From: Schmidtea nova
Lineage: Eukaryota
DNA: 64,000 nt
Direction of reading: 5' to 3'
NCBI GenBank assembly: GCA_044892505.1
Contig: CM097882.1
Coordinates: 2,170,001 to 2,234,000, forward strand
The notes below the pieces were generated by a model. That model worked only from the letters and a program-made list of their open reading frames with translations. It had not been told where the DNA came from and did not search any database. How positions within the stretch are numbered: position 1 is the first letter of the stretch; each line of letters opens with the position of its first letter. A program made the position numbers and the translations under genes. Shown piece by piece: positions 1 to 64,000 of the stretch.

Positions 1-270
1 AATAAAAGTATTTATGACAAGTGGAAAAAGCATCAAACTATTTTGAAACGAAAAAGACTCAGTAAAAAGATTGCGTTTTTGAAGAAGAAATTTCATGTAT
101 TTGGTAGAGGCTACGGTAGAAATGGCATAAAGAAACCTTATGGAATAAGACACATTCGAAAACTGGGGAAATATATTCATCAGAAGGTGCACGGTCCATA
201 TGGCCATGTCAAAGACATAAACAAGTACGGGCCCACCAATCATGATGCTCACAAGAAACGTTATTATTAG
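1..270 (+). CDS. 3' part of secreted acidic/basic protein gene (copy 0; 5' end outside window)
   Basis: Open frame from base 1 (NKSIYDKWKKH...KKRYY-TAG); matches 16483-16752. Confidence 0.8.
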   Translation, partial: NKSIYDKWKKHQTILKRKRLSKKIAFLKKKFHVFGRGYGRNGIKKPYGIRHIRKLGKYIHQKVHGPYGHVKDINKYGPTNHDAHKKRYY

Positions 271-467
271 CTTAATACATTTTTCAGTTGATTTTTTTCA
301 TTTGATTTCATTAAATTTACTGACTATTTGAACTTTTATAAATTATTTTATATAAATTATATCAATTAATTTATATTTATTAAATTATATTTTATTGTCT
401 TAGTCGTATGTAAAAATACGTCAAGTAGAGTTAAAATCCTTTTATATTCGTTTTTGTTCATTTAGAT

Positions 468-572
468 CAGGGGTGTCCATCTTTTCAGATTCCCTGTGCC
501 TCATTAAAAAAAACGAGTTATATTGTGCCACATAAAATATACTAACCGTAAAGATAGCTGATGAACAAAAAA
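468..572 (+). mobile_element. hAT (Charlie3/MER30-like) terminal fragment
   Basis: CAGGGGTGTCCA...GCCACATAAAATATACTAAC...GATAGCTGATGA resembles the MER30 5' end as recalled; preceded by ATTTAGAT (NTCTAGAN-like target); no right end found. Confidence 0.65.
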
Positions 573-849
573 CATAGAATATATATATTTAGTTAACAAT
601 TTTAATTGATTTAAACTTCATTAATTATTGAAATCTTTTTATAATAAATAAAAATATACCATTTTTTAAAATATATTATAGAAATATATTTCGACAGCTC
701 AGCTGTCATGATTAGTCTTTACACAATTTCCATTTCAATAAAAATTGATCTTCTTTATACGTTTATTAGTTATTACATAATCACATGTGCACAATCCATT
801 GAAACTTTTATTAACCCTAGTAAAATTAATTAAAAAATCTCAAAATACA

Positions 850-1130
850 TGTAAATATTGAATTTGTATGTTTACTTTAGGATTAAAGGATATTATGATC
901 AAAGCCTCACAATTCACACTTTCAAAATATTTTTTAAACCCTAGACACATATTTTGAAATTGAATATATCAATGTTTTTCTTGCATGTCTTATTATGCTA
1001 AATAATATTACTCTTTCCACTATTTCTGTCATGCTCTTGAACCCATGTACAGAGATGACAAGCAGTCTCTCCAATGTATGTGGCATTACTCCCATTACAA
1101 GGAAAATGATATATGAGATCTGAAATTAAT
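850..1130 (-). pseudogene. Penelope-like element GIY-YIG endonuclease remnant
   Basis: Minus strand reads LIYHFPCNGSNATYIGETACHLCTWVQEH, later EALIIISFNPK; stops and frameshifts; ends approximate. Confidence 0.7.
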
Positions 1131-1628
1131 ATTTATTTGAAAGTTTTTAGGTTGTCTGTCATTGTACGTCACTCATGGCACTTTGCCTTTGCCACTCCTG
1201 CCTCTGGAATTTTCCATTTTCTCTCTACAACTCCAATGTTTCCTTTGACACTTCAACACTTGGGACAACTTGCTTTTTTTTCCATTTTTGCTTCTGACAT
1301 TTCCCAAATTTGTTAGAGCTCCCACGTTATCATTGACAGCTGTCAAGATACCGCTTTTGTTTTCGTGTTTTGTTTTTGTTTTCCAATTTTGAAATTAATT
1401 TCTGTTTTCTTGCACTTATTAATTATAATTGACCTTTCTCCAGTTTGTGGTTGAGTTTCTTTTCTTTTGTTATTCCTTCCTCATTTCAACTTTTATCCTT
1501 TTCTTTTTTTCTTCTCCGAACTCCAGGATGCTATGTCAATTACCAAGATATTCAAATTGTCTAATATATTATTTGTTTTTTAGGTATCCTCAGCAGTACC
1601 ATAGAAGGGTCTGAATTTTATGGTAATC

Positions 1629-1692
1629 AGTAGGTAGATGTGTGGAGCCGGGAACAAATACATTGCGTGGGTGGCGTGGGTGTGAAAAAAGG
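1629..1692 (+). mobile_element. Truncated Polinton-type left terminus (AGTAGGTAGATGTGTGGAGCC family)
   Basis: Matches the left TIR of the element at 43247 for ~64 bp, then diverges. Confidence 0.65.
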
Positions 1693-1920
1693 CAAACAAT
1701 TTGAACACATCAGAAACTGTATATTATTTGAATTTATTGTTTAGTTTTTCATGGTTTCATAATAAATCCTAATTGTGACTTTAAAAAGCTATATTTTAGA
1801 ATAATAAAAACTGTATACCTACTTTTGGACCAGCCTGTATTTTGAATAATAATTTTTTATTAACGCAAACAAAGAATCAGATTTCTAGTACAACTTTAAT
1901 GTAAATTCCTGTACCCTTTC

Positions 1921-3190
1921 AGTAGGTAGATGTGTGGAGCCGAAAACAGAGACCTTATCACTCATTGCGTGGTCGGGAAAAAAGAACAAAGACATATTCC
2001 CTCCTCCCCCACCGGAGGAGGGGGTAGGAATTTTTTTCATGACTCATCGATGACTCATTATCTTTTGTGAAAAATTTTCTATCTTTTTAAAATTTTTTAA
2101 AAATTTTCTTTATTCTTTTTTTAACTTTTTTAAACTTTTTTTTGAAAAATTTACTCTTTTTTTATAATTTTTTTAATCTTTTTTTAGAATATTTTATTTT
2201 CGAAATATTTTCGATCTTTTTTAAAAATTTTTTTAATCTATTATTTTCGAAAAATTTTCTGTTTTTAAAATTTTTTTTATTTTACCAAACGATGACTCAT
2301 CAAAAATTTTATGACTGATCGAAAAATAATCAATTTTTCCCAACTTCTTCAATTTTCATTATTTTGAAACTTTTTTTGGTTTTTATGACTCATCGATGAC
2401 TCAGCTATTTTTGAGAAGTTATTTTTTAAAATTTTTTACAAATTAAAAAATATTTAAATTGATGACTCATACTTATGTCTCATCGATGACTCACCCAATG
2501 ATGCATTGATGACTCATTTCAAATTTGAATTTTATCACGTCATCAATGACGCATTTCAAATTAAAATTTTTAAAAATTTTAAAAGTACAAGTATCAAAGT
2601 CAAATTTGGTATCGTTCTCAAGGCATTTGCCAGACGCACATAGTTGTATTAATTTTGAAGGTGTCTGATCAAAAAATAAAATTTTGAAAAAAAGAGAAAA
2701 AAACTTAAAGTACCAAGGTTAAAATTGGTATCATTCTCAAGGCATTTGCCAAACGCACAATGTGGTATTATTTTTGAAGTTGTCTGATCGAAAAATAAAA
2801 TTTTGTACCAAAAATTAAAAATTTTAAAAGTTTCAAGTACCAAGGTCAAATTTGGTATCATTCTAACCACCTTCGCTATTTGAACACGATGCTATATAAT
2901 TTCATACCCTTTTTTAAACAACGACATAGTTAACAAAGACATTTCAATGCCAAAAATACTTTAACAAAGACATTTCAATGCCAAAAAACTTAACAAAGAT
3001 ATTTCATTGGTTAAATAATTAAACACAGACATTTCAATACCAAAATAACTAAACAAAGACATTTCAATATTCGTGCATTGTAAGCAATCATGATTAACAA
3101 ACACATTGCAATACATATGCAAGTTAACAAAGACATTACAATGCAGTTGCAAGCCAAATTAACAAATACATACATGCAAGATTAATTTTG
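1921..3190 (+). mobile_element. Polinton-derived non-autonomous fragment, right TIR missing
   Basis: AGTAGGTAGATGTGTGGAGCC start, ATGACTCAT clusters, body homologous to 43247-43990, then degenerate TTAACAAAGACATTTCAAT repeats (2910-3170); right boundary approximate. Confidence 0.55.
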
Positions 3191-3239
3191 TTGTTTCTTT
3201 TTTCTTGATTTCTCTTCCTTTTTATTGGATGTTAATCTG

Positions 3240-3380
3240 CGTATTCCGACGATCCGCCAACACGACAATCCAGCAAGTACGACAATTCGCCAAACGACAA
3301 TCCGCCAAATGACAAACCGCCAACAGACAATCTGCCAACATGACAATCCGCCAACACTAAAAAATTGGCCAACGCTGACA
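3240..3380. repeat. ACGACAATCCGCCAA-type short repeat cluster, probable MULE subterminal repeats
   Basis: Several degenerate GACAATC(C/T)GCCAA units beside the transposase 3' end. Confidence 0.5.
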
Positions 3381-3736
3381 TTTCTAAAAGAAAATATTTG
3401 TAGGTCATCATATTAAAATTAATTCACATGTACGTGTTTAAAAGTTACTTTTTGTCCTTTGTAGTACCGTAAGATTTGAAAACAGTTAACTACGCTAGAA
3501 AACTCAAGTCCTTTGTTGTGTATAGCTCAATGGAAAAATTTATCTAATCAATTTTTGAAGAAAAAGATGATCAAAAAACCCAACAGAATTTGTTTTTATT
3601 AAAATTATTTATTTTATCCTTTAACATTTTTAAACACAAATTACTGAAATGAAAAACAAAAAACTGTTTGTAAATATATTGACAAATTGTTAAAATCACG
3701 TTGCATGGATTATTACGATATAGTTCATCTAATAAC

Positions 3737-5080
3737 TTATTCTGACAAATGCATAAATCCAAAAACTTCCTGAACATAGGCAAGTTTGTCACCCCATTGA
3801 AAATAGTTTTGACACAAATGAATGACGTTTTCATTGGTCCATATGTACTGAGTGCTTTGCTTTTTCTTGTATTTTCCAACATGTATTTCATGAAGTTTTA
3901 ATCGCTCAGTTTGTTCCAAAACTTGCAGTTTAGTCAAAAATTTCCACATTGTTGGATTCGATTGGCCCATCATGACTCTGAAACCATTGTGACAACCCTC
4001 TAAAGAATTGTTGGTTCGTGGAAGTTGCGACAATGTTCTGTCATACATATTCCACTTTTCGATTGGAAAGTTTGGTGCAGTTCTTCTATTTCCACTTCTC
4101 AGGCGACCAATGTAAAAGTCTTCAAAATAATCTGTAATTTTTCGGTAGTTTTCATCGATGTCAAAGGTAATTTACTCAAATGTTTCAACAACATCATCAA
4201 TTGGTATGAAGGCAAGAGCACACAACGACTTGATTAACTTTCGAAATGATTTTTTTTCGACGTATTCTGTTGCCAAACCTTTAGCTTGAACATTTCTCCA
4301 CATCGATTGACACAGATGAAAGAAACAAAAAGACAGTTCGGTGTCTGGCAGGGCTTTTTCAATGGCATTAGACAGTCCAAGCTCAAAATCCACCATAAAA
4401 GATTTTGGTGAAAAATTAAGATTGGGTTGATCAGGCAAACAGTTTTTCACCAAAGTCATTAGACGATCATATGTACATCCCTTCTTGTTTGGGAGAAGCA
4501 CATATAGCAGAGACATGGAGACGTCCATTACAATTGTGAGTAATTGGAAGTAGAGAGAAGGGGCAACATTGAAAGTTCCATCAGCAAACAGGTGTAGAGC
4601 AGTAAACATTTGAATAAAAAATGCTTGGGTTGCAAATCTAACAATTCTCTGTGGATCTTCTTTTCCCGTATCAAATGCAATCCAGTTTGTGTCATCATTG
4701 TTCTTCAGAAACCGTTCTGGAACATCAAAGTCACGTGTCTTAGGAGGATTGTTGTTGATAGGGTCACGATGCCGTTGAATATTTCTGGCAATTGAGGAGG
4801 ATTTTGGCACTTGAGACAGACTTTCTTCGTCAAGAGTCCACAATTCACTATAAAGCTCTTTCGTAGATTTTTCAGATATTTGTGCTTTTTGTTTGATTTG
4901 ACTCCTCAGTTTTTTAACACTTATAATTGGTGGTTCTGGTGGATGAGAATGATGACTACTTTCTACAAATTCTCCAGATGTAGTTACTAGTAGTCAACCA
5001 GTAGTAGTCTTATACCTTTCTTGTATAAGAAAGTTGACATTTGTGATAAAAAATGGATCTGCTCTTGTTAATGTTGTCAC
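3737..5080 (-). pseudogene. Mutator-like (MULE) DDE transposase, frameshifted, with FLYWCH-like N-terminal remnant
   Basis: FADGTF, DFELGL, CFFHLCQSMW and RTNNSLEG motifs; split over ORFs 4172-4843 and 3737-4048. Confidence 0.85.
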
Positions 5081-7003
5081 AATAAAAAATTTCCGAGTTC
5101 CAGATTGGCATCAGTTTTCCCATGTCCGAAATCAGGGTATCTAAACCTGCAACTTCATAAAGAGATGCTGGAACATTCAGCTTAAAGCTAGTTTTTACGA
5201 CATCTGGTTTTGGTGCCAAATTGGAATTTCAGATTATAGATCAATATTTCTATTTATTTAACTAAATACAAAATCCTTCCTTGCTTATTATTAAAGTACT
5301 TAAAATAAGCGGGAAAAATTTTGTGTGAGACATTTGTGATTCAATCACAATTCCCTATAAAGAACAATCAATCAGCTATAAATTTATTGAACTTAGTTAA
5401 TTAAATCATAACTATTACATCATTATTGGTTTCCTATATAACTTGTGACACAAATTATGATGACAGACTCATGATAAATATAATTTCCTTGAAACATATT
5501 TTAGTTGTTCGGCTTTTTTGTGTTTTTATTAAAAATGCGCCATCTGTGGGACACGGAATTTCGGTACTCTATTCTGCGTTTGACTGATTTAGGTACAAAA
5601 TTAAATTGAAATAAAACACCAGTAAAATATCTATTATTGAGATTAACTGCTTCTTTTTCTTTATAACTCTCCAAAAACTTCTTGTTTTGCGTTGGCCTTT
5701 AATAGGTTCAGCTTGCATTTCTTTTGTTAAATTAATCTTCTTAAGTGCATTACATTATTCAAATTGCAAATCCTGCAATGCGTTATGTTATAAAAACAAC
5801 TGCCATTTTTTGTAAATATTTAAATATTTTTAATTTAATATATATATANNNNNNNNNNNNNNNNNNNNNNNNNNNNNNNNNNNNNNNNNNNNNNNNNNNN
5901 NNNNNNNNNNNNNNNNNNNNNNNNNNNNNNNNNNNNNNNNNNNNNNNNNNNNNNNNNNNNNNNNNNNNNNNNNNNNNNNNNNNNNNNNNNNNNNNNATAT
6001 CTTAGTTTAATTAATAATAGTAATACTTAAATATGATATATTAAATGTGAGACTAAATATAATATTTCAATTATTTATTAATAATAATGAATTTTGGGGT
6101 TTTTTGGTACAGGGGCAAAAATAAAAGTAATTGATAAAAGTTTGATACAATAGTTTGAAATTCGTAGTTAAGAGAAATCTAATGTTAAATTAAAATGTGT
6201 AAATATTTGTGTAAAATATTTGGAAAAATTAGCATAGAAGTTCAAACTATTGAAATACCGGAAAGGAAAGTTGCCGAATTCATTGTAGGTAGAGATGTCA
6301 AGGTTCACCGAATCTTAAATTGATGATCTTAAAAAAATGAAAAAATATTCAGCAAGAAGTAGGAAGTCAATTGGAAAAAAATTCGTATTAGAGTGATCAA
6401 TATTTTTTTAAGATCGAAATATTTCATTAAATAAACATTGCGGAGAAAGGATTAACACGTTTATCGTATTATTATATTTTGATAAAGCAATACAAACAAA
6501 AAAGAAAATGGCAGATATTTTGGACCTGTAGAAGTTGTTAAACAAATACATGAAAAAAGGTATGAAATAAAGCTTGATAATGAAACCCGATTGATAAAAA
6601 ACGAGTGGTTAAAGTAATTTAAACGAGGGGTGTGTGAAAATGTAATTTAATTAATTAATTTAATAACCGAATAAATAACAACTTAATGAATTAACTAAAT
6701 GAATTAAAGTTGTGGATTGATGTGGTATGCAAATACCTTATGCTTACATTAATATCGTTGAATAAAAATCTTCATGGAGATTTGTTTGAATATTGCAAAC
6801 AAATTGTGTTGTTTTTGAATTTAATAAATATCTTCTGTTGTTATCAAATGTACGTTATTGATACTAAAAGTATTTTATCTAACAATCATCAATTTTCGGC
6901 ACTGCTTTTTTCATACAAAAAGTTTCTCTGAAAATTCATGATTCATAATTCATGAAAATAAAATAAATTGCAAATAAAAATAAATGCTTACATTCTATTT
7001 CAG

Positions 7004-7341
7004 GCAAATTCAAGTGTAGACTAAGCAAATTTCCTCAGCCTGCAAAATATTACAAATCATGCGACCCATTTCAACTTTCTGAATCATGTGCAAAATTTAA
7101 TCTGTTTCGGAACAAAAAGGTTCGAGGATGGTGGCCATTAATTTACAATCCAAAGGATGAAGATTCAGATGAAGAGGACGGCGAAGAAATAGGGGTAAAC
7201 TTAAGAAAAGTAATATAAATGTAATCATTATTTTTAAAAGGGTTGCGTAGAATTGGAAATGGAATTAGTTACTGCAGAAGAAGCTGAATCGAATCCTGTG
7301 GGTCTTGGAAGATCCGAGCCGATGCCCCTTGAAGCACCAAC
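7004..7341 (+). pseudogene. Isolated two-exon fragment of a ferlin-family gene (last C2 domain region); exons 7004-7194 and 7241-7341
   Basis: NLFRNKKVRGWWPL and [33 protein letters not shown] match the recalled ferlin pattern (GWWP; EAEKNPVGLARNEP); AG/GT sites, 46-nt intron; no adjoining exons found. Confidence 0.8.
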
Positions 7342-9611
7342 GTAAGTAATTTACTATTAAATTTCTATTTTTGAATTGAAATATAAAAAAACTTACTATC
7401 AGAGGAAATGAAAATTTGCATTAGAAATTGCAAATATCTTTAGCGGATTTTGTGTCTAATTTTGTACTGAATTTGGTGAATAAATATCTAACAATAATTA
7501 AAAATAAATTGGAAAAATCTCCGAATCACACATAAATGGCCGAATTCGACGGTCCTAATTTTTTCAGTTACATTTAAAAAATCAGGTATAAATAAATTAT
7601 TAAAATAAAATTTTCATATTGAATGGAAAGCTCTTTGATTAGCATGTCCATTTTCAATTGTAGAGATCAGTGGCGTTTTATGAAATTTGGGCTCCTGCAC
7701 TAAGGATTACAAGGTAACTTAAAAATGTTTTCAGGTTTTTTATTTAGAAAAATACATAATTTAGTATAGACAAATAAATATTTCCTCTCTAATGGCTTGT
7801 GCCAGGATTTCTAGTTGTTTAATCATAAATCGTCGAAGGCTTTTCGAATTTTTATATTATCCGTCAGACTTGTACTTGTTTGCAACATATCTCTCTAGTT
7901 TGGCATAATAATTCCCTGTCACTTTTCGGGATTTCTTTGTTTCTTGCTTTGACTTAGAAAGACAATCATCTTTCATTTTCTGAAGATCTTTAAAAACTAA
8001 AGTTTTAGTAGCTCCTAAAAATGTTAATTGCTCTTCATTTCAATGTTTGAAATCATTTCCGAATACACGGACATCGCGAATTTAATTGTTTTCTCATTTT
8101 CCGTTTTAGCGAATGATGAATTAATAGACATTTGGTCCTCTTTGTGAATGTATTTCGTTAGGTTTTCAGCTAATTCTTTAAGCGCATTTCAGCAATCTTC
8201 TTTATATGAGCAATCAATTCCTTTTTCGTGTTGTAATAACTTTTCACGAAATGATAGACTGTAAATGATACATTCATTAAACTCCAATGGTTGATGATAC
8301 GACATCGATATATATTTATATTAACCAATTTATTTGAGGACTTAATCTTTACACTTCAAAATTTCAAAACAAAATTATAACTCTAATCAATTTATTATAT
8401 TTTCAAAAATTTCACAATCGAAAACTCTTTTAAATCACAAATTTAAAATACATAATTTAGTATAGATAGATAAAGATAATAAGGAATAAAAATATAATAA
8501 AATCCAAATATTAAACGTAAAAAGAATAAAATAAAAACAGCTCTTTAATAACATAAATTAAGATATTAAAAATATCAATTGTTTAAGTTTATACATAATA
8601 AAAACAAAACTTAATAAATAATAGAAACTTTACTTTTTTTCTACATATTAATTTAAATAAAAATAATTTATTATTATATCCATGGGCGCCCATTTACTTT
8701 TTTACTCGTCACAACGTTTGGATTTGAAAATATTTCATTTGACTTCTTTTTTGATTTTGAATTGAAAATAGTGAGTTCTTCTTGGACCATGTAGGATTTT
8801 TTGAAAAAGTAACAAAAAAGGAAAGTTTATTTGATTATTTAAAACAAAAAGGAAAAAATGTTTATTTAATATCATATTAATTACTAATTTAATTACTAAA
8901 TTAATGTCATAATTAAATCCGAGGCACTACACCTTGCGTCTTGTAAAGACTTAGTTATCATAAATCAACCAAACTTCCTCAATATTAACTTCTAGTTTTT
9001 GAAATGATGCTGAATTTGAATTGCAAAATTGGTAAAATAAAATTGCGAAATATTTTACATTTTTAAATTAATTTGACGCTCAGTGTAATTTATTTTTAGC
9101 CGGCCAGATGGATCATTTCTCAGTTTTCTCAATCCGTGCAACACGATCAAATATTTCATAAAATATCGACTAAAATGGCTGCTGATAAAAATCTTTGTCA
9201 TTTTCATGGCGTTATTGATAATTGCACTGTTCATTTACAATTTTCCCGGAAGTATTTCCAATGCAATTGTGACAAAGATGTTTGCGTAGCATTTTTTTGG
9301 TTAGGTCGCAATTCATTATTCGCGTAGCATTTAATCTAATTGGTTTTGGCTGGCGTTTAATCCACTATTTTATCGTATTTAGTAATTAAAATCTAATTGG
9401 TAATGTTAACACGTTGATCGCCAAACCTAACATGAGCTAAAATCGCCGTACGAGCCAAAGTAAACTTATTGACTATTTTGATCAAATTTATAATAATATA
9501 TTATTGATTAATATTACAATGTTTTCGTTAGTGAGCACAATTTTAAAGGATAGTACGAATTTACATAGATAGTCTGACGTGGCACAGGCAAAAGCATCAG
9601 GTGTCAGATAT

Positions 9612-10033
9612 CAGGGCCGGATTAACCCATTCTGGGTCCCTAGACATCTTCTTCTTATTGGGTCCCCTCCCTCTCCCAAAAAAATATAAAATAATAGATG
9701 AAACAAAATAAAATAATGTGAAAAACTAAAACAAATCTTAAATTTTTAATTATAAAAAATATTTAATATACAACAATAAATTTGAAATTTTCTAGAAAAG
9801 ATTGAACAGTTTATTTATAAATTTTAAAAAATTGAAATTTTTTTTAAATGTCTAACAAAAGTAAATATATAAATAATAATAAACTTTATTTAAAAATTCG
9901 GTTTTCTAGTCCTTAATTCATCATAATTAATATTATCCAATTTGGAGAATGATAGACTCTATGAAAACCTATCTTTTCAAAATAGACAGTTTGACGGGGC
10001 CCAGGCATTTGTCTATGTTATGACCCGGCCCTG
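9612..10033. mobile_element. hAT-type MITE
   Basis: TIRs CAGGGCCGGATTAAC / GTTATGACCCGGCCCTG; flanks TCAGATAT / GCAGATAC (6 of 8 match). Confidence 0.75.
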
Positions 10034-10133
10034 GCAGATACATATGACGGAAAAACGTATATAACGCGGCGATAAACGTGCTATAAAATAAAATTAAATA
10101 ATGTTAAAAAATAAAAAACTTAAATTTTTATTA

Positions 10134-10224
<91 letters not shown>

Positions 10225-10301
10225 TAATCATAATCATAATTATCTTATTGTTTGACCTTTGATCTTTTTAAATATTAAAATCAATAATTCCAATAATGGT
10301 A

Positions 10302-10439
10302 AGACTATAGATCAAAATTTCTTTAAATAAGTACACAATATTTCGGCACAGCCTTTATCAAGTGTGTATTAATACACACTTGATAAAGGCTGTGCCGAAA
10401 TATTGTGTACTTATTTAAAGAAATTTTGATCTATAGTCT
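10302..10439. repeat. 138-bp perfect loopless palindrome; each arm holds a minimal hammerhead-like motif
   Basis: 69-bp arms centred at 10370/10371; + strand ACAC-TTGATAA-A-GGC-TGT-GCC-GAAA-TAT-T-GTGT at 10376-10408; flanked by (TA)n. Confidence 0.85.
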
Positions 10440-10459
10440 CACTATTACGGGAATTATTG

Positions 10460-10548
<89 letters not shown>

Positions 10549-11425
10549 CATTAGTTTAATTACTCAATACCGAAAATGGGAAATAGAATCAAGTGACTTG
10601 TGATAATAGTAGAAATAACAGCGAAATATCTAAACACGATAAAACCTAAATGATATTATTAAAATTACAAAAATATAGTCTCAATTGAAAGGCTTGAAAG
10701 GTTCCTCGGATTTGGGAAAGATATAAAAATACAAACTAAACTGTTTGTAAAACATTTTCGTCTATCATTTGATTTCATGTCACCAACACAATCTTTATCA
10801 TTAGCTTTTAATTCACTGTTGAGACAAAACTGCCATGCAGAACTTTTGACACTCTTAAAATTAATTTTTTAGATAAAAAATATTTATTCAAAAAATAAAT
10901 TTTAAAATTAGGAAAAATTTCATTATAAATTTTAATTTCAGTCGACCAGACGGATCATTCCTCAGTTTCCTGAATCCATTAAACACGATTAAATACTTTA
11001 TCAAATATCGGTTGAAATGGATTTTGATCAAGATTTTCGTGATTTTTATGGCTGTTTTAATTATTGCACTTTTCATTTACAATTTCCCCGGAAGTATTTC
11101 CAATTCAATTGTTACAAAAATGTTTGGATAGATATTTTTATGGAGCTTGATTTCTCCCCTCATAATGAGATGAATTATTGTCCGTTTCTGGTGACTTTCC
11201 CATTTTATAACGAATTATATAAATATTCTTCTTTATAGCTAAATGAATTTCAAATAATAATAATAATTAATATAATTTTATATATTATAATTTTACTATA
11301 TATTTCGACAGACATCCTGTCATCTTTAGGTAAAAGTCATATAGAAAATACTGTTATTTCAATTTAGACAAACAAATTATAAAATATTATTAAATCAATT
11401 TTAAATATTATTTTAATCTTTTATA

Positions 11426-12527
11426 CTGCGGCCTTCCGAAAGTCTCAGTCAGTCAGTTATTTACATATTGCAGTTTACGATGAACGTCTACAGTGTAAAT
11501 ATGAACAACAATGGAAACAAAGGTCACAAACACCTTCAACATGTTACATGCTGCATGCACAGACGCAATCCCACACACACATATATATTGTGACTATTCA
11601 CACCAGACACACAACAGTGATAACAATGAGTCATGTTAATGAAGGATTGTCATTTTCTTAGAATATGGTTACTCGGAGAGAGCTTACAGACTTTCAGAAA
11701 GGCATTATTTACGGATGTTACCTTTGTGGAAAAAGTCAAAGTGAAAATGCTGCATTGATTGGCCATCCCAAAGGAACTATTAACTACTTCCTGAAGCAAA
11801 GAGCAGACACCGCCAGGAGCAGACACATATTAACAAGCAACGTTCAGGCTGCTCTAAACTCTTTTCAAATCTGATGGACAGCAATTCTGCTGGAGTCGTG
11901 TCGGAGAACGATTTCACCCTAACTGCATTCAGCCAACTGTGAAAAATGGAGGATGCTCCTTCATGTTTTGAAGTATTTTCTCAGCTCGTGGAACTGACTC
12001 TCTAGTGAAGTGCAGTAATCACATGACGTCAGTGGAATACCATGCCATTCTGGAAAATGAGCTTGTTCCCTTTCTCCCACAAATTGTGAGGATCATTTTC
12101 CAACAGGATAATGCACCAATCCATACTTCGCACATTATGAAGAAATTCTTTTTGCAGCACAACATTAACGTTTTGGATTGTGTTCCACAAAGCCGTGATC
12201 TGAATCTTTTTGATTTTATGTGGGACGTCATTGGTACACGGGTTCGCAAAAAGATTCCCATTGCCAATAACGCTTCGGAATTGGAAACGCATCTGCATGA
12301 GGAATGGTCACACATCTCCCCTGATTTTTATGCAAAATTGGTCGAAACAATACCTAACGAGTGCGCCTTGTAATCCAGATGAAAGGTAATATAACGAAGT
12401 ACTAACTCTCTCAGCGCTACAGACATTCTCTATTCGTGTGTGTTTGTGACATTTGTTCCCATTGCTGTTCATTATAAACTCCAATATGTAAATAACTGTC
12501 TGACTGGAGACTTTTGATAGGCCGGGG
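11426..12527 (+). mobile_element. Tc1/mariner element, internally deleted transposase pseudogene
   Basis: ~50-bp imperfect TIRs with TA on both sides; N-terminal RELTDFQKGII and QQDNAPIH motifs. Confidence 0.85.
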
Positions 12528-12564
12528 TACATTAAAAAATCAATCTAAAAATTATTTTTATTAA

Positions 12565-15181
12565 CCCATTAAGGACCACTGGCATATTTTGAGATCACTT
12601 TAAAACCCTACGAGTGTTCTATGAAATAATGAATATTTTTTACTTTAATCAACTTTTATTTATTGATCAACAATAATTTTTACTTTTTAACCTTGAAAGT
12701 AAATTTTTATTTCATGATTTGACTTTGTTTTACAATGCTAAAGTTGGCCATTTTATGAAAAAACTGTGTTGTTCTTTGCAAGTAAGATCTATCAGAAATT
12801 ATTTAAAATAATAAAAACCCGAAAACATTTACGATCATAGAATATTATCAGTGTAATAAACATATGAAACATGAGTAGTTTTGTTAAATGGTATTTCCAT
12901 AGCGCCAAAGCTGTGTGATCTCGTTTGAGATCACTGGTCCTCTGCATGAATAATTTTAACCTAGTGGCATATTTTGAGATCACTTCAAAACCATTTAAGT
13001 GTTCTATAAAATAATAAATATTTTTAACTAGAAACAGCTTCTACTTATTAATGAACAATATTTTTAGTTTTTTAACCTTGACACTAAGGTAAAGTGACCT
13101 AATTCTGAATAGGGCTCAAATTGGGAATAATTAAAATATATCTTAGCGAATACTTTTGCACTGTTTAGCGCTGAATTATTTGCATGCAAGAAGTATCTCT
13201 TAAAAAATTACCTCATTCATTTTTTACTTTTGTTTTAGATGTTGAGAAAAAGAAAAGAACTGCCAAAGACGTGGCTAATCACATTCTCAGTGGAAATAGT
13301 GCTAATATTTGTAATGTTGTGGTTATACCACCAGAAAATGTAGATGAAAATACTGATGAGGATGAGATGGATGATGAAGGCATTGTTGGTGATGTAGCAG
13401 GTACATTTGATATTAATGAAGTTGTTAATATGGAATCAAACAATGAAGAAGAAATGTCTGAATCTGTTTCAAAACCAAAATGGAAGCCAATTTGTCATGA
13501 TCTCGCCAATTCTATAAAGGAAGACTTTAATTCAACAAGAACAGAATGGATGATTCAAACCTGTCTTCATTTGTAGGAAGTTGGTTTGTTTGAACTTTTC
13601 TTTTCAAAATTACTCCGAGATCATATCCTCCGAGAAACTTGAATTTATGCTAGACAAAAGAATGACTGATGAACAATTAAAAGGATTTATTAGAATTATT
13701 ATTAATTGGATACAACAAAAGACTACAGCAAAAGTTATATTGGTCTGATGCTAAGGATTTACTTGTTCCTTTGGTGGCAAATACTATGCCCCGAGCAATG
13801 TTCATGCAAATAAAGAAGCATCTCCACTTCAATAATAACGCAAAGCTCTCACAATCGTCGAAACGAAATTTCAAAGTCAAACCTTTGTACGAAATTTTGA
13901 ATAAAAACTTTCTACAGTTTCAATTTATGCTCGAAATGTTGTCTGTGGATGAGCAAATTGTGAAATACGAGGGAAGACATCCCCTGAAGCAATTTATTGC
14001 TAACAAACCAATTCGACTTGGCCTAAAAAATTGGCTTTTGTGCAGCTCATCAGGATATTGATATCAATTCAATCTTTATTGTGGGAAAGATGGTAGGAAA
14101 AAGACTAACGTCCCTCTTGGTCTGAAAGTAGTGCTGCATTTTGCAAAGCTGCTTACCGAACATGCACAACATATTCTGTTCTTTGATAATTTCTTTTCAT
14201 CTTATCCATCATTTGTTCAATTAAAAGAAAAGAATACGCCAGCTATTGGGACATGTAGAGAAAACAGACTAATGAAGTGTCCACTGAAAACGGAGAAAGA
14301 GTTAAACCAAGCCAGACGTGGCAGTGTCGACTTTCAGTTTGATGAAAGAAACCAAATCCAGGTTGTGAAATGGATGGACAATAAAGCAGTTGTTATTTCT
14401 TCACATTTTTGTAATGCAAATATTGACGGAACAGTTGTACGCTGAAAAAAACGAGAAGGCTCGGTTGACGTTCCCATACCAGCTTTGATTCGACACTTCA
14501 ACCAAGGAATGGGTGGTGTGGATTTGACAGACAATGCAGTGAACTGTTACAAAATATCTATCACTTCTAAAAAATGGTATTGGCCACTTGTAATGAATGC
14601 TCTATAAATGTGTGTCAAAAATGCTTGGCATTTACACAACATGGTACATGGTAATAAGACTCCAATTCTGAATTTTACCAGAGCTATAGCCATGGCATAC
14701 ATGAAACAATGTCAACATCAATCAGTGAAGAGAGGGGCACATTTACCAAGCAATTTTAATACAGTGAGGTGAGAAATTCCTTTATGCATTAGAATATTGC
14801 CATGTTGTATGTGAATGACATTTGTTATTTTAGATATGATGGCAATCGTCACTTCATGGCCAGAAGAGAAGAGCAAAGACGATGTCAAGGCGAGAACTGC
14901 AGCAGTAGACCCCGATCCTACTGTAAAAAATGCAATGTAACTTTGTGTTAAACTTGTTTTGAAACTATCATGTTTATTGAGTGAAACATATATTTTTCAC
15001 TTTCTACCCGTTTCCTACATAAAAAGGACCACTGATCTCATTTGAGATCAGCAAGTTTGACCCACATAGGGTGAATAGAATTCGATGAACTTTTGGTTTT
15101 CCATAGTCGATGAGAAACCTAATTAAAAGACATCGAGACATACAATGAATTAAACCCTAACTTATAACGGTTCTTAATGGG
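12565..15181 (+). mobile_element. piggyBac-like element with disrupted transposase
   Basis: TTAA TSDs; TIRs CCCATTAAGGACC / GGTTCTTAATGGG; SVDEQ, FFDNFF, GGVD motifs and a C-terminal Cys-rich domain; several stops. Confidence 0.9.
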
Positions 15182-15697
15182 TTAAAATAATTTACAAAAT
15201 TTTATTTTTATATGAATTATTAATTTTTAAAATAGTTTATTTAAAATAGTTTAATTTTAGCAAAACATTCAAAATACACGTGTTCGCTGCATTCTGCAAA
15301 TTATTATTTAGATCCAAAACTCTTATCAAAAAGGCTTACTATATGTTGAAGATATCTTAATAATATCATTCGGGGAAGAAGACTGCAAAGCAAAAGTTTA
15401 AGAAATGAGAGTATAATTGCAAACAATAAAGAAATCAAACAATGAAGTAAATGAAGATCATTGTTAATTAATAAATACAATAGGGAAAAAAAGAATTCAA
15501 AATTGAAAACAAAAACAAGAGACAGCTTACCAGATATGACAAGAGCGCAGAAGAAAAATTGAAAAAACAAAAAGGAAAGAATGGTATATCTTGACAGCTG
15601 TCAGAAGTAATGCAGACGTAATGAATAAAGTAAGGAGTATTATAGAGGCAAAGAAATGGTAAAAATGTACAAAATAATTAGTTGGCGTTTATCTCTA

Positions 15698-15782
<85 letters not shown>

Positions 15783-15903
15783 GTGTTAAATCATAATTTA
15801 CAAAATTTTAGTAATTTTTATTTCCTTAAATCATAAATCTCTGGATTAAATGGGAAAAGCGTGACTTAAAAATATTTGGAAAAAAATTAATTACGTTCAC
15901 TGG

Positions 15904-15940
15904 TATATATAAGTGCTAATGAGACGGGACATTTATTCAG
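15904..15940 (+). promoter_or_regulatory. Putative TATA box and initiator of the secreted-protein gene
   Basis: TATATAA at 15906-15912 and TCAG at 15937-15940 just before ATG 15943; also present at copies 2 and 3; inferred from position only. Confidence 0.45.
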
Positions 15941-15942
15941 AA

Positions 15943-16752
15943 ATGGATTGGTTAAAAACAATTGTTTTTGTTTTTGTTTTTTATGAAATATCTGCTTTTG
16001 ACTCCTATGACACAGTTGGTGAAAGGCTAACTGATTCTGATACCCCTAGCCAGGGTTCTCATATCTTACATACAACTTATGTTGATGAGGACAGCGGAGT
16101 AAATGGTCTTTCTAATTTTCCATATAAAGGGACATCGGAGAACGGAAAAATAGACGAGGTAGAGAAAGAATTTCAGTCTGATGGAAATTCAGATAATCTT
16201 CATGTGGACACTGAACGCGGAAATAACGATTTAGGAAATACGTATAATGTTATTGACAATGGCGAATATCAAGTAGATGTTTCGGGAGATAATTACGACA
16301 ATAATGAACCGAAAAAAGAATATCATGGTAATGCGCTGACATCAAATTACGGTGATAATAATCACGCAGGTGAATATCGCGATGGAAGTGATGGAGCGAC
16401 AAAAGTTTATTCTTATAATTACGGTGCACCTGAACATAGTGAGATATATGGTGATAGAGGATATAAGAAAGGTTTGAAATATAATAAAAGTATTTATGAC
16501 AAGTGGAAAAAGCATCAAACTATTTTGAAACGAAAAAGACTCAGTAAAAAGATTGCGTTTTTGAAGAAGAAATTTCATGTATTTGGTAGAGGCTACGGTA
16601 GAAATGGCATAAAGAAACCTTATGGAATAAGACACATTCGAAAACTGGGGAAATATATTCATCAGAAGGTGCACGGTCCATATGGCCATGTCAAAGACAT
16701 AAACAAGTACGGGCCCACCAATCATGATGCTCACAAGAAACGTTATTATTAG
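15943..16752 (+). CDS. Secreted Cys-free acidic/basic bipartite protein, 269 aa (copy 1)
   Basis: Intronless ORF; MDWLKTIVFVFVFYEISA looks like a signal peptide; four full copies all open; track start at GTG 15913 is probably too early. Confidence 0.8.
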   Translation: MDWLKTIVFVFVFYEISAFDSYDTVGERLTDSDTPSQGSHILHTTYVDEDSGVNGLSNFPYKGTSENGKIDEVEKEFQSDGNSDNLHVDTERGNNDLGNTYNVIDNGEYQVDVSGDNYDNNEPKKEYHGNALTSNYGDNNHAGEYRDGSDGATKVYSYNYGAPEHSEIYGDRGYKKGLKYNKSIYDKWKKHQTILKRKRLSKKIAFLKKKFHVFGRGYGRNGIKKPYGIRHIRKLGKYIHQKVHGPYGHVKDINKYGPTNHDAHKKRYY

Positions 16753-16949
16753 CTTAATACATTTTTCAGTTGATTTTTTTCATTTGATTTCATTAAATTT
16801 ACTGACTATTTGAACTTTTATAAATTATTTTATATAAATTATATCAATTAATTTATATTTATTAAATTATATTTTATTGTCTTAGTCGTATGTAAAAATA
16901 CGTCAAGTAGAGTTAAAATCCTTTTATATTCGTTTTTGTTCATTTAGAT

Positions 16950-17054
16950 CAGGGGTGTCCATCTTTTCAGATTCCCTGTGCCTCATTAAAAAAAACGAGT
17001 TATATTGTGCCACATAAAATATACTAACCGTAAAGATAGCTGATGAACAAAAAA
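16950..17054 (+). mobile_element. MER30-like hAT end (copy 2)
   Basis: Duplicate of 468-572. Confidence 0.65.
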
Positions 17055-17329
17055 CATAGAATATATATATTTAGTTAACAATTTTAATTGATTTAAACTT
17101 CATTAATTATTGAAATCTTTTTATAATAAATAAAAATATACCATTTTTTAAAATATATTATAGAAATATATTTCGACAGCTCAGCTGTCATGATTAGTCT
17201 TTACACAATTTCCATTTCAATAAAAATTGATCTTCTTTATACGTTTATTAGTTATTACATAATCACATGTGCACAATCCATTGAAACTTTTATTAACCCT
17301 AGTAAAATTAATTAAAAAATCTCAAAATA

Positions 17330-17612
17330 CATGTAAATATTGAATTTGTATGTTTACTTTAGGATTAAAGGATATTATGATCAAAGCCTCACAATTCACA
17401 CTTTCAAAATATTTTTTAAACCCTAGACACATATTTTGAAATTGAATATATCAATGTTTTTCTTGCATGTCTTATTATGCTAAATAATATTACTCTTTCC
17501 ACTATTTCTGTCATGCTCTTGAACCCATGTACAGAGATGACAAGCAGTCTCTCCAATGTATGTGGCATTACTCCCATTACAAGGAAAATGATATATGAGA
17601 TCTGAAATTAAT
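17330..17612 (-). pseudogene. Penelope GIY-YIG remnant (copy 2)
   Basis: Duplicate of 850-1130. Confidence 0.7.
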
Positions 17613-18110
17613 ATTTATTTGAAAGTTTTTAGGTTGTCTGTCATTGTACGTCACTCATGGCACTTTGCCTTTGCCACTCCTGCCTCTGGAATTTTCCATT
17701 TTCTCTCTACAACTCCAATGTTTCCTTTGACACTTCAACACTTGGGACAACTTGCTTTTTTTTCCATTTTTGCTTCTGACATTTCCCAAATTTGTTAGAG
17801 CTCCCACGTTATCATTGACAGCTGTCAAGATACCGCTTTTGTTTTCGTGTTTTGTTTTTGTTTTCCAATTTTGAAATTAATTTCTGTTTTCTTGCACTTA
17901 TTAATTATAATTGACCTTTCTCCAGTTTGTGGTTGAGTTTCTTTTCTTTTGTTATTCCTTCCTCATTTCAACTTTTATCCTTTTCTTTTTTTCTTCTCCG
18001 AACTCCAGGATGCTATGTCAATTACCAAGATATTCAAATTGTCTAATATATTATTTGTTTTTTAGGTATCCTCAGCAGTACCATAGAAGGGTCTGAATTT
18101 TATGGTAATC

Positions 18111-19670
18111 AGTAGGTAGATGTGTGGAGCCGGGAACAAATACATTGCGTGGGTGGCGTGGGTGTGAAAAAAGGCAAACAATTTGAACACATCAGAAACT
18201 GTATATTATTTGAATTTATTGTTTAGTTTTTCATGGTTTCATAATAAATCCTAATTGTGACTTTAAAAAGCTATATTTTAGAATAATAAAAACTGTATAC
18301 CTACTTTTGGACCAGCCTGTATTTTGAATAATAATTTTTTATTAACGCAAACAAAGAATCAGATTTCTAGTACAACTTTAATGTAAATTCCTGTACCCTT
18401 TCAGTAGGTAGATGTGTGGAGCCGAAAACAGAGACCTTATCACTCATTGCGTGGTCGGGAAAAAAGAACAAAGACATATTCCCTCCTCCCCCACCGGAGG
18501 AGGGGGTAGGAATTTTTTTCATGACTCATCGATGACTCATTATCTTTTGTGAAAAATTTTCTATCTTTTTAAAATTTTTTAAAAATTTTCTTTATTCTTT
18601 TTTTAACTTTTTTAAACTTTTTTTTGAAAAATTTACTCTTTTTTTATAATTTTTTTAATCTTTTTTTAGAATATTTTATTTTCGAAATATTTTCGATCTT
18701 TTTTAAAAATTTTTTTAATCTATTATTTTCGAAAAATTTTCTGTTTTTAAAATTTTTTTTATTTTACCAAACGATGACTCATCAAAAATTTTATGACTGA
18801 TCGAAAAATAATCAATTTTTCCCAACTTCTTCAATTTTCATTATTTTGAAACTTTTTTTGGTTTTTATGACTCATCGATGACTCAGCTATTTTTGAGAAG
18901 TTATTTTTTAAAATTTTTTACAAATTAAAAAATATTTAAATTGATGACTCATACTTATGTCTCATCGATGACTCACCCAATGATGCATTGATGACTCATT
19001 TCAAATTTGAATTTTATCACGTCATCAATGACGCATTTCAAATTAAAATTTTTAAAAATTTTAAAAGTACAAGTATCAAAGTCAAATTTGGTATCGTTCT
19101 CAAGGCATTTGCCAGACGCACATAGTTGTATTAATTTTGAAGGTGTCTGATCAAAAAATAAAATTTTGAAAAAAAGAGAAAAAAACTTAAAGTACCAAGG
19201 TTAAAATTGGTATCATTCTCAAGGCATTTGCCAAACGCACAATGTGGTATTATTTTTGAAGTTGTCTGATCGAAAAATAAAATTTTGTACCAAAAATTAA
19301 AAATTTTAAAAGTTTCAAGTACCAAGGTCAAATTTGGTATCATTCTAACCACCTTCGCTATTTGAACACGATGCTATATAATTTCATACCCTTTTTTAAA
19401 CAACGACATAGTTAACAAAGACATTTCAATGCCAAAAATACTTTAACAAAGACATTTCAATGCCAAAAAACTTAACAAAGATATTTCATTGGTTAAATAA
19501 TTAAACACAGACATTTCAATACCAAAATAACTAAACAAAGACATTTCAATATTCGTGCATTGTAAGCAATCATGATTAACAAACACATTGCAATACATAT
19601 GCAAGTTAACAAAGACATTACAATGCAGTTGCAAGCCAAATTAACAAATACATACATGCAAGATTAATTT
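18111..19670 (+). mobile_element. Two AGTAGGTAG termini (18111, 18403) and Polinton-derived fragment (copy 2)
   Basis: Duplicate of 1629-3190. Confidence 0.55.
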
Positions 19671-20218
19671 TGTTGTTTCTTTTTTCTTGATTTCTCTTCC
19701 TTTTTATTGGATGTTAATCTGCGTATTCCGACGATCCGCCAACACGACAATCCAGCAAGTACGACAATTCGCCAAACGACAATCCGCCAAATGACAAACC
19801 GCCAACAGACAATCTGCCAACATGACAATCCGCCAACACTAAAAAATTGGCCAACGCTGACATTTCTAAAAGAAAATATTTGTAGGTCATCATATTAAAA
19901 TTAATTCACATGTACGTGTTTAAAAGTTACTTTTTGTCCTTTGTAGTACCGTAAGATTTGAAAACAGTTAACTACGCTAGAAAACTCAAGTCCTTTGTTG
20001 TGTATAGCTCAATGGAAAAATTTATCTAATCAATTTTTGAAGAAAAAGATGATCAAAAAACCCAACAGAATTTGTTTTTATTAAAATTATTTATTTTATC
20101 CTTTAACATTTTTAAACACAAATTACTGAAATGAAAAACAAAAAACTGTTTGTAAATATATTGACAAATTGTTAAAATCACGTTGCATGGATTATTACGA
20201 TATAGTTCATCTAATAAC

Positions 20219-21560
20219 TTATTCTGACAAATGCATAAATCCAAAAACTTCCTGAACATAGGCAAGTTTGTCACCCCATTGAAAATAGTTTTGACACAAA
20301 TGAATGACGTTTTCATTGGTCCATATGTACTGAGTGCTTTGCTTTTTCTTGTATTTTCCAACATGTATTTCATGAAGTTTTAATCGCTCAGTTTGTTCCA
20401 AAACTTGCAGTTTAGTCAAAAATTTCCACATTGTTGGATTCGATTGGCCCATCATGACTCTGAAACCATTGTGACAACCCTCTAAAGAATTGTTGGTTCG
20501 TGGAAGTTGCGACAATGTTCTGTCATACATATTCCACTTTTCGATTGGAAAGTTTGGTGCAGTTCTTCTATTTCCACTTCTCAGGCGACCAATGTAAAAG
20601 TCTTCAAAATAATCTGTAATTTTTCGGTAGTTTTCATCGATGTCAAAGGTAATTTACTCAAATGTTTCAACAACATCATCAATTGGTATGAAGGCAAGAG
20701 CACACAACGACTTGATTAACTTTCGAAATGATTTTTTTTCGACGTATTCTGTTGCCAAACCTTTAGCTTGAACATTTCTCCACATCGATTGACACAGATG
20801 AAAGAAACAAAAAGACAGTTCGGTGTCTGGCAGGGCTTTTTCAATGGCATTAGACAGTCCAAGCTCAAAATCCACCATAAAAGATTTTGGTGAAAAATTA
20901 AGATTGGGTTGATCAGGCAAACAGTTTTTCACCAAAGTCATTAGACGATCATATGTACATCCCTTCTTGTTTGGGAGAAGCACATATAGCAGAGACATGG
21001 AGACGTCCATTACAATTGTGAGTAATTGGAAGTAGAGAGAAGGGGCAACATTGAAAGTTCCATCAGCAAACAGGTGTAGAGCAGTAAACATTTGAATAAA
21101 AAATGCTTGGGTTGCAAATCTAACAATTCTCTGTGGATCTTCTTTTCCCGTATCAAATGCAATCCAGTTTGTGTCATCATTGTTCTTCAGAAACCATTCT
21201 GGAACATCAAAGTCACGTGTCTTAGGAGGATTGTTGTTGATAGGGTCACGATGCCGTTGAATATTTCTGGCAATTGAGGAGGATTTTGGCACTTGAGACA
21301 GACTTTCTTCGTCAAGAGTCCACAATTCACTATAAAGCTCTTTCGTCGATTTTTCAGATATTTGTGCTTTTTGTTTGATTTGACTCCTCAGTTTTTTAAC
21401 ACTTATAATTGGTGGTTCTGGTGGATGAGAATGATGACTACTTTCTACAAATTCTCCAGATGTAGTTACTAGTAGTCAACCAGTAGTAGTCTTATACCTT
21501 TCTTGTATAAGAAAGTTGACATTTGTGATAAAAAATTGATCTGCTCTTGTTAATGTTGTC
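20219..21560 (-). pseudogene. MULE transposase pseudogene (copy 2)
   Basis: Duplicate of 3737-5080. Confidence 0.85.
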
Positions 21561-23480
21561 ACAATAAAAAATTTCCGAGTTCCAGATTGGCATCAGTTTT
21601 CCCATGTCCGAAATCAGGGTATCTAAACCTGCAACATCATAAAGAGATGCTGGAACATTCAGCTTAAAGCTAGTTTTTACGACATCTGGTTTTGGTGCCA
21701 AATTGGAATTTCAGATTATAGATCAATATTTCTATTTATTTAACTAAATACAAAATCCTTCCTTGCTTATTATTAAAGTACTTAAAATAAGCGGGAAAAA
21801 TTTTGTGTGAGACATTTGTGATTCAATCACAATTCCCTATAAAGAACAATCAATCAGCTATAAATTTATTGAACTTAGTTAATTAAATCATAACTATTAC
21901 ATCATTATTGGTTTCCTATATAACTTGTGACACAAATTATGATGACAGACTCATGATAAATATAATTTCCTTGAAACATATTTTAGTTGTTCGGCTTTTT
22001 TGTGTTTTTATTAAAAATGCGCCATCTGTGGGACACGGAATTTCGGTACTCTATTCTGCGTTTGACTGATTTAGGTACAAAATTAAATTGAAATAAAACA
22101 CCAGTAAAATATCTATTATTGAGATAAACTGCTTCTTTTTCTTTATAACTCTCCAAAAACTTCTTGTTTTGCGTTGGCCTTTAATAGGTTCAGCTTGCAT
22201 TTCTTTTGTTAAATTAATCTTCTTAAGTGCATTACATTATTCAAATTGCAAATCCTGCAATGCGTTATGTTATAAAAACAACTGCCATTTTTTGTAAATA
22301 TTTAAATATTTTTAATTTAATATNNNNNNNNNNNNNNNNNNNNNNNNNNNNNNNNNNNNNNNNNNNNNNNNNNNNNNNNNNNNNNNNNNNNNNNNNNNNN
22401 NNNNNNNNNNNNNNNNNNNNNNNNNNNNNNNNNNNNNNNNNNNNNNNNNNNNNNNNNNNNNNNNNNNNNNNNNATATCTTAGTTTAATTAATAATAGTAA
22501 TACTTAAATATGATATATTAAATGTGAGACTAAATATAATATTTCAATTATTTATTAATAATAATGAATTTTGGGGTTTTTTGGTACAGGGGCAAAAATA
22601 AAAGTAATTGATAAAAGTTTGATACAATAGTTTGAAATTCGTAGTTAAGAGAAATCTAATGTTAAATTAAAATGTGTAAATATTTGTGTAAAATATTTGG
22701 AAAAATTAGCATAGAAGTTCAAACTATTGAAATACCGGAAAGGAAAGTTGCCGAATTCATTGTAGGTAGAGATGTCAAGGTTCACCGAATCTTAAATTGA
22801 TGATCTTAAAAAAATGAAAAAATATTCAGCAAGAAGTAGGAAGTCAATTGGAAAAAAATTCGTATTAGAGTGATCAATATTTTTTTAAGATCGAAATATT
22901 TCATTAAATAAACATTGCGGAGAAAGGATTAACACGTTTATCGTATTATTATATTTTGATAAAGCAATACAAACAAAAAAGAAAATGGCAGATATTTTGG
23001 ACCTGTAGAAGTTGTTAAACAAATACATGAAAAAAGGTATGAAATAAAGCTTGATAATGAAACCCGATTGATAAAAAACGAGTGGTTAAAGTAATTTAAA
23101 CGAGGGGTGTGTGAAAATGTAATTTAATTAATTAATTTAATAACCGAATAAATAACAACTTAATGAATTAACTAAATGAATTAAAGTTGTGGATTGATGT
23201 GGTATGCAAATACCTTATGCTTACATTAATATCGTTGAATAAAAATCTTCATGGAGATTTGTTTGAATATTGCAAACAAATTGTGTTGTTTTTGAATTTA
23301 ATAAATATCTTCTGTTGTTATCAAATGTACGTTATTGATATTAAAAGTATTTTATCTAACAATCATCAATTTTCGGCACTGCTTTTTTCATACAAAAAGT
23401 TTCTCTGAAAATTCATGATTCATAATTCATGAAAATAAAATAAATTGCAAATAAAAATAAATGCTTACATTCTATTTCAG

Positions 23481-23818
23481 GCAAATTCAAGTGTAGACTA
23501 AGCAAATTTCCTCAGCCTGCAAAATATTACAAATCATGCGACCCATTTCAACTTTCTGAATCATGTGCAAAATTTAATCTGTTTCGGAACAAAAAGGTTC
23601 GAGGATGGTGGCCATTAATTTACAATCCAAAGGATGAAGATTCAGATGAAGAGGACGGCGAAGAAATAGGGGTAAACTTAAGAAAAGTAATATAAATGTA
23701 ATCATTATTTTTAAAAGGGTTGCGTAGAATTGGAAATGGAATTAGTTACTGCAGAAGAAGCTGAATCGAATCCTGTGGGTCTTGGAAGATCCGAGCCGAT
23801 GCCCCTTGAAGCACCAAC
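23481..23818 (+). pseudogene. Ferlin two-exon fragment (copy 2); exons 23481-23671 and 23718-23818
   Basis: Duplicate of 7004-7341. Confidence 0.8.
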
Positions 23819-26087
23819 GTAAGTAATTTACTATTAAATTTCTATTTTTGAATTGAAATATAAAAAAACTTACTATCAGAGGAAATACAAATTTGCATTA
23901 GAAATTGCAAATATCTTTAGCGGATTTTGTGTCTAATTTTGTACTGAATTTGGTGAATAAATATCTAACAATAATTAAAAATAAATTGGAAAAATCTCCG
24001 AATCACACATAAATGGCCGAATTCGACGGTCCTAATTTTTTCAGTTACATTTAAAAAATCAGGTATAAATAAATTATTAAAATAAAATTTTCATATTGAA
24101 TGGAAAGCTCTTTGATTAGCATGTCCATTTTCAATTGTAGAGATCAGTGGCGTTTTATGAAATTTGGGCTCCTGCACTAAGGATTACAAGGTAACTTAAA
24201 AATGTTTTCAGGTTTTTTATTTAGAAAAACACATAATTTAGTAGAGATAAATAAATATTTCCTCTTTAATGGCTTGTTCCAGGATTTCTAGTTGTTCAAT
24301 CATAAATCGTCGAAGGCTTTTCGAATTTTTATATTATCCGTCAGACTTGTACTTGTTTGCAACATATCTCTCTAGTTTGGCATAATAATTCCCTGCCGCT
24401 TTTCGGATTTTTTAGTTTCTTGCTTTGACTTAGAAAGGCAATCATCTTTCATTTTCTGAAGATCTTTAAAAACTAAAGTTTTAGTAGCTCCTAAAAATGT
24501 TAATTGCTCTTCATTTCAATGTTTGAAATCATTTCCGAATACACGGACATCGCGAATTTAATTGTTTTCTCATTTTCCGTTTTAGCGAATGATGAATTAA
24601 TAGACATTTGGTCCTCTTTGTGAATGTATTTCGTTAGGTTTTCAGCTAATTCTTTAAGCGCATTTCAGCAATCTTCTTTATATGAGCAATCAATTCCTTT
24701 TTCGTGTTGTAATAACTTTTCACGAAATGATAGACTGTAAATGATACATTCATTAAACTCCAATGGTTGATGATACGACATCGATATATATTTATATTAA
24801 CCAATTTATTTGAGGACTTAATCTTTAAACTTCAAAATTTCAAAACAAAATTGTAACTCTAATCAATTTATTATATTTTCAAAAATTTCACAATCGAAAA
24901 CTCTTTTAAATCACAAATTTAAAATACATAATTTAGTATAGATAGATAAAGATAATAAGGAATAAAAATATAATAAAATCCAAATATTAAACGTAAAAAG
25001 AATAAAATAAAAACAACTCTTTAATAACATAAATTAAGATATTAAAAATATCAATTGTTTAAGTTTATACATAATAAAAACAAAACTTAATAAATAATAG
25101 AAACTTTACTTTTTTTCTACATATTAATTTAAATAAAAATAATTTATTATTATATCCATGGGCGCCCATTTACTTTTTTACTCGTCACAACGTTTGGATT
25201 TGAAAATATTTCATTTGACTTCTTTTTTGATTTTGAATTGAAAATAGTGAGTTCTTCTTGGACCATGTAGGATTTTTTGAAAAAGTAACAAAAAAGGAAA
25301 GTTTATTTGATTATTTAAAACAAAAAGGAAAAAATGTTTATTTAATATCATATTAATTACTAATTTAATTACTAAATTAATGTCATAATTAAATCCGAGG
25401 CACTACACCTTGCGTCTTGTAAAGACTTAGTTATCATAAATCAACCAAACTTCCTCAATATTAACTTCTAGTTTTTGAAATGATGCTGAATTTGAATTGC
25501 AAAATTGGTAAAATAAAATTGCGAAATATTTTACATTTTTAAATTAATTTGACGCTCAGTGTAATTTATTTTTAGCCGGCCAGATGGATCATTTCTCAGT
25601 TTTCTCAATCCGTGCAACACGATCAAATATTTCATAAAATATCGACTAAAATGGCTGCTGATAAAAATCTTTGTCATTTTCATGGCGTTATTGATAATTG
25701 CACTGTTCATTTACAATTTTCCCGGAAGTATTTCCAATGCAATTGTGACAAAGATGTTTGCGTAGCATTTTTTTGGTTAGGTCGCAATTCATTATTCGCG
25801 TAGCATTTAATCTAATTGGTTTTGGCTGGCGTTTAATCCACTATTTTATCGTATTTAGTAATTAAAATCTAATTGGTAATGTTAACACGTTGATCGCCAA
25901 ACCTAACATGAGCTAAAATCGCCGTACGAGCCAAAGTAAACTTATTGACTATTTTGATCAAATTTATAATAATATATTATTGATTAATATTACAATGTTT
26001 TCGTTAGTGAGCACAATTTTAAAGGATAGTACGAATTTACATAGATAGTCTGACGTGGCACAGGCAAAAGCATCAGGTGTCAGATAT

Positions 26088-26509
26088 CAGGGCCGGATTA
26101 ACCCATTCTGGGTCCCTAGACATCTTCTTCTTATTGGGTCCCCTCCCTCTCCCAAAAAAATATAAAATAATAGATGAAACAAAATAAAATAATGTGAAAA
26201 ACTAAAACAAATCTTAAATTTTTAATTATAAAAAATATTTAATATACAACAATAAATTTGAAATTTTCTAGAAAAGATTGAACAGTTTATTTATAAATTT
26301 TAAAAAATTGAAATTTTTTTTAAATGTCTAACAAAAGTAAATATATAAATAATAATAAACTTTATTTAAAAATTCGGTTTTCTAGTCCTTAATTCATCAT
26401 AATTAATATTATCCAATTTGGAGAATGATAGACTCTATGAAAACCTATCTTTTCAAAATAGACAGTTTGACGGGGCCCAGGCATTTGTCTATGTTATGAC
26501 CCGGCCCTG
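26088..26509. mobile_element. hAT-type MITE (copy 2)
   Basis: Duplicate of 9612-10033. Confidence 0.75.
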
Positions 26510-26609
26510 GCAGATACATATGACGGAAAAACGTATATAACGCGGCGATAAACGTGCTATAAAATAAAATTAAATAATGTTAAAAAATAAAAAACTTAAA
26601 TTTTTATTA

Positions 26610-26694
<85 letters not shown>

Positions 26695-26771
26695 TAATCA
26701 TAATCATAATTATCTTATTGTTTGACCTTTGATCTTTTTAAATATTAAAATCAATAATTCCAATAATGGTA

Positions 26772-26909
26772 AGACTATAGATCAAAATTTCTTTAAATAA
26801 GTACACAATATTTCGGCACAGCCTTTATCAAGTGTGTATTAATACACACTTGATAAAGGCTGTGCCGAAATATTGTGTACTTATTTAAAGAAATTTTGAT
26901 CTATAGTCT
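26772..26909. repeat. 138-bp hammerhead-like palindrome (copy 2)
   Basis: Duplicate of 10302-10439. Confidence 0.85.
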
Positions 26910-26929
26910 CACTATTACGGGAATTATTG

Positions 26930-27014
<85 letters not shown>

Positions 27015-28029
27015 CATTAGTTTAATTACTCAATACCGAAAATGGGAAATAGAATCAAGTGACTTGTGATAATAGTAGAAATAACAGCGAAATATCTAAA
27101 CACGATAAAACCTAAATGATATTATTAAAATTACAAAAATCTAGTCTCAATTGGAAGGCTTGAAAGGTTCCTCGGATTTGGGAAAGATATAAAAATACAA
27201 ACTAAACTGTTTGTAAAACATTTTCGTCTATCATTTGATTTCATGTCACCAACACAATCTTTATCATTAGCTTTTAATTCACTGTTGAGACAAAACTGCC
27301 ATGCAGAACTTTTGACACTCTTAAAATTAATTTTTTAGATAAAAAATATTTATTCAAAAAATAAATTTTAAAATTAGGAAAAATTTCATTATAAATTTTA
27401 ATTTCAGTCGACCAGACGGATCATTCCTCAGTTTCCTGAATCCATTAAACACGATTAAATACTTTATCAAATATCGGTTGAAATGGATTTTGATCAAGAT
27501 TTTCGTGATTTTTATGGCTGTTTTAATTATTGCACTTTTCATTTACAATTTCCCCGGAAGTATTTCCAATTCAATTGTTACAAAAATGTTTGGATAGATA
27601 TTTTTATGGAGCTTGATTTCTCCCCTCATAATGAGATGAATTATTGTCCATTTCTGATGACTTTCCCATTTTATAACGAATTATATAAATATTCTTCTTT
27701 ATAGCTAAATGAATTTCAAATAATAATAATAATTAATATAATTTTATATATTATAATTTTACTATATATTTCGACAGACATCCTGTCATCTTTAGGTAAA
27801 AGTCATATAGAAAATACTGTTATTTCAATTTAGACAAACAAATTATAAAATATTATTAAATCAATTTTAAATATTATTTTAATCTTTTATACTGCGGCCT
27901 TCCAAAAGTCTCAGTCAGTCAGTTATTTACATATTGCAGTTTACGATGAACGTCTACAGTGTAAATATGAACAACAATGGAAACAAAGGTCACAAACACC
28001 TTCAACATGTTACATGCTGCATGCACAGA

Positions 28030-29094
28030 AGTAGGCAGTTATGTGGAGCATGAGTCATCGCAGAACAAAGGAAATGACGTCATTTTTATGACTCATCGAT
28101 GACGTCATCGATGACTCATCGCAATGACTCATCGGCATGACTCATCGATGACGTCATCGATGGCTCATCGCGATGACTCATCGGTATGACTCATCGATGA
28201 CGTCATCGATGACTCATTTCAAATTTGAATTTTATGACGTCATCGATGACTCATTTCAAATTCAAATTTTGAATTTGAATTTCCAAAGGTCAAATAAGGT
28301 CAAACCTTCAAACAAGGGTATCATTCGAAAGGTCTTTGAGAGGTGCACACAATGGTCATACCCTCGAGGGTCTATGGTGTGTCCTTAACCTTCAAAGGGT
28401 CAAAAACCTTCAGATTTTTCAAACCTTGTGTGTAATACATCATTCGAAAGGTAATACCGATGTGCACACAATGGTCATACCTTCGAAGGTGTATGGTGTG
28501 TGCTCAACCTTCAAGGGGTCAAAATCCTTCAAATATTTTTAAACATTACAAGTTATATATCAAACAAAAGGTAATTGAGATTTGAGTATGATGGTCAACC
28601 CTCGAAGGTGGGTGGTCGACCCTTGAAGGGTCCAAGACTCAAAATTTTAAAAACTATATAATATATGTATCAAACAAAAGGTAATTGAAGGGTGCACACA
28701 ATGGTCATACCCTTAAAGGTTCCAAGGTTCAAATTTTTAAAACTATATAATATGTATATCAAACAAAAGGTAATTGTGAGATGAGTGTGTGTGTGTTACA
28801 ATTTGCCAGAAGAGTGTGTGTTACAAATCCTTATTCAAACCTTATAATATACATATCATTCGAAAGGTAATTATGGTGTGTGTGTGTGTGTTATAATTTT
28901 TTCTATTTCCTACCTGAATTACATCAAAGACATTGCAATCCATGTGCAACGAAACAAAGACTAATAAAACTTGTAATAATAATTTTTGCAAACGTATCTT
29001 AGTGTTTAATAAGGATCACAGTTCTTCTCCTCTTGTTGTTTAAGACAAATAACAGTACGCATTGAACGCGCGTGGAACGCGCGTTCTTCTTCTC
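28030..29094 (+). repeat. Left TIR with TGACTCA/TGACGTCA array and internal short repeats
   Basis: Reverse complement of 36303-37359; inner end runs into an N gap. Confidence 0.95.
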
Positions 29095-29649
29095 NNNNNN
29101 NNNNNNNNNNNNNNNNNNNNNNNNNNNNNNNNNNNNNNNNNNNNNNNNNNNNNNNNNNNNNNNNNNNNNNNNNNNNNNNNNNNNNNNNNNNNNNNNNNNN
29201 NNNNNNNNNNNNNNNNNNNNNNNNNNNNNNNNNTATTACGTTAGTGGTAATTGCCAGATGTTTAAAAAACTCCAACATTAGAAAAAGTATCAAGCAAGTT
29301 AACCTTATTCCAAAAAAAAAAAAAAAAACATATTTATATACATGATAAGGTTTTTTCTCTTCAAACTTTTGAATATTTTATAATTTCATTGGAAGATCAG
29401 AAAACTCAAAAAATAAAATATGGTCTGAAATAATATATGAATTAACTCTATTAATTTCGTCTCTTCATATTTTAAAATAGCCACAATATTATATATTCTC
29501 AATAGCTTTACTATAAATAATTTATTTATAAATATTCAAAACGTTTTCCCGTTATTTACTTAATTTTTATTATTCAATAATTACTACAATAATAATAAAA
29601 AATTAAATCGGATGATAAAAGTCAAAAACTCTTAAAATAATTTATTTCA

Positions 29650-30003
29650 TTAAAATTCTTTAGCTTCTCGCATTTGATTCATCAATTGTTCATTTTCAAT
29701 TTTCAATTTTAGTATTTCTAAATTCTTTCTGCGAAGCTTCAGTATCATTCTTTCCTTTGATTCCCGGTAGAGATTGATCATTTTCTCTAGTTCCTCCATT
29801 CGACTCTTAATGTGAACCTTTGAACCATTGACCTTTGGAATTTCATGACTTTTTCCTAATAAATGTAATAATAATAATAATAAATTTAGAAAAATAAGTA
29901 TAATTTTACTTGAACTTTTAGAACTTTCAGGTAGCGAACTTCCATGTACCGAGATTGATTCATTCTCTGCGTTATTATTATTGCTAGTTTGTTGAGTGTT
30001 CAT
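29650..30003 (-). CDS. Small coiled-coil protein; 117 aa unspliced or 99 aa if intron 29856-29909 is removed
   Basis: ATG-TAA ORF; central AT-only 54-nt stretch begins GTAAAA and ends TTAG; TATA-like sequence upstream. Confidence 0.55.
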   Translation of the reverse strand: MNTQQTSNNNNAENESISVHGSSLPESSKSSSKIILIFLNLLLLLLHLLGKSHEIPKVNGSKVHIKSRMEELEKMINLYRESKERMILKLRRKNLEILKLKIENEQLMNQMREAKEF

Positions 30004-30509
30004 TGTTTAAAATGAATTACTTATAAAATTCTAATAGATATATACCAACTTTTATTACGTTGTGGTACTTTAAAAATATTTTACGTTGTGGTATATTTAA
30101 TTTTAAAGTTTGATTTAGAACTATAACATGAATTTTGAAAATCCGCTTTGTTTTTGCAAGAAATTGACTCTAAAAACTATGATTCAATATGTACAGTTTG
30201 ATTAAAATACAACTTTTTTAACTTATTAGACAAATCCATTGAATATTTCCTTGAATCAATTTATAGTTTTATACACTTCTACGGAGGAAATAATGTTTTA
30301 TCATTTTACAACCATTTTGTATCATCACAAAGTATCCAAAATCATTGCTTAATAAATACAGGAATTGTCAATATCTTTACTATTTTGTATTAAATTTACT
30401 CTGAAAATAATTAAATTATGTAAAAATGATTAATATTTAAGGAAAATGAAAGAAAATATACATGTTCTTGAATATCACAAGTGAATGACACAAGAAATAC
30501 AAGTGTAAT

Positions 30510-30615
30510 TAAGTTGCAATACAAATGCAATCAAGTTGCAATACAAATGCAATCAAGTTGCAATACAAATGCAATCAAGTTGCAATACAAATGCAATCAA
30601 GTTGCAATACAAGTG
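30510..30615. repeat. 22-bp tandem repeat (CAATCAAGTTGCAATACAAATG)n
   Basis: About 4-5 adjacent copies. Confidence 0.85.
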
Positions 30616-30699
30616 CATGACACATGCATAACATGACAGTACAAGTGTTTCAAACATGCGTCACAGTGATTTATATCAACAATTCAGACTTGAAATATG

Positions 30700-33400
30700 A
30701 TAAGTAGTCGAACGTTTCTATCAGAACCCTAGTAGCAGAACCTTGCTAACAGAACACTAGTAGCAGAACATCTTTTGTGATGGTTTTTATCTGCAAAAGC
30801 TTATTACTCGAACATTTATTTAATTATTACTGTTACAATTCAACTTCATTCAACATTAATTGTTCTAATATTCTCACCCATTAATATTTTCTACATTGCT
30901 TTTAAAATATCTATTGGATTTTCTCACTTTAAAGTAGAACCTACTGTAATGTTTGAAAGATTTATTTTCACTCATAATTCATTATTGTTATATTTTCATC
31001 AATTTTATTCAGTAGCAGAACATTGCTAACAGACCATTGCTAGCAGAACCTTTAGTAACAGAACATCTTTTGTGATGGTTTTTATGTGCAAAAGTTTATT
31101 ATTCACACATATACTAAAATAACAATCATTAGCTTAATCATATGAGCTTCGATCAATGTAACAAACTAATTGTGAAAGCATATTACATTTACTGATACAC
31201 TTTTAATGACAATTATTATGTACATATTTCTTGTTTGATGAATTTCTATGTATTTTGATGAATTTTAATATATTTTTGATATTGTGTGGGTATATTCTTG
31301 TAATTGCACTATAGAAGGATGATATTTCATGTATGTAATGATATTTCATGATGATATATTATGTATTTAATGATACTTTGTGATGACATTTCATATATAT
31401 TTCATATTTTGTATGTATTTCTAATATTTTTGCACTATAATGTGATAATATTTTGTGTATGTTTCTATTTTTGATATTTTGTACGTGTGTCATGAATATC
31501 TATGTATTTTGTGATGACATTTCATATGACTTATTTTTAATATTTTGTGTGTATATTTTTGATGATTTCTATATATTTTCTTTCTCAATGTTATCAAACT
31601 AGTAAGATAATATTTGATGTATCTAATGTCACTTTGTGAATATTTTCATGTATTTTCGCTATAGTATGATGACATTTCATGCATTCGATCTCATTTTAAA
31701 GTAGAATTTACTGTAATGTTTGAAAGATTTATTTCCATTCATATAACTTTCATTAATTTTATACAGTAGCAGAACATTGCTAACAGAACATTGCTATCAG
31801 AACCCTAGAAGCATAACATCTTTTGTGATGGTTTTCATGTGCAAAAGCTCATTACTTGAACATTTATTACTGTTACATTATAGATTTATGATATATGTGA
31901 TTATATTTTGTATGTGTAATGAACTTTTGATATTTTGTATATGATGATTTTCTAAGTATGTGTATATGATTTTCTTTGTGTATGTAGATATTTCTTTAAT
32001 GATTATTGTTGTGAATTTGATTAATTTCTGTATATTTTTTGATGATTATCTATGTAATTGCACTATAGTGTGATGATATATTGTGATGATATCCTTTGTA
32101 TGATGCATTCTTTGAAATTATGTATGTATTTTACACTAGTATGATAATATTTCATTCATTTGACTGACTATAACATGACAACTTTTCATGTGTATGATAC
32201 CCTTTGTGTGTGTGTATATGATATAACTTTTAATATTATGTGTATTTGCATTATAACATGAAGATATTTCTTGTCCGTATTTGCATTAAAGCATGATGAC
32301 ATTTTATGTATGTAAAGATATTTCACATGTGTAATGATATCCTTTGTGTATAGGATTTATTTCTATGTACTTTTGATATTTTCTATGAAGATATTTCATG
32401 TATGTGATAATTATAGTTTATCTATGTAATGATACTTGTACGTATTTTGATGATTTTCTATGTATTTTTATGTTATCAAACAATAATATGATAATCTTTT
32501 GTTTGTATTTTTAATATTTTCTTTGTGAATCTTGGATATTTTGTGATGACATTTCATATATTTTGTATGTATTTCTAATGTTTTTACACTATAATGTGAT
32601 AATACTTTGTGTATATGCTTTTAATTTTGACATTTTATTTGTATTTTGCATTATGGTACAATAATAATATTTCGTACATCTGATAAGCTTTTGTGTATAT
32701 ATTTCCACTAGTGTGATAATATTTCTTTTTATGATTATTATTGTCTGTATTTCTAGTATTTATGATAAACTTTGTATATAATTTGTGTGTATGATGATTT
32801 TTTGTGATGAAATTTCATGTATCGGATGATATTTCATGTATATAACGTTACTTTGTGATAATATTTCATGTAATGATATTTTGTGTGTATTTTGCATTAT
32901 AGTATGATAATATTTTGTGCATGTGATAATCTTTTGTGTAGTAATATTTCATGTGTGTGTGATGAATTTCTATATATTTTGTGTGTATGATTCTCAATAG
33001 TACGTAGATATTTCTTTCATGTGATAACCTTTTGTGTAATAATATTTCATATATGTAATGTTATTTTATATGTGTGTGTGATGAATTTATATGTATTTTA
33101 GATATTTTGTGTGTATTTTTAATGATTTTCTATGTTATTAAACTATGTTATTAAACTGTAGTATGATGACATTTTGTATGTAGTTTGCATAATAGTATAA
33201 TAATATTTGATGTATTTAAAGATACTTTGTTCTGATATTTCATGTATATATATATTTCATATATTTTTGATATATTTGTACTCTAGTATAAAAATAATTT
33301 GTGTAATGATCTGTATAGTATGATAATTTGTCATGTATTTACCTGCTCAGTGTGATGATATTCATATTATTAGTCTAAATTAATAGTGTGTTTACGAACC
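30700..33400. repeat. Strand-skewed T/G/A-rich degenerate repeat region
   Basis: Recurrent TGATGATATTTCATGTATG-like words, C-poor on + strand; recurring AGTAGCAGAACATTGCT blocks; homologous to 62068-64000. Confidence 0.75.
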
Positions 33401-33783
33401 TGAAAATATTTCCAGCTTTGAGATATATAAAATATAACCACATGTGTGTTAGTATATTTGCAAGTGGTAAAGTAGTTGTATTAGGTTTAAAAACTAGGGA
33501 TTATTTAAATATAGTTGATAATATTATTATCGATATAAAATAAATTATCGAAGATAAAGCCTTTGTTGATTTTATAATAACATGTGACTCATGATTGCAA
33601 TAAATCTGCAATATTAATGCACTATTCTGATTGGTCCAATGTATATTTCGATAATAAATACATGTTATGCATACTCGAATCTGATTGGTTCAGTGTGTAA
33701 TATTTTGTACATGCATTGTGTTTCTATCGTATATATATATATACAATTAACATTTTGCTATCATTTATATTCACAATCACAAA

Positions 33784-34494
33784 ATGCCCGAGATAATGAA
33801 ATATGGTAAATTTTAAAGTTTAATATTTTTTCATTTTTATAATTTTTTCATTTTAGAGAAATTACTTTCCGTACTTTACGGTAAACTTGAGGAAATCTAT
33901 CCGATGCTGATGCCGAAGCTGACCTATGCAGCACCGGAGCTCTTTCCCTACAAAATTCAATGCCTGACTGGGATCGATATTCATCAGGTCTTACTGGATC
34001 ATCTGGCTAATCGGGACAGTGAAATGCCATATATGGCGGAGCACATCTTGTGCGCATACCAATGCGGCCATTGTATGGACCGTATACAGAAGTATCGGGT
34101 CTGGATGTTACGAAACGCCCTCCACCAATTTGAAATGGATTCCAAGAAATTGGAAAAAATTGACGAGGAGGACGAGATTCCAAAGCAATGGCCAAATTCA
34201 ACACCCGAAGCGTCGGATGATGAAAAATCGCCAGATTGGGATAAATCGCATGATTGCGATAAATCGCCAGATTGCGATAAATCGCATGATTGCGATAAAT
34301 CGCATGATTGCGATAAATCGCATGATTGCGATAATTCACCTGATCATTTAGATGAATTGCCAGAATTACAATTATCTTTTGGTTGTTGGACTCCTATGGA
34401 TCAATCCGACGAAAACAAATGTATTGAATCGCCTCAATCGCCTGATTGCAATCAATGCCATCGCAAGCTTTCAAATATAGAGATTGCAGAATAA
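33784..34494 (+). CDS. Spliced 219-aa protein of unknown function with (DKSHDC)-type repeats; exons 33784-33805 and 33857-34494
   Basis: 51-nt GT..AG intron joins MPEIMKY in frame to the 33904 ORF; upstream ATTGG boxes and TATA-like run; AATAAA overlaps the stop. Confidence 0.7.
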
Positions 34495-35071
34495 ACATTA
34501 TAAATGTTATATGTTTTTATTTATTTGTGTATTTTCTTTTTATGTAGACACATTTTATGTATTCACATTTTATTATTTAATAAATCTTTTATTATTGTTA
34601 TTTTAGTTTTTTCTGTTTCAGTTTCTTATTTTGTTAATGAGTTATTTATTCGGTTTTTAAATAAATTTTTTAAATAATTTTAAAATAATTTTTAATTAGT
34701 TTTTTGAAATGAAATAGGTTTACTAGTAATTTTTATTAAGTTTTAAATAAGTTTTATTTAAATGAATTATGTTTAATAGTAAGTTTTATAAATAAAGACA
34801 ATTTCAATAATAAATACATATGCATCAATTAATTACAACAAAGTCATGTATTATATAACCAGTTTCAACAAAATAAACATACATGTATAATTAACACACG
34901 ACAAAGACATGCAACAAAGACATACCTGCAACAACGACATGCTTGCAACAAAGACATGTATGAAGACATGCATAACATGTGCAGTTAGAATGCGTCATTT
35001 TGATTGGGCAAAGGTATTACTCATCATTATAAATACAAAGACATTTAGTAGAGATTGTCACAATTTCAAAA

Positions 35072-35488
35072 ATGCCAGCACGTAAATCAACTTATGATAT
35101 CAGTGAAGAAAGAAAAATCAATAATGAATTGAAACCAGTGCAAATGTATTACGATTACAAAATTTATTTCTTGGTACAAGAAATACCGTTTCGTTTGTCG
35201 TATCCAGTGAAATTAACAAAGTCATTGTATGACAATTTAGCTGCAAATCTATGTAAAGAAGATGTTGTTGCACTAAATAAAATTTTATTTAAAATTAATA
35301 ACAATTTAAGTTGCAAGGAAACTATATGGATCAACAACCGAAAAACACGTTTCCATGATGCGTTTCAATCTATCGATTACAAGGATCAAGAAAATTGGTT
35401 TATTACCATAATCATTCAGGGATATAAAATCGATACAAAAGATGTTATAACTCCGATTTGGAGAATTGACAGTGCACGATATGCATAA
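35072..35488 (+). CDS. 138-aa protein of unknown function
   Basis: ATG-TAA ORF of globular composition; ATTGG and TATAAATA ~40-70 nt upstream. Confidence 0.65.
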   Translation: MPARKSTYDISEERKINNELKPVQMYYDYKIYFLVQEIPFRLSYPVKLTKSLYDNLAANLCKEDVVALNKILFKINNNLSCKETIWINNRKTRFHDAFQSIDYKDQENWFITIIIQGYKIDTKDVITPIWRIDSARYA

Positions 35489-36302
35489 TTGTTATTTTGT
35501 AAATGTTATATTCAATAAAATTTAGTAATTTCAATTTCAATTTTTGATTGTTTGAATTTTTATANNNNNNNNNNNNNNNNNNNNNNNNNNNNNNNNNNNN
35601 NNNNNNNNNNNNNNNNNNNNNNNNNNNNNNNNNNNNNNNNNNNNNNNNNNNNNNNNNNNNNNNNNNNNNNNNNNNNNNNNNNNNNNNNNNNNNNNNNNNN
35701 NNNNNNNNNNNNNNNNNNNNNNNNNNNNNNNNNNNNNNNNNNNNNNNNNNNNNNNNNNNNNNNNNNNNNNNNNNNNNNNNNNNNNNNNNNNNNNNNNNNN
35801 NNNNNNNNNNNNNNNNNNNNNNNNNNNNNNNNNNNNNNNNNNNNNNNNNNNNNNNNNNNNNNNNNNNNNNNNNNNNNNNNNNNNNNNNNNNNNNNNNNNN
35901 NNNNNNNNNNNNNNNNNNNNNNNNNNNNNNNNNNNNNNNNNNNNNNNNNNNNNNNNNNNNNNNNNNNNNNNNNNNNNNNNNNNNNNNNNNNNNNNNNNNN
36001 NNNNNNNNNNNNNNNNNNNNNNNNNNNNNNNNNNNNNNNNNNNNNNNNNNNNNNNNNNNNNNNNNNNNNNNNNNNNNNNNNNNNNNNNNNNNNNNNNNNN
36101 NNNNNNNNNNNNNNNNNNNNNNNNNNNNNNNNNNNNNNNNNNNNNNNNNNNNNNNNNNNNNNNNNNNNNNNNNNNNNNNNNNNNNNNNNNNNNNNNNNNN
36201 NNNNNNNNNNNNNNNNNNNNNNNNNNNNNNNNNNNNNNNNNNNNNNNNNNNNNNNNNNNNNNNNNNNNNNNNNNNNNNNNNNNNNNNNNNNNNNNNNNNN
36301 NN

Positions 36303-37359
36303 GAGAAGAAGAACGCGCGTTCCACGCGCGTTCAATGCGTACTGTGATCCTTATTAAACACTAAGATTCGTGTGCAAAAATTATTATTACAAGTTTTATT
36401 AGTCTTTGTTTCGTTGCACATGGATTGCAATGTCTTTGTTGTAATTCAGGTAGGAAATAGAAAAAATTATAACACACACACACACACACCATAATTACCT
36501 TTCGAATGATATGTATATTATAAGGTTTGAATAAGGATTTGTAACACACACTCTTCTGGCAAATTGTAACACACACACACTCATCTCACAATTACCTTTT
36601 GTTTGATATACATATTATATAGTTTTAAAAATTTGAACCTTGGAACCTTTAAGGGTATGACCATTGTGTGCACCCTTCAATTACCTTTTGTTTGATACAT
36701 ATATTATATAGTTTTTAAAATTTTGAGTCTTGGACCCTTCAAGGGTCGACCACCCACCTTCGAGGGTTGACCATCATACTCAAATCTCAATTACCTTTTG
36801 TTTGATATATAACTTGTAATGTTTAAAAATATTTGAAGGATTTTGACCCCTTGAAGGTTGAGCACACACCATACACCTTCGAAGGTATGACCATTGTGTG
36901 CACATCGGTATTACCTTTCGAATGATGTATTACACACAAGGTTTGAAAAATCTGAAGGTTTTTGACCCTTTGAAGGTTAAGGACACACCATAGACCCTCG
37001 AGGGTATGACCATTGTGTGCACCTCTCAAAGACCTTTCGAATGATACCCTTGTTTGAAGGTTTGACCTTATTTGACCTTTGGAAATTCAAATTCAAAATT
37101 TGAATTTGAAATGAGTCATCGATGACGTCATAAAATTCAAATTTGAAATGAGTCATCGATGACGTCATCGATGAGTCATACCGATGAGTCATCGCGATGA
37201 GCCATCGATGACGTCATCGATTAGTCATGCCGATGAGTCATTGCGATGAGTCATCGATGACGTCATCGACGAGTCATAAAAATTTTTTTCTCACCCCCCC
37301 GGGGGGTGACGTCATTTCCTTTGTTCTGCGATGACTCATGCTCCACATAACTGCCTACT
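36303..37359 (-). repeat. Right TIR of the 9.3-kb element
   Basis: Reverse complement of 28030-29094 with two small indels. Confidence 0.95.
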
Positions 37360-38367
37360 CACAGACGCAATCACACACACATATATATAATGTGACTATT
37401 TACACCAGACACACAACAGTGATAACAATGAGTCATGTTAATGAAGGATTGTCATTTTCTTAGAATATGGTTACTCGAAGAGAGCTTACAGACTTTCAGA
37501 AAGGCATTATTTACGGATGTTACCTTTGTGGAAAAAGTCAAAGTGAAAATGCTACATTTATTGGCCATCCCAAAGGAACTATTAACTACTTCCTGAAGCA
37601 AAGAGCAGACACCGCCAGGAGCAGACACATATTAACAAGCAACGTTCAGGCTGCCCTAAACTCTTTTCAAATCTGATGAACAGCAATTCTGCTGGAGTCG
37701 TGTCGGAGAACGATTTCACCCTAACTGCATTCAGCCAACTGTGAAAAATGGAGGATGCTCCTTCATGTTTTGAAGCATTTTCTCAGCTCGTGGAACTGAC
37801 TCTCTAGTCAAGTGCAGCAATCACATGACGTCAGTGGAATACCATGCCATTCTGGAAAATGAGCTTGTTCCCTTTCTCCCACAAATTGTGAGGCTCATTT
37901 TCCAACAGGATAATGCACCAATCCATACTTCGCACATTATGAAGAAATTCTTTTTGCAGCACAACATTAACGTTTTGGATTGTGTTCCACAAAGCCGTGC
38001 TCTGAATCTTTTTGATTTTATGTGGGACGTCATTGGTACACGGTTTCGCAAAAAGATTCCATTTGCCAATAACGCCTCGGAATTGGAAACGCATCTGCAT
38101 GAGGAATGGTCACACATCTCCCATGATTTTTATGCAAAATTGGTCGAAACAATGCCTAAACGAGTGCGCCTTGTAATCCAGATGAAAGGTAATATAACGA
38201 AGTACTAACTCTCTCAGCCCTACAGACATTCTCTATTCGTGTGTGTTTGTGACATTTGTTCCCATTGCTGTTCATTATAAACTCCAATATGTAAATAACT
38301 GTCTGACTGGAGACTTTTGATAGGCCGGGGTACATTAAAAAATCAATTTAAAAATTATTTTTATTAA

Positions 38368-40295
38368 CCCATTAAGGACCACTGGCATATTTTGAGATCA
38401 CTTTAAAACCCTATGAGTGTTCTATGAAATAATGAATATTTTTTACTTTAATCAGCTTTTATTTATTGATCAACAATAATTTTTATTTTTTAACCTTGAA
38501 AGTAAATTTTTATTTCATGATTTGACTTTGTTTTACAATGCTAAAGTTGGCCATTTTATGAAAAAACTGTGTTGTTCTTTGCAAGTAAGATCTATCAGAA
38601 ATTATTTAAAATAATAAAAACCCGAAAACATTTACGATCATAGAATATTATCAGTGTAATAAACATATGAAACATGAGTAGTTTTGTTAAATGGTATTTC
38701 CATAGCGCTAAAGCTGTGTGATCTCGTTTGAGATCACTGGTCCTCTGCATGAATAATTTTAATCTAGTGGCATATTTTGAGATCACTTCAAAACCATTTG
38801 AGTGTTCTATGAAATAATAAATATTTTTAACTAGAAACAGCTTCTACTTATTAATGAACAATATTTTTAGCTTTTACACCTTGACACTAAGGTAAAGTGA
38901 CCTAAAGTGACCTAAATACTATGCCCCGAGCACAGTTCATGCAAATAAAGAAGCATCTCCACTTCAATAATAACGCAAAGCTCTCACAATCGTCGAAACG
39001 AAATTTCAAAGTCAAACCTTTGTACGACATTTTGAATAAAAACTTTCTACAGTTTCAATTTATGCACGAAATGTTGTCTGTGGATGAGCAAATTGTGAAA
39101 TACTACATCCCCTGAAGCAATTTATTGCTAACAAACCAATTCGACTTGGCCTGAAAAATTGGCTTTTGTGCAGCTCATCAGGATATTGATATCAATTCAA
39201 TAATTATTGTGGGAAAGATGGTAGGAAAAAGACTAACGTCCCTCTTGGTCTGAAAGTAGTGCTACATTTTGCAAAGCTGCTTACCGAACATGCACAACAT
39301 ATTCTGTTCTTTGATAATTTCTTTTCATCTTATCCATTATTTGTTCAATTAAAAGAAAAGATTATGCCAGCTATTGGGTCATGTAGAGAAAACAGACTAA
39401 TGAAGTGTCCACTGAAAACGGAGAAGGAGTTAAACCAAGCCAGACGTGGCAGTGTCGACTTTCAGTTTGATGAAAGGAACCAAATCCAGGTTGTGAAATG
39501 GATGGACAATAAAGCAGTTGTTATTTCTTCACATTTTTGTTCTGCAAATATTGACGGAACAGTTGTACGCTGAAAAAAACGAGAAGGCTCGGTTGACGTT
39601 CCCATACCAGCTTTGATTCGACACTTCAACCAAGGAATGGGTGGTGTGGATTTGACAGACAATGCAGTGAACTGTTACAAAATATCTATCACTTCTAAAA
39701 AATGGTATTGGTCACTTGTAATGAATGCTCTATAAATGTGTGTCACAAATGCTTGGCATTTACACAACATGGTACATGGTAATAAGACTCCACTTCTGAA
39801 TTTTACCAGAGCTATAGCCATGGCATACAATATCAATCTGTGAAGAGAGGGGCACATCTACCAAGCAATTTTATACAGTGAGGTGAGAAATTCCTTTATG
39901 CATTAGAATATTGCCATGTTGTATGTGAATGACATTTGTTATTTTAGATATGATGGCAATCGTCACTTCATGGCCAGAAGAGAAGAGCAAAGACGATGTC
40001 AAGGCGAGAACTGCAGCAGTAGACCCCGATCCTACTGTAAAAAATGCAATGTAACTTTGTGTTAAACTTGTTTTGAAACTATCATGTTTTTTGAGTGAAA
40101 CATATATTTTTCACTTTCTACCCGTTTCCTACATATAAAGGACCACTGATCTCATTTGAGATCAGCAAGTTTGACCCACATAGGGTGAATAGAATTCGAT
40201 GAACTTTTGGTTTTCCATAGTCGATGAGAAACCTCATTAAAAGACATCAAGACATACAATGAATTAAACCCTAACTTATAACGGTTCTTAATGGG
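38368..40295 (+). mobile_element. piggyBac-like element (copy 2), transposase 5' part deleted
   Basis: Same TIRs and TTAA; ~0.7 kb shorter than copy 1. Confidence 0.9.
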
Positions 40296-40886
40296 TTAAA
40301 ATAATTTGCAAAATTTTATTTATATATGAGTTATTAATTTTTAAAATTATTTATTTAAAATAGTTTAATTTTAACAAAACTAATTTTATCAGTCAATTTA
40401 ATCAATAAATCAATACATCCATGCTAAAATCCAAACTATTTAAAAACATTCAAAATACACGTGTTCGCTGCATTCTGCACATTATTATTTAGATCCAAAA
40501 CTCTTATCAAAAAGGCTTACTATATGTTGAAGATATCTTAATAATATCATTCGGGGAAGAAGACTGCAAAGCAAAAGTTTAAGAAATGAGAGTATAATTG
40601 CAAACAATAAAGAAATCAAACAATGAAATAAATGAAGATCATTGTTAATTAATAAATACAATAGGGAAAAAAAGAATTCAAAATTGAAAACAAAAACAAG
40701 AGACAGCTTACCAGATATGACAAGAGCGCAGAAGAAAAATTGAAAAAACAAAAAGGAAAGAATGGTATATCTTGACAGCTGTCAGAAATAATGCAGACGT
40801 AATGAATAAAGTAAGGAATATTATAGAGGCAAAGAAATGGGAAATATGTACAATATAATTAGTTGGTGTTTATCTATAAATAATAC

Positions 40887-40917
<31 letters not shown>

Positions 40918-41084
40918 AATAAATGTGTTAAATCATGATTTACAAAATTTTAGTAATTTTTATTTCCATAAATCATAAATCTCTGGATTAAATGGGAAAA
41001 GCGTGACTTAAAAATATTTGGAAAAAAATTAATAACGTTCACTGGTATATATAAGTGCTAATGAGACGGGACATTTATTCAGAA

Positions 41085-41894
41085 ATGGATTGGTTAAAAA
41101 CAATTGTTTTTGTTTTTGTTTTTTATGAAATATCTGCTTTTGACTCCTTTAACACAGTTGGTGAAACGCTAACTGATTCTGATACCCCTAGCCTGGGTTC
41201 TCATATCTTACATACAACTTATGTTGATGAGGACAGCGGAGTAAATGGTCTTTCTAATATTCCATATAAAGGGACATCGGAGAACGGAAAAATAGACGAG
41301 ATAGAGAAAGAATTTCAGTCTGATGGAAATTCAGATAATCTTCATGTGGACACTGAACGCGGAAATAACGATTTAGGAAATACGTATAATGTTATTGACA
41401 AAGGCGAATATCAAGTAGATGTTTCGGGAGATAATTACGACAATAATGAACCGAAAAAAGAATATCATGGTAATGCGCTGACATCAAATTACGGTGATAA
41501 TAATCACGCAGGTGAATATCGCGATGTAAATGATGGAACGACAAAAGTTTATTCTTATAATTACGGCGCACCTGAACATAGTGAGATATATGGTGATAGA
41601 GGATATAAGAAAGGTTTGAAATATAATAAAAGTATTTATGACAAGTGGAAAAAGCATCAAACTATTTTGAAACGAAAAAGACTCAGTAAAAAGATTGCGT
41701 TTTTGAAGAAAAAAATTCATGTATTTGGTAGAGGCTACGGTAGAAATGGCATAAAGAAACCTTATGGAATAAGACACATTCGAAAACTGGGGAAATATAT
41801 TCATCAGAAGGTGCACGGTCCATATGGCCATGTCAAAGACATAAACAAGTACGGGCCCACCAAGCATGCTGCTCACAAGAAACGTTATTATTAG
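41085..41894 (+). CDS. Secreted acidic/basic protein (copy 2)
   Basis: Open 269-aa ORF; 15 substitutions versus copy 1 by manual alignment. Confidence 0.8.
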   Translation: MDWLKTIVFVFVFYEISAFDSFNTVGETLTDSDTPSLGSHILHTTYVDEDSGVNGLSNIPYKGTSENGKIDEIEKEFQSDGNSDNLHVDTERGNNDLGNTYNVIDKGEYQVDVSGDNYDNNEPKKEYHGNALTSNYGDNNHAGEYRDVNDGTTKVYSYNYGAPEHSEIYGDRGYKKGLKYNKSIYDKWKKHQTILKRKRLSKKIAFLKKKIHVFGRGYGRNGIKKPYGIRHIRKLGKYIHQKVHGPYGHVKDINKYGPTKHAAHKKRYY

Positions 41895-42091
41895 CTTAAT
41901 ACATTTTTCAGTTGATTTTATTTATTTGATTTTATTAACTTTTCTGACTATTTGAACTTTTATAAATTATTTTATATAAATTATATCAATTAATTTATAT
42001 TTATTAAATTATATTTTATTGTCTTAGTCTTATGTAAAAATACGTCAAGTAGAGTTAAATTCCTTTTATATTCGTTTTTGTTCATTTAGAT

Positions 42092-42750
42092 CACGGGTGT
42101 CCATCTTTTCAGATTCCCTGTGCCTCATTAAAAAAACGAGTTATATTGTGCCACATAAAATATACTAACCGTAAAGATAGCTGATGAACAAAAAACATAG
42201 AATATATATATATATATTTAGTTAACAATTTTAATTGATTTAAACTTCATTAATAATTGAAATCTTTTTATAATAAATAAAGAAATACCATTTTTTAAAA
42301 TATATTATAGCAATATATTTCGACAGCTCAGCTGTCATGATTAGTCTTTACACAATTTCCATTTCAATAAAAATTGATCTTCTTTATACGTTTATTAGTG
42401 AATACATGATCACATGTGCGCAATCCAATGAAACTTTTATTAACCCTAGTAAAATTAATTAAAAAATTTCAAAATGCATGTAAATGTTGCATTTGTATGT
42501 TTATTTTAGGATTAAAGGATATTATCATCAAAGCCTCACAATTCACACTTTCAAAATATTTTTTAAACACATATTATGAAATTGAATATATCAATTTTTT
42601 TCTTGCATGTCTTATTATGCTAAATAATATTACTCTTTCCACTCTTTCTGTCATGCTCTTGAACCCATGTACAGAGATGACAATCAGTCTCTCCAATGTA
42701 TGTGGCATTACTCCCATTACAAGGAAAATGATATATGAGATCTGAAATTA
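42092..42750. mobile_element. MER30-like hAT end (42092-42196) and Penelope GIY-YIG remnant (minus strand, ~42480-42750), third copy
   Basis: Diverged homologs of 468-572 and 850-1130. Confidence 0.6.
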
Positions 42751-43246
42751 ATATTTATTTGAAAGTTTTTAGGTTGTCTGTCATTGTCCGTCACTCATGG
42801 CACTTCGCCTTTGCCACTCCTGCCTCTGGAATTTTCCATTTTCTCTCTACAACTCCAATGTTTCCCCTAACAGTTCGACACTTGGGACAACTTGCTTTTT
42901 TTCCATTTCTGCTTCTGACATTTCCCAAAATTGTTAGAGTTCCCACGTTATCATTGACAGCTTTCAAGATACCGCTTTTGTTTTTGTTTTCCAATTTTGA
43001 AATTAATTTCTGTTTTCTTGCACTTATTAATTATTGACCTTTCTCCACTTTGTGGTGAGATTCTTTTCTTTTCTTATTCCTTCCTCATTTCAACTTTTAT
43101 TCTTCTTTTTTTCTTCTCCGAACTCCAGGATGCTATGCCAATTACCATATTGGTTTTCACTCAAGATATTAAAATTGTCTATTACATTATTTGCTATTTA
43201 GGTATCCTCAACAGTACCATAGAAGGGTCTGAATTTTATGGTAATC

Positions 43247-44069
43247 AGTAGGTAGATGTGTGGAGCCGGGAACAAAGACATTGTGTGGGTGGCTTGGGTG
43301 TGAAAAAAAGGAACAAAGACATACCCCCTCCATCTCCACCGGAAGGAGGGTATTTTTTACCAAATTTTTTTTTGGCGCCAAATTTTTTTTTCAAAATTTT
43401 TTTTCGCGATAAATTTTTTTTTCAAAATTTTTTTTCGCGCCAAATTTTTTTTCCACAAATTTTTTTCCACAAATTTTTTTTCCACAATTTTTTTTTACAT
43501 AAACTATTTTTTTCAAATTATTTTTTTGACAAATTTTATTACACATATTTTTTTACACGAATTTTTTTCAAAATTTTTTTATGACTCATCCTTATGACTC
43601 ACTATTATGACACATTGATGACTTACCCTTATGACTCGTCGTTGACTCACCAATATGACTCATCGATGACTCATCGATGACTCACCCTTGTGACTCACAC
43701 CATGACTCATTAAAAATTTTTAAAAAAGTCACGTCATTGATAACTCATTTCAATTTTAAATAATTTTTTTAAAATTTTAAAAGTACAAATATCAAGGTTA
43801 AATTTTGTGTCGTTCCCTAATCATAGAAGTGACGCACACAGTGCAATGACGCACACGATGGTTACATTTTTTAAGTTGGCCGATCGAAAAAATTAAATTT
43901 GGACCAAAAATTTAAAAAATTTCAAGTACCAATTGTATCATTCGAACCGCCACCGCTATATCAACACTATGATATATAATTTCATACCGGGGGGTATGTA
44001 TTTGTTCTTTTTTCACACCCACGCTACCCACGCAATGTCTTTGTTCCCGGCTCCACACATCTACCTACT
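43247..44069. mobile_element. 823-bp Polinton-type miniature element with ~80-bp TIRs
   Basis: AGTAGGTAGATGTGTGGAGCCGGGAACAAAGACATTG at both ends in inverted orientation; flanks GTAATC / CTTCTG do not form a TSD. Confidence 0.75.
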
Positions 44070-44149
44070 CTTCTGTTTTTTTTCTAACGAGGATTTTGGC
44101 ACCTTATTCTAGTCTGATCAGGTTTTAAGTATAACAATGAATAGGCAGA

Positions 44150-45250
44150 ATTTAATTCTCTACAAGATGGCTGTATTCAAACTATTGTGTGTTGTGTTGT
44201 GCACACGTGCTTTGTTATTAATTTTTATATTTAACCTATATAAAATAATTTTCTTGTATTTTCATTGTAACATTGTATGTATAAAATTTAAATATCTACA
44301 AAATGGCTTGATTGAAAATTTAGTGTGTTGGTGTGTTTTTACACGCTTGTTTGCACTTAAATTTGCATTTTTCATATATATAAATTAATTTTAATGAGTT
44401 TTAATTGTAATAATGTATAGATAAAATTTTATTTCCTATAAAATGGCTTGATTAGAAATTTGAAAGTTATCGTATTTTGTGATGCACGCGTGTTTTGTTA
44501 TTAATCTTTGCATTTTTAAACTATAAAAAGTAATTTTAGTGAGTTTTCATTTTAGTATGTATAAAATTTACTTTCCTATAAAATTGATTGATTAAAAAAT
44601 TTAAAAGTTGCCGCTTTTCGTGTTGCACACATGTTTCGTAATTAATTTTGCATTTTTCATCTATGTAAAATTACTTTTTTAAGTTTTCATTGTAATATTG
44701 TAGATATAAAATTTATTAGAAAATGAGTTGATTCAAAATTATGTATATCGATATGTTTGTAATGCACACGTGTTTTGTAATTAAATTTGTATATTTCACC
44801 TATTAAAAATACCTTTATTGAGTTTTCATTATAATAATGTATATATAAAATTTGAATGTCTATCAAATGGATTGATTAAAAATATTAAAGTTGCTGCTTT
44901 TCGTGTTGCACACATGTTTTGTAACTAACTTTGCATCTAAATAAGATTACTTTGTTAAGTTTTCATTATAATATTGTACATATAAAAATTTATTACAAAA
45001 TGTCTTGATTGAAAATTTAGTATGTTGATGTGCTTCTATTACATATGTGTTTTGTAACTAAGTTTGTATATTAAACCTATAATTGTATTGAGATTTTATA
45101 GTGATAAAGCAAAGATAAAGTTCAAATTCCTTTAAATGACTTGATTAAAATGTTAAAAGTCGCTGTTTTTTAATGTTTCAAACTCGTTTTATATTAAAAT
45201 AATGAATATTTTGGCTATTTAGCATAGATTTATTGAATATTTATTGTAAT
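44150..45250. repeat. Degenerate ~140-bp satellite, about 8 units
   Basis: AAATGGCTTGATT-like anchor near 44165, 44301, 44441, 44581, 44720, 44866, 44999, 45135. Confidence 0.65.
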
Positions 45251-45548
45251 CATGTATAGATCGAATTTAATTTTTTATCGGATACTAAATATATAAATGT
45301 TTGTGTGTGTTATTGTCAATTCTAATGTATTTTATCAAAAGTAATTACAATAATTTTTATAATTGAAGTAATTACTGTAATATAATTTAGATGTAATTCA
45401 TTCAAATATTTGATCTTATTTATTGTAATAATATGACGCGTATGAAATTTATTGAAATATTTTATAACTAATGTAAAATGTAATTTGGTGAAATAATAAG
45501 ATGTTAACTAAATAATATCGCCAAATCGTCTTTTAAAAAATTATTTAG

Positions 45549-47048
45549 TCCACGGTCACAGAACTTTGAAGCTTTCTCGGAACTGTAAACTTCTGCCACA
45601 GATTTATCCCAAACTCGTCCCACATTACCGCACCACTATCAGCACTCAATCACAACCTAGCTTCCACACCACCCTCCAAGAAGGACATTTTCAGGTTCAA
45701 AGACTCCCATAAACTCATCGACGGCGTACATTATGATACATCCTTTAACAACACTCTGCGCCCCATACTACACGAATCACTGCGAAAAGAAGCTTTTCTC
45801 GCTGTCCATAACCTACATCACCCCGGCATTAAATCCACTTACGCACTACTCCGCCAGAAAGTAACCTAGTACGCCCTATTCAAAGATGTCAAACAATGGG
45901 TAAATGAGTGCCAAGGCTGCCAACAACATTAAGTTAGTAAGCACGTCAAACTACCACTCACCCCTTTTCCCACCGGCTCCCGCTTCGACATTCTGCACAT
46001 TGACCTAGTAGGACCCCTCCCAGCAGACGACGGTTTTTCCTTCATCCTTACCATGATAGATGGTAAGACACGTTGGTTTGAAGTAGTCCCTATACCCAAT
46101 ATCACGGCACCAACTGTCACAAACTTCCTGGCCTTGACCTGGTTCTCCCAATACGGGATCCCCACAATCATTATAACAGACTAAAGCCACCAGTTCGAAT
46201 CAGAACTATTTAAATATATTACAAACGCCCTTAACATTAAACACTTGTAAACCTCGGCATATCATCCGCAGACGAACGGCCTCATCGAACACACTCACCA
46301 CAACATCAAAACCTCACGTCGAATCCTCGCATCTTCCTCCGGCTGGACCAAATCTCTGCTGTTCGTACTGCTCGAATGGCACAACACACCCAATCGCTCA
46401 AGAGGAGTATGTCCGGCACAATTCCTATTCGGCTCCAATACACGCATGCCATCAGAGCTCATAGAGACAGACTCTGAATCATCCTTACAACAAATAAATC
46501 AGGCCCATTGCCACTTCTTTGCCTTAGACTCCAACCCGTCCTTCACATACTCACCCTCTTATAAACCCTACATGCCAAATACACTTACCTCAGCATCACA
46601 CGCCTGGTTGAAATGCATTGATTCCACTAACTTGAAGTCCCGGTAAAAAGGTTCCTTCCCCGTCATCAAACTATATAAAAACACTGCCCAACTGCACATC
46701 GACGGCGCATCACACATCATAAGCCTGAACCACTTAAAACCTGCTTTTGTAATAGATGATAAAAAAAATCAACTTCCCTTGCACCACCCATCCGACGAAG
46801 ATTTAGTCGAAGACCCCCAATATGACCCAAGCTCCGAGGTTCCCCAATCCCTATCCATTCCACAGGCCGAACCATTTCGCGATATATCTTCACACAACCG
46901 CATCCGCCGTCCTCCACCGTATCTCGCAGACTACCATCTCGATTTCCACTTCGACCATTGATTACTCTTTATCGTCTTTCCCATACGCTCCGCGTACTTC
47001 GGTAGGGGCTATTGTAGTGCCTCCGTCATATATATTTATTTTATATTT
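45549..47048 (+). mobile_element. Ty3/Gypsy pol 3' fragment (RT end, integrase pseudogene), polypurine tract and start of 3' LTR
   Basis: FLGTVNFCHRFIP; HNLHHPG..CQGCQ; HIDLVGPLP; AYHPQTNGLIE; in-frame stops; GGTAGGGG then TGTAGT at 47013; N gap follows. Confidence 0.85.
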
Positions 47049-48199
47049 NNNNNNNNNNNNNNNNNNNNNNNNNNNNNNNNNNNNNNNNNNNNNNNNNNNN
47101 NNNNNNNNNNNNNNNNNNNNNNNNNNNNNNNNNNNNNNNNNNNNNNNNNNNNNNNNNNNNNNNNNNNNNNNNNNNNNNAAAATTTTGTTTAAAAGAAGAA
47201 AAGACAGATTTGATTTGAATTTAATTATAAAAACGCAGAAAATTTACTACGCACAGAATTTAATTTTAAAAATGCAGAAAATTTTCAACGCAGAAGAATT
47301 GAAATTTACAACGCAAAATTGAAACTTATAACGCAGAAAATTTCAACAAGGTGAGCTCCGTTGCCGAAACTACTTGTCACTAAATACTCTCTTTTGAGTT
47401 CTTGCTGTCGATAGAAGGACTTACGCATCTACTTTCTTTTCGGTCCTATCGCATGATTTTCCACCTAACGATCTATTACTTTCCGATATCAACAATATTG
47501 GTGGGTTGTTGATCGTCAATATGACCTTGACCTTGTTATGGCTCACATCAACAACTCAACACATAAAACATTAGATTAACCATCTTGTTGCCCGTCACAA
47601 TGTAACGTTGGTAATGCAACAAATGGTTGGGTATTCGCAATCAGTGAGCGTCGAAAATTCGAAACTATGATTGACCGAATATCTCCTGGGTCCAAGAGCT
47701 ACCGATAGAAAGTTTAATGCCCATTTTTGCCCCTTATGTAACATCAATTCTTAATCTGCTGCGAAAAATTAAACGATTATTATACGAAAGAAAACAACCA
47801 TATTGTCGTAATTTATCATGGAAGTCGAGTGCGAGTCACTATTGAGCGATTCAATTTACGTCAACGGGTGTGAGATGCGTTTATGATTACTGTAAAAATT
47901 TTGCAATTTGCTAATTTTCATGCAATATTCTCAAGCAAACCGTATCATCCATTATTGCCCTCATTTTAATAAACTACTCCAATAAAATACGTATAATTAA
48001 TTAAAACAAAACACAAATCTGTATATACTAACAATAAGATAAAAGAAATAAATAATATACGCAATATATACAACATTAGTTCTCATTGTCACTCTCCAAT
48101 CGACAAATCGATTGTTTCCACCGAGATTTTACGGAGCTGTCCAAGAAGTCATGCTTGCTGATGCCGTTTTCAACGGTCCCGAACTCCTTTGCTTGGACG

Positions 48200-48650
48200 C
48201 TATTTCTTCGGTCGAGTGGTTGTAGGTGTGACCGCTGTTTCCAAAGATTGGACATGCCCATTTGTCGGAGCGGGGAACAATTCTAGGCTTGGATATTCAC
48301 TCTTTGGCAAAACTGCCGCCAAAATTCCGGCATCGATTTTTAATTTCACTATCTCGGCATCCCGTTGCCTCAATTGCATTTTTACGGCCCGCAGTTGGAG
48401 TGCGTCCTTGGCCGCTTGGCCCTGTAGTAGCTGGATTTGTTTCCGTATCTTTTCGGTGCCCTCTACATTCGTCCAAGTGGACTCCACTTTTCGGCACCGA
48501 GAATTTTTCCATTCGCTCCGTCGTCCCTCAGAGTTCGCTATACAATAATTTTTTCTCTTCCTCCATCTCAAACACGCGGGCAGTTAGATGGCGCATGCTT
48601 CGATGGATTCCGGTCAGTTGCTCCGATATTTGCTCCAGCTTTGTTTCCAT
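48200..48650 (-). pseudogene. Disrupted coiled-coil ORF of unknown origin
   Basis: METKLEQISEQL... hits TGA after 40 codons; a frameshift links it to the 48200-48571 frame; GC-richer than flanks. Confidence 0.4.
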
Positions 48651-48950
48651 TTTTATCTAAACAGTTATATCGAAGTTAGAATTAATTAACCCTATCGTTG
48701 TAAATACTCAAAATTTTCCAAAAACAGTTAATAATGTACTAATTGTAATTCCAGAACAATACATCTATATCTATATCAATATAAATTTATTATTTAAAAA
48801 AAAATTTTTTTGTGGCATTCCAACATCAGTAATTTACATTGTTATGTTTGCAAATTAGTTATTTAAGTTGGTTAATTTTGACTAGTACTAGATGAGTGCT
48901 TGAGGATTTGTAAGTGCCCAAAAGAGTCTCCCAAAAATTATTGTGGGGAC

Positions 48951-49213
48951 AATTCTGCCCTCCTTATCAAATAGACCGTAACTGACAAAACTACAAAAAT
49001 CGAGTTAGAGGCGTCAACTGTATGCAGTTGCAATTAACCTTCATTCTGCTTAGCGATAAGACCGTATCTAGTCCGAGGCCTTAGAAATTTGATTACTTAC
49101 ATCGACCGTATCTGCTCATGGCGGTGGTATGGCAGAATTGAAAACACGTTTTGTTATTTATCTCCTAAGTGTATTTTTGCAGTTACGGTCTATTTGATAA
49201 GGAGGGCAGAATT
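48951..49213. mobile_element. 263-bp MITE with 34-bp TIRs
   Basis: AATTCTGCCCTCCTTATCAAATAGACCGTAACTG and its exact reverse complement. Confidence 0.8.
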
Positions 49214-49398
49214 GGGGTGCCTGTGTGTGTAATGTAGGATTTACTGTGATTAACAAAGATAATATTAAATAACGAATTAACAAATATCGAACTATAAACT
49301 ATATTTTTGGAAAACAAAAATGTTACTCACGTAGTACAGAGATGAAGTTTGATTTTCTTGTTATATTCTTATAAATCGAATTAGTTTATGTTTTCTTG

Positions 49399-49850
49399 TA
49401 TCCGGTATAACGATATTTTATAGAAAAATATTTGGTAGGAAAAAGATGTTGAAATTGACTTTGGTTGGGTTTCCTTTTATCCGGATATTATAACGATATT
49501 TTATAGAAAAGTATTTGGTAGGAAAAGGATGTTGAAGTTGACTTTGGTTGAGTTTCCTTTTATCCGGATACTATAACGATATTTTATAGAAAAATATTTG
49601 GTAGGAAAAAGATGTTGAAATTGACTTTGGTCAAGTTTCCTTTTATCCGGATACTATAACGATATTTTATAGAAAAGTATTTGGTAGGAAAAGGATGTTG
49701 AAGTTGACTTTGGTTGGGTTTCCTTTTATCCGGATATTATAACGATATTTTATAGAAAAGTATTTGGTAGGAAAATGGATGTTGGAATTGGCTTTGGTTG
49801 AGTTTCCTTTTATCCGGATATTATAACGATATTTGGTAGGAAAAGGATAT
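49399..49850. repeat. 83-bp minisatellite, ~5.5 copies
   Basis: TATCCGG anchors near 49399, 49478, 49561, 49644, 49727, 49811. Confidence 0.9.
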
Positions 49851-50429
49851 TCTTTAGAAATTTTCTTTTAATATTTGCAACAATTTACTTTTAACAATTT
49901 TAATAAAATTGTCCGTAATATTAAGTTTAAATTCAATTAATCAATTTTCTTAATTTTTTTGTTATTAGCCTTACTATATCTATTTGCTGTAGTAAGCTAA
50001 TTTAAAATTTTAAAATTCAAAATTTCTAATTTTTTATAAAACCCAAAAATAACAATTAACAACAAAAGGGGGGGGTCCTCGGTGACTGTGAGGGAGCCGA
50101 CCATAATAATGACGGCGCTTACAACAAAATATAAAAATAACAAAATTGTTAACATAATACAATTGTTGCCCAACATTTCTGTACATTACATACATCATGA
50201 CCCATTTACGGTGGACATAACAGATAAATAAACATAACAAAATCAAAAAAATCATTTGCACCGAGATTGTTAAAAATCTTTGAGGTTTTCTAAGGTAATT
50301 TCACACTTTGTGGTCACTAAGTTCTCGATTTTTCTCGAATTTTTCCAAGATCTCAAATGTTATCAAGTCAATCATTTCAGTCAATCACTATATATCCTGT
50401 TATCCTGAAAACAAAAGCAATTCGCACAT

Positions 50430-50830
50430 TTAGTTCATTCACAAAATCATCATCAAAGGGGTTATCACGATCTCAATTCAAGGATCAATTATTTCTTCAA
50501 AATCACATTTATTCGGGGGTATTTTATAGTCATTAACTTCATCCGAAATGTTAACATTTTCTTTCTGTTTATTAATTTAAAGCTCAAGTCATCCATAATA
50601 ATATCCTAACACTATTGTCTATCTTGCTTTTTAGTTCATTCACAAAATCATCATCAAAGGGGTTATCACGATCTCAATTCAAGGATCAATTATTTCTTCA
50701 AAATCACATTTATTCGGGGGTATTTTATAGTCATTAACTTCATCCGAAATGTTAACATTTTCTTTCTGTTTATTAATTTAAAGCTCAAGTCATCCATAAT
50801 AATATCCTAACACTATTGTCTATCTTGCTT
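50430..50830. repeat. Perfect ~200-bp direct tandem duplication
   Basis: 50430-50630 repeated from 50631. Confidence 0.9.
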
Positions 50831-51633
50831 AAAATTAAAAAAAATGTTATTGAAATTTTAATGATATTTATCTTTGAAAATTTTCCGAGGCCTTAGCAAC
50901 AGAAGCGGTTACAACTATTGCAAAAAAGGAAAACTCGGGTATCTAAACCTTAAGATTTTCATGTAGATAAAAGCGAGGGGATAGAATATTTAATTTTAGA
51001 CTACAAAATTAGTTTTCCCCTGCTCCTTTACCCCTTAAAACGGTAAATTTTCAATTTTTAAAGAATATATATAGAAGATTTTCAAAATCAATTTGTTCTT
51101 ATTGGCTCGTTTATATTATGGGAATTTCAAATCCCATTATATATTTATTGATTTTACTGCAGCTAATTTTAGCAAGAAGATTTCCCTCTTTCTCGGTTGA
51201 AATTATCGGTAATTTATAATTTTCGTTTTTTTACATGGTTAACTTGGTTTAGGTAGCTTCCGTGGATCGAATGCAACTTCAGGGACAACAAGAACAACGG
51301 AAAATCAGCCAACGTTGGAATTATTCAATGACTATTTTTATTTCAAATTATGAATTAGATTATTGATAATTGTAACTCTTTTAATTTTAAAAAAGTAATT
51401 TTTGTGTATTTTAACTAAATATATGGATCCTTTGGTTGTATTTCATTTTAATAAATATTTAATTTATGTTTGCTTTTTATTCTTGATTTTTAAGCAGTAT
51501 GTTTGTGATTGCTCTTATTGATTGTGGTTGAATTGAAGCTATATTTGTCACCAAGTAGGTTTCGAAATTATTCTTGTCAGATTTAATAAAATCCGTTTCG
51601 TTCATTTTTCGAAATTATTTCGATCCATATCTA

Positions 51634-51717
<84 letters not shown>

Positions 51718-54700
51718 AACTGCAAGGTCATGTGACAGAGAAATAAAATAAATATAGATGAAAACCTCAGAAACAAATTCTAAAATGGTATAATTAATAA
51801 TTGACAATTATAACTTCAAAAATGATGGTAATATAAGTCAACATTTTAAAAATGATAATAATAGAAATAATAACACATATGCAAATAATAAAATAAAATA
51901 CTAAGCCTGGGTTGACCGGGCATGACTAGTCAACCCACGCTAAACAACCAAGAAATTTACCCTTCCGTACAGTTATCTGACCAAATTAATAGGGATGAGG
52001 ATGTCTTCGAATTCAAATATCAGTAGTGATTGATAGGTCACGATTTGGCGCGTGAAACTGAGGTTCTTTGCGCACTCGTCTGATTCCGATGATAGAGTAT
52101 CTTCTTTCGTGAATCTCCGCCTTGGAAATAATTCGACTTAACTCGGAAGGAGTTCGTTGTCCGTATGGAATTTTTCAGGAATTCCTGCTAATTCTTGGTC
52201 CGGCAGAAATATTTTTGCAACTTCTTGACTTGCTAAAGATTCCGAATGAAATTTTCGCAGAGGTCTGCTTAGAGAAAATTTCACCAGTTAGTAGTAACAA
52301 TATTCTGACTTAATCCATTTTTATGGTGGTATATATAGTTGCTTGAATTGGTATTTTATTTGGTGTATTAAAACAAATTGTTCTAGAAGGAATTTTCCGA
52401 TTCTTGAAAATTAATTTCAATAATTTTACACGAAATTGAATTATTATTTTTGCATAAAATTTTAAATAACTTCTAAATAATTAATTTTTTATTTAAAATT
52501 CCATTTTTAATCTAATTTTTTCCTAATTTAATTGATTTATCATAATTGCTAACTAAATTAATTTTCCTTCGTATTTTTTTAAATTTTTACACTAAAATTT
52601 AAAAATTTTCCTTCAAAAAAGGCGTTAGTTTTTTCTAATGTATTATTCTATTACACAAATGATATTTTCATGTTATACATGTGATTTTCACGTATACATT
52701 CACCACGCTTTTATTCGTTTCAATTTTTTCAACGTTTCCAATCGATTATTCCCTGTGTTCTGCTGTTACTGAGTTGTACTTGGTGTGTTTGGATTTCAAA
52801 AAATTTCAAATCTACTTCTTGCGCGCTCTCTACATGGATTGTAATACCGCGCTATTTAAACAAACCTCAAATTTTGCCCAACAATATATATTCATTCTCA
52901 AATTATTCACCAAAACGATGAATGCTCCTGGCAATCCCATTTCCTGTCACCCAATTTTGGTTCAAGTACGCCACATCGCTTAACCCACCAAAGAGAGTCA
53001 GGACAAGAGGTCATTTATTGCCCATCAGGTCGCGAGACCATCAGGATGTGCCCTTATTTATTTTCCATCGGAGGTTCTGAGGGTTTACCCACGAATAATC
53101 ATGAAATTTTATGATTCAAAATATTTATTGAATACCATTCACATAACATGATTAAATCCGATGTTCATTACAGATTACCATTAGCAATATACACAAAACA
53201 TACCTACTCACCCAGTTAACTGGCATGTGAAAACACGAAATCAAAATTTGTGCTAACTACAAACTAACTGCATTACTCCAACTGATTTTTTGCGTCTATT
53301 TATACTAAAATAGACTGACACCCACGCAGTTTTTCATTCAAATAATTATTTTGACTATTAACTTATTTTATTAGCTTTAATAAATGATTATTTATTAATT
53401 TTTTGTAATTTTAATTTTATAATTTGATTTATTTATTTCTACAATATTTGTTTTTAATTCCGTTAAATAATGTGTGTATCCATTGTATTTGTATATTAAT
53501 TGATTGTTTAAAACAATAAAATTTAATTTAATTCTGTTTTTATTCTTACCTCTGTTATTTTTCCAATATTTCAATGGGGATTTTTCCTATAATTTTTAAT
53601 GAATTATTTTCTTTAATCTGATGTCAATTTTATTCTTTGATCATGCCTTGCTTTATTTTTATACATGCAATGATCTTCCCCATTCAATTCTCGTGCAGTC
53701 CTTCGTGTGTAAATGCGACCTGAAGTCAAATTGTGGGCTCTCTTTTGAGATGCCGCTTTTCTATCGTTTAAGCCCTATCTTGACCGTCTTATCGAATGCG
53801 GTTCATATGATTACTATTATACTTTACTGTTTTTATTTTCTTTTGCGTTAGTTTACTTTATCAGGGGTTTTAAAATTGATTCTCTTTTGAATATTTTTGA
53901 TAAATTCACACAAAATTTATTTTCGATTTTGCCAGCCAACATATTTTAGAAAAATTGGTAAAGGAATCAAATAGCTTTGGTTACGAGAATCGCTTCCAAA
54001 GGAGTTTTGGGCTGATATTAATATTAAACTGTTTAATTTCTACAATTATTCCTGATGTAATTTGACATTATTAGAATTGGTTTAAATGAATAAATCCGGT
54101 TTTCTTTGACAAAATGTTGTGTGTTTTATTGCTGAAAATTTACGAAAGTTTTTATTATTATTTAAAAACATTTTTATTTGACCAATCTTTACACAGTTAA
54201 TCTTTCAAAAAGACTACACTTTCATGAGAATTGAACATATTGAATGCGTCGTTCTGGTCTACTGAACAATAATCTCCGTTACCCATATTTACAATTTATT
54301 TTGATTCGCTAACATTATAGACGTAACATACTTTCATTCACCCAAATCTGTTCCTAACAGCCGTCACGCTTCAATGGAAACTGTTCATAAAGACCTGATG
54401 CTCATCATGAAGTAGAGGAATATTTTATAATCGCAAATTCCCGTTGAATATAACTAGCAGTAGCGGCCGACGGAGTAATTGCAACATCCGGTTGCATTAA
54501 ACTATAAATGTCGCTAGGAAATTTATAAATACATTTTGTAAATTTCCTAAGCAATTTTTTCCTTATTTTAATTAACTAAAATTTGATATAAAAATCTAAA
54601 TGAATAAAAACGAATTTATAAGGATTTTAACTCTACATGAAGCCATTTTTACCTTGCATTTATAAAAGGCCATGGCAATTAAATATAATTTATCTATCAT

Positions 54701-54755
54701 TATTATCATCAAATAGTCAGTAAAATAAATAAAATCAACTGAAAAATGTATTAAG

Positions 54756-55565
54756 CTAATAATAACGTTTCTTGTGAGCAGCATGCTTGGTGGGCCCGTA
54801 CTTGTTTATGTCTTTGACATGGCCATATGGACCGTGCACCTTCTGATGAATATATTTCCCCAGTTTTCGAATGTGTCTTATTCCATAAGGTTTCTTTATG
54901 CCATTTCTACCGTAGCCTCTACCAAATACATGAATTTTTTTCTTCAAAAACGCAATCTTTTTACTGAGTCTTTTTCGTTTCAAAATAGTTTGATGCTTTT
55001 TCCACTTGTCATAAATACTTTTATTATATTTCAAACCTTTCTTATATCCTCTATCACCATATATCTCACTATGTTCAGGTGCGCCGTAATTATAAGAATA
55101 AACTTTTGTCGTTCCATCATTTACATCGCGATATTCACCTGCGTGATTATTATCACCGTAATTTGATGTCAGCGCATTACCATGATATTCTTTTTTCGGT
55201 TCATTATTGTCGTAATTATCTCCCGAAACATCTACTTGATATTCGCCTTTGTCAATAACATTATACGTATTTCCTAAATCGTTATTTCCGCGTTCAGTGT
55301 CCACATGAAGATTATCTGAATTTCCATCAGACTGAAATTCTTTCTCTATCTCGTCTATTTTTCCGTTCTCCGATGTCCCTTTATATGGAATATTAGAAAG
55401 ACCATTTACTCCGCTGTCCTCATCAACATAAGTTGTATGTAAGATATGAGAACCCAGGCTAGGGGTATCAGAATCAGTTAGCGTTTCACCAACTGTGTCA
55501 TAGGAGTCAAAAGCAGATATTTCATAAAAAACAAAAACAAAAACAATTGTTTTAAACCAATCCAT
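54756..55565 (-). CDS. Secreted acidic/basic protein (copy 3)
   Basis: Open ORF; differs from copy 2 only at L4F and FN/YD. Confidence 0.8.
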   Translation of the reverse strand: MDWFKTIVFVFVFYEISAFDSYDTVGETLTDSDTPSLGSHILHTTYVDEDSGVNGLSNIPYKGTSENGKIDEIEKEFQSDGNSDNLHVDTERGNNDLGNTYNVIDKGEYQVDVSGDNYDNNEPKKEYHGNALTSNYGDNNHAGEYRDVNDGTTKVYSYNYGAPEHSEIYGDRGYKKGLKYNKSIYDKWKKHQTILKRKRLSKKIAFLKKKIHVFGRGYGRNGIKKPYGIRHIRKLGKYIHQKVHGPYGHVKDINKYGPTKHAAHKKRYY

Positions 55566-56611
55566 TTCTGAATAAATGTCCCGTCTCATTTGCACTTATA
55601 TATACCAGTGAACGTAATTAATTTTTTTCCAAATATTTTAAAGTCACGCTTTTCCCATTTAATCCAGAAATTTATGATTTATGGAAATAAAAATTTCTAA
55701 AATTTTGTAAATCATGATTTAAAATTTGTACTTAGAGCGTTGATTTTTAAAAAAAAAGTTTAAAAAATCATATAGAGAATAAATTCTTTTCATTAATAAA
55801 ATACTCTTTTTTTTAATTAGGACATTTAAAAATATTAAAAAATACTTCTTAAACAAAATTAAAATAATTCTTTCAGTTAAATACTCTTTTCATGGATTAC
55901 TCAAAGATTAATCTCATTTTAATTTTAATTTTTAAATCTTATCAAAGGCTATATTAAAGACGACGTTAAATCTGATTGAAAGTATAAATACACTCATTTT
56001 TTGTCGATAGCAGAGTTTATTAATATATAATAATAAGGTAATAGTGTTAAGCATTCTCCGCAAGGTTTATTAAATAAAATAAATTGATCTTAAAAGATTC
56101 TCATCATATTCTAATTATTGAAAATTAATAAATAAAAATTTTAAATTTTTCAAATAATTTTTGAAAAATATTAATATTTATTTTATTTAATCTATCTCAA
56201 GAATAAATTCTTATTTGTTTCATTAATTAATATTAAATCAGGATTTAGGAGAAAGAAAATATTCAGCCAGAAGTAGGAAGTCAATCGGAAAGAATTTCGT
56301 ATTAGAATGATCAGAATGTTTTTAATATTAAAATATTCCATTTAATAAACATTGCGAAGANNNNNNNNNNNNNNNNNNNNNNNNNNNNNNNNNNNNNNNN
56401 NNNNNNNNNNNNNNNNNNNNNNNNNNNNNNNNNNNNNNNNNNNNNNNNNNNNNNNNNNNNNNNNNNNNNNNNNNNNNNNNNNNNNNNNNNNNNNNNNNNN
56501 NNNNNNNNNNNNNNNNNNNNNNNNNNNNNNNNNNNNNNNNNNNNNNNNNNNNNNNNNNNNNNNNNNNNNNNNNNNNNNNNNNNNNNNNNNTTTGATCTTT
56601 TTTTATTATTA

Positions 56612-56808
56612 TCAATAATTCTCATAATGACTATAGATCAAAAATTTTTTTTTAAACAATAACACAATATTTCGGCACAGCCTTTATCATGTGTGTATTT
56701 CTGAAATAAATAAATAAATAAATACACACTTGATAAAGCTGTGCCGAAATATTGTATTATTGTTTATAAAAAAAAATTTTGATCTATAGTCATTATGAGA
56801 ATTATTGA
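56612..56808. repeat. Hammerhead-like inverted repeat, related subfamily, 20-nt spacer
   Basis: TTTCGGCACAGCCTTTATCA...TTGATAAAGCTGTGCCGAAA core shared with 10302-10439. Confidence 0.8.
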
Positions 56809-56810
56809 TA

Positions 56811-56893
<83 letters not shown>

Positions 56894-56916
56894 CCTTTGA
56901 TCTTTTTTTATTATTA

Positions 56917-57096
56917 TCAATAATTCTCATAATGACTATAGATCAAAAATTTTTTTTTAAACAATAACACAATATTTCGGCACAGCCTTTATCATGTGTG
57001 TATTTCTGAAATAAATAAATAAATAAATACACACTTGATAAAGCTGTGCCGAAATATTGTATTATTGTTTATAAAAAAAAATTTGATCTATAGTCA
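56917..57096. repeat. Second tandem copy of the hammerhead-like inverted repeat
   Basis: Near identical to 56612-56808; separated by (TTA)n; runs into an N gap. Confidence 0.75.
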
Positions 57097-57630
57097 NNNN
57101 NNNNNNNNNNNNNNNNNNNNNNNNNNNNNNNNNNNNNNNNNNNNNNNNNNNNNNNNNNNNNNNNNNNNNNNNNNNNNNNNNNNNNNNNNNNNNNNNNNNN
57201 NNNNNNNNNNNNNNNNNNNNNNNNNNNNNNNNNNNNNNNNNNNNNNNNNNNNNNNNNNNNNNNNNNNNNNNNNNNNNNNNNNNNNNNNNNNNNNNNNNNN
57301 NNNNNNNNNNNNNNNNNNNNNNNNNNNNNNNNNNNNNNNNNNNNNNNNNNNNNNNNNNNNNNNNNNNNNNNNNNNNNNNNNNNNNNNNNNNNNNNNNNNN
57401 NNNNNNNNNNNNNNNNNNNNNNNNNNNNNNNNNNNNNNNNNNNNNNNNNNNNNNNNNNNNNNNNNNNNNNNNNNNNNNNNNNNNNNNNNNNNNNNNTTAG
57501 AAATTTTGTTTTTATATAAATCATAAATTTCTGGATTAAATGGGAAAAGCGTGACTTTAAAATATTTGGAAAAAAATTAATTATATTCATTGGTATATAT
57601 GTGCTAATGAGACGGGACGTTTATTCAGAA

Positions 57631-58446
57631 ATGGATTGGTTAAAAACAATTTTTTTTGTTTTTGTTTTTGTTTTTTATGAAATATCTGCTTTTGACTCCT
57701 ATGACACAGTTGGTGAAAGGCTAACTGATTCTGATACCCCTAGCCAGGGTTCTCATTTCTTACATACAACTTATGTTGATGAGGACAGCGGAGTAAATGG
57801 TCTTTCTAATTTTCCATATAAAGGGACATCGGAGAACGGAAAAATAGACGAGATTGAGAAAGAATTTCAGTCTGATGGAAATTCAGATAATCTTCATGTG
57901 GACACTGAACCCGGAAATAACGATTTAGGAAATACGTATAATGTTATTGACAAAGGCGAATATCAAGTAGATGTTTCGGGAGATAATTACGACAATAATG
58001 AACCGAAAAAAGAATATCATGGTAATGCGCTGACATCAAATTACGGTGATAATAATCACGCAGGTGAATATCGCGATGTAAATGATGGAACGACAAAAGT
58101 TTATTCTTATAATTTCGGCGCACCTGAACATAGTGAGATATATGGTGATAGAGGATATAAGAAAGGTTTGAAATATAATAAAAGTATTTATGACAAGTGG
58201 AAAAAGCATCAAACTATTTTGAAACGAAAAAGACTCAGTAAAAAGATTGCGTTTTTGAAGAAGAAATTTCATGTATTTGGTAGAGGCTACGGTAGAAATG
58301 GCACAAAGAAACCTTATGGAATAAGACACATTCGAAAACTGGGGAAATATATTCATCAGAAGGTGCACGGTCCATATGGCCATGTCAAAGACATAAACAA
58401 GTACGGGCCCACCAAGCATGCTGCTCACAAGAAACGTTATTATTAG
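57631..58446 (+). CDS. Secreted acidic/basic protein (copy 4, 271 aa)
   Basis: Open ORF with an in-frame 6-bp expansion in the signal peptide. Confidence 0.8.
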   Translation: MDWLKTIFFVFVFVFYEISAFDSYDTVGERLTDSDTPSQGSHFLHTTYVDEDSGVNGLSNFPYKGTSENGKIDEIEKEFQSDGNSDNLHVDTEPGNNDLGNTYNVIDKGEYQVDVSGDNYDNNEPKKEYHGNALTSNYGDNNHAGEYRDVNDGTTKVYSYNFGAPEHSEIYGDRGYKKGLKYNKSIYDKWKKHQTILKRKRLSKKIAFLKKKFHVFGRGYGRNGTKKPYGIRHIRKLGKYIHQKVHGPYGHVKDINKYGPTKHAAHKKRYY

Positions 58447-58956
58447 CTTAATACATTTTTCAGTTGATTTTATTTATTTTACTGACTATTTGATGATAAT
58501 AATGATAGATAAATTATATTTAATTGCCATGGCCTTATATAAATGCAAGGTAAAAATGGCTTCATGTAGAGTTAAAATCCTTATAAATTCGTTTTTATTC
58601 ATTTAGATTTTTATATCAAATTTTAGTTAATTAAAATAAGGAAAAAATTGCTTAGGAAATTTACAAAATGTATTTATAAATTTCCTAGCGACATTTATAG
58701 TTTAATGCAACCGGATGTTGCAATTACTCCGTCGGCCGCTACTGCTAGTTATATTCAACGGGAATTTGCGATTATAAAATATTCCTCTACTTCATGATGA
58801 GCATCAGGTCTTTATGAACAGTTTCCATTGAAGCGTGACGGCTGTTAGGAACAGATTTGGGTTAATGAAAGTATGCTGTTTTTATTGTTGTTTTTTTCAG
58901 AAGTAATAGTTAGAAAAATATTAAGCTTTTAGACAAAAATAGTAGATACGAATTAT

Positions 58957-59380
58957 AGTAGGGGATAGTGAGTGGTCTGGGCCACTTTTTTTCACATAGC
59001 AACGGTTGCTACGGTAAATACACACATGAATATATATTTTCCAAGGAAGATGTTGCTAGGCTAAACACTCACCAATGTTTTTTATTCGAGGGACTTGTTG
59101 CTAACGTAAATACACACATTAAGGTCACTTCCCTAAGTAACCTGTTGCTAAGGTTAGTACACACACATCAATATAGTCCCAGTGAAATATGTTGCTAGGG
59201 TATAGACACATCAATATACAATCCCCGAAGGAACTGTTACCATGGTAAACACGCGTGTATAAGGAGTCCTCTCGGAACCTGTAGTTAAGTTAAACACACA
59301 CATATCAATATATAATCCCCAATATAGATTTTACCAGGGTAAACACACACACCATTAATTAGTACCCGTAACACACATGA
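58957..59380 (+). mobile_element. Possible Polinton left terminus with subterminal repeats
   Basis: Begins AGTAGG; repeated GTTGCTA(A/G)G...ACACAC units; PolB lies ~0.5 kb inward; partner end not in window. Confidence 0.4.
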
Positions 59381-59846
59381 TAATGTTTATTATTTAATTG
59401 AATAACATTTTATTTTGTTTTAATTAAGTGATCATCATTTCGAATAATTGTTCCACTTATTTTTAACTGATAACTAGAACATCGAGTGTGGGAACTATGA
59501 AAACGGATGGAATTAATTTGAGAATTGTGACAATAGTCGAAATTTTAAAGACGATTCAACAGAGTGCAATTACAAGAACAGATGAATTTATTAATATTTG
59601 TAAACAGAAATAATTATGTTTACATTTAATAAAAAGATTGAAACATATTATAAAAAATGAAAACCCTGAAAGATAAAACCGATTCAAATCTGGATAACGC
59701 ATAAAATTTTAAACATAACAGTCTAAAGAAATATAAAACTAAATATAATGAAACCATTTATTTTTTTAACAAAGTTTTATTCAATACAAATCTGAATTGG
59801 ATATTTAATTTGAATTGAGAGCTGGATCTGAAACTGGAACACCAAC

Positions 59847-62067
59847 CTAATCTTTTGATTGGTCTATAAAAGAGTCACATACCTTATAATGCCCGTATGC
59901 AAGACTTTCATTTTTATCCACCCAAAGTCTTTTATTATCAAGAAAAGTCAAGGCAATTTTCGAATATTTATTAGTAAAGAGTTGATGATTCTTACTAACA
60001 ATTCTCGACTGATCAACAGAAACTATTGAATTATTATTGTAACAATCCAGATACGACTGATAATTCAGTTTAGTGTCCTTCAATGTTATACCCTTAGCCT
60101 TAATGCACTTTTCATCACCTAAAAGACTGTAACACTTTGGTCTAAGAAACAGCCACTCATCATACTTGAATCCTTTATTCTGGTCTTTGAATTTACCAAT
60201 GACGGAATCTAGGTTTTTCGAGTACAAGGTATGATTTGGGTCATAATTCGAAGTATCTAATAACCAATCCATAACCAAAGCAGACAAAAGAATATAAAAC
60301 TTACATTTCTTAACTTCCAAAAAAAAGAATCTGTATCACCAGTGATTATACCACTCTCACAGTTGAATTCATTACGATATTTTTGTAATTCTTCATACTG
60401 GAGTTGATACATCCTAAGTTTAGATAAATCCAGTACAGTTTGACCAATGTAGCTGGGTCAATCTAAACACACAGAGTCCTTATTAAGTAAGACAGAAACT
60501 AGGTCATCATCAATTTTATAAGATTTTCTAAAGGTAGGTTTTGAAGTATATGTAATCTGTTTTGATACTGAGTTGCATATTCATAAATTGAGTCGTTTCT
60601 TAAGATTTTCAACCGTTTTCCCATAAAGACTATTATTTAAAAGTTTGTAATAGTTTTTATCTAAAGCCGTAGAAGAAGCTGCCCTAAGTTCAGTGTTCGT
60701 ATCTATATATTCTTTAAAGATAGGTTTCTGTTTGTACTGAACGACCCGATGAACTCGAGTTATTTTAACACCCAAAGAAAGAAAAATCTCGAGAAGCCTC
60801 CAAAGAATAACATAGTTGAATTTTGGATAATGCGTAAGCATTAACTTCTCAACTTTTGAACCCGGAGCACACATTTTCTCTGCTGCAACCGGTAAATCAT
60901 TTAATTTATCGTAAATTTCTGAAGGGATTTCAAGATCCACTTCAAAAGTTACTCCATAAGATAAAATAGCCAAATCAGCATCCATTAATTTAATTAATTA
61001 ATTAAATTTATTTTGATCTGTGATCCAACTAAATTCACCATAAGGTAATGTTTGACTTAAAGCCCAACCGTATAAATTATTTATATCAATGTATAAAAGT
61101 TCAGTCATTTCGGAGGATACTACATGATGCTTGTTGACAAATGTCAAACCACCACGGATCCCCCCTTCGAAAAAATTATAAATCTCCATATCCTGGAGCA
61201 ACTCAATAGGTTCATCCAAGGTAATAAGCGCAGAAGCCCATGACATACCTGGAATCCCCAAGAAATTCAAAGGCTCAAGTCTATTGTGAGCTATAGATTT
61301 AGCCCTAAACTGTTGAAAGAAATCAACAAGAAGAAAAACATCCAGTTTAAGGTAGACTATCATATAGTCACAAAGAGTTTGACACTGGGATTCCCTCCAA
61401 ATCACCAATGCCTTGTCATATTCATCTTGTTTAACACCTTTCCAGATTGGTGGCAGCTCATAAGTGTTGTTAAGAATTTCTAAAGATGTGGCAAAATCAT
61501 AAGGAAAAATACCCTTACAATCAACAATAGTCCCGGTGAATTCAGATCTAGTCAAAGGCAAACAAGTAAGAGTCTTAACAGCATCATTTAAGCTAGAATT
61601 TACAAACTGACAAGAATCGATGAATTTATTGGTTAAACCACCGACTCTTGCAGATAAAGTTAAGAATTTTTCGCTAGTTGTAGGAATGCAAGAAATTTTC
61701 CAAGTCTTGAAATTAGCCAAACCATATTTAAGAAAATGGTGCAAGTCAAAGTCCTTTAAATTATGAAAAATAACGAGTAAAAACTTGTATAACAGACGGG
61801 ATTGATTACAAGAATTACATGCTGCACCCAAAAATTCACCAGTGTAGTGATCATGGTCTCTGACTGGTTGTACTAAAGTTTTCTTACAAAGATAACAAAT
61901 AGTAGTAGAAGCAAAAGATTGTTGATTAGCTGCTGTCATAAAAAGAGGTTTCTTGCAATTAGTTTTATAAAAGGGATAAACAATAGTTTCAGAAATATCA
62001 CTAATTTCAGAAAGAAACCTAGAAACACAATCAAGACCTAAAAAACTCTTGTAAATCTTTTCTCCAG
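59847..62067 (-). pseudogene. polB: Protein-primed family B DNA polymerase (Polinton/adintovirus type), frameshifted and 5'-truncated
   Basis: RDHDHYTG..AACNSCN, FHNL..FD, KGIFPY, YLKLDV, DINNLYGWA, KLLNNSLYGK, GDTDS, RPKCY, KAKGI; at least three lesions. Confidence 0.92.
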
Positions 62068-63002
62068 TTTTTATGTGCTAAAGCTCATTACTCACACATA
62101 CTACAATAAAAATCATTAGTATAATCCTTTATGAGCTTCAATCAATGTAACAGACAAATTGTGAAAGCCGATTACATTTACTGATACACTTTTAATGACA
62201 ATTATTATGTGAATATTTCTTTTTGATGAATTTCTATGTATGTTTGATGAATTTCAATGTATTTTTGATATTTTGTAGGTATTTTCTTGTAATTGTACTA
62301 TAGAATGATGATATTTCATGTATGTGATGATACTTTGTGATGATATATTATGTTTTTAATGATACCTTGTGATGACATTTCATATATATTTGATATTTCG
62401 TTTGTATTTCTAATGTTTTTGCACTATAATGTGATAATATTTTGTGTATGTTTGTATTTTTTATATTATGTACGTGTGATGAATTTGCACTAATGTGATA
62501 ATATTTTGTGTATGTTTGTATTTTTGATATTTTTTACGCATGTGATGAATTTCTATGTATTTTGTGATNNNNNNNNNNNNNNNNNNNNNNNNNNNNNNNN
62601 NNNNNNNNNNNNNNNNNNNNNNNNNNNNNNNNNNNNNNNNNNNNNNNNNNNNNNNNNNNNNNNNNNNNNNNNNNNNNNNNNNNNNNNNNNNNNNNNNNNN
62701 NNNNNNNNNNNNATAGTAAGATAATATTTGATGTATGTAATGTCACCTTTTGAGTATTTTCATGTATTTGCATTATAGTATGATAACATTTGACCTCATT
62801 TTAAAGTATACTTTGCTATAATTTTTGAAAGATTTATTTTCAGTCATAATTCATTGTTAAATTTTCATCAATTTTATTCAGAAGCAGAACATTGCTAACC
62901 GAACATTGCTAGCAGAACCCTAGTAGCAGAACATCTTTTGTGATGGTTTTTATGTGCTAAAGCTCATTAATTGAACATTTATTACTGGTACATTATAAAT
63001 AA

Positions 63003-63055
<53 letters not shown>

Positions 63056-63867
63056 ATTATATTTTGTATGTAATGAACCTTTGATATTTTGTATGTGATG
63101 ATTTTCTAAGTATCTGATTATATCCTTTGTGTATGTATGATAATATTTCATATATTTTTGATATTTTAGTATATTTTTTATGTAATTGCACTAGTATGTA
63201 TATATTTCTTTAATGCTTATTGTTCTGGGTTTGACGAATTTCTGTGTATTTTTGATGATTATCCATGTAATTGCACTATAGTATGATGATATATCGTGAT
63301 GATATCCTTTGTATGTATGATGCATATTTTGATATTATGTATGTATTTTACACTAGTATGATAATATTTCATGCATTTGACTGACTATAAAATGACAGCT
63401 TTTCATATATATGATATCGTTTGTGTGTATGATGTATTTTCTTTAATATTAAGTGTATTTGCATTATAGCATGATGATATTTTGTCTGTATTTGCATTAA
63501 AGTATGATGATATTTCATATATATAATGATATCCTTTCTGTATAGGATTTATTTATATGTATTTTTGATATTTTGTATGTAGATATTTCATGTATGTTAT
63601 AATCTTTTGTGTAATTATATTTCATGTCTATAATGATACATCTATGAATTTTAATAATTTTCTATGTATTTCTATCTATTTTTATGTTATCAAACAATAA
63701 TATGATAATCTTTTGTGTATTTTCTTTGTGAATCTGATAATTTATGATGATAATTCATATATTTTGTTTGTATTTATAATGTTTATGCACTATAATGTGA
63801 TAATATTTTGTTTGTATATTTTTATATATTTTTGTATTTTTTTCTTTTATTTTACATTATATATGTC

Positions 63868-63900
<33 letters not shown>

Positions 63901-64000
63901 TTGATATTTTGTGTTTTTTTGCACTATATTATAATAATAGTTCATGCATGTGATTATCGGTAATGATATTTCTTATATATGATATTTTGAATGTGTCATG
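62068..64000. repeat. Strand-skewed degenerate repeat homologous to ~31075-33000
   Basis: Collinear match from TTTTATGTGC(T/A)AAAG...AATCATTAG onward; roughly 85% by eye. Confidence 0.8.

Follow-up and report, generated by a model that had tools for sequence, protein, structure and literature searches.

Gene copies and their reading frames

The locus raises the question of whether a set of similar open reading frames (ORFs) lying among broken transposon genes forms a working gene family and, if so, what kind of product it encodes. Within the window (the whole 64-kb stretch of DNA analysed), the first-pass annotation had described four complete intronless ORFs and a partial one, all of them open, which was borne out for all five copies. 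Copies c1 (15943-16752, plus strand; a single exon) and c2 (41085-41894, plus strand) each encode 269 aa, as does c3 (55565-54756, minus strand), which stands head-to-head with c4 (57631-58446, plus strand), a complete ORF of 271 aa in which 6 nt inserted in frame into the leader add two residues compared with the 269-aa copies. The remaining copy, c0 (1-270, plus strand), is truncated by the start of the window to its last 89 codons and the stop, and is 100% identical to c1 residues 181-269 (tblastn). The ATG of MDWLK was used as the start codon, a choice supported by alignment with the N-terminus of the predicted UniParc protein UPI000605E280 (P0001, see below). No further or degenerate copies were found by tblastn within the 64-kb window.

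It was also confirmed that the surrounding transposase and polymerase genes are broken: the MULE, piggyBac-like and Tc1-like DDE_3 genes are fragmented, and PolB is spread over three ORFs. Neighbours consisting entirely of transposon debris are in keeping with a non-working ORF, that is, one that is young, unexpressed or decaying, carried with repeat-rich DNA or captured by a mobile element, and that looks intact due to recent copying or because one locus was assembled several times. We consider this explanation improbable. An open stretch of 269 codons would arise by chance at 29% GC with a probability of ~1e-10 per start and ~2e-5 for the whole window, and this P value together with a relative at the protein level (E 4e-28) establishes that the ORF is no chance product, which counts against a non-working ORF.

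Homology among c1, c2 and c3 begins at 15786 (c1 numbering), and their flanks farther out are unrelated. The shared 5' unit of c1 (15786-15942, plus strand, ~157 nt) contains a TATA-like box, TATATATAA, at 15904-15912 as well as an in-frame stop at 15910-15912, and is a putative promoter; the 5' unit of c4 is cut off by the gap ending at 57496. Alignment also delimits a shared 3' region of ~190 nt (16753-16940, plus strand), with indels between c1/c2 and c3/c4. Processed retrocopies were rejected, since the duplicated unit has no poly(A) tract at its end and its shared upstream sequence includes a TATA-like box. A compact unit of putative promoter, ORF and 3' region in unrelated flanks, with neither a poly(A) tract nor clear terminal repeats nor a transposase, likewise argues against a non-working ORF, although inverted 1-kb repeats at c2 and c3 (99.2% identical, 12.8 kb apart) are readable as terminal repeats and favour it.

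Assembly gaps and copy number

Runs of N lie at 5849-5996, 22324-22473, 29095-29233, 35565-36302, 47049-47178, 56361-56590, 57097-57496 and 62569-62712, and nothing was filled or assumed over them. None lies inside a copy, so that no reading frame spans a gap. The gap-bounded contigs carry one copy each (c0 on 1-5848, c1 on 5997-22323, c2 on 36303-47048, c3 on 47179-56360 and c4 on 57497-62568), an arrangement that would also be expected if a non-working locus had been assembled repeatedly. A large block at 1-11563 recurs at 16483-28029 with 99.4-99.9% identity (self-BLAST), which corresponds to a period of 16,482 bp from c0 to c1; 0/270 nt differ between these two copies, the next 5.6 kb hold 5 differences, and gaps end the two blocks at matching relative positions. 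Copies c0 and c1 may be one locus assembled twice. The block carrying c1 (11558-18172) is homologous to the one carrying c2 (37360-43308, 95-98%), while c3 and c4 are carried by an inverted pair (54327-55700 and 58875-57497) that is 97.8% identical. Overall, the assembly contains four distinct family sequences, whose flanks fall into two or more unrelated contexts. Any copy count is contingent on the assembly, and the haploid number may lie between 2 and 5 or be higher.

Divergence between copies

The ORFs of c1 and c2 differ by 15 substitutions, 13 of them non-synonymous, and those of c2 and c3 by 3. Between c1 and c2, substitution in the ORF (1.85%) is close to that in the flanks (2.1-3.7%), which favours a non-working ORF, as does a dN/dS of about 1; indels number 15 events in 4.8 kb of flank versus none in the ORF. 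Among the copies, dN/dS ranges from 1.1 to 1.6 and variable codons are non-synonymous in 17 cases versus synonymous in 3, which is indistinguishable from neutrality (P = 0.78), so that recent purifying selection is not evident among them. The intact frames are weakly informative (P ~0.27 for no stop, ~0.08 for no indel). In two copy pairs, however, the ORF is significantly better kept than the 5' unit belonging to it, which speaks against a non-working ORF: c2 and c3 differ at 3/810 positions in the ORF versus 5/157 in the 5' unit (P = 0.004), and c3 and c4 at 11/810 versus 8/133 (P = 0.002). Furthermore, c4 combines variants of the c1 type with variants of the c2/c3 type, a mosaic that indicates gene conversion. 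An ORF more alike than its own 5' unit, together with the c4 mosaic, fits the concerted evolution of a dosage family.

A family with a single relative

The first-pass annotation had recognised no family, and the searches agreed with it. A Pfam scan at E <= 1 returned only a sub-threshold match of c1 and c4 to N_NLPC_P60 (13.9 bits, cutoff 25.4), and neither the PDB nor PHROGs contained a match. No relatives were found in IMG/VR, GTDB genomes or JGI metagenome contigs. The interpretation as a transposon or viral ORF was rejected, as Pfam, PHROGs and the search of 1.84 billion cluster representatives gave no such match and IMG/VR held no relative; the lack of a match to these protein families also argues against a non-working ORF. 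The HMMER search of the 1.84 billion representatives, which stand for a 15-billion-protein collection, retrieved one relative, P0001 (E 4e-28). The family protein itself is absent from that collection, which would be expected of a non-working ORF.

P0001 is an uncharacterised predicted protein of 367 aa, 37-43% identical to the family. It shares the leader (...VYE-S-[AG], then [FL]DSY-TVGE), the motifs NYGDNN, GEYQ and DLG-x-Y, and the onset of the basic block, Y-[KR]-KG-x-x-Y-x-K-x-IY. It also resembles the family in being tandemly duplicated, since its gene model fuses two copies. Unlike the family, it is a chimeric gene model in which the first copy exits the ORF right after a KRR. In the second copy, the last 67 residues match the family gene solely in a shifted frame (tblastn E 3e-6 to 1e-5), so the annotated product lacks the cationic tail; the frame shift reflects either a true interruption of the gene or a mistake in modelling or assembly. 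A relative at ~40% identity that retains leader, motifs and tyrosine spacing requires long-term selection on the protein and stands against a non-working ORF. As far as sequence can tell, the gene is genuine, amplified, lineage-restricted, single-exon and previously unannotated. Annotation pipelines missed it here and mis-modelled its sole relative; the probable reason is that genes amplified within repeat-rich DNA become masked or fused. Invertebrate-like genomes commonly contain orphan secreted families, and the finding is otherwise of an ordinary kind, with no bearing on a long-standing open question.

Protein architecture

The composition reported for c1 in the first-pass annotation proved exact: 24 Tyr in 269 aa, seven YG dipeptides, no Cys, a KRKR site at 196-199 (70 aa from the end), and a last 98 aa with 23 K and 8 R, 8 H, 3 D and no E. 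The hydrophobic leader that it had proposed is plausible and predicted to be cleavable by rule of thumb: MDWLK-TIVFVFVFY-EISA, followed by FDS, is built around a hydrophobic core of 9 residues, with positions -3 and -1 occupied by I and A, and P0001 retains the pattern (...AVYESSG, then LDS). The copies thus divide into a leader (c1 residues 1-18), an acidic part of 153 aa (19-171; rich in Asp, Asn, Gly and Tyr, net -23) and a basic part (172-269; Lys, Arg, His, Tyr and Gly, net +28), with an overall charge of about 0. The predicted mature protein has a mass of ~28.7 kDa, 0 Cys and 9.2% Tyr, with a charged-residue fraction of 0.30 and a net charge per residue of +0.02. Charge segregation is extreme, with an SCD of -12.8 versus -0.85 +/- 0.75 in shuffles, of which 0/1000 reach -12.8.

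The tyrosines show a periodicity at lag 9 (8 pairs; seen in 1/5000 shuffles at lag 9 and in 12/5000 at any lag <=20). The periodic Tyr occur in the acidic part (101-169) and continue in the basic part (218-256), which gives the halves the look of a single design. Their spacing in P0001 is 8-10, and nine Tyr are invariant across six aligned sequences. No clean repeat consensus was found in the protein, the periodicity being one of Tyr alone. The tyrosine register and the charge segregation are features added here to the first-pass annotation. AlphaFold predicted no domain (mean pLDDT 33) and placed low-confidence helices at 177-214 and 230-244.

Less likely readings: antimicrobial precursor and delivered effector

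The layout had been proposed to consist of an acidic propeptide, a cleavage site and a cationic tail, as in antimicrobial peptide precursors. The acidic half and the cationic His/Tyr/Gly tail stood, and the link to the cleavage site did not hold up well: the acidic-to-basic switch lies at about residue 172, ~25 residues upstream of KRKR, which is itself one of nine dibasic sites, so that processing into a propeptide and peptide is possible and not favoured. Under this reading, the acidic half would both neutralise and chaperone the tail, a convertase acting at KRKR, and possibly at further dibasic sites, would free one or more cationic peptides, and these His/Tyr/Gly-rich peptides would target microbial membranes or bind metals, with amplification and amino-acid changes reflecting diversifying selection. 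Several features agree with it, namely the order of leader, acidic part and cationic part, the net charge of +17 plus 7 His in the 70-aa segment after KRKR, the alignment of the KRR in the first half of P0001 with KRKR, the low-confidence helices predicted by AlphaFold, a top helical hydrophobic moment of 0.76 at 227-241 (reached by 73/2000 shuffles), and a dN/dS at or above 1 among copies. Precedents exist as well: the Hydra arminins and periculins are genus-restricted multigene families with a leader, an anionic N-terminal part and a cationic C-terminal part (PMC6369191, PMC11767717, PMC6217004), arminin being active through its cationic C-terminal 31-mer (charge +13), and the C. elegans nlp-29 cluster comprises duplicated antimicrobial genes under selection, whose secreted products are rich in Gly and Tyr and whose tandem clusters expand within lineages (PMC2453101).

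However, the surplus of amino-acid changes is not significant, and the family differs from these precedents in several respects. Its tail of 70-98 aa, filled with Gly, Pro and Tyr, is far longer than typical mature peptides such as the 31-aa arminin 1a-C; the 153-aa acidic part has conserved Tyr at regular intervals, for which an inert propiece would have no use; and, unlike in arminins and periculins, the charge changes sign at some distance from the putative cleavage site. BLASTP detected no relatedness between c1 and arminin 1a-C (sequence from PMC6217004; E 2.4), and the search of 1.84 billion representatives returned neither deposited antimicrobial precursors nor homologs of nlp-29-type products. 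The latter are small peptides without a long acidic domain, unlike the family. Membership among the Hydra periculins was rejected, as the periculin cationic part has 8 Cys (PMC11767717) and all four complete copies have none. Overall, we regard an antimicrobial precursor as a possible but doubtful identity for this protein.

An effector delivered into the cells of another organism, from a parasite, a symbiont or a venomous or salivating source, with the basic tail serving nuclear or nucleic-acid targeting, appears very unlikely. The protein is an orphan, predicted to be secreted, disordered and amplified, with copies that differ mainly by amino-acid changes, and KRKRLSKKIAFLKKK fits a bipartite nuclear-localisation pattern by direct reading (KR, 10 residues, KKK); yet a tail with 32% K/R would be expected to contain such a pattern by chance, and this reading accounts for neither the periodic Tyr nor the long acidic block.

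A candidate matrix or adhesive precursor

Our best guess, tentatively held, is that the family encodes a secreted, self-associating and Tyr-cross-linkable precursor of a matrix or adhesive. The gene has been amplified locally, its copies are probably kept similar by gene conversion, and the product would enter the secretory pathway through its 18-residue leader. The mature ~28.7-kDa chain, a predicted diblock polyampholyte with no Cys and no stable fold, would be the working unit as a whole; its opposite-charge blocks could drive a coacervate-like self-condensation in secretory granules or after release, the evenly spaced Tyr beside Lys and His could be cross-linked oxidatively (DOPA-quinone or dityrosine chemistry), and the end product would be a material outside the cell, for instance the shell of an egg or cyst, a cement or a layer resembling cuticle, with the high gene dosage allowing bulk production. 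The first-pass annotation had offered an amplified lineage-specific effector or structural gene: a genuine, amplified and lineage-restricted gene stood. The mention there of K/G/Y/H-rich adhesives and matrix proteins gained from the new features, which appear to fit such proteins somewhat better than the antimicrobial layout; the protein looks more like a material protein than an antimicrobial precursor.

Trematode vitelline proteins are secreted and stored as globules, have a mass of ~29 kDa, lack Cys, contain much Tyr (12-15%) as well as Lys, His, Gly and Asp, and harden when DOPA made from their Tyr is cross-linked to Lys and His (PMC11727788). The family resembles these eggshell precursors in predicted mature mass (28.7 kDa) and in having 0 Cys, and differs in its Tyr content of 9.2% and in its strict segregation of acidic and basic blocks, which is undescribed for them; in composition and size it lies broadly within the class of quinone-tanned precursors. 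The TES domain (PF08034 / IPR012615) had no match in the Pfam scan to E <= 1; this and the lower Tyr content weigh against a matrix precursor, as does the fact that the layout would also suit an antimicrobial precursor. The leader, the Y/G/D/N motifs and the basic-block onset held in common with P0001 weigh in its favour.

In sandcastle-worm cement, Pc-1/2/4/5 are polycations and Pc-3A has an acidic N-terminal block and a Lys/Arg-rich C-terminal block; in this and the mussel foot systems, opposite-charge partners coacervate and are then cured by DOPA oxidation (PMC9999432). No sequence relatedness to either set of proteins was found in the 1.84-billion-representative search. The acidity of the family comes from Asp/Glu and that of the cement from phosphoserine, and the family, unlike the cement, carries both charges on a single chain and has no tandem consensus repeats. 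If expressed, the gene would yield a taxon-restricted secreted protein of simple and unusual design, with opposite-charge blocks, a nine-residue Tyr register, no Cys and no fold. Interest in designs of this kind lies in modelling adhesives and shells that coacervate by themselves and cure by oxidation, and also in obtaining cationic peptides. More speculatively, and rather unlikely in our estimation, the family might represent an undescribed class of biomaterial precursor with both partners of a complex coacervate on one chain and Tyr in a nine-residue register through both; if so, it would achieve with one protein what the glues of tube worms achieve with two components, would be amplified for secretion in bulk and would be limited to one small animal lineage. 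Cleavage at the dibasic sites might in addition release His/Tyr-rich cationic peptides, giving a self-disinfecting material.

Copies of the gene family and their number

The first-pass annotation had reported four complete copies and one partial copy of an intronless gene for a Cys-free, putatively secreted protein, and this was borne out by the ORF listing and by tblastn. The complete ORFs lie at 15943-16752 (+; c1), 41085-41894 (+; c2), 55565-54756 (-; c3) and 57631-58446 (+; c4), while the partial copy, an 89-codon tail (c0), was located by tblastn at 1-270 (+); no further degenerate gene copies were found by tblastn in the window. The length, Tyr, YG and Cys counts, KRKR position and tail composition given for c1 were all exact on recount, and a 269-codon ORF has a probability of ~1e-10 per start at the base composition of the window. 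Overall, the observation of the gene family was confirmed and its interpretation was supported in part (see below); the family is a real, orphan and amplified gene of unusual but simple architecture. A 130-codon antisense ORF within every copy (in c1 at 16342-16734, -) is read as a by-product of the sense-strand codon composition and not as a gene.

Eight N runs occur in the window, the six described before plus 57097-57496 and 62569-62712. All of them lie outside the gene copies, so that no reading frame needs to be carried across a gap, although the gaps do bear on copy number because every copy sits on a separate gap-bounded contig (c0 on 1-5848, c1 on 5997-22323, c2 on 36303-47048, c3 on 47179-56360 and c4 on 57497-62568). 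The gap at 57097-57496 removes the upstream region of c4, 134 nt before its ATG. Self-BLAST matched 1-11563 to 16483-28029 at 99.4-99.9% identity (period 16,482 bp), both blocks being gapped at the equivalent position, and c0 and c1 are identical over 270 nt with 5 differences in the following 5571 nt; c0 may be the c1 locus assembled twice. Two MULE transposase fragments (4172-4843 and 20654-21325, -) differ by one residue within 99.9%-identical blocks, and the gaps after both of these blocks have the same relative position, as expected from a twice-assembled region or a very recent tandem duplication. Self-BLAST also matched 11558-18172 to 37360-43308 (95-98% identity) and placed c3 and c4 in a head-to-head inverted pair (54327-55700 vs 58875-57497). 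The members of each pair, c1/c2 and c3/c4, could be alleles; judged from the sequence, at least two loci are real, because the flanks of c1/c2 are unrelated to those of c3/c4.

Only ~157 nt upstream, the ORF and ~190 nt downstream are common to all four complete copies, and a TATA-like box lies at 15904-15912, 31 nt upstream of the c1 ATG. The shared unit lacks a poly(A) end and the putative promoter region is common to the copies, so a retrocopy origin was rejected. Although c2 and c3 form a 1-kb inverted repeat, the idea that the ORF belongs to a large element's terminal repeats was rejected, since only LTR-retroelement debris lies between the two, and c1 and c4 do not follow the pattern. 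A long (AAT)n microsatellite at 15697-15780 abuts the 5' boundary of the c1 unit; the tract is shorter and interrupted before c2 and absent before c3.

Probable gene conversion and selection among the copies

At some variable sites the c4 sequence is of c1 type and at others of c2/c3 type, and c2 and c3 differ at 3 of 810 nt within unrelated flanks. Together these patterns are a signature of probable gene conversion among the copies. The variable codons comprise 17 non-synonymous and 3 synonymous changes, with pairwise dN/dS values of 1.1-1.6 that are indistinguishable from neutrality (p value = 0.78). Divergence between c1 and c2 was about equal in the ORF (1.85%) and in the flanks (2.1-3.7%); no indel was found in the ORF against 2.5 expected (p value = 0.08), and no stop codon has arisen in it (p value ~0.27 by chance). 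The ORF was significantly better kept than its own 5' unit in two copy pairs (p values = 0.004 and 0.002); either selective constraint or conversion tracts with the ORF at their centre would account for this. That the ORF has no working function is improbable in our estimation, and the strong argument for constraint lies outside the window.

A single relative

When 1.84 billion representatives were scanned exhaustively with HMMER, one match was returned, the 367-aa predicted protein UPI000605E280 (UniParc; P0001), with an E value of 4e-28. A word-index search gave no match with c1 and only P0001 itself with P0001, and the family had no match in Pfam or PHROGs. Searches of IMG/VR, GTDB genomes and JGI metagenomes with the family alignment returned no relatives, an exact 37-nt ORF pattern had no match among metagenome contigs, and the PDB sequence search gave a chance match only (E 0.13).

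BLASTP and alignment identified P0001 as a gene model in which two tandem paralogues are fused. Each of its halves aligns with c1 residues 1 to ~199 at 37-43% identity. The leader is kept, as are the motifs DSY-TVGE, DLG-x-Y, GEYQ and NYGDNN and, at the start of the basic block, Y-[KR]-KG-x-x-Y-x-K-x-IY. The last 67 residues of P0001 (301-367) match the family gene at 16509-16754 in a shifted frame only, suggesting that the tail DNA is homologous and is read differently in that model. The public model, known from the protein model alone, thus appears to be two tandem copies fused, with a mis-framed tail. Its N-terminal half departs from the ORF immediately past the dibasic site.

Protein architecture and putative function

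By heuristic judgement, the core of the leader, MDWLKTIVFVFVFYEISA, is hydrophobic, and I and A occupy positions -3 and -1; P0001 keeps this pattern. The mature chain is 28.7 kDa. Net charge is -23 over residues 19-171 and +28 over residues 172-269 (c1 numbering), for an overall +0.02 per residue; the SCD of -12.8, compared to -0.85 ± 0.75 in shuffles, places the charge segregation far beyond any shuffle. A new observation of the present analysis is that Tyr follows a nine-residue register (101, 109, 118, 127, 136, 145 ... 160, 169, and again 218, 227, 238, 247, 256). The eight lag-9 Tyr pairs were matched by 1 of 5000 shuffles, Tyr spacing in P0001 is likewise 8-10, and nine Tyr are the same in all six aligned sequences. 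With this six-sequence alignment AlphaFold gave no domain (pLDDT 33), and the only helices, at 177-214 and 230-244, were of low confidence.

The acidic half, KRKR (residues 196-199) and cationic tail had first been interpreted as an antimicrobial precursor cleaved at KRKR. This layout is possible, but the charge boundary lies ~25 residues before KRKR, which is just one among nine dibasic sites and was rejected as a special site on that count. Furthermore, the tail spans 70-98 aa with abundant Gly, Pro and Tyr, conserved periodic Tyr occur in the long acidic part, and c1 has no similarity to arminin 1a-C, a peptide of 31 aa and +13 charge (PMC6217004). An antimicrobial precursor is therefore rather unlikely. 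A neuropeptide precursor was rejected, as the protein lacks both Gly-dibasic amidation sites and repeats of a peptide unit.

The second option raised in the first-pass annotation, an adhesive or matrix protein, fits the features better, although the systems available for comparison are not relatives. Trematode vitelline proteins, which are ~29 kDa, Cys-free, Tyr-rich and hardened via DOPA-Lys/His links (PMC11727788), resemble the family in size and absence of Cys but are unrelated, and no TES domain was matched in the family by Pfam. Similarly, the unrelated Pc-3A combines an acidic and a basic block in one protein (PMC9999432), a layout like that of the family. Because of this better fit, we tentatively favour a secreted, self-condensing, Tyr-cross-linkable material precursor, which the family may quite possibly be. 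An effector delivered into the cells of another organism is very improbable.

Transposon setting

The window is AT-rich (~29% GC) and full of DNA-transposon debris of invertebrate type, and in this it does not resemble human DNA; no tRNA genes or Rfam families were found in it. The neighbouring MULE, piggyBac-like, Tc1-like and Polinton PolB genes are all in pieces, as had been reported. The Polinton-type DNA polymerase B at 59850-62077 (-) is split into three ORFs and bears an endonuclease-VII-like zinc motif at its N-terminus. Its best matches were environmental contigs (ENA, JGI and Logan; 55-74% identity), and the matches bearing a species name were arthropods at 33-36%; the contigs of four of the former matches show a Polinton-type context, and the matching contig L002 has the full Polinton gene set, including an integrase and an A32-like ATPase.

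A 9.3-kb element (28030-37359) interrupts the second large-repeat copy, and its empty site is retained in the first copy at 11558-11563. Its terminal inverted repeats of ~1 kb (28082-29022 vs 37283-36341) are 99.3% identical. The termini of the element start with AGTAGG, and the 6-bp sequence CACAGA is duplicated on its two sides; such a duplication together with 5'-AG ends is the signature of Polinton/Maverick elements. The interior at 31078-32654 resembles 62067-63860, which adjoins the PolB fragments. The element also contains a 196-aa ORF (33904-34494, +) with a run of SHDCDK / SPDCDK hexapeptide repeats, an ORF for which neither Pfam nor PHROGs gave a match. An LTR retroelement is represented by reverse-transcriptase and integrase fragments at 45570-46958 (+), in a block whose GC content (~38%) is above that of the rest of the window.

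What the first reader, a model, noticed from the sequence alone, without database searches (positions are those of the whole stretch)
28030..37359. Non-autonomous Polinton-like element carrying its own small, partly spliced genes
Seen: AG...CT ends, ~1.06-kb TIRs, exact 6-bp TSD, and an empty site in the paralogous Tc1. Known: this is the Polinton/Maverick integration signature. The sequenced part has no PolB, integrase, ATPase, protease or capsid. Instead it has three intact unrecognised genes with promoter-like motifs and ~50-nt introns, plus a 2.7-kb skewed repeat. Inference: a satellite-like derivative mobilised in trans by a helper Polinton while keeping expressed accessory genes. Near-identical TIRs indicate recent insertion. 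The ~0.9 kb of gaps is too small for the core genes if the gap sizes are right.
Basis: partly seen in the sequence, partly recalled or inferred. Interest (0 to 1): 0.82.

Follow-up and report, generated by a model that had tools for sequence, protein, structure and literature searches.

The report
Gene-poor Maverick-like transposon with orphan genes
A 9.3-kb mobile element with the end signature of virus-like Polinton/Maverick transposons has recently inserted into a Tc1 transposon; its read part holds none of the viral core genes and only two or three small orphan genes, so it is most likely an ordinary deletion derivative, although two assembly gaps leave that open.

Summary
The element spans 28030-37359, with 5'-AGTAGG...CCTACT-3' ends. 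Its terminal inverted repeats are at least 1,057/1,065 nt, with 5 mismatches and 3 indels. The 6-bp target duplication CACAGA is exact, and a paralogous copy of the flank at 11558-11563 is an empty site.

Both N gaps begin at the same position of the two repeat arms. The 6.3-kb interior is therefore a separate contig joined only by scaffolding, and "non-autonomous" depends on the estimated gap sizes (877 nt in total).

The read interior has no PolB, integrase, ATPase, protease or recognisable capsid gene. ORFs b (33784-34494) and c (35072-35488) are longer than any ORF in 300 shuffles. Both have inverted-CCAAT plus TATA-like upstream motifs, and neither has a detectable relative. ORF a is weak. 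The introns are models only.

- The 2.6-kb skewed array has a 75-90% identical copy at 62067-63958, directly upstream of a broken Maverick-type PolB.
- Related termini occur six more times in the window, including an 823-bp MITE-like element.
- A TBP-like fragment lies at 33379-33540.

Verdict: probably a deletion derivative of a Polinton/Maverick family that kept its end-proximal cargo region. It is a new member of a known kind. Mobilisation in trans and expression are untested.

The parts
28024..28029 (.). Left copy of the 6-bp target site duplication CACAGA
28030..29094 (+). Left terminal inverted repeat, read part. It starts with the terminus AGTAGGCAG. About 12 ATGACTCATCG units follow (28050-28254), then 119-nt and 89-nt tandem repeats, then AACAAAGACAT-like motifs near the inner end. 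It stops at gap 1.
29095..29233 (.). Assembly gap 1 (139 N, size estimated). It starts at the same arm position as gap 2. Not filled and not looked up.
29650..30003 (-). ORF a, 117 codons. It has a low-complexity N-terminal part and a helical, coiled-coil-looking C-terminal part. A candidate in-frame 54-nt GT..AG intron lies at 29856-29909. Weakly supported as a gene.
30722..33305 (+). T/G-rich degenerate array of short repeats (units of about 14, 20 and 32 nt) with no long ORF. It is 75-90% identical to 62067-63958.
33379..33540 (+). TBP-like fragment. It is a 54-codon open stretch matching the C-terminal end of the second TBP repeat and ends at its own stop. No upstream TBP-coding part was found.
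33784..34494 (+). Gene b. The model has exon 1 at 33784-33805, a 51-nt intron at 33806-33856 and exon 2 at 33857-34494, giving 219 codons. Exon 2 is 42.5% G+C against 26% for the interior. It contains six 18-nt palindromic repeats at 34225-34334. Two TGATTGG motifs and a TATA-like run lie upstream. No relatives were found.
34837..35044 (+). Cluster of AACAAAGACAT-like motifs, one TGATTGG (35001) and TATAAATA, all upstream of gene c. The same motif occurs in the repeat arms and in the arms of the related family.
35072..35488 (+). Gene c, 138 codons, unspliced, with AATAAA 27 nt after the stop. No relatives were found.
35565..36302 (.). Assembly gap 2 (738 N, size estimated). Not filled and not looked up.
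36303..37359 (-). Right terminal inverted repeat, read part
37360..37365 (.). Right copy of the target site duplication CACAGA
11558..11563 (.). Empty site: a single CACAGA in the paralogous copy of the Tc1-like flank
59850..62077 (-). Broken protein-primed PolB with Endonuclease VII-like and DNA_pol_B_2 domains. It has 3 in-frame stops and at least 1 frame change. It aligns to residues 551-1339 of a 1,494-residue relative. It is the only PolB homology in the window.
62067..63958 (+). Second copy of the T/G-rich array, abutting the start of the PolB remnant. It runs towards the end of the window.
43247..44069 (+). 823-bp MITE-like element of a related family. Its terminus is AGTAGGTAGATGTGTGGAGC, with 82-nt inverted ends 92.7% alike. 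It is collinear with the arm at 18403. No matching target duplication.
18403..19653 (+). Left arm of the related family (paralog at 1921-3171). It has the same order of parts as the finding's arm: terminus, ATGACTCAT units, tandem repeats, AACAAAGACAT array.

Best explanation
The element is an internally deleted, non-autonomous member of a Polinton/Maverick family of this genome. It kept both long terminal inverted repeats and the cargo region next to one end, and lost the replication and capsid modules.

Shown:
- It inserted into a Tc1-like element with a 6-bp staggered-cut signature, after (or on only one copy of) a local duplication.
- Its ends, AGTAG...CTACT, are of the Maverick type.
- Its read interior lacks all core genes.
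- Its interior array recurs next to a Maverick-type PolB remnant about 25 kb away.

Inferred:
- An rve-type integrase supplied by an autonomous relative carried out the integration.
- A helper's protein-primed PolB acting on the repeat ends carried out any copying.
- The parent had the order left repeat - core genes - PolB (leftward) - array - TBP-like gene - b - c - right repeat, and a deletion removed everything from PolB leftward.
- Genes b and c are lineage-specific cargo genes with their own RNA polymerase II promoters (inverted CCAAT box plus TATA-like run).
- The ATGACTCATCG and AACAAAGACAT arrays in the arms are protein-binding sites of the family.
For: - Duplication, ends, repeats and empty site.
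- Published Maverick features: 6-bp duplication, repeats of 46-1,447 bp, AGT/AG end motifs, accessory regions (PMC8097293).
- No core genes in the interior.
- Array 30722-33305 matches 62067-63958, which starts where PolB homology ends (62071).
- The PolB remnant has Endonuclease_7 + DNA_pol_B_2, as reported for insect Maverick PolBs (PMC5803895).
- A family exists. Related termini occur 6 more times against 0 expected, and include a short MITE-like element and arms with the same architecture.
- Genes b and c exceed all 300 shuffles. Three of the window's seven TGATTGG sites lie 71-156 nt upstream of their ATGs. Gene b is G+C-rich and carries an intron model.
- A G+C-rich, intron-bearing cargo region of 2-5 kb next to a repeat is described for nematode Mavericks (bioRxiv 10.1101/2022.07.12.499685).
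Against: - Only one copy was seen.
- No autonomous element with the same ends was examined.
- The interior is a separate contig between two gaps of estimated size. It could belong to another copy, or the gaps could be larger than written.
- The array is low-complexity and could be a genomic satellite that lies near the PolB remnant by chance.
- The PolB remnant has no repeat arm within the window.
- The MITE-like relative has no target duplication.
- b and c have no relatives at all, so selection on them cannot be shown.
- Single-sequence structure models were useless (pLDDT 32.5 and 38.6).
Confidence: 0.58

Rival explanations
1. Assembly artefact. The locus holds a full-length or much longer Polinton/Maverick. 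The gaps are underestimated, or the interior contig was placed here through read pairs that map to repeat arms shared by several copies. The apparent lack of core genes is then not real.
For: Both gaps start at the same arm position, so the interior is joined only by scaffolding. The window has 8 gaps, and paralogous copies break at the same place. Related arms exist elsewhere in the window.
Against: The written gap sizes total 877 nt. The interior contig carries family motifs (AACAAAGACAT) and the PolB-linked array, so it belongs to this family even if not to this copy. A core set needs about 8 kb or more (own knowledge of gene sizes).
Confidence: 0.17
2. The element is a non-autonomous member of a different superfamily of inverted-repeat transposons that also makes 6-bp duplications (for example Ginger2, IS3EU or an undescribed one). 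The PolB remnant nearby is coincidental.
For: No Polinton protein lies inside the element. The window is crowded with other transposons: MULE, piggyBac-like, Tc1, and a weak H2C2 + rve integrase remnant at 45570-46181. A related arm at 18403 lies about 1 kb from a MULE gene.
Against: - Ginger2 ends are TGTNR and its target is RTATAY (PMC2836005). Here the ends are AGTAGG and the target is CACAGA.
- MULE, hAT, P and piggyBac make other duplication lengths (own knowledge).
- The AGTAG end is close to the published (AGT)2 Maverick motif.
- The array links the interior to a PolB gene.
Confidence: 0.13
3. The element is a Maverick derivative, but the ORFs are not working genes. They are decaying leftovers or chance ORFs in repeat-rich DNA, and the element is a passive shell.
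For: - No relatives for b or c in three kinds of search.
- A third of ORF b's second half is an 18-nt palindromic DNA repeat that is also open in other frames and on the other strand.
- ORF a is matched by 8 of 300 shuffles.
- The neighbouring TBP-like piece is clearly a fragment.
Against: The lengths of b and c exceed all shuffles. Inverted CCAAT motifs cluster upstream of both. Both have a TATA-like run and AATAAA at fitting distances.
Confidence: 0.35

Closest known systems
Polinton/Maverick self-synthesising, virus-like transposons
   Same: 6-bp target duplication, long terminal inverted repeats within the published range, and 5'-AG(T)...(A)CT-3' ends (PMC8097293). There is also a sequence link to a PolB of Maverick domain architecture.
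   Different: No PolB, integrase, ATPase, protease or capsid gene in the read 8.4 kb. At 9.3 kb it is shorter than intact vertebrate Mavericks (12.7-24.6 kb).
Cargo or accessory region of Mavericks (nematode Mavericks, bioRxiv 10.1101/2022.07.12.499685; 'acc.' genes of vertebrate Mavericks, PMC8097293)
   Same: Genes b and c lie next to a repeat arm. Gene b is G+C-richer than its surroundings and has an intron model. The genes have no viral function that can be recognised.
   Different: In those elements the cargo sits beside a complete core. Here only the cargo-like part remains, and the genes have no relatives at all.
Internally deleted non-autonomous DNA transposons and MITEs
   Same: The ends are kept and the enzymes are lost. 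A short (823 bp) relative is present in the same window.
   Different: Such derivatives are rarely reported for Polintons. The Anolis survey found an 'apparent absence of nonautonomous copies' (PMC3014272). Tlr1 was once proposed as a non-autonomous derivative, and that view was later contested (PMC4028283).
Ginger2/TDD transposons
   Same: 6-bp target duplication and an integrase-type mechanism
   Different: Ginger2 ends are TGTNR and its target is RTATAY (PMC2836005). Neither applies here.

Membership tests
Polinton/Maverick | Perfect 6-bp target site duplication | tested here: met
   CACAGA on both sides and once in the empty paralogous site
Polinton/Maverick | Long terminal inverted repeats (46-1,447 bp in intact vertebrate elements, PMC8097293) | tested here: met
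   At least 1,057/1,065 nt: 1,026 matches, 5 mismatches, 3 indels. The inner ends are unread.
Polinton/Maverick | 5'-AG...CT-3' ends of the (AGT)2//(ACT)2 or (AG)3//(CT)3 type | tested here: met
   The ends are AGTAGG...CCTACT, matching 5 of 6 positions of (AGT)2 at each end
Polinton/Maverick | [quoted passage not shown] | tested here: not met
   No Pfam hit in the interior ORFs. A tblastn with 57 relatives hit only 59871-62071, outside the element. The gaps are unread.
Polinton/Maverick | Retrovirus-like (rve) integrase inside the element | tested here: not met
   No rve hit among the 12 interior ORFs sent to Pfam. These were the long ORFs and some of the 40 open stretches of 45 codons or more; the rest were not scanned. 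The gaps are unread.
Polinton/Maverick | Capsid module (double and single jelly-roll proteins, packaging ATPase, maturation protease) | tested here: inconclusive
   No Pfam, PHROG or PDB-sequence hit for a, b or c. The structure models were too poor for a fold search. The ORFs are too short for a double jelly-roll protein.
Non-autonomous derivative mobilised in trans | An autonomous element with the same ends in the same genome | not tested
Within the window the PolB remnant has no repeat arm.
Non-autonomous derivative mobilised in trans | Several copies with the same interior and different target duplications | not tested
   There is one copy in the window and no paralogs of a, b or c
Ginger2 | TGTNR ends and an RTATAY 6-bp target (PMC2836005) | tested here: not met
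   The ends are AGTAGG and the target is CACAGA
TATA-box-binding protein family (for 33379-33540 only) | Two TBP repeats forming the saddle | tested here: not met
   Only positions 35-74 of 85 of one repeat are present (Pfam TBP 26.1 bits, cut-off 22.9; PDB TBPs at 6.5e-6). No further TBP-like coding was found.

The most novel reading that the evidence does not exclude
A satellite-like Maverick derivative that is still copied and moved with the help of an autonomous relative, while expressing its own orphan genes from CCAAT/TATA promoters. This would be a 'cargo-only' virus-like element, and its genes (one next to a TBP-derived piece) would act on transcription of the helper or the host.
Probability: 0.1. 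Interest if true: 0.65.

Novelty: new member of a known kind. Interest (0 to 1): 0.36.

Why it matters
If the gaps hide nothing, this is a clean, recently inserted example of a Polinton/Maverick shell that kept only its ends and its cargo region. Non-autonomous derivatives are poorly documented for this class. One with intact orphan genes would help to answer what the minimal cis requirements of these elements are, and where their cargo genes come from. At present it rests on a single copy in a gapped assembly, so it is a useful annotation rather than a discovery.

Tried and rejected
Searches for relatives of the ORFs, all empty:
- Exact look-ups of the window's own ORF c and of the first PolB ORF found nothing on record.
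- Word-based protein searches for c and b found no relatives.
- The exhaustive phmmer of b exon 2 against 1.84 billion representatives gave 0 hits.
- PDB sequence searches for b and c were empty, apart from one chance-level hit for b at E = 0.32. PHROGs was empty.

Structure. AlphaFold2 single-sequence models of c and b were unusable (pLDDT 32.5 and 38.6). No fold search was run on them.

Other checks:
- Rfam gave only sub-threshold miRNA-like hits on the palindromic arm repeats, and no tRNA was found.
- Alternative genetic codes were rejected. The ciliate code opens ORFs everywhere, and the standard code fits.
- ORF a as a bZIP protein binding the arm repeats was rejected, because Pfam gave no bZIP hit.
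- Ginger2, MULE, hAT and P were rejected on ends and duplication length (and own knowledge).
- The host organism could not be named. The closest PolB relatives (55-74% identity) are unnamed metagenome fragments, and the named ones are arthropods at 33-36%.
- Kapitonov and Jurka 2006 (PMC1450207) is not held.

Steps left out. The joined two-exon model of gene b was not searched. Exon 2 was searched by reference, and exon 1 (7 codons) is too short to search.
Full report
OBSERVATION

The window is AT-rich (29.8% G+C) and has eight N gaps.

Ends. An inverted-repeat search finds arms at 28082-29022 and 36341-37283 that are 98-99% complementary. Reading the sequence extends them outward to 28030 and 37359. 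The left junction is CACAGA|AGTAGGCAGTTATGTGGAGC and the right junction is the reverse complement followed by CACAGA. A global alignment of the read arms (1,065 and 1,057 nt) gives 1,026 matches, 5 mismatches and three indels of 24, 2 and 34 nt.

Empty site. A self-comparison shows that the window is a tandem segmental duplication:
- 1-5841 matches 16483-22323.
- 5997-11563 matches 22474-28029.
- 11558-13102 matches 37360-38905.
The 6-nt overlap at 11558-11563 is a single CACAGA with both flanks continuous, which is an exact empty site. The flank is a Tc1-like element (DDE_3 hits).

GAPS (tested first, as asked)

Both arms stop at the same repeat position. The same last ~30 nt precede the N run at 29095 and, on the other strand, at 36302. 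The only 'ORFs' across the gaps are runs of X. No gene model touches a gap: ORF c ends 76 nt before gap 2, and ORF a ends 416 nt after gap 1. The two ends of the interior contig (29234-35564) are not inverted repeats of each other and carry no arm sequence.

It follows that the true arm length is unknown (at least 1,057 nt) and that the arms end inside the gaps. The interior is attached only by scaffolding, and continuity is not shown.

INTERIOR

Core genes. Pfam scans of the ORFs found no polymerase, integrase, ATPase, protease or capsid domain. A tblastn with 57 PolB relatives hit the window only at 59871-62071.

ORFs. Three stand out.
- ORF b has 225 codons stop to stop, and ORF c has 151. 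Both exceed the longest ORF in all 300 shuffles of the interior (mean 83, maximum 128). ORF a (118 codons) is reached in 8 of 300 shuffles.
- Only ten ORFs of 150 codons or more exist in the whole window under the standard code. Eight belong to transposons; the other two are b and c.

Signals around gene b.
- Exon 2 is 42.5% G+C against 26% for the interior.
- A 51-nt GT..AG stretch (33806-33856) would join a 22-nt first exon starting at ATG 33784 in frame.
- Upstream lie two TGATTGG motifs (33628, 33682) and a TATA-like run.

Signals around gene c.
- One TGATTGG lies at 35001, TATAAATA about 35 nt before the ATG, and AATAAA 27 nt after the stop.
- TGATTGG occurs only seven times on both strands of the 64 kb. 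Three of these lie 71-156 nt upstream of the ATGs of b and c. From memory, this motif is an inverted CCAAT (Y) box.

ORF a has a candidate in-frame 54-nt GT..AG stretch. All introns are my own models. Exon 2 of b was searched by reference, and exon 1 is too short.

RELATIVES OF THE ORFS

- Gene c: no exact record, no word-search relatives, no PDB sequence hit, no PHROG.
- Gene b: no word-search relatives, and 0 hits at E <= 0.001 among 1.84 billion representatives. The PDB search gave only one chance-level hit at E = 0.32. There was no Pfam hit and no PHROG hit.
- The single-sequence structure models were useless, so no fold search was made.
- There are no paralogs of a, b or c in the window.
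- Part of ORF b (34225-34334) is six copies of an 18-nt palindromic DNA unit that is also open in other frames.

1. The skewed array. It spans 30722-33305 and its composition is T 47%, A 30%, G 14%, C 10% (measured over 30700-33330). It has a second copy, 75-90% identical, at 62067-63958. That copy begins exactly where homology to a protein-primed PolB ends (62071).

2. The PolB at 59850-62077 (minus strand).
- It carries Endonuclease_7 and DNA_pol_B_2 domains. This pairing is described for insect Maverick PolBs (PMC5803895).
- It is broken by 3 in-frame stops and at least one frame change. It aligns to residues 551-1339 of a 1,494-residue relative. Some of these apparent breaks could be short introns.
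- Its closest relatives (55-74% identity) are unnamed metagenome fragments. The named ones are arthropod proteins at 33-36%. The host is therefore probably an invertebrate, but it is not identified.

3. Related ends. The terminus AGTAGGTAGATGTGTGGAGC occurs six more times, against 0 expected.
- An 823-bp MITE-like element lies at 43247-44069, with 82-nt inverted ends and no matching duplication.
- Long arms lie at 1921 and 18403. They show the same order of parts as the finding's arm: terminus, ATGACTCATCG units, tandem repeats, AACAAAGACAT array.

4. A TBP-like fragment. A 54-codon open stretch at 33379-33540 matches the C-terminal part of a TBP repeat (Pfam 26.1 bits against a cut-off of 22.9; PDB TBPs at 6.5e-6). 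It is about 40% identical to canonical TBPs over 35 residues, and no upstream TBP-coding part exists.

INTERPRETATION

The insertion signature matches published Maverick features: perfect 6-bp duplications, repeats of 46-1,447 bp, and (AGT)2//(ACT)2 or (AG)3//(CT)3 ends (PMC8097293). It does not match Ginger2, which has TGTNR ends and an RTATAY target (PMC2836005).

The array links the interior to a PolB-bearing element. The layout on the right side is array, TBP-like piece, b, c, right arm. This resembles the G+C-rich, intron-bearing cargo region next to a repeat in nematode Mavericks (bioRxiv 10.1101/2022.07.12.499685).

The most economical reading is a deletion derivative that lost everything from PolB leftward and kept the cargo end. 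Integration by an rve-type integrase and copying by a helper's PolB are inferences from the family, not observations.

Recency is better supported by the empty paralogous site than by arm identity. The left flank is about 99.5% identical between the paralogs.

LIMITS

- Only one copy was seen.
- The assembly is gapped, and the 738-nt gap could hide one small gene.
- There are no expression data.
- No autonomous element with the same ends was examined.

Literature context. Non-autonomous Polinton derivatives are a known idea. Tlr1 was once so interpreted (PMC4028283), and the Anolis survey looked for non-autonomous copies and found none (PMC3014272).

SLIPS AND OMISSIONS

Every pattern I searched was copied from the window, and the TBP likeness was tested with the window's own ORF.
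- One search printed ORF bounds for the whole window, which include the open segments of the PolB remnant.
- Searches were exact look-ups with the window's own proteins, one of them the PolB piece. Both returned nothing.

VERDICT

The element is a new member of a known kind, of moderate interest.

Noticed in passing
window 59850-62077 (-): Broken protein-primed PolB with an Endonuclease VII-like N-terminal domain (Maverick-type architecture). It has 3 in-frame stops and at least 1 frame change, and no repeat arm nearby.
   Followed up: partly
window 62067-63958: Second copy of the T/G-rich array found inside the finding's element. It abuts the start of the PolB remnant and runs towards the end of the window.
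   Followed up: partly
window 43247-44069; 1921-3171; 18403-19653; 1629-1690; 18111-18172: A related family with terminus AGTAGGTAGATGTGTGGAGC. It comprises an 823-bp MITE-like element (no matching target duplication), two long paralogous arms and two 62-nt solo termini. How they came to be arranged this way is unexplained.
   Followed up: partly
window 33379-33540 (+): Fragment of a divergent TBP-like gene: the C-terminal part of one TBP repeat, ending at its own stop. It lies between the array and gene b. Its origin, host gene or element cargo, is unknown.
   Followed up: partly
window 28050-28254 and 37111-37339: Each arm carries about 12 ATGACTCATCG units that include TGACGTCA palindromes. 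From memory these cores equal AP-1/GCN4 and CRE sites; this was not tested. One TGACTCA also lies upstream of gene b (about 33585).
   Followed up: no
window 33628, 33682, 35001: Three of the window's seven TGATTGG motifs lie 71-156 nt upstream of the ATGs of genes b and c, each followed by a TATA-like run.
   Followed up: yes
window 10564-13102 versus 27030-28029 and 37360-38905: Identity between the paralogs steps at the insertion site. It is about 99.5% in the last 1 kb to the left (100% further left) and about 98% to the right. This could reflect gene conversion stopped by the insertion, two duplication events, or assembly.
   Followed up: partly
window 5849-5996 and 22324-22473: The two paralogous copies have an N gap at the same relative position (148 and 150 N), so the same sequence was hard to assemble in both.
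   Followed up: no
window 45570-46181 (+): Weak Integrase_H2C2 (E = 2.6e-4) and rve (E = 5.5e-5) hits in adjacent ORFs, both below the Pfam cut-offs. The zinc-finger type suggests a retroelement or Ginger-like integrase rather than a Maverick one.
   Followed up: partly
window 13681-14442 (+); 20053-21475 (-) and 3571-4993 (-); 15913-16752, 41055-41894, 54756-55595, 57601-58446: Other transposon remnants: a piggyBac-like transposase (DDE_Tnp_1_7), MULE transposase pieces in both paralogs, and a 279-codon ORF of unknown family repeated four times.
   Followed up: partly
window 34225-34334: Six copies of an 18-nt palindromic unit inside ORF b. They encode a DKSHDC-like repeat and keep other frames and the opposite strand open.
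   Followed up: no
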